Shown: in pieces, positions 1 through 64,000 of the stretch
How the letters are laid out: every line of letters begins with the position of its first letter
Position numbering within the stretch: the stretch's first letter is position 1
DNA from: Mobula hypostoma
Lineage: Eukaryota
Assembly: GCF_963921235.1 (NCBI RefSeq)
Contig: NC_086097.1
Location: forward strand, 165,666,001 to 165,730,000
Length of the DNA stretch: 64,000 nucleotides
Direction: 5' to 3'
Notes under the pieces: model-generated
What the model was told of the DNA's origin: nothing
What the model saw: only the letters and a program-made list of their open reading frames with translations
The model's database searches: none
Made by a program: the position numbers and the translations under genes

Positions 1-764
1 TTGAGTATTTCCAGTATTTTCTGTTTTTTTTGATTCTATAGAAAAATATCCATGTGTGAATATAGCTGGGGATACTTTCAGGTCTACATTACCTGCTTAT
101 CTATTCACAGGTGAACGTAATACTCACTCAATTGGTATACAGCTTCAGGCTCTGGCAGATGCTGCCTGCAGATTTTTTCATTGCAATGATGATGCGGGTG
201 CATAATGAAGAAAAGTGAGGTTGTGATGGAGATATTCATATTTATGTAGTCTGGAGGAACAAGAACAGCTCAGTAGTAAAGAGTGTGAATGCCTAGATTT
301 CGTTTAGAAAAGGGATCTACAATACACTTACTGGAACCAACAAATGCACAGGTTGCGTTAGATTTGGTTGGGATTGAGAAGCAAAAGAAGAATTAGAAGC
401 AAAGCTTTAAGTTTAAGGTGAATTGAATTTGATGAAGAGATTGGGAATGAATTATATCCATTTTCCAGAATCTGCATGTTGTATCGAGGCCAACAAACAT
501 TGCCATTGTCTAACTCTCCTTAAGAAGGTGTTGATGAGCTGCCTTTTTGATTAAGATAATCTCACAATGATGTGGATAGGCTGTTCATAATTTAGATCTA
601 GTGAAAATAAAGAACTAGTGATATATTTCCAGATTGAATGGCGTGTGACTTGTAAGGGAACTGCAGGTGGTGATATTTCCTCCTGCCGTGACTGCTGAAG
701 TGACTACGACAAACAGAACTGGACTTTTTCTCATTTATTTATTTGTGAAAATATGGACAGCACT

Positions 765-851
765 GGCATTTATTATTTTGGTAGAGTTATATAGTACAGA
801 GATGGGCATTTATTATTTTGGTAGAGTTAGATAGTACAGAGATGGGCATTT
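765..851. repeat. 40-bp tandem duplication (2 units plus a partial unit)
   Basis: GGCATTTATTATTTTGGTAGAGTTA(T/G)ATAGTACAGAGATG at 765-804 and 805-844, one mismatch. Confidence 0.9.
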
Positions 852-3382
852 GGGTGAGCTTGCCTATGCTGACCCTAATGCCCACTATTGTACCACTTTC
901 TCTGGCAGCTCATTCCAAATAACCACCTGCTTCCATGTGAAAAACCTGCCCAAAGCTCTCCTTTAAATTTCACCCCCACACCCCTACGCTCTCTAGTTCC
1001 AGATTCCATCACCCTAGCATAAAGACTCTGACTCTCTATCCTCTCTGTGCTCCTCATAATTTTAAGTTCGTTTACTGTTATAGGCAACTGTATATACACA
1101 GGATATACAATAGATGCCATCAACGTGACCTTTTTTTGCAGTACTATCTATTACAAACATGACAAACATAAATTAACATAAACTTAAATTAGCATAAATT
1201 AAACATAACACACAGCAAAATAAATATAATGACATTATTATTAGTTGTGAGAGAGGAAAAAAAGGTATGTTTTATAAGCTTCTGTAAGGTCGGTGCTCAG
1301 CCTTCGACATTCCGGTGGGAATAATCCCATCCTTACAAGTAAGTCTAGGCAAAATTCCAGTGAGTCACTTCCACACTTTTTCTAAAGCTATCTCATCCTT
1401 CCTGTAGCATGGTGATTGGAAATGTGCCCTGACCAATGTTTAGTAATGCTGCACTACGGCATTCCAACTCTGTGCCTCAGCCTGTGAAGGTAAGCAGACC
1501 AAATTTCTTCTTCATTACCCTATCCAATTTGGTTGAAAAGCCTACCTAAGCTGGATAGCAAAGACTCAGCCACAATGGTGGGTCCAGAGTCACCTCTAGG
1601 CCAGGCTGGGTAAGGATGTCAGATCTCCTTCCCCGAAGGAGACCCGAGTGTCATATAAAGTCACTGAGCAATACAGCATAGATAAAGGCCCTTCAGCCCA
1701 ATGAGTCCACGCTGACCATGTTGTCCACCTAGCTAGTCCCATTTTCTTGGATTTGGCCCAGACTCCAGGCTCCTACCTGTCGAAATACTTCTTATACGAT
1801 GCTATTGTACCTACCTCAGCCACTTCCTCTGGCAGCTCATTCTACATGCACACCACCTTCGGCATGAAAAGTTTATCTTCCCAGATCTTTCCCCTCTCAC
1901 CTTATATCTATGCCCTCTAGTTTAAGATTCCCTTACTCTGGGGAAAAGACTGTTACTGTCGTTTGGTTATAAAGGACATTGCTGTAGTTCCATGGCTACA
2001 ATTGCTGAAGCAAGCTTTTTTTTAAATGATTTATTTAATTATCCATCTTAAACTCTGAACTCTCTTGATAGGATTCAAATTCATGACTCTGAATCAATGT
2101 TTCCAATGCCAATGACTGCTAATCCACTGACGTAAGTTAATAAGTTAGCTTGCAGGAAGTCCTGTGACCTGAAATATGAACCCACTTTTCTTTCCACATT
2201 TGCTGGTGGACCGGTTTTCTTCATTCTGTAGTTTTATTATAAAGGGATTTAAGAGCAGCACATGTACATTATCAGGTAATTTGCAATTTAGAAAGCTAAG
2301 TAAGTTGTGCCTGGTGGAGAAGAAAGTACAAAGAGAATTAGGGAAAAATAAATACTCAATATGAATCTACTATTGTATGAATTGTATATGTGTATAAATA
2401 AATTATATACAGGTATATAGAAATACTTTTGTTTTATCTACCTGCCTATTACACAAAGTATTCCCTGACAATTTGGTTTATTTTTAACTGAAGCTTATTA
2501 TTCAAAATAGAAAACCTTATATTCAGTTTAGATAGGTGACAGTATGACAGGAGGATAATTTGTAGTCCTGAATAATTATGATAAAAAGTGAACCAATTTC
2601 TATAATTTTGGTTCATTACAAAGTTGAACACTTTCCATCTTACTGAAAAATTTAAGTTACTGAAAATTTGTTCATTAAGAAGAAATAAAAGCCACATTTT
2701 TGGTAAAACGGTTAAAAGCTGTTGGCAAAGAACAAGTATGTAATACTGTTAAAGCCATACTATTTTAAATGCATCAGAATTAATGTGCTAGGCTCAGTAT
2801 ACATGTCAGTACTAGGCATATAAACAAAAATCCTGTAATTATAATGCAAAATAGTTACCATTACATTCACTTTTGCATTTGTTTTACGTGTAATTTCTTC
2901 ATTATTATTGATTGACAAAAGGAAGAAACATTTAAAGAAACAGGCAGCAAAACAGGACATTTTAGGCTTTTAACAAAATACTCACTGTCCCCAAGTTCTT
3001 TTTTATTCTTCAGAGAGAGAAACAAGGTTCATATTCAGGCCAATGAACTTCCATAATGGTATCAAGCTCAAAAGTTAACCTTGTGTTTCTCTGCTCAGAA
3101 TTTGCCTGGCCTGCTGAATACCGACGTCTTCTATTTCTGCATTAATATCCTGAGTATCTTGCTTTGGCTTATTTTTTTTCTACATACTGTGTGAGTTACA
3201 AATGTATTAATAGCCCTGTTGGATCTTGGTGTTCAAGTTTCATCCCAAAGACAACAACACTGAGAGATGCTGCACTGTTAAACCAAAAAGTTAATGTCAG
3301 TATGTTGAAGAACATTTATACTGTGAGAAACATCATTAAAACTGATTATCTTATCATTACTATATTGTGGTAGGAAGAAATG

Positions 3383-3960
3383 TACCTTCAGTGGTCACTT
3401 TATTAGGTGTATCTGCACACTTCCTTGTTAATGTGAATATTTAATCAGCCAATCATGTGGCAGCACCTCAATGCATAAAAGTATGCAAGCATGGTCAAGA
3501 GGTTTAGTTGCTGTCCAGAATAAACGTCAGAGTGGGAAGGAAATGTGACTTAAGTAACTTAGACCATAGAATGATTGTTGGTGCCAGAGGCTGGTTTGAG
3601 TATCTCAGAAACTGCTGATCTCCTTGGATTTTCAAGCACAACAATATCTAGATTCAGAAGTTACAGAGAATGGTGCAAAAAACAAAAAAAAAATCAATAA
3701 ATTGCAGTTCTGCTGGCAAAAATATCTTGTTAATTAGGGAGGTCAGAGGAGAATGGGCAAACTGGTTCAAGCTGACAGGAAGGCGACAGTAACTCAAATA
3801 ACCACACATTACTACAAGTGGTGTGCAGAAGAGTATCTCTGAATACACAACACATCAAACCGTAACGTGGATGGGCTACAGCAGCAGAAGACCACAAACG
3901 TACACTCAGTGACCACTTTGTTAGGTACAGGAGGTACCTAATAATGTGCCCACTGAGTGT
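3383..3960 (+). mobile_element. Tc1-like non-autonomous DNA transposon
   Basis: TIR-like (CACT)CAGTGGYCACTTTATTAGGT at the left end and its inverse at 3934-3959. Internal frameshifted remnant of the Tc1 HTH region (MIVGAR..SISETADLLGFS..TISR.YREW). Confidence 0.75.
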
Positions 3961-4727
3961 GCTCTGCCCATTTGGCTGTCAGGTGTCCTGTATCATAAAT
4001 TTTCAGAGTACAAAATTTGATATCAAGCACTCTGGAACATTTTAAGCTTCTGTATAACTCCATGCTGTTCCTTTGAATGTGTTGACTTATTACACTTCAT
4101 TCTGAAATACATAACCTCACACTTCTCTACATTAAATTGGATTTACTATCTCTTTTCCTTTTTTATTTATCAGCCCAAATTCCCTAAGAAACATTTAAGT
4201 GTCAATGTGGGGTTTATATTGCCCATTGTAACCGCATAGGTTTTCATTTCATCCTCTAGTTTCCTTGAACGTCCCAGTGCTGTGCTGGCTGGCCAGCTAA
4301 TTGGCCACTGTAAATTACAGCATTTTGTGGATGCCACATTACATTGGCACAAAATGAGGAATGCCAATATTTAAATACCTTCTGTTTTCATCCAATACCA
4401 CTACTGCTGTCTCTGTCACTGCTTAATTTGCAGCATCTAATTCTCCAAATGAACACTCTCTTCCATTGACTACTCTCTTAATATTAATGTCAGTCCAGTA
4501 GGGACCAACTGAATGAAAATTTATGTTAACCTTATTGAACACCTGGAACCTGGGAGATCTGAACTAAGATAATCAGGTTCTGATGTTGTTTCTAGCATCT
4601 GTCCAGTCCCATGTTTGATGGTAGTATGGTGCTGTGAAGCTCTGAGGACTATTATCCTGGATGTAAAACATAAGCAATCCAGGCAGTGTAAAGAAACTGT
4701 TTCTGACATCTCACTGCTTTTTCCTCA

Positions 4728-5187
4728 GATCAAGATCTGTGTGTAGACAACATTGGATCCAGTTTTACTTGTGGAAGGACATTACACCTGCTTTTTTCCA
4801 TTGTTCCCAAGTTGATCCCAGGTAAGGACTATGAAATTGTGTAACATTTTTTGATCCCCCCCCCTGCATTGTGCACAATGCAAAGTCAAGTCAGAGATTG
4901 TGTTTTGTTTGGGAAGACAAAATATTTGGTCAATTATATCAATTGGAAATTAACATCATGAGAAGGTTATAGGAGGCATTATTTTATGAACTAAAAATGC
5001 TAAAATCTCAAATGATATCAGTATATGACTTCGCATTGCGCACAATGGAGGGGGGGGGGATCAAAAAGAGTTACACAATTTCTTAGTCCTTACCTGGGAT
5101 CAACTTGGGAACAATGGAAAAAAGTAGGTTTAATGTCCTTCCACAAGTAAAACTGGATCCAATTTTGTCTACACACAGGTCTTGATC
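4728..5187. repeat. Long inverted repeat, ~161-bp arms, 137-bp spacer
   Basis: 4728-4888 is the reverse complement of 5026-5187 with about 11 differences counted by eye. Confidence 0.9.
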
Positions 5188-5336
5188 AATTGTTCAATGA
5201 TATTTGTCATCACTTGACAAATCCTAACTACCGTAATGACTGTTAAGAAATATTAGGTTTTAATTCAAGTTCTCCTTTCCTTTGGGCATTGATCTTCATT
5301 GTGTCCAGTGCCCTAGCTGCCATGGCTTATATCAAA

Positions 5337-5680
5337 CTCAAAGTCAAAGTCAAGCTTATTGTCATATGCACAACTATGTGTTATGTACAGGTGCAATGAA
5401 AAACCTAACTGCAGCAGCACAATCAGGAAAACCATAAATTAAACATAAATTTTACTCAATTTTTACAAGAAGGAACAAAGCTAGAACAAGGAAAACGAAA
5501 ACAAAGTCCATTTTTGTGTGAAGTGACTGAAACAGTATTGAGGTCATGATTAGTTGTGCAGCTTGCTTCAAGAACTGAATGGTTGAAGGGAAGTAGCTGT
5601 TTTTGAACCTGGTGGTCTGGGGCCTCAGGCTTTTGTATCTCCTGCCTGGTGGTAGCCGTAAAAAGATGTTGCATAATGCA
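5337..5680 (-). mobile_element. Rex1/Babar-type LINE 3' fragment
   Basis: Minus-strand LPPGRRYKSL..TTRFKNSYFPSTI C-terminal motif shared with other copies in the window; short tandem tail (CAAAGT)n. Confidence 0.6.
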
Positions 5681-6396
5681 AGTCTACAATCCTTCCTAAT
5701 TCTTATAACCTGAAGTGGTTGGAGTATGTTGAAATACTGAGCAACATTTGCAGTGGGTGTATCAACTTGTTTATAGTTTTCATTGAACTCCAAGATGTAA
5801 TTGGGGAAGAATGGTACATTGCACAAAACTTGCTATTACGAAAGATCATGGAGCATTAGTGTAGGCATCACTTGTTTTCAGATTTGATGCAGTGTGACGA
5901 GGGCTGCAGCTACAGTTGCTCTTTATAAGGCAGCATTTTGATGCATTGCAAACCATGTTAATATTGGGTGACCTTGAATGACAAATGAAACCTTATTGCA
6001 CCAAGTGTGGGAATGGGTCGTCCTAATTGCAACTATATAATGATAAGTTGAAGGGTTTTGACCCAAAACGTGGACTCTGCTTTTTTTCCATAGATGTTGC
6101 CTGGCCTGCTGAGTTCCTCCAGCATTTTGAGTGGGGTACATATTGATAAGGGTTGTTTCAATGTTTCCTTTCTGTTGCACCAGATGAAAGAGCCTATGGA
6201 GAAGATTGGTGTACAATCAATTTCTGCATCCTAATATGCATTTTTTCAGTTGCCTTTCTCATTATTACTTTCTGTATTTTCCTCTTTAATCCACTATATC
6301 TGCATATTTTCTCTTTCTCAGTAATTTTTTTCATTTCTGCAAGATCCTTTTGGGATTTAGGGCCCCATCAATTGTTCCACCTGAGAATCGCTATAT

Positions 6397-6956
6397 TGGC
6401 CGGGGGTGGTAGTGGGGATAAGCTCCCACTACCTATAAAGTGCTCCAAATGACATGCAACTCTAACAGTCTCTGACAACCAAGTCCAACTCTTGGCCTTC
6501 ATATGTGGCCTAGCTACTAGGCCCAGCAGAACTGTTTTTACTGACATGAGAAGGGGCACTGGCGCCTCAAAAGCAGTTGCATCGGGCAGGTGGGGCTCAT
6601 CAGCCTTAGATGGCAGCCCACCTAGGAGAAGGAAAACTGATTTTAAACCTCCGCTGCCTTGCGGCCATACTCACCCATGGGAAAGGCTTCAGCAGTAAAC
6701 CCGGAGGAAGAAATCTGGAGCTGGGGTCCCTAAGGCAGTTTGATGTTGTTTTACAACTTCACTCTGGCAACCTCTGTGACAACACTGATCCCAAACTGTA
6801 TTAGTACTTGCCCTTGTCGTGGAGAGGGGGAGCCCACTGCATGGGCAACAGCCGGTTCTTCAAATCTTTCCGCCCAGGCTTGCGCCCTGAAGAGAACACT
6901 GTCTGCCAGAGGAGCAAACACATTATCTCCTGGGATCGACGGCTGCCTACTGCCTA
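6397..6956 (+). mobile_element. Non-autonomous RTE-related retroelement (GC-richer, structured)
   Basis: Contains CTAGGAGAAGGAAAACTGATTTTAAACC, resembling RTE 5' UTR motifs. Ends in the short tandem TGCCTAC-TGCCTA. No RT ORF. Confidence 0.45.
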
Positions 6957-7344
6957 GATTGACACATGAGTGTGCTGGAAATGGAAGGATATGGATGCTG
7001 TTCAGGGGGGAGAGCTTCAGTTCAATTTAGGATCATGTTCAGCATTGGGTGAAGGGCCATTTACTGTGCTGTATTATTCAATATTCTATCTTCTATATTC
7101 ATCCAAGATATTGTTCCTTCTGCCTATAAGCAGCACCAGATGAAAGCCTTTAAATCTGAAATCAAATTGAAGTTGAATTTATTGTTCTATGTCTGGACTA
7201 GTACCTGTACACGCATATGCAATTATAAAACACACTTGCAGCGGTATTATAGGCACTTAACATCATATTAAGCAGCATTCAGAAGAAAATATAAACATAA
7301 ATTATGTACAATTTTTACGAGAAGAACACAATTAGAACATCAAA

Positions 7345-7730
7345 ACACTCACAAAATGGTGGAGGAACTGAGCAGGACAGGCAGGCCACATCTAATCAGG
7401 GAGAACGGTTGATGTTTTGGGCTGAGATCCTCCTGATGAAGGGTCACAGCCCGAAGTATTGACTGTTTATCTCCCTTCATTGATGGTGCCTAACCTGCTG
7501 AGTTCCTCAGAAGGCGGGGGAGGGCAAGGAGGAGTGTAAGCTAGTAGGTGATAGGTGGGGTTAAAGGTGGACGGGGAGGGGCGATGGAAGCTAGGAGGTA
7601 ATGGGTGGAAGAGGTAAAGGGATGAAGGAGGAGGAATTTGATTGGAGAGGACAGTGGACCAAGTAATAAAGACAAGGAAGCGGGGAACCAGAAAGAGGTG
7701 ATGGACAAGTTTTAAGGGTGGAGGGAAAGG
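7345..7730. mobile_element. Degenerate Penelope-like terminal-repeat palindrome plus purine-rich 3' UTR fragment
   Basis: Inverted pLTR halves meet at ~7430; degenerate core CCTGATGAAGGG..CCCGAAG. Confidence 0.6.
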
Positions 7731-8149
7731 ATTTTCTGTCTGTATCAGTCACCCATCTGTGATAGTGGTTTAGCTCCCCCGCCCCTTTCTATTTTGTCTC
7801 TGGGAGTGCAGATTTGTCTTCCTGCTCCTACAATTTTTTTTGTCAATATTCTCAGTCACTGACCAGATAGACTTATCCTCATGGCCACCCTGGTGATATC
7901 TTATGGTAGAGATCCGCCACCCCACCCTCCTAGAGCCCGATCAAGCTTCTTTCGTCCCCTTCCCAATCCTGGGGTAAGGTCTTCGTCCTGAAACGTTGCT
8001 TCAGTTTCTCTTTGCACAGATGTGGCCTGACCTGCTGAATATGCTTTCTGTTTTATTTTGGGTATCCAACAACTGCAATTTTTGAAAGTTTCACTCCTTT
8101 GACTCTTTTTGGTCTGAAGGAAAGAAATTTAAGGTTTCTCTTTCTTTAC

Positions 8150-8562
8150 ACTCCGACCATCCCAACTCGGTCATTGTGGGGTAAATTACATCTGAACATT
8201 TGGTCTTTCGACGTCTATAGTTCGTGCGCTTATAGCTGAAAGCAAATTTAATTTAAAACGGTTGTTGGGACGAGTGGATGCGCATAATTTATTTATTTAT
8301 ATAGCTGTACGTAAATAAGTTTTCTTGCAGTTTATGTCTTCTACCGAACATAACTGATTTAAGAGAGTAAGAAAGTGGCCGCTGTTGTAGTACCACGTGA
8401 CCGTTGGCTGATGAGAGTTATTGCAGAGCAATTTCCGTTCGCTGTGAGGAAACTAGTTGGTTGGAGGGTGAGAGGAGGTTAGCTTCGCAGACAACGCACA
8501 TTGATACATGAACTGTGAAGACCAGATTGCTAAGAGCATGACATAAGTATCATAGATCGAAA
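8150..8562 (+). promoter_or_regulatory. Probable RAB31 promoter / 5' UTR
   Basis: Non-repetitive, locally CpG-richer sequence upstream of the ATG. E-box CCACGTGAC 8393-8401, ETS-like TTCCG ~8433, YY1-like AAAATGGC over the start codon. TSS not known. Confidence 0.55.
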
Positions 8563-8598
8563 ATGGCAATAAGAGAATTAAAAATCTGCCTCCTTGGG
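8563..8598 (+). CDS. RAB31: Ras-related protein Rab-31, coding exon 1 (MAIRELKICLLG)
   Basis: Matches the Rab31/Rab22 N-terminus; strong ATG context; GG|GTAAGT donor at 8599, phase 0. Confidence 0.93.
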
Positions 8599-9694
8599 GT
8601 AAGTAAGATTAATAGAATTGATTCCCACTTTTATGTGGAATTTTTTTTTAAGAACGTATCCCTCTTGCTGGTTGCTGGCTGTGGGGAATCGTCCGGTAGA
8701 GGTTTAATGTGTTTATATCTTCAGTGTTTCTTTGTGCAATCTCTGTGATCTTTGCCTCTCCTTGTTGTGCTTTAGAGCTATCCGAGCCTGTATTTCTCCA
8801 AGATCCGTCCGTTCCCTGCTTTCAAAGACTCCATCTGGCTGCGTACCGCTTGTTGCAATTGGAGAGCCTGCTTGAGTTCAGGAATGTGGAGTCTCCAAGG
8901 AGGCATTCCACAGTCATTTTCTGCAGCATCAGCTCTTGAAAACAGCCAGTTTCCTGTCTTTTCAAAATTATTTTCCTTCATTTCTTCTAGAAAAAGTTAG
9001 TAAAATCTGATATTTCAAAGTTCCTATAAAAAAAACTTCCTCTTCTGCTAACCTATCCAGATGGAATTACTGGCTTCTTGTCACGCAGTCACTTGGTTCA
9101 ATGCCATTTCTGCTCTGGTGCAACAGAACTCCTTTACCTGAACATCGCAATGCAGCAGTACTGAAACTAAATTATTTGTGTGGTTGTGTTTGTTGGGAGT
9201 GGGGGTGGTGCTGGTTGGATGAGCCCAAAGTATGTGGACCAATACCATGGTTCTGGACCATAGATCTAGGCAGCTGGAGAATTTAAATTTACTTAATGAC
9301 ATAAGTCTGGAATTTTGAAACAAAAAAACTTTTCCCAGTAATGATAAACATGAACATACTGTATTGTTTAAACTCCTGCTTGGTTCACCATGTTCCTTGG
9401 GAGTTGATTGGCAGTGCCCACACCTTTACTCTGCAAGTGACTCCAGACCCATCAATGTGGTTGACCCATAAGACCATAAGAAATAGGAGTAGAAATAGGC
9501 CATTTGGCCCATCAAGTCTGCTCCACCGCTCGATCTTGGCTGTTTTATTATCCCTCTCAACACCATTCTTCTGCCTCATCAGTCCAGTGGTAATTGGGGA
9601 TGGGCAACAAACCAATGGCATTGCCAGTGATCATTGCATTCTGTGAATGTATAAAAGGGGCAAAAAAGTTGAACATGAAAAAACCCCTGTGAAA

Positions 9695-10015
9695 ATATTC
9701 CCCACCTTGATCACCGAGCACACTAAAATTAGTGGTTTCATAGACAGTGAAGAAGGCTATTAAGAATTGCAGTGGGATTTTGATCAGCTGGTGGAGTGGG
9801 CTGCAGAATTGCAGATGGAGTTTAATCTAGCAAAGCATGAAGTATTGCATTTTTGGAAAGTCAAATCAAGGTAGGACTTTCCCGGTAAAATGTAGAGACC
9901 TAGGGAGTGTTGTAGAATACAGGGACCTCGGAGTTCAGGTACATGGATCCCTGAAAGTAGAGTCACAGATGGACAGGATAGTGACAAAAGCATTTGGTAT
10001 GCTCACCTTCATTAC
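9695..10015 (+). mobile_element. CR1 LINE ORF2 fragment
   Basis: WA..(W)QMEFN..K.EVLHFG and RDLGVQVH.SLKVESQ.DR.V.KA motifs. Confidence 0.7.
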
Positions 10016-10824
10016 ATTCCAAATTGTTTTTTAAAAAAATATTTTTTAAGCACAGACTGTGGTATTTTGCTGCTGACAGTGGTTCTTATTATTGGTCTTG
10101 GTTACCTAGACAACTCCATGTTGTGTGTCCTTGCAGTGCTGTCGCTGTTCATCAATGGAGAGTTTAGTTCTTGTTAGCTGTAAAGGAATTACAAGGTTGA
10201 TGAATCTTGTGCGGTGAGGAAATAAGTAACTTCTTTAATACAAATTATTTCTCCCCATTAAATGTTCCTCAGATTATGCCACCCAGTTAACTGGAGTGAA
10301 TGCTCTACAATGCTAGTCAGTGCACACAAAGGAAATGGATTTGTCTGTTAACTTAACTGACTTATTTATTGTAATGTGGAAGGAAGGTGTGCACCCATCA
10401 GGATCATGCTGAGTGATTCCACATTGGTCCCCTTCTCCCTCCTTATTTCCCTGTTGTTCTTGCAATTTCGTCTCTCCAATCTACCTATCAACTCTCCCTT
10501 GGTTCATCTGCCATTTATCCACATTGTGGCATGACTTCTAATAACTGGTCAAATTAACAGCACATCTTGAAATGTGGGAGGAAAATGAAGTACCCTGTGG
10601 AAGCCATGTGGCTATGGAGAACAGTTAAAACTCCACACAGACAGGATTGGAGGTCATTGTCAAACCTTGGGCTCCGAAACTGTGGGAGGGACATCACAGC
10701 TGACCATCGCCATCAGGCACAATGTGGGCAGCTTTGGCATACAGTTTACTTCTGGATGTGAAGTCAAGATAAATCTGGAACTGTGAGAGAAAAGCCATGA
10801 AGGTCTAACATTTAGCTATAGCTA

Positions 10825-11215
10825 CACTCAGTGGCCACTTTATTAGGTACATCTGTACACCTCATTAGAGAGTTTGATGATCTCAGAAACTGCTGATCTC
10901 CTGGGATTTTCATGCAGAACGGTCTCCAGAGTTTACAGAGAATGGTGTGAAAAACAAAAAAAAAAAATGCCCGGTAGGCAGCAGTTCTGTGGGTGAAAGT
11001 ACCTTGTTAATTAGAGAGATCAGAGAGAATAGCCAGACTGGTTCCAGCTAACAGGAAGGCAACCACGTGTTACGACAATGGTGTAGAAAAGCATCTCTGA
11101 ATGCACAACATGTGGAGAGAAGTGGACGGGCTACAGCAGCAGAAGACTATGAACATACACTCTGGCCACTTCAATGGACACACTCAGTGATTACTTTATC
11201 AGGTGTATGTAATTA
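10825..11215 (+). mobile_element. Second, deleted copy of the Tc1-like element
   Basis: TA-CACTCAGTGGCCACTTTATTAGGTAC left end; body aligns by eye to 3600-3930. Confidence 0.75.
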
Positions 11216-13244
11216 CAACAGAGGTTGGTTCCACCCAATTAAAGTCGAAGTTTATTGTTATATGCACAATTTTATGTACTTACAGATACAATAGAAATCT
11301 TACTTGGAATCTTGAATCATTTTGTTATGATTTAATGAAAAGTCAACCAAAATTTAAAGACTCACAAAACAAAATCAATCCTTTTCTAGTTCCATTTTTA
11401 TTTAATTTTCCTTTACCTCCATTATCTGCCATTCAGTATCTATGATCTCATTGAATGTCAGATCGGACTTGGAGACTGAACACAGGACATGGTACAGACC
11501 CTTTGGCTCATGATGTCTGATGACTACGATGCCAATTAAAACGAATCCTATCTGCTGGCACATGATCTTTATTCTAATTTCCCTGTTTGTTCATGTGTCT
11601 CTCTAAGTACTACTTAAATATATTTATAAAATGTATGTATTAAAAAATAAATAAGCTATTATATCTGCTTCCAGTGTTTTCACCACTTTTTAAATAAAAT
11701 TTGCCTTGTAAATCTCCTTTAAGGTTTCCCCTCTATCTACCCTATCTGCCATTTTCCTGATTCTGTGGTGGTATAATATGCTGATCACAGTGAAGACATC
11801 TGTTTGATGGTGTTGAAATCAAGCCTTGTAGATTGCAACAAAATTCATTTCGTAAGTGTTTTTCCTCATCTCCTGTTCACCCACATCCATTGCGCAGATG
11901 CATGCGTGTGCTAGTGTGCGCACACTTCCTTAGGTTATTTTTGCTTATGTACTCTCCTTGACTGAGTGGTAGCTTTCTTTAGAACTCCTTTATTACTCCC
12001 TGATCATTGTTAAGAAGGCCTGAGTGGTTGTTTTCCCAGATTTTGTAATATCTTTTAAAAATACATCTGCTTCACTGTTGTTTATAAAGTTTGTTGGTGA
12101 GTAGGGGATAGTTAGGATAGTTTATTCTAGTGCACTAAATTTTCATATGCTGGTTCATTCTTATTTGGTATTGGAAGCCAAATTTATTTATTATTTTCCT
12201 TTGTGTATTTATATAAGTATATCCTTTGAAAAGGATATTATTGTAATGTTGAATGAAATACTAGAATTATGGGACTGTGATATAAAGTAACTGGGGTTTT
12301 GTACCTATGGACACCAGATACTTGGGCAGTGTTCAAGAAACAAGGAGAAAATCGTTCTATTAAATAGCAGGGTACTTGATTTAGTCGTTGGTAGTTAAGT
12401 TCCTGTAACAGAAACCAGAATGAAGAACAAATTTATTGTGGGAACAAGAAGGAGGAATTGGTATGAATGTGCTGACCATGGCTTTGATTTTGCATCCACC
12501 TTCTACCAGAGCATGCACTGCTCATCTTGTTATATAACTGTTCTTTGTTTATGGTGATCTTCCTTTTCCTGAAGTCATGGTATTGAAAGGCTACTGCATT
12601 ATGAGCAATGGCCATCTACTACTGTGTAAAGGGGTGGGACAGTGGAGCGGATGTTATGGAGCCAACATTGATTACTGTGCCATAGAAGATGTAGGATTCT
12701 ACTTTTAATGGTAGAGAGAGGGTGCTTAAAGACATGGAAAGTAAGCATCCTTTATCTCAGGAATTAGATGTAAGAAGTGAAGCCATTACCTGCTGTCCTT
12801 TTAAAATGAGTAGCTTGCTATGTTGTTAGGATTTAATTGTATTGGAGGAACCTGGCAAGACCAGGTAAGGAGGGGAAATTTCCATCCCTGAAAAATTAGT
12901 GAACTGGATGAGTTTTTATTGAATTGCTGGAGGAACTCAGTCAGCCAAGCAGCATCTGTGGAGGAAAAGGAATTATCTAGAGTTCCAACCCAAATTGTTG
13001 ATAATTCCTTTCCCTTCACAGATTGAATTGTATTGAACTTCCCGATGGTGTGATTATTTGAAGTCATGACACTTAACCTATACTCTCAGGTTCCAGATAC
13101 TTGTAACTCACTGCTAAGTTCCAATGCCGCTAAGCAACTAAGTGAGGAAATCGTGAACACTTTGGCACACCAACAAGACATGGATTTAGATTGCATCATA
13201 AATGCTCTTTTCAGCATGTATCAAAACACCTTAGAGAAAATGAA

Positions 13245-13422
13245 CACACATAAAAGTTGCTGGTGAACACAGCAGGCCAGGCAGCATCTGTAGGAAGAGG
13301 TACAGTCGACGTTTCGGGCTGAGACCCTTCGTCAGGACTAACTGAAAGAAGAGCTAGTAAGAGATTTGAAAGTGGGAGGGGGAGATCCGAAATGATAGGA
13401 GAAGACAGGAGATGGGAGAAGA
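13245..13422 (-). mobile_element. Penelope-like element 3' end, 5'-truncated
   Basis: pLTR near-identical to those attached to GIY-YIG fragments at 21.5k and 42k. 14-bp TSD TTAGAGAAA(A/G)TGAA at 13231-13244 and 13423-13436. Confidence 0.85.
13304..13339 (-). ncRNA. Minimal type I hammerhead ribozyme (PLE-associated)
   Basis: Minus strand reads AGTC-CTGACGA-A-GGG-TCTCAG-CCC-GAAA-C-GTC-GACT: stem I AGUC/GACU, stem II GGG/CCC, palindromic ACGU in place of stem III. Confidence 0.8.
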
Positions 13423-13669
13423 TTAGAGAAAGTGAAATGCTTTAAGTCATTGGAAATGTGGCCATATCATTGCAGACTCCCACAAATTATATAAAGGTCA
13501 AAGAGTTTATTTTAATTACATTGGTTGATGGAAACCCAGTGTTCAAGTTTACTGTTGTAGACATACACAGGGTTTAAATGCCATAAAAATAAGATCTTTG
13601 CAGAAACTCAGTCCATTTCAAGGTGAGGGTAAACATTAAGTTAACATAACCTTAAATGAACATAACAAG

Positions 13670-13925
13670 GGGCATCACAGTAGTTTAGCCGTTAGCATTG
13701 CAGCTCAGGGCTTCTGCAAGGAGTTTGTATGTTCTCATCATGAATGTGTGGGTTTTCTCCAGATGCTCTGGTTTCTTCTCACAATTCACAGACTTGCCAG
13801 TTAGTAGGTTAATTGATCATTATAAATTTTCCTGTGATTAGGCTGGGGTTAAATAGGTGAATTGCTGGGCAGAGCAGCTCATTGGGCCAGAAGAGCCTGT
13901 TCTGTGCTGTATCTCTAAATAAAAA
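13670..13925 (+). mobile_element. V-SINE-like (HE1-type) SINE
   Basis: Core GGAGTTTGTATGTTCTC..GTGTGGGTTTTCTCC..TGCTCTGGTTTC..AGGTTAATTG and a LINE-like tail. Related copies at ~10390-10700 (-), 38040-38395 (+), 45020-45330 (-). Confidence 0.65.
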
Positions 13926-15019
13926 TATACAAGGTATGCATATCTTTCACATGCAAAATGTTAGCCAGCATGCCAGGATGAAATGTTCTGCTGTTCTTTG
14001 GAAAAAGGTGTTATGGAATTATGCTAAGCCCATCTGATAAAGCTGGAATACCTGAAAGATGACAGCTTTGGTGCAGCTTTCCCTCAGTTTTGTGCTGAAT
14101 TGTCCCGCCTTGGAATGGAGATGCAAACTTACAAGATTGCTATTGGCTGAGACAAAGCAATCATATACATGTCAAATTTGTCTAAAACAATTAACTTTTT
14201 TCTTATCTGGGAGGAAGACCTCTTCACTGTAGAAACAGTATTGATTGTTATTGCTTTCTGTGAAAAGGGATTGGAGTCATCAAAAAATGCCATGCCTCCT
14301 TACTTACACTGTCCCTAATCTTATCTCAGTTCTGTTTTCACTGTCTTATGAGGCGAAATTTGTTTTATGGCAGCAATGCGGTGCAAAGACATTAAAAATT
14401 ACTATAAACTACAAATAATAAATGGTGCAAAAAAAAAGGGAATATTGAGATAATTTTCCTGGACCATTCAGAAATCTGATGGTGGAGGGGAAGTGCTGTT
14501 CCTGAATCATTGAATGTGGGTCTTCAGGCTCCTGTACCTCCTCCCTGATGGTAGTAACAAGAAGAGGGCATGTCTTGACTGATGAGCTTCCTTAGTGAAG
14601 GATGCCACTACCTGACAGCTTTAGAGTTAAATTTATTACACTTCATCAATGGGGATTATTCCTTTTGGTTATATGGAAGTAATAAAAAATTAATTATCTC
14701 TTCAGAAAATTGTGAACATGATGGAGTAATCTAATGTCTGTCAGGACACATTTCCTTCCAACTTTGATCCCATTTAGCTCAGCTTTAATCTTCCATGATA
14801 CAGTAAGCAATGTTGGGCCCATAGCATCTCCTTCACTGACCCACACCCATTCACCTTTGCACACTTGTATATCTCAGAATAAGGTTTATTATCACCATCA
14901 TGTGTCGTGAAATTTGTTAACTTAGCAGCAGCCGCACAATGCAATATATGATAAAATAGAAATGTACGCCCTCTCGTCTCCATCGGAGATTCTACCAACA
15001 GTGGTTGTATCATCAGCAC

Positions 15020-16560
15020 AGTCATGGGTGTAGAGGGAGAGAGTAGAGCAGTGGGCTAAGCACCCCTTTCCGGGGTGTTGATCGTCAGCGAGGAGGAGAT
15101 ATTATCACCAATCTGCACAGTTTGGTCTTCTAGTTAAGTCGAGGATCAAATTGCAGAGCGAGGTACAGTGGCCCAAGTTTGATGGCTTTTTGATCAGGGC
15201 TGTGAGAATGGTGGTGTTAAATGCTGAGCTATAGTCAACGAACAGCATCCTGACACGGGTGTTTTTATTGTCCAGGTGATCTAAGACCTCGTGAAAAGAC
15301 TTTGAAATTGTGTCTTTTGTAGACCTGTTGTGGCACTAGGCAAATTGCGGTGGGTCTACGTCCTCGATGAGGCAGGAGTTCATTCTAACTATGACTAACC
15401 TCTCAAAGCATTTCATCACTGTAGATGTGAGTGCTGCTGGATGATAGTCATTAAGGCAGCTCACCAACTCTTCTTGGGCACTTGCTGCCTTTTGGAAGTA
15501 AGTGGGAACTTCCAACCATAGGAGTGAGAGGTTGACAATGTCTGAATACTATTGCCAGTTGGTTGGCACAAGTTTTCAGAGCCTTACCAGATATTTAATT
15601 GGGGCCTGCCACCTTGCCAAGCTTCACCCCCATTAAAGACAGCCTGATATCGGCCTCTGAGACGGAGATCACCGGGTGCCGCAGGGATCTTCACAGCTGT
15701 AGTTATATTCTCCCCTTCAAAGCAGGCATAGAAGACATTGAGTTCATCTAGTAGTGAAGCATCACTGCGATTCATGCTATTGGTTTTCACTGTGTAGGAA
15801 GTAATGGCCTGCAAAACTTGCCAGAGTAGATGTGCATCTGATGTCGACTCCAACCTTGCTTGAAATTGTTTCTTCACTCTTGAAAGAGCTCTCCGTAAGT
15901 CAAACATGGTTTTCTTGTATAGGCCTGGGTTACCAGACTTAGCTGCCACAGATCTAGCCCTCAGCAGAGGACGAACCTCCTAGTTCATCCACAGCTTTGA
16001 TTTGGGAATGTACAGCGAGTTTTCGTAGGTGTACACTTGTCCACACAGATTTTAATGAAGTCGGTAACAACTGCGGTGTACTTATCCAGATTCTAAGATG
16101 AATCCCTGAATATAGTCCAGTCCACTGATTCAAAGCAGTCTTGCAGGCACTTCTGTGCTTCCCTTGACTGTACCACCTTGGTTCTCACTACTGATTCTGC
16201 AGTCTTCAGTCATTGCCTATACTCAGGGAGTAGAAGTACAGACTTTTCGAAGTGTAGGCCTGGAAAAGCACTATAGTCATTCTTGAAGATGGTGTAACAG
16301 TGGTCCAGTGTGTTGTTTCCTCTGGTATTACAAGTGATTTGTTGATGGTAATTATTTAGTGACTTTTTCAAGCTGGCCTGGTTAAAATTCCTCCAAATGA
16401 TGGTGAAGGCATCAGGAGGTGCTGTTTCATGCATGTTGATTCCATTACTCAGATCATCTAGAGCCTGTTTGACATTGATCTGAGGTGGAATGTAGACCGC
16501 CACCAAAATGATCGCAGAAATCTCCCGTGGCAGGTAAAATGGACAGCACTTAATTTGGGC
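15020..16560 (-). mobile_element. Degenerate Rex1/Babar-type LINE (endonuclease-RT fragments)
   Basis: VAVYIPPQ, NFNQASL, TRGNNTLDHCY and LWQ.LQAITSY motifs in ORFs 16210-16506 and 15584-15949; multiple frameshifts. Confidence 0.75.
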
Positions 16561-17041
16561 ATTTGTGTCTTTCAGATTTATTTTCTAAAAGACAGAAAAT
16601 GCTGCATTTTTATGCCCATGTCTTTGTGCTGGACTTGAACCTTCTGACATAGAGATTGTTAATACACTGTGTTTCAAGTATAGAGAGGAGGAAGTAAGGA
16701 GAAAATATTTGTAATAATTGTTTTATTACTTTCATACATATCAAAGTACAGTGGAAACATTTTGCTTTGCATGCCATCCATACAGATCATTTCATCATAC
16801 CAATACATCAACGTAAAAGCAATAACTAGATAGAAAGTAGTGTTGCAGTTACAGAAAAGGTGCAGTCCTGGCAAGATCTGTGGATTAAAAAAAAGCATAA
16901 ATATTTCAGTTCTGCTTCTCTTTAGCAGCTTGAAGCCCTATGCTTTGAGTCATGTGGTGTGTCAGCTTCCTAAATAATGTAACTATTTCATGGACCTTTA
17001 TTTTTAGACTACAAACTTCAGCATCCCAACATGTAAAAGTA

Positions 17042-18563
17042 CAGTGGACTCCAATTAATTGGACACATCAGGACCAGTACATTTTGGCCCGATTAAGTGG
17101 CTGCTCCAGTTAACTGACATTTCATGGAAATAGCTGAAAAGGTTAAAAAAAAAGTCAAACTAAAGCTGAGTAATAAATTATGTATTTAACTGAAATATAG
17201 AACAAATTAGAACATTACTAACGTTAATACAGAGCTATAAAATGGTGTATTAGTTTTAACGCAAACAACAGGAATTCTGCAGATGCTGGAAATTCAAGCA
17301 ACATACATCAAAGTTGCTGGTGAACGCAGCAGGCCAGGCAGCATCTCTAGGAAGAGGCGCAGTCAACGTTTCAGGCCGAGACCCTTCGTCAGGACTTGCA
17401 GCGAGAGGCCGAGTCAATAAAATATGAGTACCTGGGATCCTCAGAAGGTCCAAATTGAGAGGCTTGGAAACGAATCCTAAAGCCAACTGGAGTAAGTTGG
17501 CGACGGAGGCACGTTCCAAGAAAGGATATATGGCTGTGATAGCGAGATTGAGTCAAAGTATGGTCGAAAAGTTGAAGAGCCGAAGAAATTACAGATGGGG
17601 AGCAGTGAGAGATGGTTTCACTGAACTCCCGTCGAAGAGAGGATCTAAACTTCTTCGGTGTAGGCATCACCGGAAGAGGCTTCGCAGTAGTGAATTTAAA
17701 CGCAAACAACAGGAATTCTGCAGATGCTGGAAATTCAAGCAACATACATCAAAGTTGCTGGTGAACGCAGCAGGCCAGGCAGCATCTCTAGGAAGAGGCG
17801 CAGTCGACGTTTCAGGCCGAGACCCTTCGTCAGGACAAAGTCAATCCTGACGAAGGGTCTCGGCCTGAAACGTCGACTGCGCCTCTTCCTAGAGATGCTG
17901 CCTGGCCTGCTGCGTTCACCAGCAACTTTGATGTATGTTGCTATTAGTTTTAAATTGTTATTGATGGAGTTATCTATCCAGTGTACACTGTTGTGTTCTT
18001 TTGACTGTAAATGAACAAAATCAGTGTAGACATCTTGTGCAGATAACAGACAGCCTTCATACAATGCTTTGGATGATTCCATCCTACAAATCTTCTTTTT
18101 CATTATAACATTCAAGATGATTGTTGATACCTTCAAATTTTTTGTAGTCCCTGCATTGTTAAAATAGTGAAATCGTTCCATTTTCACTCTGGTCGTTTCT
18201 GGTATCTCCAAGCTTGAATGCTTGCAATCCCAGTAAGCAAGGCAATTATGAATTGTCTTAATGCTTATTTCTCACCAACTGTCCATGACAAAAATCACTG
18301 CTTTCTGAACACAAATACATTCAACTGATGCTATTTAAAAACTGTTTGCTTTAAACATGGTGTAGTGTCTTAATGGCCATGCAAGTGTGTGTGACTGATG
18401 CTACTTAAAAACTGTAGATCAACAATCTCCTGTCCCAATTAAGTGTCCCAAGTAAACTAAGATAACCCTAGCTGTTTTCTCAATTAGTTTTAGTTCTTTA
18501 AGAGTTGTCCCAAATAAGTGGCTGTCCCAATTAATCAATGGCCCAATTATCTGGAATCCACTG
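17042..18563. mobile_element. Tc1/mariner-pogo (Tigger-like) non-autonomous DNA transposon, interrupted by a PLE
   Basis: TA-CAGTGGACTCCAATTAATTGGAC ... GCCCAATTATCTGGAATCCACTG-TA: 19/23 TIR match and TA TSD. Partial left-end copy at ~20485-20660. Confidence 0.8.
17260..17941 (-). mobile_element. Composite Penelope-like insertion: two direct pLTRs around an ORF 5' segment, plus a third inverted pLTR
   Basis: 12-bp TSD TATTAGTTTTAA at 17248-17259 and 17942-17953. Hammerhead cores at 17361-17396 (-), 17802-17836 (-), 17845-17878 (+). Perfect 98-bp inverted repeat 17738-17835 / 17845-17942. Confidence 0.88.
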
Positions 18564-19249
18564 TACTTACAAATATATCTGTATGTCATTTGAATGCATA
18601 CTTGTTATGTCCCAAATCAGTTCAAAGCAGTTCAAGGATGTACAAGGTAAAACAAGGAGGAGAAGAAAAACCGCAGGAAGCTGGAAGTGATGCCATTACT
18701 GTGAATTACACATTGGCAAATGCAAGAAAAGCACAAATAAAATTTACAAAAAATGGGCAGAAATTAGCCACTATTTTCAAAGCATTGAAATCCCAAAACA
18801 GTGGGTGTTCCAAATATACGTTTCCTGCAAACTTGAAATCAGTATTATTGACATTTGTTTCTCAATCTTGTAGTTTCTGTCTTTGATAGTCGATCTGTGA
18901 TGATATTTTGAGTAATGGCAATGGCTTGCTAAAGTAGCAGATTTATTTTACCAGAGTTTTCACTTCCTATTTTATTTTCTTGTTTGAAAGTTAAAAGAAC
19001 CAAGTACGGAAACTTGGGAAATTACTTATTTCACAAAGTGAGATTTGATTTCAATTATGTCCCTATGTGTAGTTTGGTAATTTAACAGCTAAGACTATTG
19101 TAAAATATACACATGTGTATACATGAGGCATGATGAATTCAAGTAGTGTTTGTAGTTTATGCGTGGGCTCTTTATGGAGTTTTTCTGGAGCCTTCTACAA
19201 AACAGTTTAGAGAAAAGTCTAAGTGGTCGGGTCTCTGGCATTGAGTCCG

Positions 19250-20480
19250 CCTTTGTGACTCAGAAGTGGGTGGAGTTGGGGGAGAGAAGAGTGATGCTGT
19301 GGTGTTAGGGGAATGGACAGGAGGTTCTCTGGGCGAAAATAAGATACTCGGATGGTATGTTGCCTCCTGGGTGCCAGTTATGGAGCATCTCGGATCAAGA
19401 CCTCAGCACTGTTAAGTGGGAGAGTGCACAGCCAAAGGTTGTGGTCCATGTAAATCATGGACATGGGTAGGACGAGTGACAAGGTTCTGCATTGGGAGTT
19501 AGGTGTTAAGGTAAAGGCAGGATCTCCAGGGTTGTGATCTCAGGATTGCTACCTGTTCCACATGCTAGTGATGCCAGAACTAGGAATATTATAGAGTTTA
19601 ACACTTGGCTAAGGAGATGGTGTATGAGGGAGGGCATAAGATTTTTGAATCATTGGGCTCTCTTCTAGGGAAGGTGGGACCTGTACAGAAGGGACGGTTT
19701 GCACCTGAACTGGAAGGGGACTAATATCCTAGCGGGAAGATTTGTTAAGGCTGCATGGTGGGGTTTAAACTAGAGTAGCAGGGTGATGGGAACCAGTGCC
19801 AGAACAGACAGCGGAGTGGTTGTGCAGACAAATGTAGGTAAGACCTCAGACAAAGTCAGGAATCAAAAGGTTGAGCATAGTCCAACTGGTATCCTGATTT
19901 GCATATATTTCAATGCAAGAAGTCCCAACAAGAAAGCATGTGATACAGGATCTGCCACTAGGGAATGAGACAGGCCAGGTGACAGAAGTTTGTGTAGGGG
20001 AACACTTTGCATCTGATGATCACAATGCCATTAGTTTCAAAGTAAGTATGCAAAAATATTGATCTGGTACTCATTGAGATTTTAAATTGGAGAAAGGCCA
20101 ATTCTGATGGCATCAGAAATAACCTGGCAAGTGTGGATTGGGACAGGCTGTTTTCTGGCAAAGGTGTATTTTGTAAGTGGGAGACCTTTAAAAATGAAAT
20201 TTTGAGAGCACAAAGCTACTATGTGCCTGTCAGAATAAAAGGTAAAGATATCAAGTGTAGGGGGGCAGATGCGGAAATTGCTGGGGCCCTAGCAGAGATA
20301 TTTAAATCATCCTTAGCAACAGGGGAGGTACCAGAGGATTGGAGAATAGCCAATGTTGTTCTGTTTACAAAAGGCTATAAACATAAACCAGGAAATTATA
20401 GGCTGGTGAGTCTGACATCAGTTGTAGGAAAGTTTTTAGAAGGTATTCTAAAGAACCGGATATATAAGATTTGGATAGAC
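19250..20480 (+). mobile_element. Internally deleted CR1 LINE (ORF1 esterase and ORF2 fragments)
   Basis: DGLHLNWKGTNILAGR (SGNH esterase-type ORF1) near 19693; CIYFNARS; GEVPEDWRIANV..NYRLVSLTSVVGK. Confidence 0.8.
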
Positions 20481-20711
20481 AATTGCAGTTAATGGGGACA
20501 CATTGAGACCAGTGCATTTTGGCCCAATTAAGCATCTGCCCTAATTAACCAAAGTTTCATGGAAATAGTGAAAAGGGTATAAAAAAAGACAAACTACTAT
20601 TTAATTGAGTAACAAAGCATGTATTTAACTGAAATACAGAATAAATTAGAACACTATCAAAAGTGCTGAGAAAATTTACAAGGATGTTGCTGGATCTGGA
20701 GGATCTGATTT

Positions 20712-21521
20712 ATAAGACCATAAGACAAAGGAGCAGAAGTTGGCCATTTGGCCCATCGAGTCTGCTCCGCCATTTCATTACGAGCTGATCCAGTCTCCCA
20801 TTTAGTCCCACTCCCCCGCCTTTTCACCATAACCTTTGATGCCCTGGCTACTCAGATACCTATCAATCTCTGCCTTAAATACACCCAATGACTTGGCCTC
20901 CACTGCTGCCTGTGGCCACAAATTCCATAGATTCATCACCCTCTGGCTAAAAAAATTCCTTTGCATCTCTGTTCTGAATGGGCACCCTTCAATCCTTAAG
21001 TCATGCCGTCTTGTACTAGACTCTCATCATGGGAAACAACTTTGCCACATCCACTCTGTCCATGCCTTTCAACATTCAAAATGTTTCTATGAGGTCCCCC
21101 CTCATTCTTCTACTACTCCAAGGAGTACAGCTCAAGAGCGGACAAATGTTCCTCATACGTTAATCCTCTCATTCCTGGAATCATTCTAGTGAATCTTCTC
21201 TGTACCCTCTCCAATGTCAGCACATCCTTTCTTAAATAAGGAGCCCAAAACTGCCCACAGTACTCCAAGTGAGATCTCACCAGTGCCTTATAGAGCCTCA
21301 ACATCACATCCCTGCTCCTATACTCTATTCCTCTAGAAATGAATGCCAACATTGCATTCGCCTTCTTCACCACCGACTCAACCTGGAGGTTAACCTTAAG
21401 GGTATCCTGCACGAGGACTCCCAAGTCCTGTTGCATCTCAGAGCTTTGAATTTTCTCCCCATTTAAATAATAGTCTGCCCGTTTATTTCTTCTGCCAAAG
21501 TGCATAACCATACACTTTCCA
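20712..21521 (-). mobile_element. CR1 LINE 3' end nested in another CR1 fragment
   Basis: ORF 21113-21643 carries DLGVLV..KKANAMLAFISRGIEYRSRDVMLRLYKALVR; 8-bp tandem tail (TCTTATGG)n; TATAAGA repeated at 20711 and 21522. Confidence 0.85.
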
Positions 21522-21550
21522 TATAAGAAAAGATTGAATAGGTTAGGACT

Positions 21551-22208
21551 AGCAACACACATCAAAGTTGCTGGTGAACGCAGCAGGCCAGGCAGCATCT
21601 CTAGGGAGAGGTACAGTCGACGTTTCGGGCTGAGACCTTTCATCAGGACTAACTGAAGGAAGAACTAGTAAGAGATTTGAAAGTGGGAGAGGGAGGGGGA
21701 GATCCAAAATGATAGGAGAAGACAGGAGGGGGAGGGATGGAGCCAAGAGCTGGACAGTTGATTGGCAAAAGGGATATGAGAGGATCATGGGACAGGAGGC
21801 CTAAGGAGAAAGAAAAGGGGGAGGGGTGAAAAAAAACCCAAAGGATGGGCAAGGGGTATAGTCAGAAGAACAGAGGGAGAAAAAGGAGAGAGAGAAAGAA
21901 TGTGTGTATATAAATAAATAACAGATGGAGTACAAGGGGGAGGTGGGGCATTAGCGGAAGTTTGAGAAGTCGATGTTCATGCCATCAGGTTGGAGGCTAC
22001 CCAGACGGAATATAAGGTGTTGTTCCTCCAACCTGAGTGTGGCTTCATCTTTACAGTAGAGGAGGCCGTGGATAGACATGTCGGAATGGGAATGGGATGT
22101 GGAATTAAAATGTGTGGCCACTGGGAGATCCTGCTTTCTCTGGCGGACAGAGCGTAGGTGTTCAGCAAAATGATCTCCCAGTCTGTGTCGAGTCTGCGCT
22201 CTGTCCGC
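21551..22208 (-). mobile_element. Penelope-like element 3' end (GIY-YIG C-terminus, 3' UTR, pLTR with hammerhead at 21615-21650)
   Basis: RL.DHFAEH..PVATHFN..LRLEEQHLIFRLGSLQPDGMN; core CTGATGA..GAAACGTC on the minus strand. Confidence 0.88.
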
Positions 22209-22834
22209 TATCAATTGTGCAGTTTTTGTAGCTTAATTGATTAAATCGGAACCTGGTATCTTGGATACCTTGGCTTTAGTTCTTGATAGCTTGGCTTTAG
22301 ATGGAATAAATTATTATCACCAAACTGGTATGCTGTATATCTTGACTAGAAAAAGAAATCAGATGGGGAATACTTCAATTGTTGCTAATGACCTTGCAAT
22401 TCCCTTGAGGGTTGTTCATGTTATTTAGATGGTGACTTTGAAGTGGGTATGAAGTAAAATAGTCAAATTGCGGCTGACCTTCAGTTCAGTCTTGTGCACA
22501 TCAATAGGACATTAGCAATATTAATTGTATTTGAGTAAGTTAAAGACTGAAGGGCAGGGCTAAAACATCTACAGTAATACCACGCAACAAGAAAAAATTC
22601 TGTCTGCAATTGCAAACAAGATACTTTCCCAGTGTACTGACACACGATGAATTATGATGGGAACACTGTGTAGGTTGTAGCTTTACTCAAGCAGATATCT
22701 GTAATTGTCAGGGTTGAAAATATTCCTCCGGAAGATTTAATCAGGATGATATAATTGGGAAATTCTTGGAAAAACACCAAGGATTATGCCACCATATAAT
22801 TCTCAAATGGGATTGAATAGCCTACACTTTTTTT

Positions 22835-24075
22835 CAAAGTTCAAAGTAAATTTATTATCAAAATACATATACAGTATGTCATCATATACAACCCTGAGAT
22901 TCATTTTCTTATGGGCATATTCAGTAAAATCTGTAGAATAACAACTATAAGAGTATTAATGAAAGACCACACCGGTGTGCAAAAGAGAACAAACTGTGCA
23001 AGTACAAAAAGAAGAAAAATGCGATAAATATTGGGAACATGAGATAAAGAGTCCTTGAAAGTGAGTCCATTGGTTTTGGGAATATTTCAACGACGGGTTA
23101 AGTGAAGTTATCCCCTTTGGTTCAAAAGCCTGGTGGTTGAAGGTAATAATTGTTCCTGAGCCTGGTGGCGTGAGTCCTGGGGCTCCTGTACCCCCTTCCT
23201 GATGGCAGCAGTGAGAAGAGACCATGTCCTGAGTGGTGGGGCCCCTGATGATGGATGCTGCTTTCCTACAACAATGCTCCATGTAGATGTGCTCTGTGGC
23301 GGGGTGGGCTTTACCCTTGATGGATTAGGCCAGATTCATTACTTTTGGTAAGATTTTCCTTTCAAGGACATTGGTGATTTCTTACCAGTCAAGTCAAGTC
23401 AAGTTTATTTATATAGCACATTTAAAAACAGCCCACATTGACCAAAGTGCTGTACAGATCACAACAGGCTGTGATAAAGCCAGTCAATATACTCTCCATG
23501 ATACAGCTATAGAAATTTGTCAACATCTTAGATGTCATGCTGAACCTTTGCAAACTCTTGCACTTTCTTCATAATTGCACTTGCGTGCTATGCCCAGGAT
23601 GGGATCTCCAAAATAGTAACATGAAAGATTTTAAAGTTGCTGATCCTCTTCACTTCTGCTCCTCTGATGAGGACTGGCTCATGGATCTCTGTTTTCCTTT
23701 TCCTGAAGTCAATAATCGGCTCCTTGGTCTTGCTGACATTGAGTAAGAGGTTGTTGTGGCACCGCTCACTCAGTCAGACCCAGATTTTCAATCTCCCTCC
23801 AATATGCTGATTCATCACCTTCTTTGATTCGGCCTGTGACAGTGACGTCATCAGCAAACTTGAATATGGCATTGGAGTTGTGCTTGGCCATGCAGTCATA
23901 AGTGTAAAGCAAGTAGAGCAGGGGGCTAAGCACACAGCCTAGTGGTACACGTGTGTTGATGGAGATCGTGGAGGAGATGTTGTCAATCTTGTCAATCTGA
24001 ACTGACTGGGGTCTGCAAGTGAGGATATTGAGGATCCAACTGCACAAGAAGATATTGACGCCAAGGTCTTAGCTT
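22835..24075 (-). mobile_element. Rex1/Babar-type LINE 3' portion
   Basis: CSWILNILTCRPQSV, GCVLSPLLY, KFADD in ORF 23766-24047; (AAAGTTC)-type tail at the left end. Confidence 0.8.
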
Positions 24076-24601
24076 AAAGAGAAATTACACACTGCAGATT
24101 GCAGTGAGCATAATTTGAGAGAGGTATATTTAGAAGTTTTGTCCACAGAACATCACTGTGGTACTGAGATAAGTTTTGTTTAAATTAAGAATAGGCTTAG
24201 GATGGGATACATGCACTTCATTGTGCCTTGTCCAAAAATACAGAACTTTTAGATAGATGCCAATATATCTAATAAGGAATTCAGGCAAAAATTCTTGTTA
24301 GAGTGTGGAACTTGTTACCACACAGAGCAGTTGATACTTTAAAACTGAGCTATTTATGACAATCTGGATAAGTACATTCTGCAAGAGAGAGAATATGTCA
24401 ATGGAGTGAGTTATTCTGTGGGGAGACCTGTGTACACGGTGTCTCTGCCACCCACTTACGCTGATCCCAGAATCATACAGAATGATGTAACATTCTGTGT
24501 AAATTTTCCGTCATCTATAGATGGGTGTAGTTGAGATCTTACTGTTTTACAAAAGTACTGCAGGTTCTGGAAATATGAAATAAAAACATAAAACCTTTGC
24601 A

Positions 24602-24793
24602 ACACACTCTAAATGCTGGAGGAACTCAGCAGGCCAGGCAGCATCTGTGGGGGGAAAAAAGTACAGTCGACGTTTCAGGCTGAAATATAGATGGAATTTT
24701 TTTTCCATAGATGCTGCCTAGCCTGCTGAGTTCCTCCAGCATTTTGTGTGTATTGTTTGGATTTCAAGCGTCCGCAGATTTTCTCTTATTTGT
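24602..24793. mobile_element. Palindromic Penelope pLTR insertion
   Basis: Inverted pLTR arms; 15-bp TSD CATAAAACCTTTGCA at 24587-24601 and 24794-24808. Confidence 0.85.
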
Positions 24794-24999
24794 CATAAAA
24801 CCTTTGCAGATATTTAGCAGGTCAGGTTGCATCTAAAGTGAGAGAGGGACAGAAACAGATTTAAAGTTTCATCTTTATTGGGAAGAATAGCAATGAGCAG
24901 TCTTTATAATGCATAGGACAGCATGGGTGACATAAGGGAAGATTTATGACACATTGGACTCTGGTGAAATTAAAATGACAAAGGGGATGACGGTGTCAT

Positions 25000-27900
25000 T
25001 GTCTACAGTGACTTCTGGTGGTGCCATCAAGCTGACTCTTGCGAGCAGCTCCAATGGAAATCTTGAAGTACTGCTGTTTTAGATTGCAGCAGCTGAAATT
25101 CATAGTTACAGCCGTGGACAATACACTAAGCAACATCATTTTAAGGTGTTCAAAAAAAAAATCTCATTACTCAAAGTCAACAAATCTTGGATAGTGGTCT
25201 CTGGTCAAAAATGCAGTTCCCCTTTCAGACAGCAGAAGAGAGGATTCTGCACCAGATTAAAAGTTTGTTTACAAAGAGGTTTTGAACTTTCACTACTGAC
25301 TATTCTTCAAGCAAACGTACAGTCTCTGGACAATAACCTTAAAGACCTCAGGGCAAATTTGCTCTACCAAAGGGACATCAGGGACTGTTGTGATATTTGT
25401 TTCTTGGAGACTTGGCCATCCCCTGCTATTCCAGATGCAGCAGTACAGCTCGCTGGCTTCACGACTCACCACTAGGAATCAGAATCAGGTTTATTATCAC
25501 CATCATGTGTCGTCAAATTTGTTAACTTCGCAGCAGCAGTTCAATGCAATACATAATATAGAAGAAGAAGAAAATAATAATAAATAAATAAGTAAATCAA
25601 TTATGGTATACGTATATTGAATAAAAAATCATGCAAAAACAGAAATAATATATATTAATAAAGTGAGGTAGTGTCCAATTCCAATTCCAAGTGAGGTAGT
25701 GTCTAATGTCCATTTAGGAATCGGATGGCAAAGGGGAAGAAGCTGTTCCTGAATAACTGAGTGTGTGCCTTCAGGCTTCTGTACCTCCTACCTGATGATA
25801 ACAGTGAGAAAAGGGCATGCCCTGGGTGCTGGAGATTCTTAATAATGGACGCTGCTTTTCTGAGACACTGCTCCTTCAACATGTCCTGGATACTTTGTAG
25901 GCTAGTACCCAAGATGGAGCTGACTAAATTTACAACCCTCTGCAGCTTCTTTTGGTCCTGTGCAGTAGCCACCACCCCCCCCCCCATCCAATACCAGACA
26001 GTGATGCAGCCTGTCAGAATGCTCTCCACTTTACATCTATATCTTGATCGTTTTCACGATCAAGTATCGTCCATTTTATCTGCCATGAGAGTTTTCAGCT
26101 ATTATCTTGGTAGTGGTGTGCATCACATGTGTCAAACAGGCTCTAGACCAGGGGTTCTTAACCTGGGGTCCACAGATAGATTCTAGGACATCCGAGAACC
26201 TGGATGGGAAAAAAATTACATCTTTATTTTCACTAACCTCTTAACGAAATTTATCATTTCTTTCAATGTAGTATTAGCAGTACCTGTGACCTCGTCACCA
26301 ATAGAAATCACAGATATTTTCATATCAAATTGCAATTGTTACAAATATCTCAACATGTTTACAACATGTTCATCACTCCGAAATTAAAATTTAATATCAA
26401 TGTACCTATATTTTAAATGTACAGTCTTATTATTTTCTACATTAATAAAGAAGCACATATATTACTATATCACAGATTTGTTTTTTAAATTATTTTGTTA
26501 ACTGTATTTCAATATAATTGGTTTCTTTTGTAATCATTTGTATTTTATTTTATATATTTAAATACATTATTCTGAGAAGGGACCCATAGGCTTCACCAGA
26601 CTGCCAAAGTGGTCCCTGACATAGAAAAGATGAAGAACCCCTGCTCTAAACGAACTGGGTGATGGAATTACCAGACATGAAACAGTACACCTGATGTCAC
26701 CGCCATGACTTTGGGGGATTTTAACCAAGTCAGCTTGAAGAAGTCTAAATAATTATCACCAACATGTCACTTGTGAAATCAGACGAGTCAACACACTGGG
26801 CCACTGTTACACCACCATCGTGAGCACTTGCCATCCCACACTCACACTTTGGAAAGTCTGATCACCTGGCTGTACTTCTACTCCCTGAGTACAGGCAGAG
26901 ACTGAAGACCACAGCACCCATGGAGAAGACCAAGAAGATATGAACAAGCGAGGCAGAGGAGCGCTTACAGGACTGTTTTGAGTCGGTGGACTGAACTGTA
27001 TTTAAGGATTCATCAAGTCTGAATGAGTACACCACGGTTGTCACTGACTTCATTAAAACCTGTGTGGATGAGTGTGTGCCTATGAGGACATATCGTACAT
27101 ATGTGAATCAAAAGCTGTGGATGAGCCGGGTGATTCATGGTCTTCTGTGGCATTCAAATCTGGTGATCTAGGACGAGGCAAGAAAGCCAGGTACAACTTA
27201 CGGAGGGCTATCTCACAAGCAAAAGAACAATTCCGACTGGGGTTAGAGATGGAATTGGATGCACGTCAACTCTGGCAGGGTTTGCAGGCCATTACTTCCT
27301 ACAAAGCAAAATCTAACTTCATGAATGGCAGTGACGCTTCACCCCCAGATGAGCTCAGTGCCTTTTATGCATGCTTGAAAGGAGGAATAAAACTACTGCT
27401 ATGAGGATCCCTGCAGCATCCAGTGACCCTGTGATCTCCGTCTTGGACACTGATGTCAGAATAATTTTTTAAGAGGGTGAACTCTCGCAAGGCGACAAAC
27501 CCAATGGTGTCCCTAGTAGGACTCTGAAAATTTGTACCTACCAACTAACATGTGTGTTCAAAGAAATTTTTAATCTCTCATTGCTGTAGCTGGGAGTTCC
27601 TGCCTACTTCAAGACAGCAACATTCATAGCAGTACCCAAGAAGAGCAGGGTGAGCTGCATTAATGACTAGCAAGCAGTAGCACTCACATCTATGGTGTAT
27701 GAAGTGCTTTAACAGGTTGTTTATGGCTACAATCAACTCTTGCTGCAATTTGCCTATATGTCCACAGTGAATCTTATCTCAGTAGCTCTTCACCTGGATC
27801 ACCTGAACAATATTAATACTTGAGTCAAGCTGCTGTTTATCGACTACAGCTTGGCATTTGGCACAATCATTCCTGTAGTTCTGATCAAAAAGCTCCAAAA

Positions 27901-28930
27901 CCTTGGCCTTTGTACCTCCCTCTGCAGCTGAATCCTCGGATTCCTCACCAGAAGACCAGTCTGTGTGGATTGGAAATAACATCTCCACCTTGCTGATAAT
28001 CAACACTAGCGCACTTCAAGGATGAATGTTTAGCCCACTGCTCTACTCTCTTTCCACCCATGATTGTGTGGCTAGGCACAGCTCAAATGACATCTATAAG
28101 TTTGCTGAAGGTACAACCATTGTTGGTAGAGTCTCAGATGGTGACGAGTGGGTGTACAGCAGCGAGATATACCAGCTGCTTGAGTGGCGTCATAGCAACA
28201 GCCTTGCACTCAACATCAGTAAGACCAAAGTATTGATTGTGGACTTCAGAAAGGGTAAGGTATGGGAACACACACAAGGGATCAGTAGTGGAAGGAGTGA
28301 ACAGTTTCAAGTTCCTGAGCCCCAACATCTCTAAGGAGCTATCCTGAACCCAACATATTGATGTAGTCACAAAGAAGGCATGACAGCAGCTATATTTCAT
28401 TAGGAGTTTGAAGAGATTTGGTATGTTACCAAAGACAATTTCTACAGATGTACTATTCTAACTCTCTGAATCTGCACTTGGTATTGGGGTGGGTTGGCAC
28501 TGCCTAGGATCAAAATAAGCTGCAGGAAGTTGTAAACTTAGTCAGCTCTATCTTGGGCTCTAGCTTCCTCAACATGCCGGACATCTTCAAGGAGCGATGC
28601 CTGAAAAAGGTGGCATCCATCATTAAGGACCCCCATCACTCAAGCCATGCCCGCTGCTTATTGCTGCCATCAAGGAGGTGGTACAGGAGCCTGAAGACTT
28701 CCACTCAAAGATTTAGGGATAGCTTCTTCCCCTCTGCCATCAGATTTCTGAATGGACATTGAACACATGAACACTACCTGATTATTTCTTTTTTTTTTGC
28801 ACTATTTGTTTAATTGAAAAATTAATTAATACTTTAATTTAGTTTTTATTATTATGTCTTGCAGTGCACTGTTGCTGCATAACAAGAAACTTCATGGCAT
28901 CTGCCAGTGATGTTAAACCTGATTCTGCTA
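25000..28930 (+). mobile_element. Degenerate near-full-length Rex1/Babar-type LINE with nested insertions
   Basis: ILQANVQSLDN..ICFLETW (endonuclease), GDFNQ, SPLLYSL.THDC..KFAE (RT), 3' tail AAACCTGATTCTG. Interrupted by a minus-strand Rex 3' end (25475-26040) and a hAT element. Confidence 0.75.
26149..26643. mobile_element. hAT (Charlie-type) non-autonomous DNA transposon
   Basis: TIRs CAGGGGTTCTT / AAGAACCCCTG; 8-bp TSD CTCTAGAC (26141-48) / CTCTAAAC (26644-51). Confidence 0.88.
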
Positions 28931-28957
28931 ATGAAACTCTATAGGGATTAGTTTATT

Positions 28958-29135
28958 GGAGAGACAAGAGTCTATACACGCTGGAATCAGAGCAACAGAA
29001 AATACTGAGGAATTCAATGGTCAAGCAGTAGCTGAGCACTACAGATGAAGGTTCTCAACCTGAAAAGATCACTGTCCATTTCCCACCATCGATATTACCT
29101 GACTCCCGAGTTCTTCCAGCATTTTGTGTGTTGCA
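28958..29135. mobile_element. Old palindromic Penelope pLTR insertion
   Basis: Degenerate inverted arms, core remnant CAGATGAAGG..CCTGAAA; 11-bp TSD ATTAGTTTATT at 28947-28957 and 29136-29146. Confidence 0.7.
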
Positions 29136-29224
29136 ATTAGTTTATTTTGAGTATTTGTTGTGAACATACAATATGAACTGTGATACCTCCAATGCTCCTC
29201 ATACAGTATAAGGTATAAAGAGAG

Positions 29225-29795
29225 GTTGATGGCTCTGGGCCTGTATGTGCGAGAGTTTAGAAGAATGAGGCAAACCTACCAAATATTGAATGGCCTAGAT
29301 AGAGTGGATGTGGAGAAGATGTTTCCAATAGTGGGAGAGTCCAGGACCAGAGGGCACAGTCTAGGAATAGAAGAATCTCTCTTTAGAACAGAGATGAGGA
29401 ATTTCTTTAGCCAGAGGGTTGTGAACCTGTGGAATTCATTGCCACAGATGGCTGTGGTGGTGTGTCATTCAGTATGTTTACAATAGATAAGTCTATCAAG
29501 GTTGGATAGATTTTTGCATTGGGAAATTAAGGGTTATGGGGAAAAGGCAGGTAGGTGGAGATGAGTCCATGGTCAGATCAACCATGGTGTTATTGAATGG
29601 CGGAACAGGCTCGACGGGCTAGGTGGCCTACTCCTGCTCGTAGTTCTTATGTTCGTATGGAAGTTGATAAATTCTTGATTAGTAAGGGCATCAAAGATTA
29701 TGTGGAGAAGGCAGGATAATGGCATTGAGAGGGAAAAATATTAGCCATGGTGGAGCTGAATGGCTCAATTATGTTCCTAAGTCTTATGGTCTTTA
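29225..29795 (+). mobile_element. CR1 LINE 3' ends (nested)
   Basis: GESRTRGHSL..FFSQRVVNLWNSLP; tails TCTTATGTTC and TCTTATGGTC. Confidence 0.75.
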
Positions 29796-30051
29796 ATGAC
29801 AGGTGAAATGCAAAACTAATATTGAATGGTAGAAGACTAATTTGACTCTTAAGAAGTTAATTTATTTCAGCTAGGTCAAAAGCAGATTCAGTGGGAGAAA
29901 GGAAGAGCAACAAAGAGAATGGAGCCCGACTAACAAAAAAAAACCCTTGAATTATCTAGCAGCACTCAGCCACCCTTATCTGACTGTGACCCCTCACTGG
30001 ACTGGAACGCTGGTTGTCTGGCTTGTACTTTTCTCATTTATGCATATACAT

Positions 30052-30432
30052 CTTCTTCATCTGCCTTGCATGTTACACGCTTGGACGATCATGGTTCTCC
30101 ACATCGAACGATTCCTCGCAGCGTCAATGATATCTCGCACACTTAGATCTGCTAGTTCTTTCACAGTGTCCATATATTTTCTTCTTTGTCTTCCTCTTCC
30201 ACGTTTCCCAGGCATATGGCCTTGTAATGTAAGGCATTCTATTTCTCCCTTTCTGATGACATGGCCCAGGAATTTAAGTTTCCCCTCATTTAATGTTCTC
30301 ATTAAAGGTCTTTTTGTATGGGCACGTTGGAGTACTGTCTCATTAGTTACCCTATCTCTATATGATATTTTCAGCATTCTTCTAAGAAACCACATTTCTG
30401 TTGCTTCTAAGTTTCTTTGGAGTTCTGGTGTT
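30052..30432 (-). mobile_element. RTE-clade LINE, 3' part (split by the L1)
   Basis: TPELQRNLEATEMWFLRRMLKISYRDRVTNETVL..LKFLGHVIR..GKRGRGRQ; short (GAA)n tail. Confidence 0.9.
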
Positions 30433-30839
30433 GAAAACTCGTTCAAATTCGGAAACTGATCAAACAATGATTTATAAAATTCCGGACAATCCATATTAGG
30501 AGCATAAACATTAACCAAAACTACTTTTTTATTAAATAGTAAACCACTAACCAATAAAAATCTACCATTCGGATCAGAGATAATATCCTGTTGTATAAAA
30601 GTAACTGAGGAGTCTATAAAAATAGAGACGCCTCGAATCTTAGCATTGGAGTTCGAATGAAATTGTTGTCCCTTCCAGAATTTGAAAAAACGTAGTCTGT
30701 CCCCCCTCCGTACATGGGTCTCTTGTAAAAATAAAATTTGTGCTTTAAGTCTCCGGAACACTTTAAAAACTTTTTTCCTTTTAATAGGATGATTAAGACC
30801 ATTAGTATTCCAGGAGACAAAATTAATAATAGACTCCAT
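30432..30839 (-). pseudogene. L1 ORF2 N-terminal endonuclease, first 136 codons (inverted segment)
   Basis: MESIINFVSWNTNGLN..FLQETH..RGVSIFI..DPNGRF..NVYAPN: APE-type endonuclease motifs. Confidence 0.9.
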
Positions 30840-33800
30840 AAATCCTAAAGTCAACCCATAACAAGGAGGATTGACAATAGGCGCGACCCACAAACCCGGA
30901 GAGGAAACAGAACATACAAAAGATACCGGGGAAAAGGACGCAACCAATACTTCAATAATGTATATAGCCCAAAGAGAAACAAACTAAAACGTGAAGCCCC
31001 GCCCACCCCCCCCCCCCCCAAGACCCCAAGGCGAAATCTAAAGCAGACCCGCCAGAAAGAAGCAAGCGCTAAAACTACCCCCATGACTTCCGGTATACGC
31101 TCCCTAAAAAAAAGGTATAAATATGAAAAGGATCAGCTAATTGTAAAACAGTAAAAAAATAAGTAAAAAAAAGTTAGCTCAATTAAAATACACACAGAAC
31201 AGAACAAAAGCCGGAAAGTATATATTAAAAAAAAACCACAATAAACCTCAAACTCATGAATAGACACAGCAACAAAAAAAATAGGATTATTAGTGGTTTA
31301 TTATTTAATAAAAAAGTAGTTTTGGTTAATGTTTATGCTCCTAATATGGATTGTCCGGAATTTTATAAATCATTGTTTGATCAGTTTCCGAATTTGAACG
31401 AGTTTTCATTGATTTGGGGCGGAGATCTTAATACCTGTTTATCTCCAGCTTTGGACCGTTCGGCTCCTTTACGGACTTTACCTAATAAATCTGCAAATTT
31501 GATTAATTTTTTCCTTTCTGATTCTGGGTCGACGGACATTTGGCGTTTTCTGCATCCTCAGGAAAAAGATTTTTCCTTTTTTTCACATGTTCATCATTCC
31601 TATTCAAGAATTGATTATTTTTTCATTGATTCTCGTCTCATTCCTTCAGTGATTAAATGTGATTATGATTCTATAACCATTTCGGATCATGCTCCACTTA
31701 AGCTTTCTATTAAAATTATGGCCAATATACCAAACAATAGACAATGGCGTTTTAATTCGCTGTTGCTTCAGGACTCGGACTTTGTTAATTTTATGAATGA
31801 ACAGATTGAGCTTTTTTTTACAATTAACCATACAGAAGATATTTCGGTTAACACTCTTTGGGACACTTTTAAAGCCTATATTCGGGGTCAGATTATTTCG
31901 TATTCCGTTGCTTTGAGGAAGAAACAGAAGCAGGAGGAGATGGCAATTGTGGACAAGATTAAAGAAATTGATAAGAAATATGTTATGGCTCCTTCTGAGG
32001 AGCTATACAAACAAAGAACTGAACTTCAAATGGAACACAGTTTACTACTCTCGTCCTCGATTGTAAACCAATTAAAGAAAACAAGAAGTGATTTTTATGT
32101 TCACAGTGATAAAATTGGCAAGCTGCTGGCTAATCAATTGAAATCTAATTATGTTAAATCTCAAATCAATCAGATTTATAACCAAAATGATCGATTGATA
32201 TTGGATCATGTGGGGATTAATCAAACCTTTTGTGATTTTTATTCTTCTTTATATCAATCAGAGTCTCCTCGAGATTCTAAATATATGAATGATTTTTTAG
32301 ATATAGTTAGACTTCCCTCAGATTTCACAGGATATGTCTTCTTTATTAGATACTTCCATTACAATGGATGAGATTAAGAATGTTATTTTTTCTATGAATC
32401 TGGGGAAAGCTCCTGGCCCTGATGGGTTTACCGTTGAATTTTATAAATGTTTTGCTTCTTTATTGATTCCTTGGCTCTATAAGGTTTTTGAGGCTTCTTT
32501 GAAACTTGGTAAACTTCCGGAATCTTTTAATAGAGCATCAATTTCTTTAATACTAAAGAAGGATAAAGACCCTGCTCAATGTGCATCTTATAGACCAATA
32601 TCTTTATTAAATGTTGATTCTAAAGTTTTTTCTAAGTTATTAGCAAATAGACTAGAAAAAGTACTTCCTTCTATTATTTCGGAAGACCAAACGGGTTTTA
32701 TTAAAGGTCGTTACTCTTTTTATAATATTCGTACATTGTTAAATATCGTTTATACTCCCTCACAAAATGTTCCTGAGTGTGTTATTTCTTTAGATGCCGA
32801 GAAAGCTTTTGATAGAGTAGAATGGCCTTATTTATTTAAGGTGCTTGAAATGTTTAATTTTAGCTTGAAATTTATATCCTGGATTAAACTGTTATATCAC
32901 TCCCCTGTAGCCTCGGTTCGTACTAACTCCTTAAACTCACCTTTTTTTCCTCTCTTTCGTGGTACTCGACAAGGCTGTCCTCTTAGTCCCCTATTATTTG
33001 ATATTGCATTAGAACCTCTTGCAATTGCTATTCGAGAATCTTCAAATATTACTGGGATAACTCGGGGATTAAAGTCCCATAAATTATCACTCTATGCTGA
33101 TGATTTACTTTTATATATTTCTAATCCTGAGAGATCCATTCCTGCTGTTTTAGAGTTATTAGCACAATTTGGTCTTTTCTCAGGTTATAAATTAAATCTT
33201 AGTAAGAGTGAACTTTTTCCGATTAATAAACATCTTCCCTTATATTATAAATTTCCATTTAAATTGATTAATAATTACTTTTCATATCTTGGGATTAAAA
33301 TTACTTGTAAACATAAAGATTTATTTAAGACTAACTTTTTACCATTAATAGACCATATTACTCAACTTTCATCTAAATGGTTTCCCTTATATTTAACTTT
33401 GATTGGTCGTATTAATGCAGTTAAGATGTTTTTTTTGCCAAAATTTTTATATGTGTTTCAGGCATTACCAATTTTCGTTCCTAAATCTTTTTTTGATAAA
33501 GTTGACTCTAAAATTTCTTCATTTATTTGGCAGAATAAGAATCCGAGACTGGGTAAAATACATTTACAGAAAGCTAAGAGAGATGGAGGTTTAGCATTAC
33601 CTAACTTTAGATTTTATTATTGGGCTATTAATATTCGACATATGAAATTTTGGTTACTTGACCGGGACATACTATCTATTCCTAAATGGGTAGCATTGGA
33701 ATTACAATCTGTTCAGGGTTATACACTTGGTTCTATTTTAGGTTCCTCTCTTCCTTTTGATTCGAAACGCCTTAAGCAGGTCTCTAACCCGATAGTTAAA

Positions 33801-35128
33801 TATGCTTTGCGCATTTGGTTTCAATTCAGAAAATTTTTTGATCTTAATCAATTCGGGTTAGCGATTCCTATTTTAGGTAACATATTTTTTCCTCCCTCTT
33901 TTACGGATCGCGCTTTTCAAACTTGGAAGACTAAGGGTATTTTACGGTTTTTGGATTTATTTTTAGATGGTTCCCTTATGTCTTTTGAACAATTATCTAA
34001 TAAATATAACTTATCAAGAATACATTTTTTTAGATATTTACAAGTTAGAAATTTCCTAAGTACTATACTTTCTTCCTTTCCAATGCTTCCTCCTATATAT
34101 ATTTTAGATTCGATAATTAACCTTAATCCATGTCAGAAAGGTGCATCGGCTATGATTTATAATATTATTATGAAACTTAGGAAAGCTCCATTTGATAAGA
34201 TTAGGGTAGATTGGGAACAGGAATTGGGGCTTACCATTTCTGTGGATGATTGGGGGCAGATTTTACAATTAGTTAATACTTCCTCTATTTGTGCTAAACA
34301 TTCCCTAATTCAATTTAAAGTGGTTCATAGAGCACATATGTCCAAAGATAAGTTAGCGCGTTTTTACTCGCATATTAATCCTTTCTGTGATAGATGTTCG
34401 GGGCAGATAGCCTCTTTAACTCATATGTTTTGGTCTTGCCCTACTTTGGAAACTTTTTGGAGAGATATTTTCAATATTATTTCTAAGGTATTAAATATAG
34501 ATATCTCTCCTCACCCTATTACTGCTATCTTTGGACTACCTAAAATTTCTAGTAATCTTTCCCCTTCAGCCCGTAGAATGATTGCATTTCTTACTTTAAT
34601 GGCGAAAAGATGTATTTTACAACATTGGAAAGAGCTTAATGCTCCAACTACCTTTTTTTGGTTTTCTCAGACGATTTTATGTTTGAATCTGGAGAAAATT
34701 AGAAGTAATCTTTATGATTCTTCATTTAAATTTGAACAGATTTGGGGACCTTTTATTCGATATTTTCATTTAATGTAATATTTACCCTTCTTGTTTTTTT
34801 TTCACTGTTTTAATGGAGGTCGGGATTGAGGACGTGATTTTAAGTTTAACTCTGTTTGGTTTCAAGTTAGCCCATTGCTTTGCTTTGCTTTTAGTTAGTT
34901 GCACGGTGGGTTTTTTTTTTTTTTCTTTTTTTTTCCATTGATATATATAAAATCTAGTATACTATTATGTTATCTTGCTTTCTTATGCTTAAATTACATT
35001 GTTTGTAGTATTTTCTTTTTGGTATTGTTATCTTTTGGAATTTTATTATACTTTAACATTGTATTAATGTTTATATGGCTTACCTTTTTTGTATACTTAC
35101 TCAATAAAAAGATTTAAAAAGAAAGAAA
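30433..35128 (+). mobile_element. L1-clade LINE, 5'-truncated and 5'-inverted
   Basis: 14-bp TSD GGAGTTCTGGTGTT at 30419-30432 and 35129-35142. Inverted segment 30432-~31289, forward segment 31290-35128. AATAAA at 35103 and an A/GAAA tail. Confidence 0.95.
31290..34778 (+). pseudogene. L1 ORF2 (rest of endonuclease, RT, CCHC) with a single +1 frameshift near 32304
   Basis: GGDLN, YSRIDYF, SDH (endonuclease); KAPGPDGF, YRPISLLN, DAEKAFD, GTRQGCPLSP, YADD (RT); CDRCx8Hx4C. Confidence 0.95.
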
Positions 35129-36240
35129 GGAGTTCTGGTGTTACAGTCCATGTTTCAGAAGCATACAGCAAGATTGACCAGATGTAACATTTCAGTAGCC
35201 TAAGCCTTGTCATAGAAATGTGTCTGTTGGTAAAAATGGGTTTCATTTTTTGGAAGTTGGTTTTGGCAATGACAATTCTTCTTCTTATTTCTACTCTACT
35301 TCTAGCATCTTGTGATATAAAGCTACCAAGGTAATTAAAGCTGCTCTTTTGTTCAATCTCTTGGTTACCGATGTACAATTGGCAGTTGGGAGTATCCTGC
35401 TGTTTTGATATTGCCAGACATTTGGTTTTTTTTTTACAGTTGATGGTTAGACCAAAATCTGCACTTGTTTGTACTACTTTGTCTAGGAGGATTTGTAGGT
35501 CTTCTGCAGCACTTGCTATTAGGGTGGTATCGTCTGCATATCTTATATTGTTGATGTTAACGCTTCCAATTTTTATCCCATCTAGGTCTTCCATTTCTCT
35601 GAGAATCATTTCACTATAGATATTAAATAATTCTGGTGAGGCAACACATCCCTGTCTAACTCCTCTGAATTTTAGTCCAACTGCTTATATTATCATCAAT
35701 TTTTACCGCTGCCGTTTGATTCCAATATCAATTTTGAAGCAGTTGTTGGTCCCTTCAATCAATGTTTAGTTTAGCAAGAATTTGAAATAATTTTTCATGT
35801 TGCACTTTGTCGAATGCTTTAGTGAAATCAATAAAACATAAAAAGACATCATTTTGATATTCAGTTGCCCCTTCTGAAAGCATTCGTAGTTTGAAAATTG
35901 CATTCCTAGGTTCTCTATCCTCAATAAACCCATATTGCAGTTTAGAAGTTTCTGGCCTCAACTTGTTTTTAATTCGACTCAGGACAATTCTCAACAAAAT
36001 CTTTATTATGTGACTCATAAGATTGATTGTTCTATAACTTTCACAGTCAATGGTTGCAGGAATTTTTGGCAGAGTTATAAATACTGATTTCAAGAGATCA
36101 TCAGGCTCATATATGCCATTAAACAGTTAAAAAAGAATATCTATGCCCAGGTCTTCTAGGGCTTCTATCATTTCCACTGAAATTTCATCATCAGGTCCAG
36201 TGCCTTTATCATGTTTTGCTTTTCATTGCTTACATTCATT
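35129..36240 (-). mobile_element. RTE-clade LINE, RT part (degenerate, 5'-truncated)
   Basis: YRTINLMSH, FIDFTKAFDKV, VRQGC, IRYADD, FNYLGS, LYASETWTVTPEL; the frame continues across the L1 at 30432. Confidence 0.9.
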
Positions 36241-36278
36241 CACTATATATACATAGTGAGCTAATTTTTAAAAAATGC

Positions 36279-36965
36279 AAGGTTAAGCACCTCTTATCCA
36301 AAATGCTGGGGGCTGGAAGTGTTTCGGATTTTGGAATATAGAGTATGTTGAGATAACTTGGAATTACCATCATTTCTGACTCTGAATTTATGTGCTATCT
36401 GTAAGCAGTCTTTGTCTTATAGTTGTTCAACACACATATGTACCAAAGCAGCTGTTCAGCCTGTTTGATTTTCATCAGTGACGATCTTGGCGAACTCATC
36501 AATAAATTTCTCTGCTATTTCGTGGTCAGCAGACGCTTTATCACCACAAATCTTCAACAATTTAATGCCATACCTTTTCTTAAACTTCTGCAGACACCCT
36601 GCTGAATATTTACTATTACCTTCAATTTGCAGTTCATTATGATAGATCTTTGGCTGCTTCATGATCAGTACGCCGTTAAGCAGCATGTGTTCACTTTAAC
36701 ACTGACGAATCTACTCTTTCAATACCCAGTTGAGATCTTCACTTTTTGCTTGATGCAGTATTTTTTCATTAACTTCTGCTCATTACAAATGTAAGGTCAC
36801 TTCTCAGAACTCTGTGGTACACAGAGGCTTGCGCATCTCATGGCACCTACTCAGTACCTTGAGGAATTTTCCATTTGTGATGTCATGTTAGTGCTCAAAA
36901 AAAATTTCAGATTTCAGCAGAGGCTATATGGATTTTGGAATTTTGGATAAGGGATATTCAACCCT
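36279..36965 (-). mobile_element. Tigger/pogo-like deleted DNA transposon
   Basis: TIR-like GGTTAAGCACCTCTTATCCAAAAT / ATTTTGGATAAGGGATATTCAACC; CENP-B-type HTH remnant (YSAGCLQKFKKRYGIK..ICGDKASAD). Confidence 0.75.
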
Positions 36966-37037
36966 TATATCTTTATGAATTTTTTGAATATTCCTCTGAT
37001 CTCATCACTGAATTTCTGTCTGTTTACATGATTTTAG

Positions 37038-37117
37038 GATACGGGGGTTGGGAAGTCGAGTATAGTGTGTCGATTCGTCCAAGACACCTTCGATGTTAAT
37101 ACTCTGCCTACAATTGG
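37038..37117 (+). CDS. RAB31: Rab-31 coding exon 2 (DTGVGKSSIVCRFVQDTFDVNTLPTIG)
   Basis: TTTTAG acceptor, 80 nt, completes the P-loop GDTGVGKS. IVCRFVQD is Rab31-like rather than Rab22A IVWRFVED. GTGAGT donor. Confidence 0.95.
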
Positions 37118-37205
37118 GTGAGTATAGATGAATTTATGGAGTTTATCACATTCCTGGACTTGAGATCCTATTTTATTGTTGAACTGACTTGTTTGATCTT
37201 TACAG

Positions 37206-37287
37206 TGCGTCCTTCATGACTAAGACTGTGAGCTGTGGAAATGAGCTCCATAAGTTTTTGATTTGGGATACAGCTGGACAAGAGCGG
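37206..37287 (+). CDS. RAB31: Rab-31 coding exon 3 (ASFMTKTVSCGNELHKFLIWDTAGQER)
   Basis: CTTTACAG acceptor, 82 nt, phase compatible with exon 2, G3 motif WDTAGQE, GTATGT donor. Confidence 0.95.
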
Positions 37288-40119
37288 GTATGTAATTGTA
37301 GATATTTTCTGCTTGTGGTTGGGAAAAACAATATATAAAGTCTTATTTTCACTGTGGCCCAAGGAAATCTGGCTATGGATTAGTAGGTTAGGCTTTGGGA
37401 TTGTAAGAATAGTTGATGCAATAACATCAACATTTACTTCAGATGAAGGCTTAAGCTTCATATTTGAGCTAATGTGAGAGCTTTAATTTCACTGCAAGGT
37501 ATTCTTTTTGGTGCTGGTCTCTTACCCTGGCGAAAGTTGTAAATGAATGGCTCTATCCTTTTCATCAACACTGAAGGATCAACATTATGTGGCTTTGTTC
37601 CTGGTGAGTGGATTCCCTTGGCAAGGAATGTAGAACTCACAATCAAGCTTAGATTTTTGGCCACTGATTTAATTACTGAAATAAATTTTACAGCGAGCAT
37701 GATGACATTTTTTTTTGGAAGAGTGCCTTGTTTTAATTGGTCTCACAATTTGGGAGACACCCTACTTACGTTGCTTGCCCTTGTTAAACAGTTGCAAAGT
37801 TTTCCAGATAGCTCAGCTTTGTTTACCCACTTTGCAGTCAGGTTGGTTTGATGGTAGTCTTGTTTGCATTTCTAGTGGTGCATAACTGTTGATGTAATCA
37901 TGAATCAGAATAGTTAAGTATACATTTACCTTGGCATGTTCCTAGTTGCATAGAGAAGCTGAGCTTTTTCAACACATTCCAGAGCAACTTAGAGGCTTTG
38001 AAATGTTTTTGGGTGTAAATCGCTGTTGGGTTGGCAGTTGGCACAGTGGCGTGGCACATTGTACTGCTGCCACACAGTTCCAATCAACAGGCCTGATCCT
38101 GAACTCTAGTACTGTCTGTGTGGAGTTTGCATGTTCTCACTATGACAAATGGCTTTCTCCTAGTGGGGGGATGTGGGTTGTAACCACTTTCTCCCCAAAT
38201 ATGTGCTGGTAGATAATTGGCTGGTGTTTAAATTAATTCTTTGTGTAAGTAAGTGACAGGCATATTAAGAGGGAATTAATAGGCATTTAAGTTTTTTACA
38301 AAAAAGGGAATGAATTAAGAGGGCAAATGGGACTGATAGGATTGCTCATTTGGGAACCAGCAAGGACCCGATTGGCTGACTAGTCTCCTTCTCATGTGCG
38401 ATGCAGGGGAAACTGGTGGACACTTAGTGTGTGGGAAGGTCCAAGAAATAGGATCCTAGAAAGTACAAGATTTAAGTGATATGTGTTGACTGAGTGACTA
38501 TAGAAGTCACCCTTGGCACATTTTCAACTGATATTTGTTATAGTTTATATCTGGCAATATTTACGAAGACCAATAAAGGGCAGGGTAACAAAAAAGTGAA
38601 TAAGAAGTATTATCATAGAATGGTTATAGCTGGAGGTTATTCAGCCCATTATGTCTGCATTAACTCTCTGTCAAAGCAGCTCACTGGTTCTATCCATCCT
38701 TCCTTTCCGACTTTTGAGGCATGAAATTGTATTTATCTTATTCCCTTTGAAAGTCACAAGGGATCCAGCTACGTACCGCATAAAATCTTTTTCCTCTTTT
38801 CACTTTTAATTCCTTTTTCCTTGCATCTTCTCCCATTTCTCAGCATTAAACTTCATTTTTTGTGTTCCTACATGTTCGAACAGCCTCTTTATATCTGGTT
38901 GCAATTTATCACTATCCTCTTGTCACAATTCATACCACTACAACGTTTTCTGTTGCTTGCAAAGTTAGAAGTTGTGGCTTGTTCTCCCATCTAATTATTA
39001 AAAGAGATTGAACCCATCAATGGCCCCAACACTGACCTTGGGCAAGTGCCACTATCTACTTGCCTTCAGTCCAAGAAAGAACAATTCTCCACAACTTTGT
39101 CTTGTCCGATTATTTAACCAACTTTGTGTCCATGCTATGCTGTGTGGTTCAACCTGGCCTGTAATGTGGCCCCTTTTCAAAAGCCCTCTAGAAGTCTATG
39201 TACACCACTTTAGATTTATCCTTAGAAAATCTATGATGTTTTTGCCTTAAGCAATCCACTTTACAATCCACAGCTATTAACCTTGTCGTGGAGAATATTT
39301 CTGTCACTGAAATTAAACTGATTGGCCTATATAGTTACTAGACTTTTCCTTACAACTTCTTTTGGACTTTATCCCTTAAAGTTTAGGAAAGAAGTCATAG
39401 GAATAAAAGCAGGGACTGGCTACTTGGCCCCCTAAACATGCACTGCCATTTAATATGATTGTGGCTATTCAACCCTTGGACTTGGCTCCTCAGTGATGGT
39501 CCTCAGTTCCTCAAAAATACCTACAATGGGATCTAGATTCCATATCCCTTTGGGCATAGAATATTCCAGGAATTCATTACCCTCCATAAGAAGAAATTCT
39601 GAATGCACCCCATCAGTGGAAGCACCTTAACATCTACATTGCCATGCCCCTTTAGGGTCTTGTATTAATCCTGTCCTACATTAAGATCACCCCTCATCAA
39701 ATTAACTTCAGAGAATGTTTGTTAGTTGTTTACTTGTGATAGGGCAACCCTCTAATGCCAGGAGTTGGCTAACTGAATCTCTTTTGGATTGCTTCAAGCA
39801 CTAGTGTATTCTTTCTTAAAATAGAGACCAACACTATACACGGTGCTCCAGATGTGACCTCATTACTTCCTATACAGTTATAACAATACTTAGCTATTTC
39901 TAAACACTAAGCTCTGTCAAAGACCAGCATTGCCAGCTGCCCCTTCTGTACATGACCTCAAACTTCCTCACATTAATCTTCATTTGCCAAGATTTTCCCA
40001 CTCACTTAAGCCGTGTATTTGTTGCAGAGTCCAGGTAGCCTTGTTGCGGCTTGCCTCCAGTGTATTTTCGTGTCATCAGCAAACTTGAATAGTTTATAGT
40101 CTGCCCTTTTTCCTAGCAA

Positions 40120-40670
40120 TGAGAACAAGGATATGGTTTGTCTTGTCCTTGTCTTCCATTCCAGCAGCCTCCACATTCAATGGATCATTTCCATGGACAT
40201 CTAAGGGATTCCATCAACAGGCATACCTTCTCCACCCCTTTCAGGATTCCAATGAGACCTTTCTCTCTATAGTTCCTTGTTCTCCCTTCTACTCTCATCG
40301 ACCACTCCTATTCTTATGGCACTTTTCCATGTAACGTAGGAAAAGCAACACCTGCCCTTTTCCCTCTCCAATTCTTACCATCCAGGATCCAAACAATCTT
40401 TCCAGAAGAAGCTGTGATTCATTTGCATTTATTTTCAGTTTAGTGTATTGCATTTGCTACTCACTGTGTGTTCTCCTCTGCAATGGAGAAACCAATTGCA
40501 GGTTGAGTGACCTGGAGAACACCTTCATTCAGTCTGGGAGGATGATTCTGAACTTCCATCTGTGATGCAAAGTCTCAACTGGAAACATTGACTATTCCTC
40601 TGCCTCCACAGATCCTGACCTGCTGAGTTTCCCCAGCAGTTTGTTTCTTGCTAGGCTTCCAGCTGCTGTC
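40120..40670 (+). mobile_element. Old Penelope-like fragment (GIY-YIG remnant and pLTR)
   Basis: LVYCI..GET..RL remnant near 40440-40510; degenerate GATG..GAAACATTGACT core. Confidence 0.55.
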
Positions 40671-41279
40671 ACTTAGATTCTCTGTCCCATTCCCACTATG
40701 ATCACGTCATTGGATCCAATGTTGTTCCAATTTCACTCTTAGACTGGGTACAATTAAACTCTTGGGACGTGAAGTTATTTAACATATTAAGTAAGTCCCT
40801 TTTCACAGAGGTGGCTGTACCTTGGTTTCAAGTTTTTATGTTTCAATTTGTCTCTGTATCATTTGCTCCATTAGCAAAATTCTGTCGTAATTATTACCTT
40901 GACAACTTTGGTCTGCATCCTATCACAGACTGTCCTTCTACTCTCTCCATTCTTTCACTCCTCTGAGACATAAAACATGCATGCCTTCTCACTTATAGTT
41001 CTGGTAAGAGTCTTTGACATAAAACTTTGAATTTCTTTCTCTTCTTCCACCACTTCCCCCTACCCCCCTCACCAACCCTACTGATCTACTGAGCATTTTC
41101 TGCATTCTCTGTTTTTAAATCAGGAATGCACGTGAGTGCAGCTGCTAAGAGGTGAATTCAGTATTGATAGCTGTAAATGTATTGAATTGTTACTTTGCTC
41201 AGTATTGATCAGAGAGGTTTATCAAGTAGGGATTACAGAATAAAAGTGATACAAAAATACTTAAGCTTGAAAAACTGTT

Positions 41280-41825
41280 CAGAATCACATTTATTATCAC
41301 TGGTTTATGTCATGAAACTTGTTTTTGTGGCAGTAGTACACTGCAAGATGTATGAAATTAGCATAAGGGGCAATGAAAATAAAAAAATAATGCAAAAGAG
41401 GAATAATGATGTAACGTTCGTGGTTCATTCAGAAATCTGGTGGTGGGAGGGAAGAAGCTGTTCCTGAAATGTTGAATGTGAGGCTTCAGGCTCCTGTGCC
41501 TCCTCCCTGATGGTACTATTGAAAAAAGGGCATGCTCCACGTGGTGAGGGTCATTAATGATGGATGCCTCCTTCTTGAGGCATACCCTTTTGAACATGTC
41601 CTTGATGTTGGGGTGGCTTGTGTCCATGATGGAGCTGGCTGGACGTACACCCCTCTGTAGCCTCTTTTGATCCTGTGCATTGGAGCCTCCATAACAGGCG
41701 GTGATGTGACCAGACAGAATATGCTGCATATTTCAGTAGAAATTAGCTAGTCTTTGGTGATGACGCAAATCTCCTCAGACTCCAGATGAAGTATAGCTGC
41801 TGGCATGCCTTCTTAGTGATTCAAG
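41280..41825 (-). mobile_element. Rex1/Babar-type LINE 3' end
   Basis: ITACYG..DQKRLQR..PSGRRHRSL..FRNSFFP; CAGAATCA tail. Confidence 0.75.
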
Positions 41826-42050
41826 ACCAGGGGGTATAAAATCACTAGCTCTAAATTAACACTTCCCATTGGTTTATAATCTTGTCTAAGATCTTGCAAC
41901 ATTTGACACAATGCTTCAACGGTTGCTTTGTGAGCGATTGCAGACACTGTTTACGGTCTTTTAGAATTTTCTCCTTTGCTGTTCCTGACCAACGTTATAT
42001 GTTGGAATCTCCACATTTATTAATTTCAAAGCGAGTTTAAAAGTTGAATG

Positions 42051-42828
42051 AACAACACACATCAAAGTTGCTGGTGAACGCAGCAAGCCAGGCAGCATCT
42101 CTAGGAAGAGGTACAGTTGACGTTTCGGGCCGAGACCCTTCGTCAGGACTAACTGAAGAAAGAGCTAGTAAGAGATTTGAGAGGGGGAGGGGGAGATCCA
42201 GAATGATAGGAGAAGACAGGAGGGGGAGGGATGGAGCCAAGAGCTGGACAGGTGATTGGCAAAAGGGATATGAGAGGATCATAGGATAGGAGGCCCAGGG
42301 AGAAGGAAAAGGGGGGGAAGGAAAACTCAGAGGATGGGCAAGGCGTATAGTCAGAGGGACAGAGGGAGAAAAAGGGGAGAGAGAGAGAAAGAATGTGTGT
42401 ATATAAATAAATAATGGATGGGGTACGAGGGGGAGGTGGAGCATTAGCGGAAGTTAGAGAAGTCAGTGTTCATGCCATCAGGTTGGAGGCTACCCAGACA
42501 GAATATAAGGTGTTGTTCCTCGAACCTGAGTGTGGCTTCATCTTTACAGTAGAGGAAACCGTGGATAGACATATCAGAATGGGAATGGGATGTGGAATTA
42601 AAATGTGTAGCCACTGGGAGATCCTGCTTTCTCTGGCGGACAGAGCATAGGTGTTCAGCAAAATGATCTCCCAGTCTGCGTCGGGTCTCGCCAATATATA
42701 GAAGGCCACATTGGGAGCACCAGACGCAGTATATCACCCCAGCTGACTCACAGGTGAAGTGTCGCCTCACCTGGAAGGACTGTCTGGAGCCCTGAATGGT
42801 GGTAAGGGAGGAAGTGTAAGGGCAGGTG
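42051..42828 (-). mobile_element. Penelope-like element 3' end with a complete GIY-YIG domain and a hammerhead (42115-42150)
   Basis: FTCESAGVIYCVWCSQCGLLYIGETRRRL..EH..HFN..EEQHLIF..QPDGMN (ORF 42444-42770). Confidence 0.92.
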
Positions 42829-43710
42829 TGGAATGTACAGTTTTTTACCCATCAGAAGTGTAGAAGCAACGCCTGATAATGACAGAGCAATCACGTCTGT
42901 CTGTGAACTTAGGGCAGAAGTCGCTAATAAGGGAAGTTTCTCCTGTTCCACCTGAAGCATCCGAAAATGGCCATTGTAATCAGCCTGCACCATAGTCTCC
43001 AAGGCATTTTTTTGGTATTGTACCAAGTTTTTACTTTCTAATCCCTTCTATCTACACAATGTCCATATCCCACCATTCTGTGCTATCTATGAACCTCTTA
43101 AATGCCTCTATTGGATTTGCCCCCACTGCCACTCCAACAAGGCATTCCAGGCATATATTAATCTAACTTGTTTAAACCATGGCTGGTCTCCTGCAGAAAT
43201 GTGGTACACAAATTTTCAGTTCTTCTTTGTGGTTCTGGTAGAACAAAAGCACTTGCACCAGGATGACCAAATAGCTAATACTCAGATTTCAATGGGTAAA
43301 ATAAAAATCAGCACTTTTTGGTCTGTGGAGTGCCTTCTATTGATGTTTTAGTAAAACAAAGTGTAGGTCACATCCTTGCCCTAAACCTATCTTGCATACA
43401 ATTTTTTTTAAATTTCTAGGTTATTACTGAGCCTTGCATGGGACTCTTACTGTAAATCAATGACTATCTGTGCTATCCCATTCTTGTGGCAAGGCAATGG
43501 GTATACAGTAATTTTGAATTGAAATAAACAAAACACTATTTCTAAACAACCAACTCAAAAGAAAATCTCAGCAATGTTTCTCAAAAGCAGTACTGAGAAA
43601 AATTAAAATGAAGTATCTTTTGCGTTATTAAGAGCCTTCTATTGAGGGCTTAGAAAAACTGAGAGTGTAGTTCACACACTTAGGCCAAACCTAACTTGCA
43701 TCTTGAAGTT

Positions 43711-43911
43711 ACATACATCAAAGTTGCTGGTGAACGCAGCAGGCCAAGCAGCATCTATAGGAAGAGGCGCAGTGGACGTTTCAGGCCGAGACCCTTCGTC
43801 CCTGAAACGTCCACTGCGCCTCTTCCTATAGATGCTGCTTGGCCTGCTGCATTCACCAGCAACTTTGATGTATGTTGCTTGAATTTCCAGCATCTGCAGA
43901 ATTCCTGTTGT
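43711..43911. mobile_element. Palindromic Penelope pLTR insertion
   Basis: 15-bp TSD TTGCATCTTGAAGTT at 43696-43710 and 43912-43926; arms join at ~43800 inside the hammerhead. Confidence 0.9.
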
Positions 43912-44399
43912 TTGCATCTTGAAGTTGTTTTGTTACAGACATTCTGTTTATTATTTATCTTTGGTGTATTGTAATCTGAGTCACAATCAAAGACAGACCA
44001 CATGGTTTATTGTGACTTTGTTTTCCTCCATTTAACGTCAGAGTTGTCTTTGCGGGTAGCTCCTAAGTAAAACATTGAATGAGCTGGCCTTAAACCACTG
44101 ACATGCATTCCTGTTTGTCTGTTGCCAGTTTTGCAAAATTTGGATTTTTTTTTTCCCTTGCAATGTCTGTAAACAGGGTTCAGTTTTCATGATGTAATTT
44201 CTGGCAAAAGCTTTTTAATTCCTTTGCCAATTGTGTTAAAACTTAGAATCACTTCATGAGATGAAATGAGACACTTCCATTAATGTAATGGTTTTCAAAG
44301 CTTTTGGGATGTTCCAAAGCTCTTTACAGCCAAAAAGCTGAAGGGAAGTGCAGAAAACACCACTGTCTTGTTGCACACAGTAAGATCCTGTGAGTATCA

Positions 44400-46920
44400 T
44401 ATGAGACAGAAGCAGAATTAGGCCATTTGGCTCATTGTCTGCTCCACCTTTTGATCACATCTGATTTATTATCCCTCTCAACCCCATTCTCCTGCCTCCT
44501 CCTCGTAAGCTTTGATGGCCTTGCTAATCAAAACTGATCAATATCCACTTTAAAGAAGTTGACAGCCATCTATGGCAATGAATTCCATAGAATCACCACC
44601 CTGTGGCTAAATAAGTTCCTCATCTCTTTTCTAAAGGGATATCCTCGTACTCTTGAGGCTGTGCCCTCTGGGCCTAGCCTCTCCCACTACTGGAAACATC
44701 CTCTCCACATCCTTTCAATATTCGACAGGTTTCAATGAAATCTCTCTCTCATTCTTCTAAACTGTAGCAAGTACAAGTCCACAGCAATCAGACATTCCTC
44801 ATAACCGTTTCACTGCTGGGACCATTCTCATGAACCTCCTCTGGACCCTCTCCAATGCCAACACATCCTTTCTTAGAAAAGGGGACCAAAACAGCTCACA
44901 GTACTCCAAATGTGGTCTGACTAATGCGTTATAAAGCCTCAGAATGCAAGATTTAAAATCTCTTAAGTTGTTTTGTTAGTATGCTAGTTGTTATCAGGCT
45001 GATGAAAGATTAAACACGAGCTTTGTTTTTCCACATGTGCATTGAAACAAGGAAACATACAGTGCAATACATAGTTTGTATCAAATCAAGTCTGCAAGGA
45101 TCTGTGCTGGGCAGCCCGCAAGTGTCGCCACGCTTCTGGCGCCAACGTGGCATGTCTGCAGTTGACTAATCCTGACACATACAGCTTTGGAACGTAGGAG
45201 GAAACCGGAGCACCCTGAAGAAGCCCACACCGTCACGGGGAGAACGTACAAACTCTCTACACATAGCAGTGGAAATTGAACCCCAACCTTACAGCTGCTG
45301 CTGTAACAGTGTTATGCTAACCACTATGCCTACGTCTGTCTGATAGTAACTAGGAAATCTGTTTTAGGGATTGAGGAATAAATACTAGCCAGAATATAGA
45401 GGTTAATTCCACTGCTGGTATTTTATATCCAGCACTGTACAGCCTCTATGTGCCAACTATGTGTCAATCTAACCCTTCCCTCCTACATAGTCCTGTATTT
45501 TTCTATCATCCATGTCATAGAACATAGAAATCTACAGCACATTACAGGCCCTTTGGCCCACAATGTTGTGCCGGCCATGTAACCTACTCTAGAAACTGCC
45601 TAGAATTTCCCTAACGCATAGCCCTCTATTTTTCTAAGCTCCATCTACCTATCTAAGAGGTTCTTAAAAGACCCTATTGTATCCACTGCTGCCACTGGCA
45701 GTGCATTCCACGCACCCACCACTCTCTGTGTGAAAAATTTACCCCTCACATCACCTCGGTACATATTTCCAAGCACCTTAAAACTATGCCCCCTCGTATT
45801 AGCCATTTCAGCCCTGGGAAAAAGCCTCTGGCCATCCACATGATCAATACCTCTCATCATCTTGTACACCTGTATCAGGTCACCTTTCATCCTCCGACGG
45901 TCCAAGGAGAAAAGGCCAAGTTTGCCCAATGTATTCTCATAAAGTATGCCTTCCAATCCAGGCAACATCCTTGTGGATCTCCTCTGCACTCTCTCTATAT
46001 ACTTTATACTTTATCCGCATATATAGTATTCCTGTAGTAAGGTGACCAGAACTGAATACAGTACTCCAAGTGAGGTCTGACCAAGGTCTTGTATAGCTAA
46101 ATCGTTACCCAATAAATCATTCCAATCCGTATTTCTATATTCATCCTTCTCCCCCCTTTCAGAATCCAAAAGCACATATTATTCCTCCCTGTGCAGCAAA
46201 TTGGCCATGCAACTTTTGTATCCGCTTCACACACTTCGTATGATCTCCACCTAAGAGTCTCTTAAATGTGCCAGCACCCACTACTCTGAGAAAAATATAC
46301 AAACTTATTACTGTACCTCTGGCATCCCCTATACTTCCAATCAAATTAAATTATACCCCCTCATGTTAGCCATTTACACCCTGGGGAAGAGGGTCTCCGG
46401 CTGTCCACTCGATCAACACCTCTTATTATCTTGTACATCTATATCAGGTCACTTCTCATCCTCTTTCGCTCTAAAGAGTAAAGCCCTAGTTTGCTCGAGC
46501 TGTCCGCATTAGACATGCTGTCTAATCCAGGCAGCATCCTGGTATATCTCCTTTGCACCCTCTAAAGCTTCCTCACCATTCCTATAATGAGGCCACCAGA
46601 ACTGAATACAATGTTCCAAGTGTGATCTAACCAGAACTGCAATATTACCTTGTGGCTCTTGAACTCAATCTCCTAACTAATAAACTAACACCATATGCCT
46701 TTTTAACCACCTATCGGCTTGCATGGCAACTTGAAGGATCCCACTGTTCCTCCACACTGCTCAGTATCATGCCGTTAACTTTGTGACTTCAAGGTCAACC
46801 TTCCAAAGGGTATGATTTCGTAGTTTTTGTGAATTGTAATCTACCTGCCACTTAGCCCAGTTCTACATCCTATCAATGTCCCCTTGTAACCTACAACAAT
46901 CTTCTGTGGTATCCACATAT
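44400..46920 (-). mobile_element. Cluster of nested CR1 3' ends and a V-SINE
   Basis: LGLFSL.RRRMKGDLI..TRGHSFK..FFTQRVVGAWNALP; (TTCTATG)n tail near 45516. Confidence 0.7.
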
Positions 46921-48419
46921 CATTTCTGGAGTGGGATTTGAACCCATAAGCTTTATTGAAGACACCTTGTGTACTTAAAACCAAAGTAAAATGCCAGTTT
47001 CTTTAATTATAACCATGGTGAAGATTCAATACAGTAATGGGAAATATTTTACTAAGTTTGGTCTATTTCAATCCTTTGTCTGGTAAACTATATATCTGTT
47101 TGGGTATTCATACTTTTGGCTTCATGGTCCATTACAATACAAAATGCCGAGCTTTATGAAGTGCACACAAACTTTCAGTGAACACCCTGATTTGACTAAA
47201 TTGTTGCTGTGCAGATTTGAACATTTTGCTACAGTACAAGGGAGTGTTATACAGCTGAAGGTGCTTAACGGAAGATCCTGTCCTTCCTTGATAAAGCAAG
47301 GTCTTCTACTCCACATTTTACCCCACATTTTCTGTTTTTGTTTTGGATTTTCAGTAACTACAATTCTTTTGGTTTTCATTTCCAGATGATTGATTCATCA
47401 TGGAGACGTGGCCAGCATTTTGGAACTGATCCTGCTTTGTAACAGTGCAAAAAAAATTGTGGGAACTCTATGCCAGACATTTGCGTTTAAAATCCAAAAT
47501 GCTTTTACATAGGTTTTTGCCAATTTCAAGCCGATCCGATTAAAAGTAGTAGTAACTTAGGAGAAAACTGATCACAAACTGTTTTGGATTCCGATCTGTG
47601 AATCCACATTACCGTCAATAAGCTTTATCAAAACCCTGTTAATAAAACTCAAGCAGGACAAACCAGCAAAAAAAAATAGAGCCAAAATTGCATTGTACTG
47701 GGGAAAAAAAATGGGATGTAAATGCTTGACATTTTGAAGGGCACACAACTTAAATTTTTGATCTACTTGTCAAAATAATTTAAAGCTTTTGCATTTGTAA
47801 AATGTTAACTGTTTCCAGATCCTTGTTGGAGGAGTGTGTTCAGAAAGTTAAATTTAGCCACTTTAGGGGGTGGGGCATCGAGGTTATAAACTGTCTCATC
47901 TTTAATGTCCTCAAGTGTAAAGCTGTTGTATATTTCCCAGTGATTCATTTCAACAACTGAAATTTTGTCCTTGTTAGTGGGAGGATAATGCAGGACCTGT
48001 ACAGGGCACAGTGTATATCTGAACATGGAGTTTGCAGTTTCGAAATGAGGTTCAGTAGTCATCTGTGGCTCCCCAGAGAAAAGTATCTTTGTGCCAAGTC
48101 ATTGCTCCTATTAATCTCTCCCTGATGTGCACTGACAGAGGAAGTCAGGACTTCCTGTAAGCAGACACTGTCTACCAGCACTTACACCAGCATTTTAAAA
48201 CATTCACTTCTGTATTTCATAAAAGTATAAAATCTTTAAACATCAGCTTAGGGGCAGAACTATAACTAGAGAATATAGAAGTCATTTTCCAGTTAATGCC
48301 ATGAAATCCCAGTTCATACCAGCATCATTAAATTAAAAACTGATGCAGTGAGGTTGCAGAAAAGTTTACCCACTGTGAGTGGTGGGTTTGGAAGCTATTG
48401 GGTTGGGAGGCATTAAATG

Positions 48420-49250
48420 TGTAAAACTTATAACTGACTTGGATGAAAATGAGTTTGGGTGGGCTGGTAAACCTGCAGATGGTACGAAGAATGGTGGCAT
48501 TGTGGATAGTATAGAAGATTGCCAAAGGACACAGCAGGATATTAATCAGTTGCAGATATGAGTAGAGAAACGGCAGAAGGAGTTGAATCTGGCCAAGTGT
48601 GATGCATTGCACTTTGGAAAAGATCACAGTTAATGGCAGGATGATTAACAGCATTGCCATGCAGAAGGAATTTGGGGTGCAACTCCACAATTCCATGGAA
48701 GTGGCTGCAAAAGTTGATAGAGTGGTATAGATGGCGTATAGCTTACTTGCCTTTGTTAGTAAAGGCATTAAGTTCAAGAGTCAGGAATTTATGGAGCAGC
48801 TTTATGAAACAAAATTCTGGCTAGGTCACCATCTGGAATATTACATCCAGTTCTGTTTGCCTCGTTATAGGAAGGATATGGAGACTTTGGAGAGCATGCA
48901 AAGAGCATTCTCCCCGGATTGGAAGACAGGTGCTACAAGGAGAGTTAGACAAGCCAGGGTTGTTTTCTCTAGAGTGGTGGAGTACTAAAGAAAGACCTGA
49001 TAGAAGGTGACATGCCTTTAAGGTGGAGGGGGATAGGTCAAAGGAGATGGGAGTGCTGGTGCCTGGAATGGGCTACTGGGGTGGTACTGGAGACAGATAT
49101 GAAAGAGGCACATCAATATACACAGAGTGGAGATGTGTGGACCACGTGCAAGCAGAAGAGATTCGTTAAAATAGGCATCACTAGCTTAATTAGCTTGGCA
49201 CAAGGTGATGGGCTGAAGGGCCTGTTCTGTTATTTTGTGCTGGTAGTGCT
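48420..49250 (+). mobile_element. Degenerate CR1 3' portion
   Basis: K.ADGTK.GG.VDS.EDC...QQDI; AYSLLAFVSKGIKFKSQE. Confidence 0.7.
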
Positions 49251-50179
49251 GATGCTATGGATGCTTGATGAGAACCTGCAGACTTCTACACTTAACCTGA
49301 GTGTGCAGGCTTCCTGAAGGAAACACAACTCCTTCCCCAGCTCAGGAGAGTTGTTTTTCAATTTCAGTATGGCATTCACTTGATGAGAGTGAGTGTAACG
49401 GGAATGTGGAATGTTAACTGAAAGTGCATGGGTTTTTCTGAGTTTCCTCGACCTCACCAGTGAAAGCAAGACAGGTAACAATGACATCCTGCAGGATCTG
49501 GGGTGCTTGTCAACAACACCTCACCCTTGTAGCACTGTCCTTGAGTGACTTCATAAAATATTTTCTTTGGAGAATTTGTGCTGAGAGTTATTTGGAAAGT
49601 ATTGGTGATAAATTTCTGGCCACTAGTTGTAAATTTAGTAGGTTACTTGCCAAATTTTGCTGAATATGTTATGTTCACTTTGCAGCCAAATGTACAAAGT
49701 GCAGACTGTTTATTCCCTTCCATAGATGCTGCCAGACCTGCTGAGATATACCTTAAGACGTAGGAGCAGAGGAGGGCCAGTCGGTCCATCGAGTCTGCTC
49801 TGCCATTGCATTGTGGCTGATTTGTTGCCCCTCACTACTCTGTTCTCCTGCCTTCTCCCCATAACCTTTGACACCTTTACTAATCAAAAATCTATCACTG
49901 CTTTAAACATACCCAATGGGTCGGCCTCCACAGCCATCTATGGCAATAAATTCCACAGATTCACCAATTTCTGACTAAAGAAATTCCTCCTCATCTCTGT
50001 TCTAAAGGGTCACCCCCTGTATTTTGAGGCAATTTCCTCTAGTCCTAGACTCCCCTGCTATAGGAAACACTCTGTCTAGCATTTCTACCCTGATCAGTTC
50101 TTCCAGCATTTACAGAATCTATTGTGTTTATAAAGTTCAGTCTGTACCAGTGTATTTTGGGATGAGAAGAGTGGCATGG

Positions 50180-53100
50180 CAACACACAGCAGGACAGGCA
50201 GCATCTATGGAAAAGAGTGAAAAGTCAATATTTTTGGCTGAGACCTTGGAAAGAAAGAGAAGTCAGTGTAAGAAGGTGGGTTGAAGGGAGGAAGGAGTAC
50301 AAGGTGGTAGATGATAGGTGAAACCAGGGAAGAGGGTGAAGTAAACAACTGGAAAGTTGATTGGTGAAAGAGATAAAGGGCTGGAGAAGGGGGAATCTGA
50401 TTGGAGAGGACAGAAGAAAGGGAAGGAAGGAGGAGCAGCAGAGGGTGATGATGGGTTTGGTTCATACCATCAGGTTGGAGGCTACCCAGTTGGAATACAG
50501 GGTGTTACTCCTCCAACCTGAGTGTGGCCTCATTGTGGCAGTAGAGGAGGCCATGGACTGACATGTTGGAATGGGATTGGGAAGTAGAATTGAAATGGGT
50601 GGCTACCCGGAGATCCCAATTTTCCAAGGACCCTAGACACCTTCAAACTATTTACTGACCAACCTCTAACTCCAACTCCAGCCTGGAGCTTGATCAACAG
50701 CACCTCTAGGCCGAGACTTTACCCTCTCTTCCCCTCTTCCCCTCTTCTCAGATATTACCAACTCTCTTCCTCTCTCTAGTCCCAGCTCTCACCCATGCCA
50801 GGTCTTCACAATTTCCTCTGACCTACTCCCTTCCGAGGCAGAATGTCCTGTACTCAGTAAGGGCCTTACCTTTATCCCCCTACATCCACACCTCAGTGAG
50901 TTCCATGCCCGCCATGATGCTGAGCTCTTCTTCTGTTGCCTCTGACTCTGAGCCTACTTCTTTGGCAAGGACTCTCCAGCCTGTACTGATCACCCCTTCT
51001 CCTGTCTTCAACCCTCCTACCCTTCCAGGACACCCCGCTCTGGTCTTCTGCTTGCTCTCAATCTTTTTATTGTTAATTGCCAATGAGACATCAACAGTCT
51101 TGACTTTAACCCTTCTTTCTCCAGTTGTAACCTCACTCTTTCTGATCATGCTGCTCTCGCTCTCTCAGCACCATCAAACCCACAGATAATGGGTGCTATA
51201 GTAGTCTGGCGTACTGACTTCTACCTTGCTGAGGCCAGGCAGCAACTCTCAGACACCTCCTCTCACTTGCCCCTCAAACAGGACCCCTCTAAAGAGCAAC
51301 AGGCCATTGTCTCCCACACCATCATCAGTGTTAACGCTGTGGATCTCCCATCCACAGCCACCAACCTCACAGTTCCCTTACCCTGCACCTCCCGTTTTTA
51401 CCTCCTACCCAAGATCCACAAACTTGCCTGTCCAGGTGGACTCGGTGTTTCTGCTTGTTCCTGCCCCACCAAACTTGTATCTGCATACCTCACCTCTGTT
51501 TTATCCCCCCACTGGTTCAGTCCCTCTCACCTACATCCGTGACACTTCCCACACTCTTGATCTTTTCAATGACCTTAATGTTCCCTGACTTCAATTGTCT
51601 CATTTTCACTATGGATGTCCAGTCCTTCTACACCTCCATCCCCCCATCAAGAAGGCCTTGTAGTTCTCTGCTTCTTTTTGGATACCAGACCCAACCAGTC
51701 CCCGTCCACCACCACTCTCCTCTGTCTGGTGGAACTAGTCCTCATCCGCAATAATTTCTTCTTTGGCTCCTCCCACTTCCTTCAAGCAAGCGGTGTAGCC
51801 ATGGGCACCTGCATGGGTCCCAGCTCTGCCTGCTTTTGTTGGAATAATCCATGTTCCAAGTCTACACCGGTATCGCTTCCCAACTCTTCCTACGCTACAT
51901 CGACAACTGCATTGGCGCTGCTTCCTGCACCCATGCTGAGCTCATTGACTTCACCAACTTTACCTCCAACTTCCACCCTGCTCTCAAATTTACTTGATTC
52001 ATTTCTGACACCTTACTCACTTTCTGGATCTCTTTGTCCCCATCTCTGCAGACAGTCTATCTACGGATATATCTTATAAACCTATTGATTCTCACAGCTA
52101 CCTGGACTATACCTCTTCCCACCCTGTCACTGGTGAAAATGCAACCCCCTTCTGCTCTTAGGATGTGGCTTTTCATTTCAGAACTGTTGTGATGTTGTCC
52201 TCATTCAAAGAAAGGGGCTTCCCTTCCTCCACCATCAACACTTCCCTAACTGGCATCTCTCGATATTGTGCACGTCTGCCTCACCACTTTCTCCCGCCGC
52301 CACATCAGGAATAGAGTTCCACTAGCCTCCGCATCCAGCACTTAATTCTCCATAATTTCCACCATCTCCAATGGGATCCCATCACCAAGCACATCTTTCC
52401 CTCCCCCTGCCCTCTCCCCCCCCACCAGCATTCTGCTTTCTATAAAGATCACTCCCTACATGACTCCATTATTCACACATCCCTCCACTGATACAACCCC
52501 CCCGCCCCCCCCCGTAATTATCCTTGCAAGCAGAACAAATGCCACACCTTCTCCCAAACCACTTCCCTCATGACCATTCAGGTCCCCAAAGAGTCTTTTC
52601 ACCTGTGAGCCTGTTGGGGCCATCTACTGTATCCGGTGCTCTCAGTGTGGCCTCCATTATATCGTGGAGACTCGGCGTAGATTGGGGCACTAATTCACCA
52701 AGCACCTATGCTCCATCTGTCAGAAAAATCGGGATCTCCCAGTAGCCACCCATTTAAATTCTACTTTCTACTTCCCATTCCAACATGTCAGTCCGTGGTC
52801 TCCTCTACTGCTGCAATAAGGCCACATTCAGGTTGGAGGAGTAACATCTTGTATTCTTTCTAGGTAGCTTCCAACCTGGTGGCATGAACATTGATTTTTA
52901 GAACTTCTGGTAATTGCCCCCTTCACCATTTCTGTCATTTCCACTTCCCTCTCACCTGCCCATTTCCTACCTCCTTTCTCTAGCCCTTTATCTCTTTCAC
53001 CAATCAACTTCCCATCTCTTTACTTCACCTCTTCCCAATCTCCCAGTTTCACCTATCACCTACCACCTTATACTTCTTCCCCCCACCTTATTAATCTGAC

Positions 53101-53255
53101 TTATCCTCTTGCTTTCCAGTCCTGATGAAGAGTCTTGGCCAGAAATGTCAACTGTTTACTCTTTTCCATAGGTGCTGCCTGGCCTGCTGAGTTCTTCCAG
53201 CAATTTTGTGTGTGTTGCTTTGGATTTCCAGCATCTGCAGATTTTTCATGTTTAT
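50180..53255 (+). mobile_element. Degenerate Penelope-like element (RT, GIY-YIG, pLTR) with an inverted 3'-end copy at its 5' side
   Basis: FYLLPKIHK, MDVQSFYTSIP, GVAMGTCMGPS, LRYIDN (YIDD-derived) at 51397-51910. GIY-YIG remnant ~52600-52912. Degenerate hammerhead 53118-53153. Inverted copy 50180-50620. Confidence 0.85.
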
Positions 53256-54039
53256 CATTTCAAGGCTTTGGGCTACCATTGTTAAATGACTTGCTGATGG
53301 GAGGAGGGGACTATTTAGGTGCAGATTCAAGGAGACTTGAAAGATGTGGCAGAGTTGTAGCCAAGAAGCTTATCCAAGGCATAATTATACTCATTGAAAA
53401 CTTTTCCTAATGCCGCACTGCAACAGCTTGAAATAGAATTGGCACTGGAAAATTTTGGCAGTCCCCACAGAAGATAAGTGTTTTTGCAGAAGATGAGCTT
53501 CCTTGGCATCTCTGAACACAACAAGGCAAGGGAACTCATCAGGGCATCACACCTTACTAGGTGTGCATTGGCAACTCTTTGGAGCAACCTTCCTTCCACT
53601 CTGCACCATGTGGCTATGCCTTATCACAGAATGAGCAAAAGGCTATTCAGCACACCAGCTCCACGTAGTCTCACTGCAAAAGCAGTCCAGTTAGCCCTAC
53701 TCCCTTGTCCAGTCTCTTCAATTGGTTTCCCTTCAGATACTTACCCACATTCCTGATGAAAGTTACGATTTACTCTGCTTCACTAAAACCTCTTGACCCA
53801 AAGAACTTGTCATGCAACTTTTGTTTCTTTTTGCCAATGCTTTCATTCTAATTCCCCTTGTCCCTAATTCTTCTGAAGGGTATCAGTTTGTATTTTTTAA
53901 AAAAGTCTATAGTATTTATCAGATACTTTTCTCTGTTCCAAGTTTCTCCAGGCTATCTAAAAACCTGATGTACCTAATCTCTAGAATATTTCACGATCTC
54001 TCCCATTACCCATCCAAAGCCATCCCATCTTTCCTATAA

Positions 54040-54246
54040 CAAGAGGAATTCTGCAGATGCTGGAAATTCAAGCAACACACATCAAAGTTGCTGGTGAACG
54101 CAGCAGACCAGGCAGCATCTCTAGGAAGAGGTACAGTCGACGTTTTGGGCCGAGACCCTTCGTCAGGACTAGGTTAGTCGACTGTACCTCTTCCTAGAGA
54201 TGCTGCCTGGCCTGCTGCGTTCACCTGCAACTTTGATGTGTGTTGC
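54040..54246. mobile_element. Palindromic Penelope pLTR insertion
   Basis: 16-bp TSD CCCATCTTTCCTATAA at 54024-54039 and 54247-54262. Confidence 0.9.
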
Positions 54247-56824
54247 CCCATCTTTCCTATAAAGTGGCACCAAGAATTGGACCCAATATCCAGTGTTTTG
54301 TAAAGTTCAGCATGAAATCTGTACCCTCTGTTTTTAAAGTATAGGTTATCACATACTTTTTTAGCCACTTTCTCAGCAAGCTCTTCTACTTCCAATTTCT
54401 CTGCAATTGTACCCTTTATAGAATTGTGCCCTTCATTAAAATTTTAGGAGCAGCTGCTTCCCCTCTGCTATCAGATTTCTGAATGGTCCATGAACTATTC
54501 CACTTTTGCACTATCTATTTATTTTTATCGTAAGTTAAAGTAATTTGTTATGTCTGCCACAAAACAAAAAAATCAAGTGACAATAAACCTGATAGTGATT
54601 CTAATAAATATTAAGAAAACCAGTTGTCCTAAAATTAACTTATGGCAAACCCCCTCATACAATTCTCTCCAGTACAAACAAGTTTCTCTGCTGCTCAAAA
54701 AGCAATTGAAAGGCCAAATGCTGTAAATCTGAAATAAAATTGAAAAGGTTGAAAATACTCAGTGTGTTTGTCAAGCCTGTGATATCTTGTCAAACATCTG
54801 TCAACTAGCCTCTGTCTTTTGGATCAGACCAAGAATCTGCTATCACTTTTTAGTCAACCTCTTGTCCTTGGGATATAAGAGTTGTGAGTGGCTGATGAGG
54901 CCATTGTGTGGTTCGCAGACTGTCCCGCTGATGGAGACAGGTAGGCTGGATGGGTATTTTATGAGGAGGTCCAGTTTTGCCTCTTATGCAGGGCTTCTGC
55001 CCTCTCAGGATGCATGGATGTTCCTTCTCCACTTTGAACAGTTATGGACTAGCATTTCCCAAGAGTTAAAGGGGATTTGCATCTATTCAAGGAGTGTTTG
55101 AGTGCATCCTGGAATTTTGAAAACTACCTGCCCAGTATTCATACAAATATAAGTGGCTGTTGACTGATGGCTTGTTTGCCAGATCTTTGTGTGAGGCTCC
55201 ACACAAAGTATCTGACCTGGATGCTTCACATTTTGGTATGGCAATGGCCCTACCCAAATCTCTGAAAAAATTGCAGAGTTGTGGACACACTGTTCAGTCC
55301 ATTATGAAAACCAGCCTCCCCTCCCTGAACTCAGTCTACACTTCCCACTGCCTCAGGAAAACAACCACTATAATCAAAGTCCCTTCCCACCCCAGTCCTT
55401 CTCCCTTCTCTCTCTTTCCATAGGGCAGAAGATGCAATAGAAATTGAAAAGATGCACCTACGTACAGCTTTGATTCCTGCTGTAGTAAATAAGACTCTTG
55501 AACAAATTTCTTGTGTGACAAGGATGAACTCTTAATCGCTCCATCTACTGTGTCATGGCCATTGCATTTTAATTGTCTACTTGCAAAGACCTTCTCTGTA
55601 CCTGTGACACTATAATCTGCATTCTGTTGTTGCTTTTTCTTTCTACTACTTTAATGTACTTGTATTTTGAAATGATCTTTATGGATGGCTTGCAAAGCAA
55701 AGATTTTCACTGTATCTTGGTACACGTGACAATAATAAATTGTCAGTTCAATAATCCATGTCACCAAAGCTTATAATAGAGTGCTTAGTAGACCAGCATC
55801 TTGGCTCTAGGTGTGCTAACTGATTGGAGACAATGGTAAGTTTCTTCATCAATCTTTGTCTTTGCTGATAAGAGGCTGCCAAGATATGGACAGCTATCTT
55901 CACTATACGGAAAATTGTGGTAGAGTCCCTAGTGTGGTTTAGTACTGGAGGGACAGGTTTGTAGAAGGCCATTGTTTTCCAGGTGTTTAGGCAATGCTAT
56001 TATTTGAAAGAATCAACAATGAATCAAAGTTCAAAGTTTGAAGTAACTTTATTATCAAAGTATGCATTTGCCACCATATAGTACCCTGAGATTAATTTTC
56101 TTACAGGCATTAGCCAACCACCAAATGTGCCCACATACCAACATTGTCTGTGAACTATAAGTTGAAGACTGAGTTTGGAGTGATCTTGGTTCTGGAGTGC
56201 TGACGTTGAACATTGAATAATTTCCCATTCATCCTGTAAATTAATTCTGCTCCAGAGGGGAGCTTGTTGAGGAAGATTTGAGGAGAGAGTATGTGTGATG
56301 ATAACCTCGTCAGAATCCAGTCCGCACTAGACTTGGACTCTGGTGGACTTGTTGGTTAGGATTACAGCTTGCATGTAGCAGAAATGGCATAAAATCAAGT
56401 TTTTCAGGGCATTAAAATTTGAGAATGATTTTCCTTCACCCCTCATGATTGGCAGCAAACTTCTTTTACTCGAGACATGATGTTTCCAGTCCAAGAAGCT
56501 AAGTGTCTCTTTGCAGATGCTAATTATGGCGGAACTCGAGGAACAGGGACCCAGTATACATTGTATTAAATAGAAAAGATGATGAGGGAAAGTCAGAGAC
56601 CAGGAGAAATTTGATCCAAAAGGAAGACTGCAGGTTGGTTGCAGGGATGTAGGGGAGGTTCTTCACATGGTAAAGGTCACTTTAGACTTTCTAAGTCCAA
56701 TTATCTGGTATAGAAACACCAACTCATTCTTCCCAGGACCGGCAGTCTCGTGCTCACATGCATTCACACCCATTGCTTGGTATCATTTCATGCCTCACTA
56801 TTTCATTTCCTTCAGTGTAATGTA

Positions 56825-57915
56825 AATTATAAGACCATGAGATATAGGAGCAGAATTGGGCCATTTGGCCTGTGGAATCTGCTCCGCCATTTCATCATGG
56901 CTGATCCATTTTCCCTATCAGCTCCAATCTCCAGCCTTCTGCCTGTATCACTGATCAAGAATCTATCAACCTCTACCTTAAATATACCGAATGACTTGGC
57001 CTTCACAGCTGCCTGTGGCAATGAATTCCACAGAATCTCTACTCTCTTGCTAAAGAAATTCCTCCTCATCTCCATTCTAAAAGGACACCCCTCTATTCTG
57101 AGGCTGTCATCTGGTCTTGGACTCCCCTACCATAGGAAACATCCTCTCCGCCTTCACTCCATCAAGGCTTTTCAACATTTGATAGGCTTCACTGTGGTCA
57201 CTCCTCATTCTTCTGAATTCCAGTGAATACAGGCCCAGAGCCATCAAACACTCTTCACATGACAAGCATTTCAATCCCAGAATAATTTTTTTAAAACTTC
57301 CTTTGAACCCTTTCTAATGCCTGCACATCCTTTCTTAGATAAGGGGCCCAGAACTGCTCACAATACTCCAAGTGAGGCCTCACCATTGCTTTCTAAATCC
57401 TCAACATTGTATCCTTCCTTTTATACTCTAGTTTTCTTGAAATGAATGCTAACATCACATTTGCCTTTCTCACCACAGACTCAACCTGCACATTAACCTT
57501 TAGGAATACTGCACAAGGACACCCAAGTACATTTACATCTCAGAATTTTGAATTTTCTCTCCATTTCGAAAATGGTCTACACTTTTATGTCTTCTACCAA
57601 AGTCCATGACTATGCACTTCTTGATGCTGTATTCCATCTGCCACTTCTTTCCCCATTCTCCTAATCTAAGTCCTTCAGGAAACCATGCTGATTAAGGCCT
57701 ATTTTATCAAGTACCTGCAAGTATCCCGAAACCACATCCTTGATTTATGCATTTGTGGTAAGGAACTTGCATACTCCAAAGGCCAAGGATTAGACTTTGG
57801 AGTCCAACATCTTCCCAACCACTGAGGTCAGACTAACTGGCCTAGATTTCCTTTCTTTTTTCTGCCTCTCTCCTTTGAAGAGTAAAGTGACATTTGCAAT
57901 TTTCTATTCCTCCAG
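56825..57915 (-). mobile_element. CR1 LINE 3' portion
   Basis: EMRRNFFSKRVEILWNSLP; aligns by eye to 20712-21521; (TCTTATGG)-like tail. Confidence 0.8.
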
Positions 57916-58251
57916 TAATGAATTGGTTTACTCCGGTACACCAGTAATATTTATGATGAATATAACAAAAGTTTAACATTATGATGTTATAAAACAGCAA
58001 TTTGCATACACTTGTATAAGTCTGTACTCTTCCACTTTCGTAGACCATCTCCCTGATACATCATCCCACCAGAGAGGTAGAGGCAGGCTGCTCCTACCAA
58101 TGCTGAGTTGCTTTTACTCAACATCCTTGCCCTTTGAAATATGCAAGTTCTTTACCATAGATGCTCTTGCTGTACCTGTTTAGGCAAAAATGGGTATTAG
58201 GGTACAAGGTAGTATGTACGTAGGTACTAAATGGGAAGGGAGAAACTAGAG

Positions 58252-58467
58252 CAACACACATAAAAGTTTCTGGTGAACGCAGCAGGCCAAACAGCATCTC
58301 TAGGAAGAGGTGCAGTGGACGTTTCAGGCCGAAACCCTTCATCAGGGTCTCGGCCTGAAACGTCGACGGCACCTCTTCCTAGAGATGTTGCCTGGCCTGC
58401 TGCGTTCACCAGCAACTTTGATGTGTGTTGCTTGAATTTCCAGCATCTGCAGAATTCCTGTTGTTTG
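58252..58467. mobile_element. Palindromic Penelope pLTR insertion
   Basis: 15-bp TSD AGGGAGAAACTAGAG at 58237-58251 and 58468-58482; arms overlap at AGGG (~58344) inside the hammerhead. Confidence 0.9.
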
Positions 58468-58660
58468 AGGGAGAAACTAGAGACACTTTGCTCAGAGCCC
58501 TTTTCATCATCAGTCCTTTGAAGCCTCTCTTCAGCTGCTAGCGATGAGCTGAAAGCCAGCTTACAAGCAGGCAATTGACCAATTACTGACTAAGGTTATG
58601 ATGTCCATCCCTATTGTGCACACTGTTGGTGTCCTCATGTAATTCCACATTTGGTATATT

Positions 58661-58700
58661 TGGACAATGTTCTCCTCCAATGGACAACGTTCTCCTCCAA
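58661..58700. repeat. 20-bp tandem duplication
   Basis: TGGACAA(T/C)GTTCTCCTCCAA x2. Confidence 0.85.
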
Positions 58701-61700
58701 TCTTGCAGCAAGATTGTACAGGTGAGTTATTTGCCTAGGAACTTTTCAATGTACTTTATTCTTTACTATTGCACACATCACATTTCATCCTTGTAATGTT
58801 CTTTTCAGAAGTAGGGCTGAATATAGATTTTGCTTTGTCATCATCACACTTGCTCAACTTTTTTGGCTGGGACGTTGAAAACAAGGTAGCACAATGGCTA
58901 AAGAATCTTCTACTGATGTGCTTCAAAGAAACCAATTCAGCCACTCAGACTCATCTGCTCTCTGCTAACACAATGAGAAGCTGAAAATCTCCCCAATCCT
59001 AGTTAGGACAGGCAACTGAAAGCTCAGTCACTTTCTTTTTCCTCGGTGAGGGAGCCTCAAACTAGAGAGCATAGATTTAAGGTGAGAGGAGAAAGATTTA
59101 AAGAGATCTAAGGGGCAAGCTTTTCATCCAGAGGGTGGTAGATGATGAACTGAGTTGCCAGAGGAAGTGGCAATGGTGGATATAATTACATCTTTTAATA
59201 TTTGTCCAGGTGCAAAGATGAGAAAGATTCACAGGGATATGGGCTAAATGCAGGCAAATGGGGACTTAGGCAGCATTGATTGAAGAATCTATTTCTATGC
59301 TGTAGAACTCTGACTCTTATCAGAAGGGTTTGACACTTACTAAAGGTGAAGAAGGCAGTAGAGGAATCAATGGTGGAGAAACCAGTGTCTAGGGCTGAGG
59401 AAGCTGAAGATGGATTTTGTGATTGGGGACGAGTGAGTGGAAGTCAAGGACATTTGGGGTCCATAGGTAGGAATGGTGGCTGATGGTCAGCACGGATTCA
59501 ATAGGCTGAGGTGCCTGTTTCCATGCTACGTGAATTTGAGATTCTATGATACCATCTCAGGGTGTTGTAACCTGGAGCAAGTGGCAGAGCAAGTGAGTTG
59601 AGGTTGTTGGAGGAAATGAATTCTGGAGTGAGAACTTAAAAATGGCATCCGCTCTGCATCAGTCAGAGCAGGACAATGGCTAAATGGATGGTGTGAGTCA
59701 GGACTGAGCAGCAGAGCTCGGAAGTGCTGTACTTTACACAGAGTGAAGTCCATTCAGTTTGATAACATCAGATTAATTGGACCATGAGACATCTTGTTAT
59801 CTATTCTGATAATCAGAGGAACAGAATTAGCTTCTGCACCATGGTGGTAGGCAAACTGAGTGTGTGTGTTGCTCAGCTTATTCCAGTTTTACAGTGTGGG
59901 AACAGGCAATTCAACCCTTCCAGTCCAGTGGGCACCCATCCATATTAATGCCATCTTGGTCCACTGCCACCTCTTTGAGTTGATACTACCACAGAAGGTG
60001 GTGGAGACCAGGTCATTAAATATATTCAGGAAGAAGACAGGTATTTTTCTTAATTCTAATGGTACCAAGGGATATGGGGTGATGGCAGGAAGAAGGCAGT
60101 GAACTGGATGATGGCATTGATGGTGGAATAGTCTGAAAGGGAGGAAGAGCCCCCCGCCTTCTGCTATTTTCCACATTTTGTTGAATGTGGAGCTAATGGG
60201 TTCTGGACATGTGCCTGTATTGAACATAGACCAAAGAACAGCACAGCTCAGGAACAGGCTCTTCAGCTCAATGTCTGTGTGAGGCATGGTGCCAGTTTAA
60301 ACTAATCTCTTTTGCCTATCACTCCTTGTGTAGAAAAAACTTGCCTTTCACGTCTCCTCTAAATTTATCCCCCTCTTGCCTGAAAGCTATGGCCTCTAGT
60401 ATTTGACATTCCACTCTGAGGGAGAAAAGATTCTGACTATCTACCCTGACGATGCCCCTCATAATTTTGCTATGTCTCCCCTCAGTCTCCGACACTCCAG
60501 AGCAAGCAGTCCAAGTTCATCCAGTATCTCCTTGTAGCTAATGTTGAGAGTGCGCTGTTTGTATACATACTATTGCCTGGTATTGTGAGGAGGTTAGAGA
60601 CACATGTTGAGCATAAGGGTGCAGGCTGCAGAACATAACTCATGATCAAAGAGAAAAGAAAGCAAGCAGGGAATGTTACAGATTTGGCGAAGCATCAGAA
60701 AAAGCTGGATTTTTTTTTCTGTTGTCGACCTTGATAAAATACACTGGTCACGATATTAACCAGTAAAGAAAATAAGTTTTTCTCAACAGGAAAGTGAGTC
60801 ATTGCTGTCGCCCAAAGAACCACAGGCAGTTGGGAATGAGTTTTCCCTTCACCATTTGAAAACTTTTATGTCCAACAACAATATTTGTATGTCAATTGCT
60901 AAAGATGGGGTATGGAAGCAGACCGAGGCAACCGAAAGGCCAAATGAGTTCAAAAGCTGGGTCGTTAATCCATATCCTTATTTGTGATCCGTTAGGCATT
61001 TTCATCTTTTTTTGTCTGTGAGAGCAGGCTGATTTACAGATCCTGGATTCTGGATGAAAGGAATGAAAACATATAATGAAAAACATTCAAGAATTTTTAC
61101 TGTCTGTGATTAAACCCAGAACAGACTGTGCATTTCATTTCCCAGGTTATTAAGAAACATGTCTCTGACATAACAGTATGGAATCCAATATTAGTAATCT
61201 GTTAACTCCTGGCCTTGGTGCTCATGATGTCATGGTACTTGTGGTTCTTGAGGGGAGGAAGAATAGCTTGAACAGACTTTATTTTGAACCTACTGTAATT
61301 TTTAAAAATCTGTGTGCCTGTCCTGAAAATTCAACAATAGCTTCCATCCACAAAACATCTTTAAGTAAAATCTATGTTCTTTAAGTCAACAAAAAGTGAC
61401 ACTTGTCCTGAAGAGGAGTTAGCAGATGAGATGATCAAATGCTTTGTTAGGAGACAGAAATGCTAAAGGGTAGAGGAATAGAATTCCAGAGCTTAGGGTT
61501 GAGGGAGATGTAGGTTTAAGGACAAAAGAGACTGCAGATGCTAGAGTTTGGAGCACAAAACAGAACACTAGTAGAACTCAGTGGATTACAGTAATTGGCA
61601 ACTGTGAAGGGAAAAAGAGTAAGCTGAAGCTTTGAGTTGAGAATCTGTATGACACTGAGAGCTAAGAGGAAATATTGCCAGCAGTACAGAGAGGTGTGGG

Positions 61701-61959
61701 ATAGGACATGGAATAGGATTTAGGATAGGGGAAGACTTGTCCTTTGGGGGAGTGATTAAAAACCAAATTGGACAGAACTGGCAGAGACAGAGAAAAAAGA
61801 AAGCTTGTAGAACTGGCAGAGGCCCTTGAGGATTGGAGAGATGAAGTCAATGAGGGTTTGGAAGCCAAAGGTGAGAGATTTGAAACTGAAATATTACTGG
61901 ACCAGGAAAGGAAATTGATCAGTGAGCACAAGGTGATTGGTGAACATCTCCTAGGTTAG

Positions 61960-64000
61960 TATTCATGTGGCTATGTCTCAGATGGACCACCATTTATAAA
62001 GACAGCAAGCAAGGAGTACTGGAATATTTAGGTCAAGAGGTAAGAATAAGATAGATGAGGAACTCAGCAGCTGATGAACTTTAATAGCAAGAGTAAAAGG
62101 AAGTTGATGGCAGTTATATACAGGGCTCCCAACAGTGGCTGGGAGGTGGACCACAGATTTCAACAGGAAATAGAAAAGGCAAGTCAAAAGGGCAATGTTA
62201 TGGTAGTCAGGGGAGATTTTAATATGCAGGTTGATTGAGGAAAATCAGGTTGGGAATGGATCTCAAGAGAGTGAGTTTGTTGAATGCCTAAGCGATAACT
62301 TTTTAGAGCAGTTTGTCGTTGAGCCTACTGGGGGATCAGCTGTACTGGATTGAGTGTTGTGTAATGAACCAGAGGCGATTAGGGAGCTTAAGGTAAAAGA
62401 ACCCTTAGGAACCAGTGATCGCAATATGATTGTTTCGAACTTGAAATTTGATAGGGAGAATGTAAAGTCTGATGTAGCAGTATTTCAGTGGAGTAAAGGA
62501 AATTACAGTGGTATGGAAAGAAGTTGGCCAACGTAAACTGGAAGGAGATGCTGGCAGGGATGACAGCAGAGCAGCAATGGCGTGCGTTTCTGGGAAAATT
62601 GAGGAAGGTGCTGGACATGTGTATTCCAAAAATGAAGAAGTACTCAAATAGTAAAATAGTACAACTGTGGCTGACAAGGAAAGTCAAAGCTTTTGTAAAA
62701 GCAAAAGAAAGAGCAAAAATTAGTGGGAAGATAGAAGACTGGGAAGTTTTTAAAAACCTACAGACAGCAGCTAAAAAAAAAATCATTAGAAGGGAAAGAT
62801 GAAATATGAAAGCAAGCTAGCAAATACCAAAGTGGATAGTAAAAGTCTTTTTCCAAGTATATTAAAAATAAAAGAGAAGTGAGAATGGATATAGGACTGC
62901 TAGAAAATGAAGCAGGAGAAATAATAATGGGGGACAACGAGATGGCTGCTGAACTAAATGAGTATTTTGCGTCAGTCTTCACTGCGGAAGACACTAGCAG
63001 TATGCCTGATGTTGTCGTGTGTGAAGGAAGAGAAGTGGGTGCGATTACTGGTACAAGTGAGAAGGTGCTCAAAAAGCTGAATGACCTAAAGGCAAGTCAC
63101 CCGGACCAAAGGATCTGCATCCTAGGGTCTGAAAGAGGTGGCGTTTGAGATTGTGGTGGTATTAGAAATGATCTTTCAAAAATAATTGGATTGTGGCCTG
63201 GTGCCAGAGGACTGGAAAATTGCAAATGTTACTCCACTCTTTAAGAAAGGAGGAAGGCAGCAGAAAAGAAATTATAGACCAGTTGGCTTGACCTCAGTGG
63301 TTGGGAAGATGTTGGAGTCAATTGTTAAGGATGAGGTGATGGAGTATTTGGTCACACAGGAAAAGTTAGTACCAAGTCAGCATGGTTTCCTTCAGGAAAA
63401 ACCCCGCCTGACGAATCTGTTGGAATTTTTTGAGAACATTGCAAGTAGGATAGATAAAGGGGATGCAACAGATGTTGTATATTTGGACTTTCAGAAGGCC
63501 TTTTACAAGGCGCCACACATGAGGCTGACTTGCCAAGTTCAGAGCCCATGGCATTACAGGAAAGTTACTAACATGGTTAGAGGATTGGCTGATTGGTAGG
63601 AGACAGTGAGTGAGTGGGGAAAAAAAGGATCCTTTTCTAGTTGGCTGCCAGTGACTAGTTGTGTTCCGCGGGGGTCGGTGTTGGGACCACTTCTTTTTAT
63701 GCTGTATATAAATGATTTAGATGATAGAATAGATGGCTTTGTTGCCATGTTTGCAGATGTTACGAAGACTTGTGGAGGGGCAGGTAGTGTTGAGGAAACA
63801 AGTAATATGTAGAAGGACTTAGACAAATTAGGAGAATGGGCAAGAAAGTGGCAAATGAAATACAATGTTGGAAAATGAATGGTCATGCACTTTGGTAGTA
63901 GAAATAAATGTGCGGTCTATTTTCTAAACGGGGAGAAAATCCAGGAATCTGAGATGCAGAAGGACTTGGGAGTCCTTGTGCAGTACACCCTACAGGTTAT
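61960..64000 (+). mobile_element. Degenerate CR1 LINE ORF2 (endonuclease-RT), runs off the window
   Basis: GDFN, VPEDWKIANVTPLFKKG..NYRPVGLTSVVGK, SQHGF, YLDFQKAF, VPRGSVLGPLLF, FADV; stops and frameshifts. Confidence 0.88.

What the first reader, a model, noticed from the sequence alone, without database searches (positions are those of the whole stretch)
13304..13339. Minimal hammerhead ribozyme in a high-copy Penelope terminal repeat
Seen: 36 nt on the minus strand, AGUC CUGACGA A GGG-ucucag-CCC GAAA C GUC^GACU, with predicted cleavage between 13308 and 13307. Near-intact copies also occur at 17361, 17802, 17845 (+), 21615 and 42115; degenerate ones at ~7430, 29043, 53118, 54135 and 58315. 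Known: PLE repeats encode minimal type I hammerheads lacking a proper stem III, with a palindrome (here ACGU) that allows cleavage as dimers. More than ten related copies in 64 kb imply a very large genomic ribozyme load (inference).
Basis: partly seen in the sequence, partly recalled or inferred. Interest (0 to 1): 0.75.

Follow-up and report, generated by a model that had tools for sequence, protein, structure and literature searches.

The report
Penelope hammerheads, 100,000 per genome
This is a real copy of the small, predicted self-cutting RNA motif that Penelope-type jumping genes are already known to carry, present about 100,000 times in this genome, and the cut-short copies tend to begin at the motif's front edge rather than at its predicted cut site, which suggests the RNA is likely copied uncut or re-joined.

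Summary
13304-13339 (minus strand) is a complete minimal type I hammerhead motif in the terminal repeat of a Penelope-like element with Neptune-type domains. In 20 of 20 long-ORF copies the motif lies about 300 nt after the RT/GIY-YIG ORF. This kind of motif is in print (PMC4209133). The focal copy is a dead 170-180 nt stub.

Measured here: 100,307 core-intact motif matches in 3.48 Gb, control 0, about ten times the highest count I found in print. Among 165 young arms, 20 begin at the 5' edge of stem I (6.2% per base), against 0.76% per base at the cleavage site, which is near background. In 30 of 30 head-to-head pairs one arm is tailed and one tail-less.

Cleavage is untested. The monomer is predicted to misfold, and 84 of 100 listed young copies carry G-U at 10.1-11.1. 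So the ribozyme load is a motif load, not shown activity. Earlier scan notes report the same end clustering on other DNA of this and other shark/ray genomes.

Verdict: new member of a known kind, with a testable clue to the template's 5' end.

The parts
13304..13339 (-). Minimal type I hammerhead motif: stem I AGUC/GACU, core CUGACGA, extra A, stem II GGG/CCC, GAAA, palindrome ACGU in place of stem III, predicted cut between 13308 and 13307
   Evidence: layout matches the min-HHR features of PMC4209133
13243..13411 (-). 5'-truncated, tail-less stub of the Penelope-like element that holds the motif (about -104 to +65 from the cut site); no ORF
   Evidence: 91-93% identical over about 170 nt to copies at 21554-21728 and 42054-42222
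13231..13239 (.). Candidate target-site duplication (9 nt), copy 1
   Evidence: same 9-mer on both sides of the stub (position read)
13423..13431 (.). Candidate target-site duplication (9 nt), copy 2
   Evidence: position read
17258..17396 (-). Hammerhead plus tail unit that begins exactly at the first base of stem I; motif at 17361-17396 (C17U)
17398..17839 (-). Hammerhead (17802-17837), tail and 5' part of the ORF; with the unit at 17258-17396 it forms a natural tandem of two same-sense motifs 441 nt apart
   Evidence: 95% identical to the 5' end of the tandem full-length copy in L177
17843..17942 (+). Inverted, tail-less arm joined head to head at the hammerhead's 5' edge
21553..22199 (-). 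Truncated copy with the GIY-YIG C-terminus, 3' non-coding region and hammerhead 21615-21650 (G10.1A)
   Evidence: tblastn 94% to P0001 residues 540-621
42053..42830 (-). Truncated copy with Cys linker, GIY-YIG domain and hammerhead 42115-42150 (G1.1A)
   Evidence: Pfam GIY-YIG E 6e-4, below the curated cut-off; tblastn 92%
50184..53253 (+). Older, frameshifted long copy: inverted 5' piece (50184-50623, minus), RT and GIY-YIG remnants (51192-52907), decayed hammerhead 53118-53153 and tail
54038..54246 (.). Head-to-head fold-back; minus arm begins at -32 and carries G12A (54135-54170); plus arm begins at -2
43711..43926 (.). Head-to-head fold-back joined inside the hammerhead (arms at -25 and -10)
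58241..58467 (.). Head-to-head fold-back joined inside the hammerhead (arms at -28 and -20)
24599..24792 (.). Older-subfamily fold-back with part of the motif
7344..7505 (.). Decayed older-subfamily fold-back with a degenerate motif at about 7430

Best explanation
The motif is the minimal hammerhead in the terminal repeat of an RT/GIY-YIG Penelope-like retrotransposon with Neptune-type domains, and this copy is a cut-short stub that is likely dead; the ribozyme would cut only in the parent element's RNA, likely as a dimer through ACGU or with the element's protein. Shown: the element's anatomy (unit about 3.5 kb; motif about 300 nt after the ORF stop and, in tandem copies, about 140 nt before the likely ATG), two 3' ends at about +66 and +102, one of each in every head-to-head pair, and an excess of 5' ends at the first bases of stem I but not at the cut site. 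Inferred: the enzyme nicks both target strands, starts one cDNA at each of two internal sites downstream of the motif, and copies through an uncut (or re-joined) hammerhead. It often runs off an RNA end lying at the foot of the hammerhead hairpin. My odds for that end: transcription start at the A of YYANWYY 0.45; an exonuclease-blocking hairpin or protein footprint 0.25; cDNA snap-back or hairpin-triggered release 0.2; other 0.1. Identity of the motif and element: 0.95. Whole mechanism as stated: about 0.65.
For: Motif on the ORF strand about 300 nt after the stop in 20 of 20 long-ORF loci. P0001 has RT YIDD, a CxxxxCxxC linker and GIY-YIG with CxxC and two His (Pfam RVT_1 E 6e-5 and GIY-YIG E 6e-4, both under the curated cut-off). 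The linker marks Neptune/Nematis (PMC8557442 passages). Direct tandem pLTR-ORF junctions in 7 of 30 loci chosen for the ORF 5' part. 3' ends are bimodal; 30 of 30 adjacent pairs are long plus short, as expected from the two RT start sites and two-strand priming shown for an anole PLE (PMC11167929). 5' ends: 20 of 165 at -32 to -30, 6.2% per base, against 0.78 (-61 to -35), 1.76 (-29 to -20) and 0.76 at the cut site (8 seen, 4.9 expected, p 0.13). Genome-wide loss per base between probes: 0.53, 1.22, 3.0, 0.77%. 4,684 copies have a non-T base before AGTCCTGA and 28 of 30 inspected are true truncations there. In PMC11167929 HHR mutants do not change insertion, uncut RNA is the main template, and cleavage needs the protein.
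Against: No cleavage was measured and no RNA data were usable. After correcting probes with 66 long copies, the genome-wide loss flattens to 0.47, 2.05, 2.27, 0.91% per base, a plateau over -19 to -38 and not a spike. None of 7 long copies that reach a direct upstream pLTR ends at -31 (ends at beyond -399, -178, -81, -20, -18, -6, +6), which does not support a main transcript start there. No excess of G before A-31 (25 of 100 listed, hand count), so no cap signature. ViennaRNA DNA folds do not put the cDNA 3' end in a snap-back at -31. Arms of one insertion are not independent, apparent ends shift by 1-3 nt through microhomology, and much of the sample comes from the first 3 Mb of one contig. 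The clade call rests on motifs, not a tree.
Confidence: 0.65

Rival explanations
1. The ribozyme cuts efficiently in tandem transcripts, the unit is ligated to a circle, and RT starts internally on the circle and crosses the re-joined site (the Cervera and De la Pena model).
For: Proposed in PMC4209133. It also predicts no excess of ends at +1, and it allows copies that run past the upstream motif (L177, L180, L197).
Against: A circle has no end at -31, so the peak needs a further cause. In the anole PLE no RNA-seq reads began or ended at the cut site (PMC11167929). The double-hammerhead fold scores -13.9 kcal/mol against -29.0 for the best dimer duplex (nearest-neighbour energies ignore tertiary contacts).
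Confidence: 0.17
2. The motif is catalytically vestigial in this lineage and is kept as a protein-binding hairpin or promoter piece next to the RT start region.
For: Monomer minimum-energy fold is a rod that pairs the core GACG with CGUC (-12.9 against -7.5 kcal/mol for the open hammerhead shape). 84 of 100 listed young exact copies have U at 11.1 instead of the conserved C (hand count). Core and stems are no better conserved than +21 to +68 (p 0.45). 8 of 9 Xenopus retrozyme dimers did not cleave (bioRxiv 2026.07.22.740005).
Against: All 12 core positions have the hammerhead base as majority in both young and old subfamilies, including CpG-prone G12 and C17, while the flanks turned over. The homologous anole motif cleaves once protein is bound.
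Confidence: 0.12
3. The AG at the foot of stem I is a 3' splice site, as in D. virilis Penelope, and splicing or bound splicing factors set the 5' ends and switch the ribozyme.
For: A pyrimidine tract and YAG precede the motif in both subfamilies, with TACTAAC in some young copies. The D. virilis intron ends at helix I (PMC4209133; PMC2377424 passages).
Against: The truncated copies keep the AG and carry no shared upstream exon. The young subfamily has no GT at the ORF stop. Only 2 ORF-end-to-motif junctions exist in the genome, both explicable as microhomology deletions.
Confidence: 0.05
4. The motif is a chance resemblance inside an ordinary repeat.
For: No Rfam hammerhead hit; the loose pattern is near chance in the window.
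Against: Full core, both stems, extra base and palindrome at the position where PLE hammerheads are known; descriptor 10 against 0 in shuffles; conserved across subfamilies.
Confidence: 0.01

Closest known systems
Minimal hammerheads (min-HHR) in pLTRs of metazoan PLEs (Cervera and De la Pena 2014, PMC4209133; parts 1-2 of 4 read)
   Same: Type I, no helix III, palindromic 15.2-16.2, extra base between A9 and 10.1, short helix I (4-5 bp), mostly single dispersed motifs from truncated PLEs, close pairs on opposite strands; reported there for Xena, Poseidon and Neptune of fishes.
   Different: Helix II is short (3-4 bp, against 7-8 bp in Schistosoma). Most young copies have G10.1-U11.1. At least 100,307 core-intact matches against about 9,000 (Xenopus) and 4,000 (coelacanth), counted by different descriptors. 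No cartilaginous fish in the parts I read.
Poseidon_Ac (PAc) of Anolis (Frangieh et al. 2024, PMC11167929; parts 1-2 of 4 read)
   Same: Two RT start sites downstream of the hammerhead that define an optional 30-40 nt tail; both strands primed; uncut RNA as template.
   Different: Poseidon clade, ORF starts inside the hammerhead; here the likely ATG lies about 140 nt after the cut site. No 5'-end clustering is described in the parts read.
Neptune/Nematis EN+ PLE insertion units (Craig et al. 2021, PMC8557442, passages; Arkhipova et al. 2013, PMC3846280, passages)
   Same: C-terminal GIY-YIG, CX2-5CxxC linker, partial tandems, inverted 5'-truncated copy, one-sided tail, target-site duplication.
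   Different: Copy number: 97,100 exact young 3' anchors against about 37,000 for the most abundant Naiad named there. Those passages do not tie the truncation points to the ribozyme's edge.
Non-LTR retrozymes (Li et al. 2026, bioRxiv 10.64898/2026.07.22.740005; parts 1 and 3 of 5 plus passages)
   Same: PLE-derived type I hammerheads; present in one chondrichthyan tested.
   Different: Retrozymes are head-to-tail tandem arrays (maximum 14,255 copies, axolotl); these are dispersed stubs and head-to-head pairs.

Membership tests
min-HHR of metazoan PLEs | Conserved core CUGANGA, GAAA, UH | tested here: met
   majority base in young and old copies
min-HHR of metazoan PLEs | Type I topology with helix I of 4-5 bp | tested here: met
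   AGUC/GACU plus a U-G pair
min-HHR of metazoan PLEs | Extra nucleotide between A9 and 10.1 | tested here: met
   A at -20, 95-100% of copies
min-HHR of metazoan PLEs | G10.1-C11.1 pair | tested here: inconclusive
   Met in the focal copy; 84 of 100 listed young copies have U11.1 (hand count)
min-HHR of metazoan PLEs | No helix III; palindromic 15.1-16.1 | tested here: met
   ACGU
min-HHR of metazoan PLEs | Location in a PLE pLTR, sense strand | tested here: met
   20 of 20 long-ORF loci; tandem junctions
min-HHR of metazoan PLEs | Self-cleavage as dimer or with protein | not testable with these tools
   Only folding energies
EN+ Penelope-like elements | Single ORF with RT followed by C-terminal GIY-YIG with CCHH-type residues | tested here: met
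   P0001; Pfam scores are below the curated cut-offs, motifs read directly
EN+ Penelope-like elements | pLTR tandems, inverted 5'-truncated copy, one-sided tail, target-site duplication | tested here: met
Neptune clade | CX2-5CxxC linker between RT and EN (shared with Nematis) | tested here: met
   CKRNKCYTC in P0001 (definition)
Neptune clade | Placement in an RT phylogeny with named Neptune references | not tested
   No named reference sequences were at hand; Nematis is not excluded by a tree
Non-LTR retrozymes | Head-to-tail tandem arrays of hammerhead-bearing units | tested here: not met
   Copies are dispersed stubs or head-to-head pairs; one partial tandem at 17258-17839

The most novel reading that the evidence does not exclude
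The hammerhead marks the first nucleotide of a short PLE RNA (stem I A = start or protected 5' end). That RNA is copied uncut, by a dimeric enzyme that primes both target strands from two different internal start sites, giving on the order of 100,000 ribozyme-headed stubs and fold-backs. The motif would then act mainly as a 5'-end and template-defining element, with cleavage held off during copying, and this genome would carry the largest hammerhead motif load I found any record of.
Probability: 0.35. Interest if true: 0.68.

Novelty: new member of a known kind. Interest (0 to 1): 0.42.

Why it matters
The function of PLE hammerheads is stated to be unclear (PMC8557442 passage). A genome with about 100,000 young copies gives a statistical record of where the enzyme starts and stops. 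It shows no excess of ends at the cut site, a clear excess at the motif's 5' edge, and strict pairing of one tailed with one tail-less arm. That extends an in vitro result from one lizard element to a second clade in a genome, and makes sharp predictions for 5'-end sequencing. If even a small share of intronic sense copies cut, the host cost would be visible as an orientation bias. The motif class itself is known, so the value lies in scale and in the mechanistic clue.

Tried and rejected
Rfam scan: no hammerhead family hit; the miRNA hits are the fold-backs. RNA evidence: no RNA holder listed on record; only contigs of guessed type, one marked probably DNA, could be laid. Their joints skipping about 310 nt from ORF end to motif are marked 'between: not known' and fit older subfamilies with a diverged 3' region, so they are no evidence for splicing; contigs cannot show RNA ends. 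Spliced retrocopies: 2 matches genome-wide, not informative. Simple cDNA snap-back as the source of fold-backs: rejected as the general cause, because partner arms start at many positions and always from the other 3' start. One search listed 31 pairs, of which 3 were false cross-pairings within the window; the adjacency-checked count is. The column-conservation p value against near flanks (2e-6) is inflated because some old copies are truncated at -31 and columns are not independent, so I rely on the majority-base comparison. The 10 of 48 differences at +21 to +68 are inflated by a one-base alignment shift. Lunse et al. 2017 (dimer cleavage of PLE hammerheads) is not held; I know it only as cited in PMC6765202 (passages), and its counts may exceed those I compared with. 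Searches for prior reports in cartilaginous fish or of truncation at the motif (listings only, except the papers named) found none. The library lacks most subscription papers, and I did not open supplements of PMC4209133 or the 2026 preprint, which may hold chondrichthyan counts.

Full report
Coordinates below are counted from the predicted cut: the first base after it is +1, C17 is 0, and the A that opens stem I is -31.

Observation. The minus strand from 13339 to 13304 reads AGTC CTGACGA A GGG TCTCAG CCC GAAA C GTC GACT. This gives a 4-bp stem I, the full core, an extra A after A9, a 3-bp stem II closed by G10.1-C11.1, and ACGU in place of stem III. A loose hammerhead pattern is only weakly enriched in the window (15 against 6.5), and Rfam has no hit. 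The family motif is not chance: 49,156 exact matches of a 34-nt pattern and 100,307 of a core pattern in 3.48 Gb, with reversed controls of 0. A structural descriptor found 10 motifs in 900 kb of random genome and none in three shuffles. In that random sample 89 of 164 pieces span the whole motif in any state of decay, which extrapolates to roughly 340,000 (inference).

The host element. The stub at 13243-13411 matches longer copies at 21553 and 42053, which carry the end of a GIY-YIG domain. In 20 of 20 loci picked for long open frames, the motif lies on the ORF strand about 300 nt after the stop. The 621-residue frame P0001 has RT motifs, a CKRNKCYTC linker and a GIY-YIG domain with CxxC and histidines. 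That linker defines Neptune and Nematis (PMC8557442, passages); I built no tree. The nearest named protein relatives are from rays (76-91%) and sharks (63-70%). In 7 of 30 loci chosen for the ORF's 5' part, a direct upstream repeat runs through the motif and tail into the ORF start. The unit is about 3.5 kb and the likely ATG lies near +140. Non-inverted stubs show duplications of about 9-15 nt on both sides (read by eye; 9 nt for the focal copy). This is the known PLE layout.

Is the motif under selection? Between 26 young and 44 old copies the majority base differs at 3 of 36 motif positions, all CpG sites, against 23 of 29 upstream and 6 of 16 at +5 to +20. The parent elements therefore kept the motif while its flanks turned over. 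It is not better conserved than +21 to +68 (p 0.45), which is likely the enzyme's binding and start region. Against strong catalytic selection, 84 of 100 listed young copies have U at 11.1 (hand count). The monomer's best fold is an inactive rod spanning -32 to +5 (-12.9 kcal/mol), and the best dimer is a plain duplex (-29.0), not the double hammerhead (-13.9). This fits published low activity of min-HHRs even as dimers (PMC4209133) and protein-dependent cleavage of the anole motif (PMC11167929).

What the copies' ends record. I collected 165 distinct young arms chosen only by a 3' anchor (900 kb random, anchored loci from the first 3 Mb of contig C1, and the window). Copies within 200 nt of a locus edge and one duplicate were dropped. 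Their 3' ends fall at about +63 to +70 or +95 to +108. In 30 of 30 adjacent head-to-head pairs one arm has the long end and one the short. That matches two internal RT start sites and priming from both nicked strands, as shown in vitro for PAc. Their 5' ends: 20 at -32 to -30 (6.2% per base at risk), 1.76% at -29 to -20, 0.78% at -61 to -35, and 0.76% at -2 to +4 (8 seen, 4.9 expected, p 0.13). The peak has p 2e-6 even against the neighbouring rate, though arms are not fully independent. Eleven of the 20 are inverted arms and 9 are direct.

Genome-wide check. Of 97,100 exact young anchors, 83,754 have the expected 6-mer at +8, 72,501 at -19, 64,158 at -29, 48,966 at -38 and 41,061 at -61. Raw loss is 0.53, 1.22, 3.0 and 0.77% per base. 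Correction with 66 long copies gives 0.47, 2.05, 2.27 and 0.91, which is a plateau and not a spike. A direct test found 4,684 copies with a non-T base before AGTCCTGA, about twice my prior estimate for an even plateau. Of 30 inspected, 28 are true truncations, 1 is a point change and 1 has an old-type upstream region. The composite at 17258-17942 has three consecutive segments starting at -31, -30 and -29.

How it likely works. The parent RNA is bound by the element's protein, both target strands are nicked, and two cDNAs start at about +66 and +102. They pass the cut site without excess loss, so the template is uncut or re-joined there; I cannot separate these. Many stop at the foot of the hammerhead hairpin. 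The A at -31 sits in YYANWYY in both subfamilies (TTAGTCC, CCAGTCC; initiator consensus recalled), so a transcription start is my leading guess. Two results weigh against it: no excess of G before it (25 of 100), and none of 7 long copies with an upstream repeat ends there. A nuclease block by hairpin or protein, and hairpin-triggered release, remain open. A splice-site reading, suggested by the D. virilis intron that ends at helix I, found no support.

Comparison and novelty. The motif class, its PLE location, dimer dependence and the tail and inversion layout are in print. The highest counts I saw in print are about 9,000 min-HHRs, 14,255 retrozymes and about 37,000 Naiad copies. I found no paper on cartilaginous-fish PLE hammerheads or on 5' ends clustering at the motif, with the limits given under Tried and rejected. 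After my analysis, the scan's earlier notes showed the same clustering and two-arm priming reported repeatedly on other DNA of this genome and of other shark and ray genomes. These are unchecked AI notes and add no independent support. An earlier look-up by sequence returned nothing.

Verdict. A real feature and a new member of a known kind. The single copy is ordinary. The scale and the end statistics give a moderately interesting, directly testable clue to an open question. Interest 0.42.

Noticed in passing
window 31229-34778 (+), with 30057-30983 (-): L1-type LINE with an open 823-aa RT frame and an endonuclease frame; its 5' part is inverted, with a 119-nt 99% inverted repeat at 30432-30550 / 31290-31408. 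Looks young.
   Followed up: no
window 17258-17942: Internally deleted composite with two same-sense hammerheads 441 nt apart plus an inverted third; a ready natural substrate for a dimer-cleavage test.
   Followed up: partly
genome-wide, list: The youngest subfamilies appear to have fixed U at position 11.1; the extra A could then pair with it and shift the stem II register.
   Followed up: partly
L201 and L202 (centre of each locus): Two copies in which the ORF end is joined directly to the hammerhead, lacking the 300-nt pyrimidine-rich region; microhomology deletion or rare spliced retrocopy.
   Followed up: no
P0002, P0012: Ray gene models named as a kinase-domain isoform and a chitinase-domain isoform contain this element's ORF; exonisation or annotation artefact.
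   Followed up: no
L208 and L309: Two short stubs starting at +9 share the same upstream flank, suggesting later duplication of the surrounding repeat or a preferred target.
   Followed up: no
window 53335-53473 (+): Weak U4 snRNA-like match, 29.7 bits against a gathering score of 46; possibly a decayed pseudogene.
   Followed up: no
window 13340-13365 (+), upstream of the motif on the element strand: Pyrimidine tract with YAG, and TACTAAC in some young copies, just before stem I; acceptor-like in both subfamilies although the sequence has turned over.
   Followed up: partly

Follow-up and report, generated by a model that had tools for sequence, protein, structure and literature searches.

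The window analyzed here is a stretch of 64,000 nt from Mobula hypostoma (GCF_963921235.1, NC_086097.1:165,666,001-165,730,000, forward strand); feature coordinates are given as window positions, and arm ends are counted relative to the GUC cut site of the hammerhead. Six TSD-flanked insertions had been described in this window as mini-palindromes, and all six inserts are recovered together with their TSDs of 11-16 bp, each as head-to-head PLE pieces. With the same TSD caller, a TSD of at least 11 bp was obtained by chance at 7 of 400 random window positions. The term mini-palindrome is appropriate for five of the loci, but the insert at 17260-17941 (TSD 12 bp, copies at 17248-17259 and 17942-17953) is a 682-bp tandem whose inner unit reaches into the beginning of the PLE ORF by 300 nt. 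The outer long arm with the tail occupies 17260..17395 on the minus strand (element -30 to about +105-111), and the inner tandem unit, also on the minus strand, occupies 17400..17836 (-30..+406), comprising the hammerhead, the tail and the first 89 codons of the PLE ORF with its ATG at 17667. The predicted minimal type I hammerhead core of this unit (CUGANGA, helix II, GAAAC-GUC) is located at 17806..17833 on the minus strand, while the inverted short arm at 17845..17941 on the plus strand (-29 to about +67-68) has its core at 17847-17874. Captured host DNA was ruled out as the identity of the spacer at this locus, because the spacer is the PLE ORF start, with 2,262 candidates genome-wide.

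The other inserts are simpler. That at 43711-43911 (TSD 15 bp, copies at 43696-43710 and 43912-43926) is composed of a minus-strand short arm at 43711..43800 (-25..+64) and a plus-strand long arm at 43801..43911 (-10 to about +101-104). At 54040-54246 (TSD 16 bp, copies at 54024-54039 and 54247-54262), the long arm comes first (54040..54169, minus strand, -30 to about +100-101), and the plus-strand short arm at 54177..54246 (-2..+67) follows 7 junction bases and starts at the cut site of the hammerhead. The arms of the insert at 58252-58467 (TSD 15 bp, copies at 58237-58251 and 58468-58482) overlap by 3 nt at the junction, the short arm lying at 58252..58346 on the minus strand (-28 to about +66-68) and the long arm at 58344..58467 on the plus strand (-20..+103). 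Two palindromes belong to an older subfamily: one of 192 bp at 24602-24793 (TSD 15 bp, 24587-24601 and 24794-24808), with the short arm on the left and the long arm on the right, and one of 178 bp at 28958-29135 (TSD 11 bp, 28947-28957 and 29136-29146), with the arms in the opposite order. The long arm of the latter is heavily decayed, with a local alignment score of 36 versus 62 for the short arm. The window also contains solo short-ended PLE copies, all on the minus strand, at 13243..13411 (-109..+65; TSD 14 bp), 21551..22195 (extending to -574, inside the 3' end of the ORF) and 42053..42829 (extending to -715).

The domain order of an EN+ PLE is found in a neighbouring copy, in which a 521-aa open stretch matches RVT_1 (E 0.002) and then GIY-YIG (E 0.0013), both matches being below the Pfam curated cut-offs. 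A second PLE copy matches RVT_1 with an E value of 3.6e-5. Assignment to the Penelope/Poseidon clade can serve as a lead only. Partial tandems of the pLTR are present: the tandem units at L283 measure 3516 bp, and upstream of the hammerhead more than 100 nt of the preceding unit are found in 20 of 30 ORF-start copies. Full-length copies thus do not all start at -30, and not every template ends there. The pLTR contains a putative minimal hammerhead, read from the motif, in which the core motif and the helix I and II pairing fit; none of the 11 Rfam matches at E<=1 on the six loci is to a hammerhead. Sub-threshold Rfam miRNA matches occur on three of the six loci.

Genome-wide, head-to-head pairs number 11,195 versus 87 tail-to-tail pairs, and 10,420 tailed arms are found among the former. 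Independent ends would be expected to yield ~2,400 long/long matches, an approximate value calculated from the pair and tailed-arm counts, whose anchors differ; only 103 are observed. Among the first 10 of these loci, four have long/short outer ends inside the TSD, three have an arm that continues into the ORF, one is complex, and two are candidates. When the insert is bounded by a TSD, the long/short arrangement is found in 115 of 115 inverted inserts, 95 of which were chosen without regard to tail status. These have the form of an inverted 5'-truncated copy with a tail at one end, the median tail being 38 nt (IQR 36-42), and their TSDs are 13-15 bp with a mode of 14 bp. Short ends lie at ~+63..+68 and long ends at ~+100..+103, and their exact positions are uncorrelated (rho 0.07, p 0.49). 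Arms of kilobase length obey the same rule, as do 14 of 15 inserts of the older subfamily, to which the palindromes at 24602 and 28958 belong. The preliminary description, which had assigned one long and one short arm to each insert across diverged subfamilies, is thereby confirmed as near-absolute genome-wide, with long/long far rarer than long/short (103 among 11,195 pairs).

Between insert ends and target, mean microhomology is 1.02 nt for long ends (n=94) and 1.34 nt for short ends (n=100), compared with 0.58-0.74 nt in two two-sided controls. Target preference is weak, AT-rich, and alike at both nicks. Unpaired arms are of both types, 24 of 40 being short-ended and 16 long-ended, implying that the short and long sites are both primary start sites. 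Solo short-ended copies carry TSDs, which shows that the short site primes independently. End microhomology, solo ends and the invariable long/short pairing of TSD-bounded inserts, together with the template variants and stops that the two arms mostly have in common (see below), favour the earlier proposal that both target ends prime reverse transcription at two fixed sites on the RNA. Judging from sequence, the palindromes are probably the shortest among the inverted insertions of a highly abundant PLE with an endonuclease, and the long and short ends would originate from different fixed priming sites, one for each target end.

Several other origins of the palindromes have to be weighed against this reading. 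It had been argued that the junctions differ and that each insert arose anew rather than as a copy of one MITE. Within the window the junctions do differ. Inserts in the genome are mostly independent, with 89 junction types among 104 inserts and no amplification of a single MITE, but some junctions recur and not all are unique. A few palindromic masters re-copied many times could account for the commonest junction, which has 283 copies (~2.5% of pairs), and for two rare junctions that are each present exactly twice, at distances of 1.9 and 0.84 Mb and with TSDs that differ. Yet the first 30 copies of the commonest junction occur in both polarities (13:17) with 9 haplotypes, which fits a microhomology hot spot rather than one master with a fixed interior. 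A twice-seen junction on C1 was ruled out as the mark of a MITE family, there being just 2 genome copies in each of the two cases. Moreover, kilobase arms with unrelated junctions keep the long/short rule, so that MITE-like amplification is largely refuted as the main source and scarcely credible. A further possibility is that hammerhead self-cleavage sets the 5' end of the RNA, so that cDNAs end at the GUC site, in line with the earlier statement that cDNA stops at the ribozyme. A small excess of inner ends is indeed seen at the cut site, with 17 of 208 within 2 nt as against 27 across the 20 nt on its flanks (pooled p 0.003; 7/100, p 0.13, and 10/108, p 0.006, in the separate samples). In contrast, 106 of 208 inner ends map to the 5' edge of the hammerhead, 24-40 nt upstream of the cut site, implying that most cDNAs were copied through the cut site, and many arms extend from hundreds to more than 1,600 nt past that site with the long/short rule kept. 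The statement must therefore be revised: cDNAs stop mainly in a zone at the hammerhead's 5' edge, and the cut site is only a minor peak. The cut site also lies in the middle of short palindromes, which favour joins that are symmetric, as found there in 3 of 104 inserts, and cleavage is dispensable in vitro (PMC11167929). We consider ribozyme-defined stops very improbable. In assembled RNA contigs from four runs on one full unit, which cannot show starts or ends, GT..AG ends were found at none of the 15 joints listed, 156 further joints being present; this counts neither for nor against a transcription start or a splice acceptor at -34.

The remaining alternatives differ in what the two arms should share. 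Between the arms of one insert, 19 of 223 diagnostic-site comparisons (8.5%) are discordant, as opposed to 43.6% for random pairs, and six private alleles are common to both arms versus 0.65 expected. Arm lengths are also correlated (rho 0.52, p 0.003, n=30), and both arms extend beyond -40 in 5 of 48 pairs compared with 0.69 expected. These shared variants could also originate from arm-to-arm gene conversion or from one dominant source locus at a time. The preliminary description had entertained an RNA dimer; one formed from unrelated sources is disfavoured because the arms mostly carry common template variants. A minority of inserts behave differently, with at least one discordant site in 14 of 50 and at least two in 4 of 50, suggesting that some used two templates or underwent later conversion. 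The latter four, whose arms come from different subfamilies, would be accommodated if each target end were primed on its own RNA, the two RNAs being paired, for example, via the palindromic helix III of the hammerhead, with a built-in long/short asymmetry. Minimal hammerheads are built to dimerise (PMC4209133), and strand displacement would be unnecessary. However, the arms usually share common variants and private alleles and cross -40 together, and a symmetric RNA dimer offers no obvious cause for the strict long/short pairing; such a two-RNA reaction therefore appears rather unlikely. Fold-back would explain why the arms share variants, why their lengths are coupled and why junctions show microhomology (overlaps of 1-14 nt at 25 of 50): the long-primed cDNA would fold back, be copied outward and be resolved at the short site, as self-priming has been proposed for Adineta PLEs (PMC3846280). 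Since the short-primed cDNA has no tail, fold-back would be available only to the long-primed cDNA, and the long arm should always reach furthest upstream. Instead, the short arm extends further in 15 of 30 unbiased pairs (e.g. -1115 versus -154) and in 27 of 54 pairs of a second sample, with a lead of sometimes 700-950 nt. Flips of the palindrome centre, one of which is suggested by L180/L183, would blur this comparison. Solo short-ended copies with TSDs also indicate that the short site primes alone, and we regard fold-back as quite improbable.

With priming at separate fixed sites as the preferred reading, the following course of events is moderately likely, judged from genomic sequence. 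A protein dimer would nick both target strands ~14 nt apart to leave two 3' overhangs, which would prime at different sites ~38 nt apart on the RNA, one at the short and one at the long site. Both primings would usually take place on one RNA segment, or on RNAs from one source locus; on the same segment, the RT coming second would have to strand-displace the cDNA ahead of it. Of the cDNAs reaching the zone, about a third would stop 24-40 nt upstream of the cut site, likely where the template RNA's 5' end lies or at the border of a hammerhead domain shielded by protein. Joining of the two cDNA 3' ends may then rely on microhomology or short fill-in, and no more than a minor class of ends would be due to ribozyme cleavage. 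We also put forward, as a doubtful but possible extension, that PLE integration is an obligatory asymmetric twin priming, in which the dimer hands the two target ends to the fixed start sites 38 nt apart. On the 5' pLTR segment, the 5' end of the RNA would lie just upstream of the hammerhead, and both cDNAs would run off there as "strong-stop" products; transfer to the terminally redundant 3' pLTR would regenerate the partial tandem, and failed transfer would leave a mini-palindrome. If true, one mechanism would account for the tail, the inverted ends and the regeneration of the pLTR.

The origin of the inverted ends, one-sided tail and tandem pLTRs of PLEs has been called unresolved (PMC8557442, PMC2377424, PMC11167929). 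Since a purified PLE system exists, the present counts yield directly testable predictions: long/long pairs should be ~99% excluded, the arms should share template marks and be coupled in length, cDNAs should stop in a zone at the hammerhead's 5' edge, and the nicks should be staggered by 14 nt. Short hairpin-forming inserts left by the family number at least 11,195 + 4,762 and bear on repeat annotation and, in view of the miRNA matches above, on false microRNA calls.

Earlier publications already cover inverted pLTRs, the tail at only one end, the two RT start sites and the nicking of both strands; what we add is the strictness of the long/short pairing and the coupling between the arms. Our search, mostly outside the subscription literature (e.g. 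the 2005/2006 PLE reviews), found qualitative statements only, and no published count of long/short pairing or twin-priming proposal for PLEs. Canonical EN+ PLE insertions carry a 5'-truncated copy in inverted orientation together with a tail of 30-40 bp (Craig et al. 2021, PMC8557442; Arkhipova et al. 2013, PMC3846280; Schostak et al. 2008, PMC2377424). The consulted portions of these reports are qualitative, with TSDs of 8-10 bp in Adineta, whereas here ~11,000 pairs are counted with TSDs of 13-15 bp; near-absolute pairing, coupled arms and the stop zone go beyond the same portions.

The closest biochemical counterpart is PAc, a Poseidon element of Anolis carolinensis, whose protein nicks and extends both target strands in vitro (Frangieh et al. 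2024, PMC11167929). The protein is a predicted dimer, and ribozyme cleavage is not needed (PMC11167929). Downstream of its minimal hammerhead, PAc starts RT at two internal sites flanking the tail (PMC11167929), an arrangement that the Mobula element would share. In the available text of that paper, however, no strand difference in start site is reported, and neither inverted inserts nor long/short pairing is derived; the sites are called AC-rich on the RNA (PMC11167929), while the Mobula RNA is GU-rich at both. The predicted Mobula hammerhead is alike in core motif and helix layout to the minimal hammerheads of metazoan PLEs, which have a bulged base before helix II, a short helix I and a loop-less palindromic helix III (Cervera and De la Pena 2014, PMC4209133). 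That work describes paired hammerhead motifs 100-700 bp apart on opposite strands in Schistosoma, and an intron ending at the 5' end of helix I in D. virilis (PMC4209133); end pairing and junction position, analyzed here, are not treated in its available sections.

In LINE-1 twin or dual priming, both target 3' ends prime, giving inverted cDNAs within one TSD (average 14 bp) with microhomology (Meyer et al. 2010, PMC2837659). The Mobula inserts likewise contain two inverted cDNAs in a single TSD of similar size, with priming microhomology at both target ends. The second L1 priming site is variable and internal, however, and the pieces are non-overlapping with an internal deletion (PMC2837659), whereas the two sites of the Mobula PLE have fixed positions 38 nt from each other, the arms overlap and span one sequence, and inversion is common. 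The PLE reaction thus resembles twin priming in its working and differs from its L1 form.

Inverted copies of the Penelope-like element (PLE) join one tailed, long (L) end to one tailless, short (S) end, and this rule is real and unusually strict in a PLE of known kind. All 115 inverted inserts with a callable TSD of at least 10 bp are L/S; the count leaves out inserts without a called TSD and comprises 62 from the unbiased and mini sets (minis being short head-to-head palindromes), 6 from the blocks and the window, 27 from the junction search, 14 from the long-arm query and 6 from the L/L search. Numbered from the hammerhead cut site (0, the C of GUC; +1, the following base), long ends fall at +100 to +103 in 66 of the 115 and short ends at +63 to +68 in 85, with a median tail of 38 nt; TSDs measure 11-19 bp, and 13-15 bp in 89 inserts. 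Across the 3.48-Gb genome, in which the window occupies G000:C1:165666001-165730000, exact patterns with anchors 30-210 nt apart recovered 11,195 head-to-head pairs versus 87 tail-to-tail ones, and the tail 5-mer occurs in 10,420 of their arms (5,257 + 5,163), approximately one per pair. The L/L pattern matched only 103 times against about 2,400 expected under independence, the latter being rough arithmetic from counts with different anchors. Among the first 10 L/L loci, four carry L/S outer ends within a TSD, three have an arm continuing into the ORF, one is complex and two are still candidates. The first 50 minis on contig C1 comprise 46 L/S, three L with an ambiguous partner and one S/S call, in which a tail with a deletion is present by eye. 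The next 54, chosen for one tail 5-mer and therefore informative on L/L only, gave 53 L/S, no L/L and one S/S call, whose tail is present with an internal duplication. An older subfamily provides 4,762 pairs, 14 of the first 15 being L/S. The fixed pairing put forward in the preliminary description, and its validity in diverged subfamilies, are thus upheld.

The six TSD-flanked inserts reported there for the window (17260, 24602, 28958, 43711, 54040 and 58252) do exist, with TSDs of 12, 15, 11, 15, 16 and 15 bp; the caller returns a comparable TSD (11 bp or more) at 7 of 400 random window positions. In the four young inserts, one arm ends near +64 to +68 and the other near +101 to +105, and the two of the older subfamily (24602 and 28958) agree with the long/short layout, the long arm of 28958 being badly decayed. 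Describing all six as mini-palindromes is right as to their inverted long and short ends and fails for 17260, a 682-bp insert that runs from a long arm through an inner tandem unit, reaching 300 nt into the ORF start, to an inverted short arm. As DNA, the insert at 58252 forms a single hairpin (z -19). At 54160-54185, the short arm begins at the cut site, after a few bases that match the stretch immediately upstream of the hammerhead core; in this single case it looks as though the core had been left out between the strands of helix I. Further small inverted pairs lie at 3898-3964, 7344-7508, 12922-13023 and 49705-50244; those at 7344-7508 and 49705-50244 are head-to-head matches to the older PLE subfamily, and 12922-13023 looks similar. 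Two unrelated inverted-repeat elements, at 4728-5187 (arms 137 nt, 95%) and 30432-31408 (arms 119 nt, 99%), are probably DNA-transposon derivatives, and a weak, sub-threshold U4 snRNA match at 53335-53473 (29.7 bits, cut-off 46) is possibly a pseudogene.

The full PLE unit spans 3516 bp and is found in tandem. At G000:C21:136334000-136349999, three tandem pLTRs are spaced 3516 bp, both full units share identical frame breaks, and an LTR-type pol frame, 797 codons long and on the opposite strand, follows. An insert 75 kb outside the window consists of a 1.8-kb long arm and a 0.87-kb inverted short arm with a 15-bp TSD; its 521-aa open frame matches RVT_1 followed by GIY-YIG, each scoring below its curated threshold. 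An exact 21-mer from the arm has 92,809 genome copies. The pLTR carries a putative minimal type I hammerhead motif, with a helix I of 4-5 bp, a bulged A, helix II and GAAAC adjoining GUC. Directly before helix I, at about -50 to -33, lies a pyrimidine tract ending in CAG (-36 to -34), as at window 21647-21670 on the minus strand; it would fit the consensus of either an initiator or a splice acceptor. In D. virilis, PMC4209133 places an intron end at helix I. Both start sites, +63 to +68 and +100 to +103, have GU-rich RNA, and each falls either in the 3' half of a predicted stem-loop or a little way inside one.

Both element ends behave as primers. Bases common to element end and target average 1.02 at L ends (n=94) and 1.34 at S ends (n=100), ends with unaligned bases being dropped, compared with 0.58 and 0.74 for swapped real nicks and 0.70 and 0.74 for composition controls (p at most 0.0005). 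Of 112 arms around the first 100 anchor matches of C1, 40 (24 S and 16 L) are unpaired within the stretch covered, so each site can begin an insertion alone. The excess microhomology and the unpaired arms of both kinds lend good support to the earlier idea that both target ends prime at two fixed RNA sites.

The companion idea, that cDNA stops at the ribozyme, is mostly not borne out. Inner ends fall at -40 to -24 in 55 of 100 and 51 of 108 arms of two samples (106/208), beyond -40 in only 16/208 and within 2 nt of the cut site in only 17/208 (p 0.13 and 0.006 per sample, pooled 0.003). The core of the zone, -36 to -28, holds 70 ends versus 53 in 18 flanking nt (p 7e-8), and the stop rate in unbiased arms is 1.9% per nt within the zone and 0.34% and 0.37% on either side. 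The zone corresponds to helix I's 5' strand, implying that cDNAs ending there copied the entire ribozyme; its upstream wall coincides with the pyrimidine tract and CAG. It is a partial barrier, because 20 of 30 ORF-start copies extend more than 100 nt upstream; one extends about 70 nt, at most two begin at -30 and seven begin within the pLTR. At the cut site there is a minor peak of stops, which coincides with short palindromes favouring symmetric joins. One solo insert (L125, G000:C1:1756942), roughly 63 bp long and with a TSD, starts exactly at +1.

In the best model, which we regard as fairly probable, staggered nicks about 14 nt apart would leave two 3' overhangs, one priming at the short and the other at the long site, for the most part on a single RNA segment; the two cDNAs would often halt at the 5' edge of the hammerhead, and microhomology would join their ends. 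Its anatomy and counts are observed, and we infer how the dimer is arranged, that strands are displaced and what causes the stop. From allele comparisons, the arms appear mostly to share one template. At 8 variable sites they differ in 19 of 223 comparisons (8.5%) versus 43.6 ± 3.8% for random pairs, with 6 rare alleles common to both arms against 0.65 expected. The lengths of the two arms are correlated (rho 0.52, p 0.003), with both extending beyond -100 in 7 of 30 pairs (Fisher p 0.0004), and both arms run past -40 in 5 of 48 minis versus 0.69 expected, one member of each local twin having been removed; the sole two ends beyond -40 in the second mini sample come from one insert. Part of this agreement between arms could also arise from arm-to-arm gene conversion, or if only a single source locus is active at any one time. 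Separate RNAs templating the two arms would agree with the discordant sites (at least one in 14 of 50 minis, at least two in 4 of 50), which exceed the 3.4% background difference, but the low arm-to-arm difference makes this unlikely. If a long-primed cDNA folded back, the long arm would have to be the one extending furthest upstream. Fold-back is quite improbable since the short arm is the further-reaching one in 15 of 30 unbiased pairs (the long arm in 11, with 4 ties) and in 27 of 54 minis (the long arm in 18, with 9 ties), a test that could be weaker if the centre flipped later.

Stops defined by cleavage would account for the minor cut-site peak (pooled p 0.003), but the cDNAs ending in the stop zone had copied the whole ribozyme, and we give this explanation very little credence. 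MITE-like copying is likewise highly improbable, given 89 junction types among 104 minis (in the first 50, 25 overlap, 7 blunt and 18 with added bases) and a commonest junction, -24/-34, that occurs in both polarities. Its 283 copies fit a hot spot; the first 30 are all L/S, with polarity 13:17 and 9 haplotypes. Two rare junctions have exactly two copies each in the genome, as local pairs on C1 whose members differ in their flanks and are separated by 1.9 and 0.84 Mb: L160/L170 (G000:C1:3842099 and 5740601), 99% identical over 200 bp, and L180/L183 (G000:C1:8875225 and 9715457), whose centre is reversed with respect to the L and S ends. They may have arisen by local re-copying or through ectopic conversion from one palindrome to another. 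L324/L325 (G000:C1:25644516 and 25704524), 60 kb apart, share a common junction and polarity at 97.8% identity with different TSDs, other carriers of the junction being 91-92% identical, and may be a third local pair. That each insert arose anew therefore holds for most, with the twice-found junctions as possible exceptions.

The proposed dual-end priming has relatives in known systems. PMC2837659 describes twin priming and dual priming for L1, and PMC2377424 calls pLTR regeneration unexplained. A literature search, mostly without subscription papers, found no pairing count and no twin-priming model for PLEs, and passages of bioRxiv 2024.12.14.628481 add nothing specific. PMC11167929 reports two RT start sites bounding the tail, both strands nicked and extended, a predicted dimer and dispensable ribozyme cleavage; the anole PLE start site is described there as AC-rich, whereas the sites here are GU-rich. 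The pLTR hammerhead belongs to the same motif class as the minimal hammerheads that PMC4209133 describes as paired on opposite strands 100-700 bp apart. The qualitative description of the PLE layout is already published, and the pairing counts make an open mechanistic question directly testable.

Follow-up and report, generated by a model that had tools for sequence, protein, structure and literature searches.

The 64,000-nt stretch of Mobula hypostoma contig NC_086097.1 that we analysed (hereafter the window, whose own numbering is used throughout) contains a 682-nt insert at 17260..17941, lodged within an older element with terminal inverted repeats (TIRs; Table 1). This host is a putative pogo/Tigger-like DNA element, as suggested by two hallmarks, a TA target site and TIRs that start with CAG. 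In all 11 of the paralogous host-element copies (70-82% identical) the insertion site is empty, both flanks are contiguous and the 12-mer that brackets the insert is present once, from which we conclude that the TSD is real and that the 682-nt unit is one insertion into the older element. A second host-element fragment, 79% identical, is located at 20486-20656, and a weak U4 snRNA-like Rfam match occurs at 53335-53473 (29.7 bits, gathering score 46).

Table 1. Features of the insert and of the element that carries it, in window positions
Feature	Position	Strand	Remarks
Host TIR DNA element	17041..18563	.	Old, non-coding; ~830 bp minus insert; TA target site, TIRs
TSD, left copy	17248..17259	.	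12 bp; identical to right copy; paralogous sites empty
PLE tail	17260..17297	-	~38 nt; direct end only; marks outer RT start site
pLTR copy 2	17260..17396	-	r-4 to ~r132 (BLAST end r138)
Hammerhead 2	17361..17396	-	Minimal type I; stem I 4 bp, stem II 4 bp, helix III loop absent
Truncated PLE ORF	17389..17667	-	91 codons; stop is the UGA in the hammerhead 2 core
ORF-to-pLTR junction	17397..17398	-	Unique; final ORF base 17398, extra A 17397
5' leader of parent	17668..17700	-	pLTR end to ATG
pLTR copy 1	17701..17836	-	r-3 to r132
Hammerhead 1	17803..17836	-	Minimal; stem I 3 bp
Palindrome centre	17836..17844	.	9 nt; majority of letters differ from parent
Inverted pLTR arm	17845..17942	+	98 nt, tail-less; ends at inner RT start site (~r95)
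TSD, right copy	17942..17953	.	12 bp; identical to left copy

The insert is built from a direct repeat of 142 nt (99% identity) at 17254-17395 and 17695-17836, with a spacing of 441 nt, and an inverted repeat of 98 nt at 17738-17835 and 17845-17942 whose arms are 100% complementary around a 9-nt loop. Its direct part amounts to one 441-nt unit plus about 137 nt, with a GC content of 48%. The initial annotation had described a hammerhead-441 nt-hammerhead unit capped by a perfect 98-bp palindrome and enclosed by a single 12-bp TSD, and this layout was recovered in full, with hammerhead-like cores on the minus strand at 17833 and 17392 and predicted cuts after GUC at 17806/17805 (hammerhead 1) and after GUU at 17365/17364 (hammerhead 2). 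Family coordinates (r) refer to a natural tandem copy of the parent element, L067, with r0 at the C of CUGA and the predicted cut before r28; on this scale, the BLAST ends of the unit are r95 to about r-8 for the inverted arm, r-6 to r435 for the direct stretch, and then r-4 to r138. The spacer translates as MPT...CKS* (91 aa), gave no match in a Pfam search, and represents the N-terminus of the 1,016-aa ORF (RT plus GIY-YIG) of the parent, confirming the proposed origin from a Penelope-like element (PLE); the unit also displays the join between pLTR and ORF at the 5' end of the autonomous parent, as the annotation had recognized. The boundary between ORF and second pLTR does lie near 17396, where it had been placed, but the stub itself ends at 17398 and is followed by one extra A at 17397 (Table 1). 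A typical Penelope insertion, as described in PMC3846280 and PMC8557442, combines a pair of direct pLTRs with an inverted pLTR that is shorter by about 37 nt, plus a tail and a TSD, the tail being a concept set out for PLEs in PMC11167929 and PMC8557442, and because the same arrangement is found here we regard the palindrome as an ordinary PLE inverted pLTR. The outer layout of the unit (inverted pLTR, two direct pLTRs and tail) is that of a textbook PLE insertion with most of the ORF gone. Further solo or fold-back pLTRs of the same family and of various ages are present in the window at 13243-13343, 21551-21654, 42053-42154 and 43703-43915, and more of them at 54038-54246, 58242-58467, 53097-53244 and 24599-24792.

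The first 24 nt of the parental ORF have 576 exact matches in the genome assembly (G000; 3.48 Gb, 200 contigs). The monomer of L067 is 3,516 nt long, and its 1,016-aa ORF has matches to RVT_1 (E 5.7e-5) and GIY-YIG (E 1e-3) that are weak, both falling under the Pfam curated cut-offs, together with a DKG motif and a zinc finger-like C-x4-C-x2-C at aa 883-891 between RT and EN. A Cys-rich RT-EN linker has been described as a Neptune hallmark (PMC8557442), and judged by these motifs the parent is an abundant Neptune-like PLE with RT and GIY-YIG in one ORF. The 5' part of the window unit is 98.2% identical to the nearest fetched copy and its two pLTRs have a single difference (per 91 nt); the earlier view of a young single insertion is upheld, and we conclude that the unit is a real, young, single PLE insertion. 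The Pro/Ser-rich portion of the ORF (r~805-1030) contains a recurring internal duplication of ~210-230 nt in L040, L063, L070, L080, L090, L114 and L116, in the last of which the reading frame remains open (1,081 aa).

An Rfam scan of the window returned no match to a hammerhead family, and the ribozyme call therefore rests on conserved core letters. The GUU of hammerhead 2 is the sole mismatch between the aligned pLTR copies from the hammerhead onward, GUC being the family norm. A nested dimeric hammerhead can be drawn with stems I of 3 and 4 bp and a shared 4-bp helix III; this fold is predicted to lie about 20 kcal/mol above the ensemble when the RNA is taken from pLTR copy 1 onward, and 78 kcal/mol above it with the inverted arm. 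In the other short units (12 of 14 scorable) the dimeric fold is likewise predicted at 20-33 kcal/mol above the ensemble. All of these energies are uncalibrated and take no account of tertiary contacts or of assistance by protein, with the influence of the inverted arm as the one robust outcome, and absolute folding energy was rejected as a verdict on activity for lack of a known-active control. In a read-through RNA, the palindrome arm would sequester hammerhead 1. Two further candidates were rejected: a hammerhead cut at the upstream GUU beside r-4, by hand, as stems I and III are unable to form, and an endless ORF on a 441-nt circle, which is interrupted by an in-frame stop within the core.

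The annotation had gone further and proposed that the unit could behave as a retrozyme. As a functional master, its hammerheads would fold as a dimer and release a 441-nt RNA that circularises and is re-inserted by the PLE, a scheme in keeping with two intact cores that can be drawn as a nested dimer, with accounts that minimal PLE hammerheads cleave weakly as dimers (PMC4209133) and that cleavage by the hammerhead of PAc is protein-assisted (PMC11167929), and with the existence of other units that have same-junction sister loci with different flanks. However, a pattern search of the 3.48 Gb allowing up to two mismatches returned a single match to the window junction, namely the window itself, an outcome that the annotation had named as counting against its proposal, and since the junction is unique we recognize no retrozyme family here. 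The decay of site 2 to GUU and the predicted (uncalibrated) cost of the dimer fold point the same way, as does the report that just one of nine Xenopus dimers was cleaved in vitro (10.64898/2026.07.22.740005), and we consider a functional retrozyme master to be decidedly improbable.

If the window junction is unique, junctions of its kind are not. We identified 123 loci with ORF-to-pLTR junctions (126 pooled records minus three same-locus records from the opposite arm), representing 111 distinct junctions, in a census that excluded blocks below 86-88% identity and loci L274-L279 and that missed L088 as well as one partial junction, the first in L132. The majority of the 123 loci were obtained by anchored searching, which detects nearby junctions only; seven such searches along the ORF, with overlapping tiles, gave 30, 58, 48, 10, 1, 5 and 3 matches, indicating that junctions crowd at r190-300 and that r435 of the window falls in a sparse tail. 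An unbiased sample, consisting of the first 100 places among the 576 ORF-start matches (94 loci), comprised 30 loci with a junction before r500, 7 with a later one, 48 long or full copies (those among L035-L064 judged on 1.5 kb only) and 9 others. Scaling this sample to 576 gives a genome total of roughly 170-180 short units, and about a third of ORF-start-bearing copies were probably made by such template switches. TSDs of at least 7 bp were found at 101 of 121 loci compared to 6% in controls. A literature search, outside of which most subscription journals lay, revealed no account of PLEs mass-producing looped pLTR-ORF-pLTR units. Taken alone the window unit is a dead-end example, and no daughter copy of it is present in the assembly; its value lies in the genome-wide population to which it belongs. 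Among the contigs listed from eight sequencing runs that were aligned to the unit and to a stretch of the parent, none spans the window junction, and the left flank was uncovered in the four runs compared with it, results that bear neither on expression nor on the correctness of the assembly.

The ends of these insertions bear on the nature of the template. At 37 of 108 single-junction loci the locus's own 5' end is within 5 nt of the pLTR-side break of its junction (4.3 expected for a circle), and among loci starting at or before r12 the 5' end matches the locus's own break in 37 of 51 cases, compared to 16.5 after shuffling (p<1e-4). Inverted arms end at their own junction break at 23 of 49 loci (10.4 shuffled). 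These 49 loci include 26 with a short inverted and a long direct end, 17 with the reverse and 6 others; the same start-site class was found at both outer ends in none of the 49, and 43 have complementary ends, a pattern that fits the two RT start sites and the extension of both strands shown for PAc (PMC11167929). The pLTR-side breaks begin with A in 66 of 111 cases against a null of 25.5, and in 36 of 81 against 19 when the r-4 hot spot, which 30 of the 123 junctions fit, is left out. Members of a pLTR pair differ by 2.0 nt per 91 within a locus compared to 4.3 between loci (44 loci). One locus, L162 (G000:C40:114422731-114423045), contains two successive junctions that have the same breakpoints but different A-rich inserts, which fits independent jumps on a tailed linear RNA. 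In one of the two L162 junctions the pLTR-side A is preceded by a G, which is what templating by a cap would produce.

Based on these DNA ends, we favour, with a probability of roughly 0.7, an origin of the window unit as one non-autonomous PLE insertion in which the RT jumped from the 5' end of a short linear RNA to that RNA's own 3' end. The template would have begun at r-4, shortly before the hammerhead, and ended within the ORF at r435, probably with a short A tail, and the two target strands would have been primed at the two start sites of the family, r~135 giving the tailed direct end and r~95 the inverted arm. The first cDNA would reach r-4, jump to r435 with the addition of one extra A, recopy the RNA and stop at the same 5' end; the second cDNA would also stop there, and the joining of both would create the palindrome, whose 9-nt centre is likely to be the meeting point of the two cDNA ends. 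In such a scheme the two hammerheads 441 nt apart would be a by-product, and hammerhead cleavage would be unnecessary. The R2 RT is described as jumping between templates via non-templated additions, including between separate templates (PMC8857657). A one-off template switch had been the fallback of the initial annotation, and the template switch is retained as the best explanation, but it is one-off for this particular junction only, given the share of ORF-start copies that are alike.

Two positions on the template deserve separate mention, r-4 and the predicted cut site r28. We take r-4 to resemble the initiator element consensus, and a transcription start there is a candidate suggested by sequence. 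An internal pLTR promoter has been described in Drosophila Penelope (PMC2377424). The r-4 site is not a universal start, since 31 of the 48 long copies continue without a break beyond the hammerhead, nor is it always the RNA end, since L193 starts at r-39 yet has junctions at r-4; 5' ends of solo pLTRs at r-4 (14 of 47) were set aside, as older subfamilies diverge from the reference just upstream. Some of the 31 long copies reach more than 1.3 kb upstream, the outcome expected of a full-length circle or a multimeric transcript, and seamless copies exceeding one monomer fit either the circle model in PMC4209133 or transcription into multimers. No 5' end among 385 sampled falls at r28 (one is at r27 and three at r25), and none of the 123 junctions is at r25-35. 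This blank agrees with the use of uncleaved RNA by PAc (PMC11167929), although a circle cut by the hammerhead and re-ligated would leave no mark there.

The same start data bear on a quite different origin, in which a full-length insertion later lost 3.07 kb via a DNA-level deletion. The outer architecture and TSD are those of an ordinary full PLE insertion, and internally deleted derivatives are known (PMC3846280). However, only 3 of 30 short units begin upstream of r-62, whereas 31 of 48 long copies do (Fisher p=1.6e-6); the breaks follow the 5' end of the locus in which they occur and show a preference for A; and the window junction carries one added base and no microhomology, all of which makes such a deletion very improbable. 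We give slightly less credence still to a jump onto a second, different broken PLE RNA or to an assembly artefact: jumps of the R2 RT between separate templates provide a precedent for the former, and inverted and tandem PLE structures are said to trouble assemblies (PMC8557442), but three near-identical pLTR copies with matching 5' ends favour one template, and a clean TSD, the absence of the insert from paralogous sites and 120+ comparable loci with flanking TSDs are at odds with an artefact.

Multimeric insertions raise the question of circular templates. They account for 15 of the 123 loci, with letter-identical junctions in 13 of the 15 and a start at the junction in none, a combination that fits circles at those loci, and the same junction occurs on both arms in L050, L124 and L213. 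Successive junctions in L218 differ by a one-base change. In L180 and L208 adjacent units share variants, indicating that some multimers grew after insertion, and multimers were accordingly not accepted as a demonstration of rolling circles. Exact GT-AG joins with strong-looking acceptors were seen at two of the recurrent junctions (2 of 111, 0.24 expected, p~0.02; for both being recurrent, p~0.006, post hoc): r303/r-6, with a 310-nt unit, in L065 (G000:C2:157816557-157817519) and L132 (C50:58412479-58412821), and r240/r-37, with a 278-nt unit, in L244 (C50:7317497) and L245 (C50:8152493). Three of these four loci are multimers, suggesting that back-spliced circular RNAs may serve as occasional templates; splicing as a general cause of junctions was rejected, with GT-AG at 4 of 123 loci only. 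Applied to the window, this reasoning would call for a short RNA, r-4 to r435, closed covalently into a circle by a ligase or back-splicing rather than by the hammerhead and copied by rolling RT for about 1.3 rounds. The multimers, the junctions shared between arms and the GT-AG joins speak for such circles in the family, but the window junction is not GT-AG, part of the multimer evidence reflects growth after insertion, and both the direct copy (r-6) and the inverted arm (r-8) of the window stop near the break at r-4, a coincidence of about 3% on a 441-nt circle. We therefore regard a circular template for this unit as unlikely.

Nine junctions recur in the genome. Four same-junction pairs lie on one contig each, 9 kb to 0.8 Mb apart, with differing flanks and typically one clear TSD; these sister pairs, L217/L218 (C58:37.73 Mb), L201/L202 (C9:88.2, 88.6 Mb), L244/L245 and L249/L250, could be the result of re-mobilisation (local re-insertion) or of two integrations from one RNA or event. 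Sister distances across contigs fall inside the background in a private-SNP test. The r296/r-4 junction is found in four TSD-flanked insertions on three contigs (L150 on C12, L156 and L157 on C22, and L226 on C52), which may represent a small family that has been mobilised or else a hot spot for breakpoints. A contig of run X3 (depth ~170; organism B), of guessed RNA status, contains a short-unit junction joining r373 to ~r-139 (L067:7644-8144), which we note as a weak hint. The multimers and recurrent junctions, including the two exact GT-AG joins, suggest a retrozyme nursery. In its fullest form, the RT of this Neptune family would repeatedly copy 200-450-nt pLTR-ORF RNAs through linear jumps and back-spliced circles and so seed well over 100 independent hammerhead dimers and multimers, a few of them already reused for further insertions, with the window unit a newborn able to excise itself with the help of PLE protein; we offer this tentatively, as an idea with the odds against it.

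Like canonical EN+ PLE insertions, as described in PMC3846280 and PMC8557442, the window unit has a direct pLTR pair, an adjacent inverted pLTR shorter by ~37 nt, a TSD and a 30-40-nt tail at one end, and its parent has RT, GIY-YIG and a Cys-rich linker; unlike them, it retains only 91 codons of the ORF, fused directly to a pLTR start. Its hammerheads share with the minimal PLE hammerheads of PMC4209133 the lack of a helix III loop, the palindromic 15.2-16.2, the extra base before stem II, the short stem I and the dimer-dependent form, the motif itself being the same, but the window has two of them 441 nt apart on one strand. As in the in vitro TPRT of PAc (Anolis Poseidon; PMC11167929), two internal RT start sites bound the tail and both target strands are extended, and the uncleaved RNA template and the ORF 5' region needed on the RNA in that system find their likeness here. 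PAc belongs to a different PLE clade, and the accessible text of that study mentions neither end-to-end jumping nor short looped units. The ends of the present family provide a countable signature of twin priming and 5'-end jumps for the formation of tandem and inverted PLE ends, matching PAc. According to PMC7229834, non-LTR retrozymes are tandem hammerhead repeats present in multiple copies and expressed as circles, and the window unit resembles them (PMC7229834; 10.64898/2026.07.22.740005) in its tandem type I hammerheads separated by a few hundred nt, its PLE relationship without a complete protein, a TSD of more than 4 bp (12 here) and a GC content below 50% (48% here). Its 441-nt monomer is just above the ~170-400 nt given in PMC7229834 and inside the 51-972 given in 10.64898/2026.07.22.740005. 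It differs in having 1.3 units, a single copy, minimal rather than canonical hammerheads and a spacer derived from a PLE ORF, and because it is neither multi-copy nor made of two complete units we have not filed it as a retrozyme despite the similar layout. The 2026 preprint (10.64898/2026.07.22.740005) derives retrozymes from PLEs on the basis of distribution and pLTR trees without settling how they are born; short units such as those described here may be among its shark families. A likely birth step for non-LTR retrozymes can be seen within one genome in the 111 distinct junctions, the 15 multimers and the 9 recurrent junctions.
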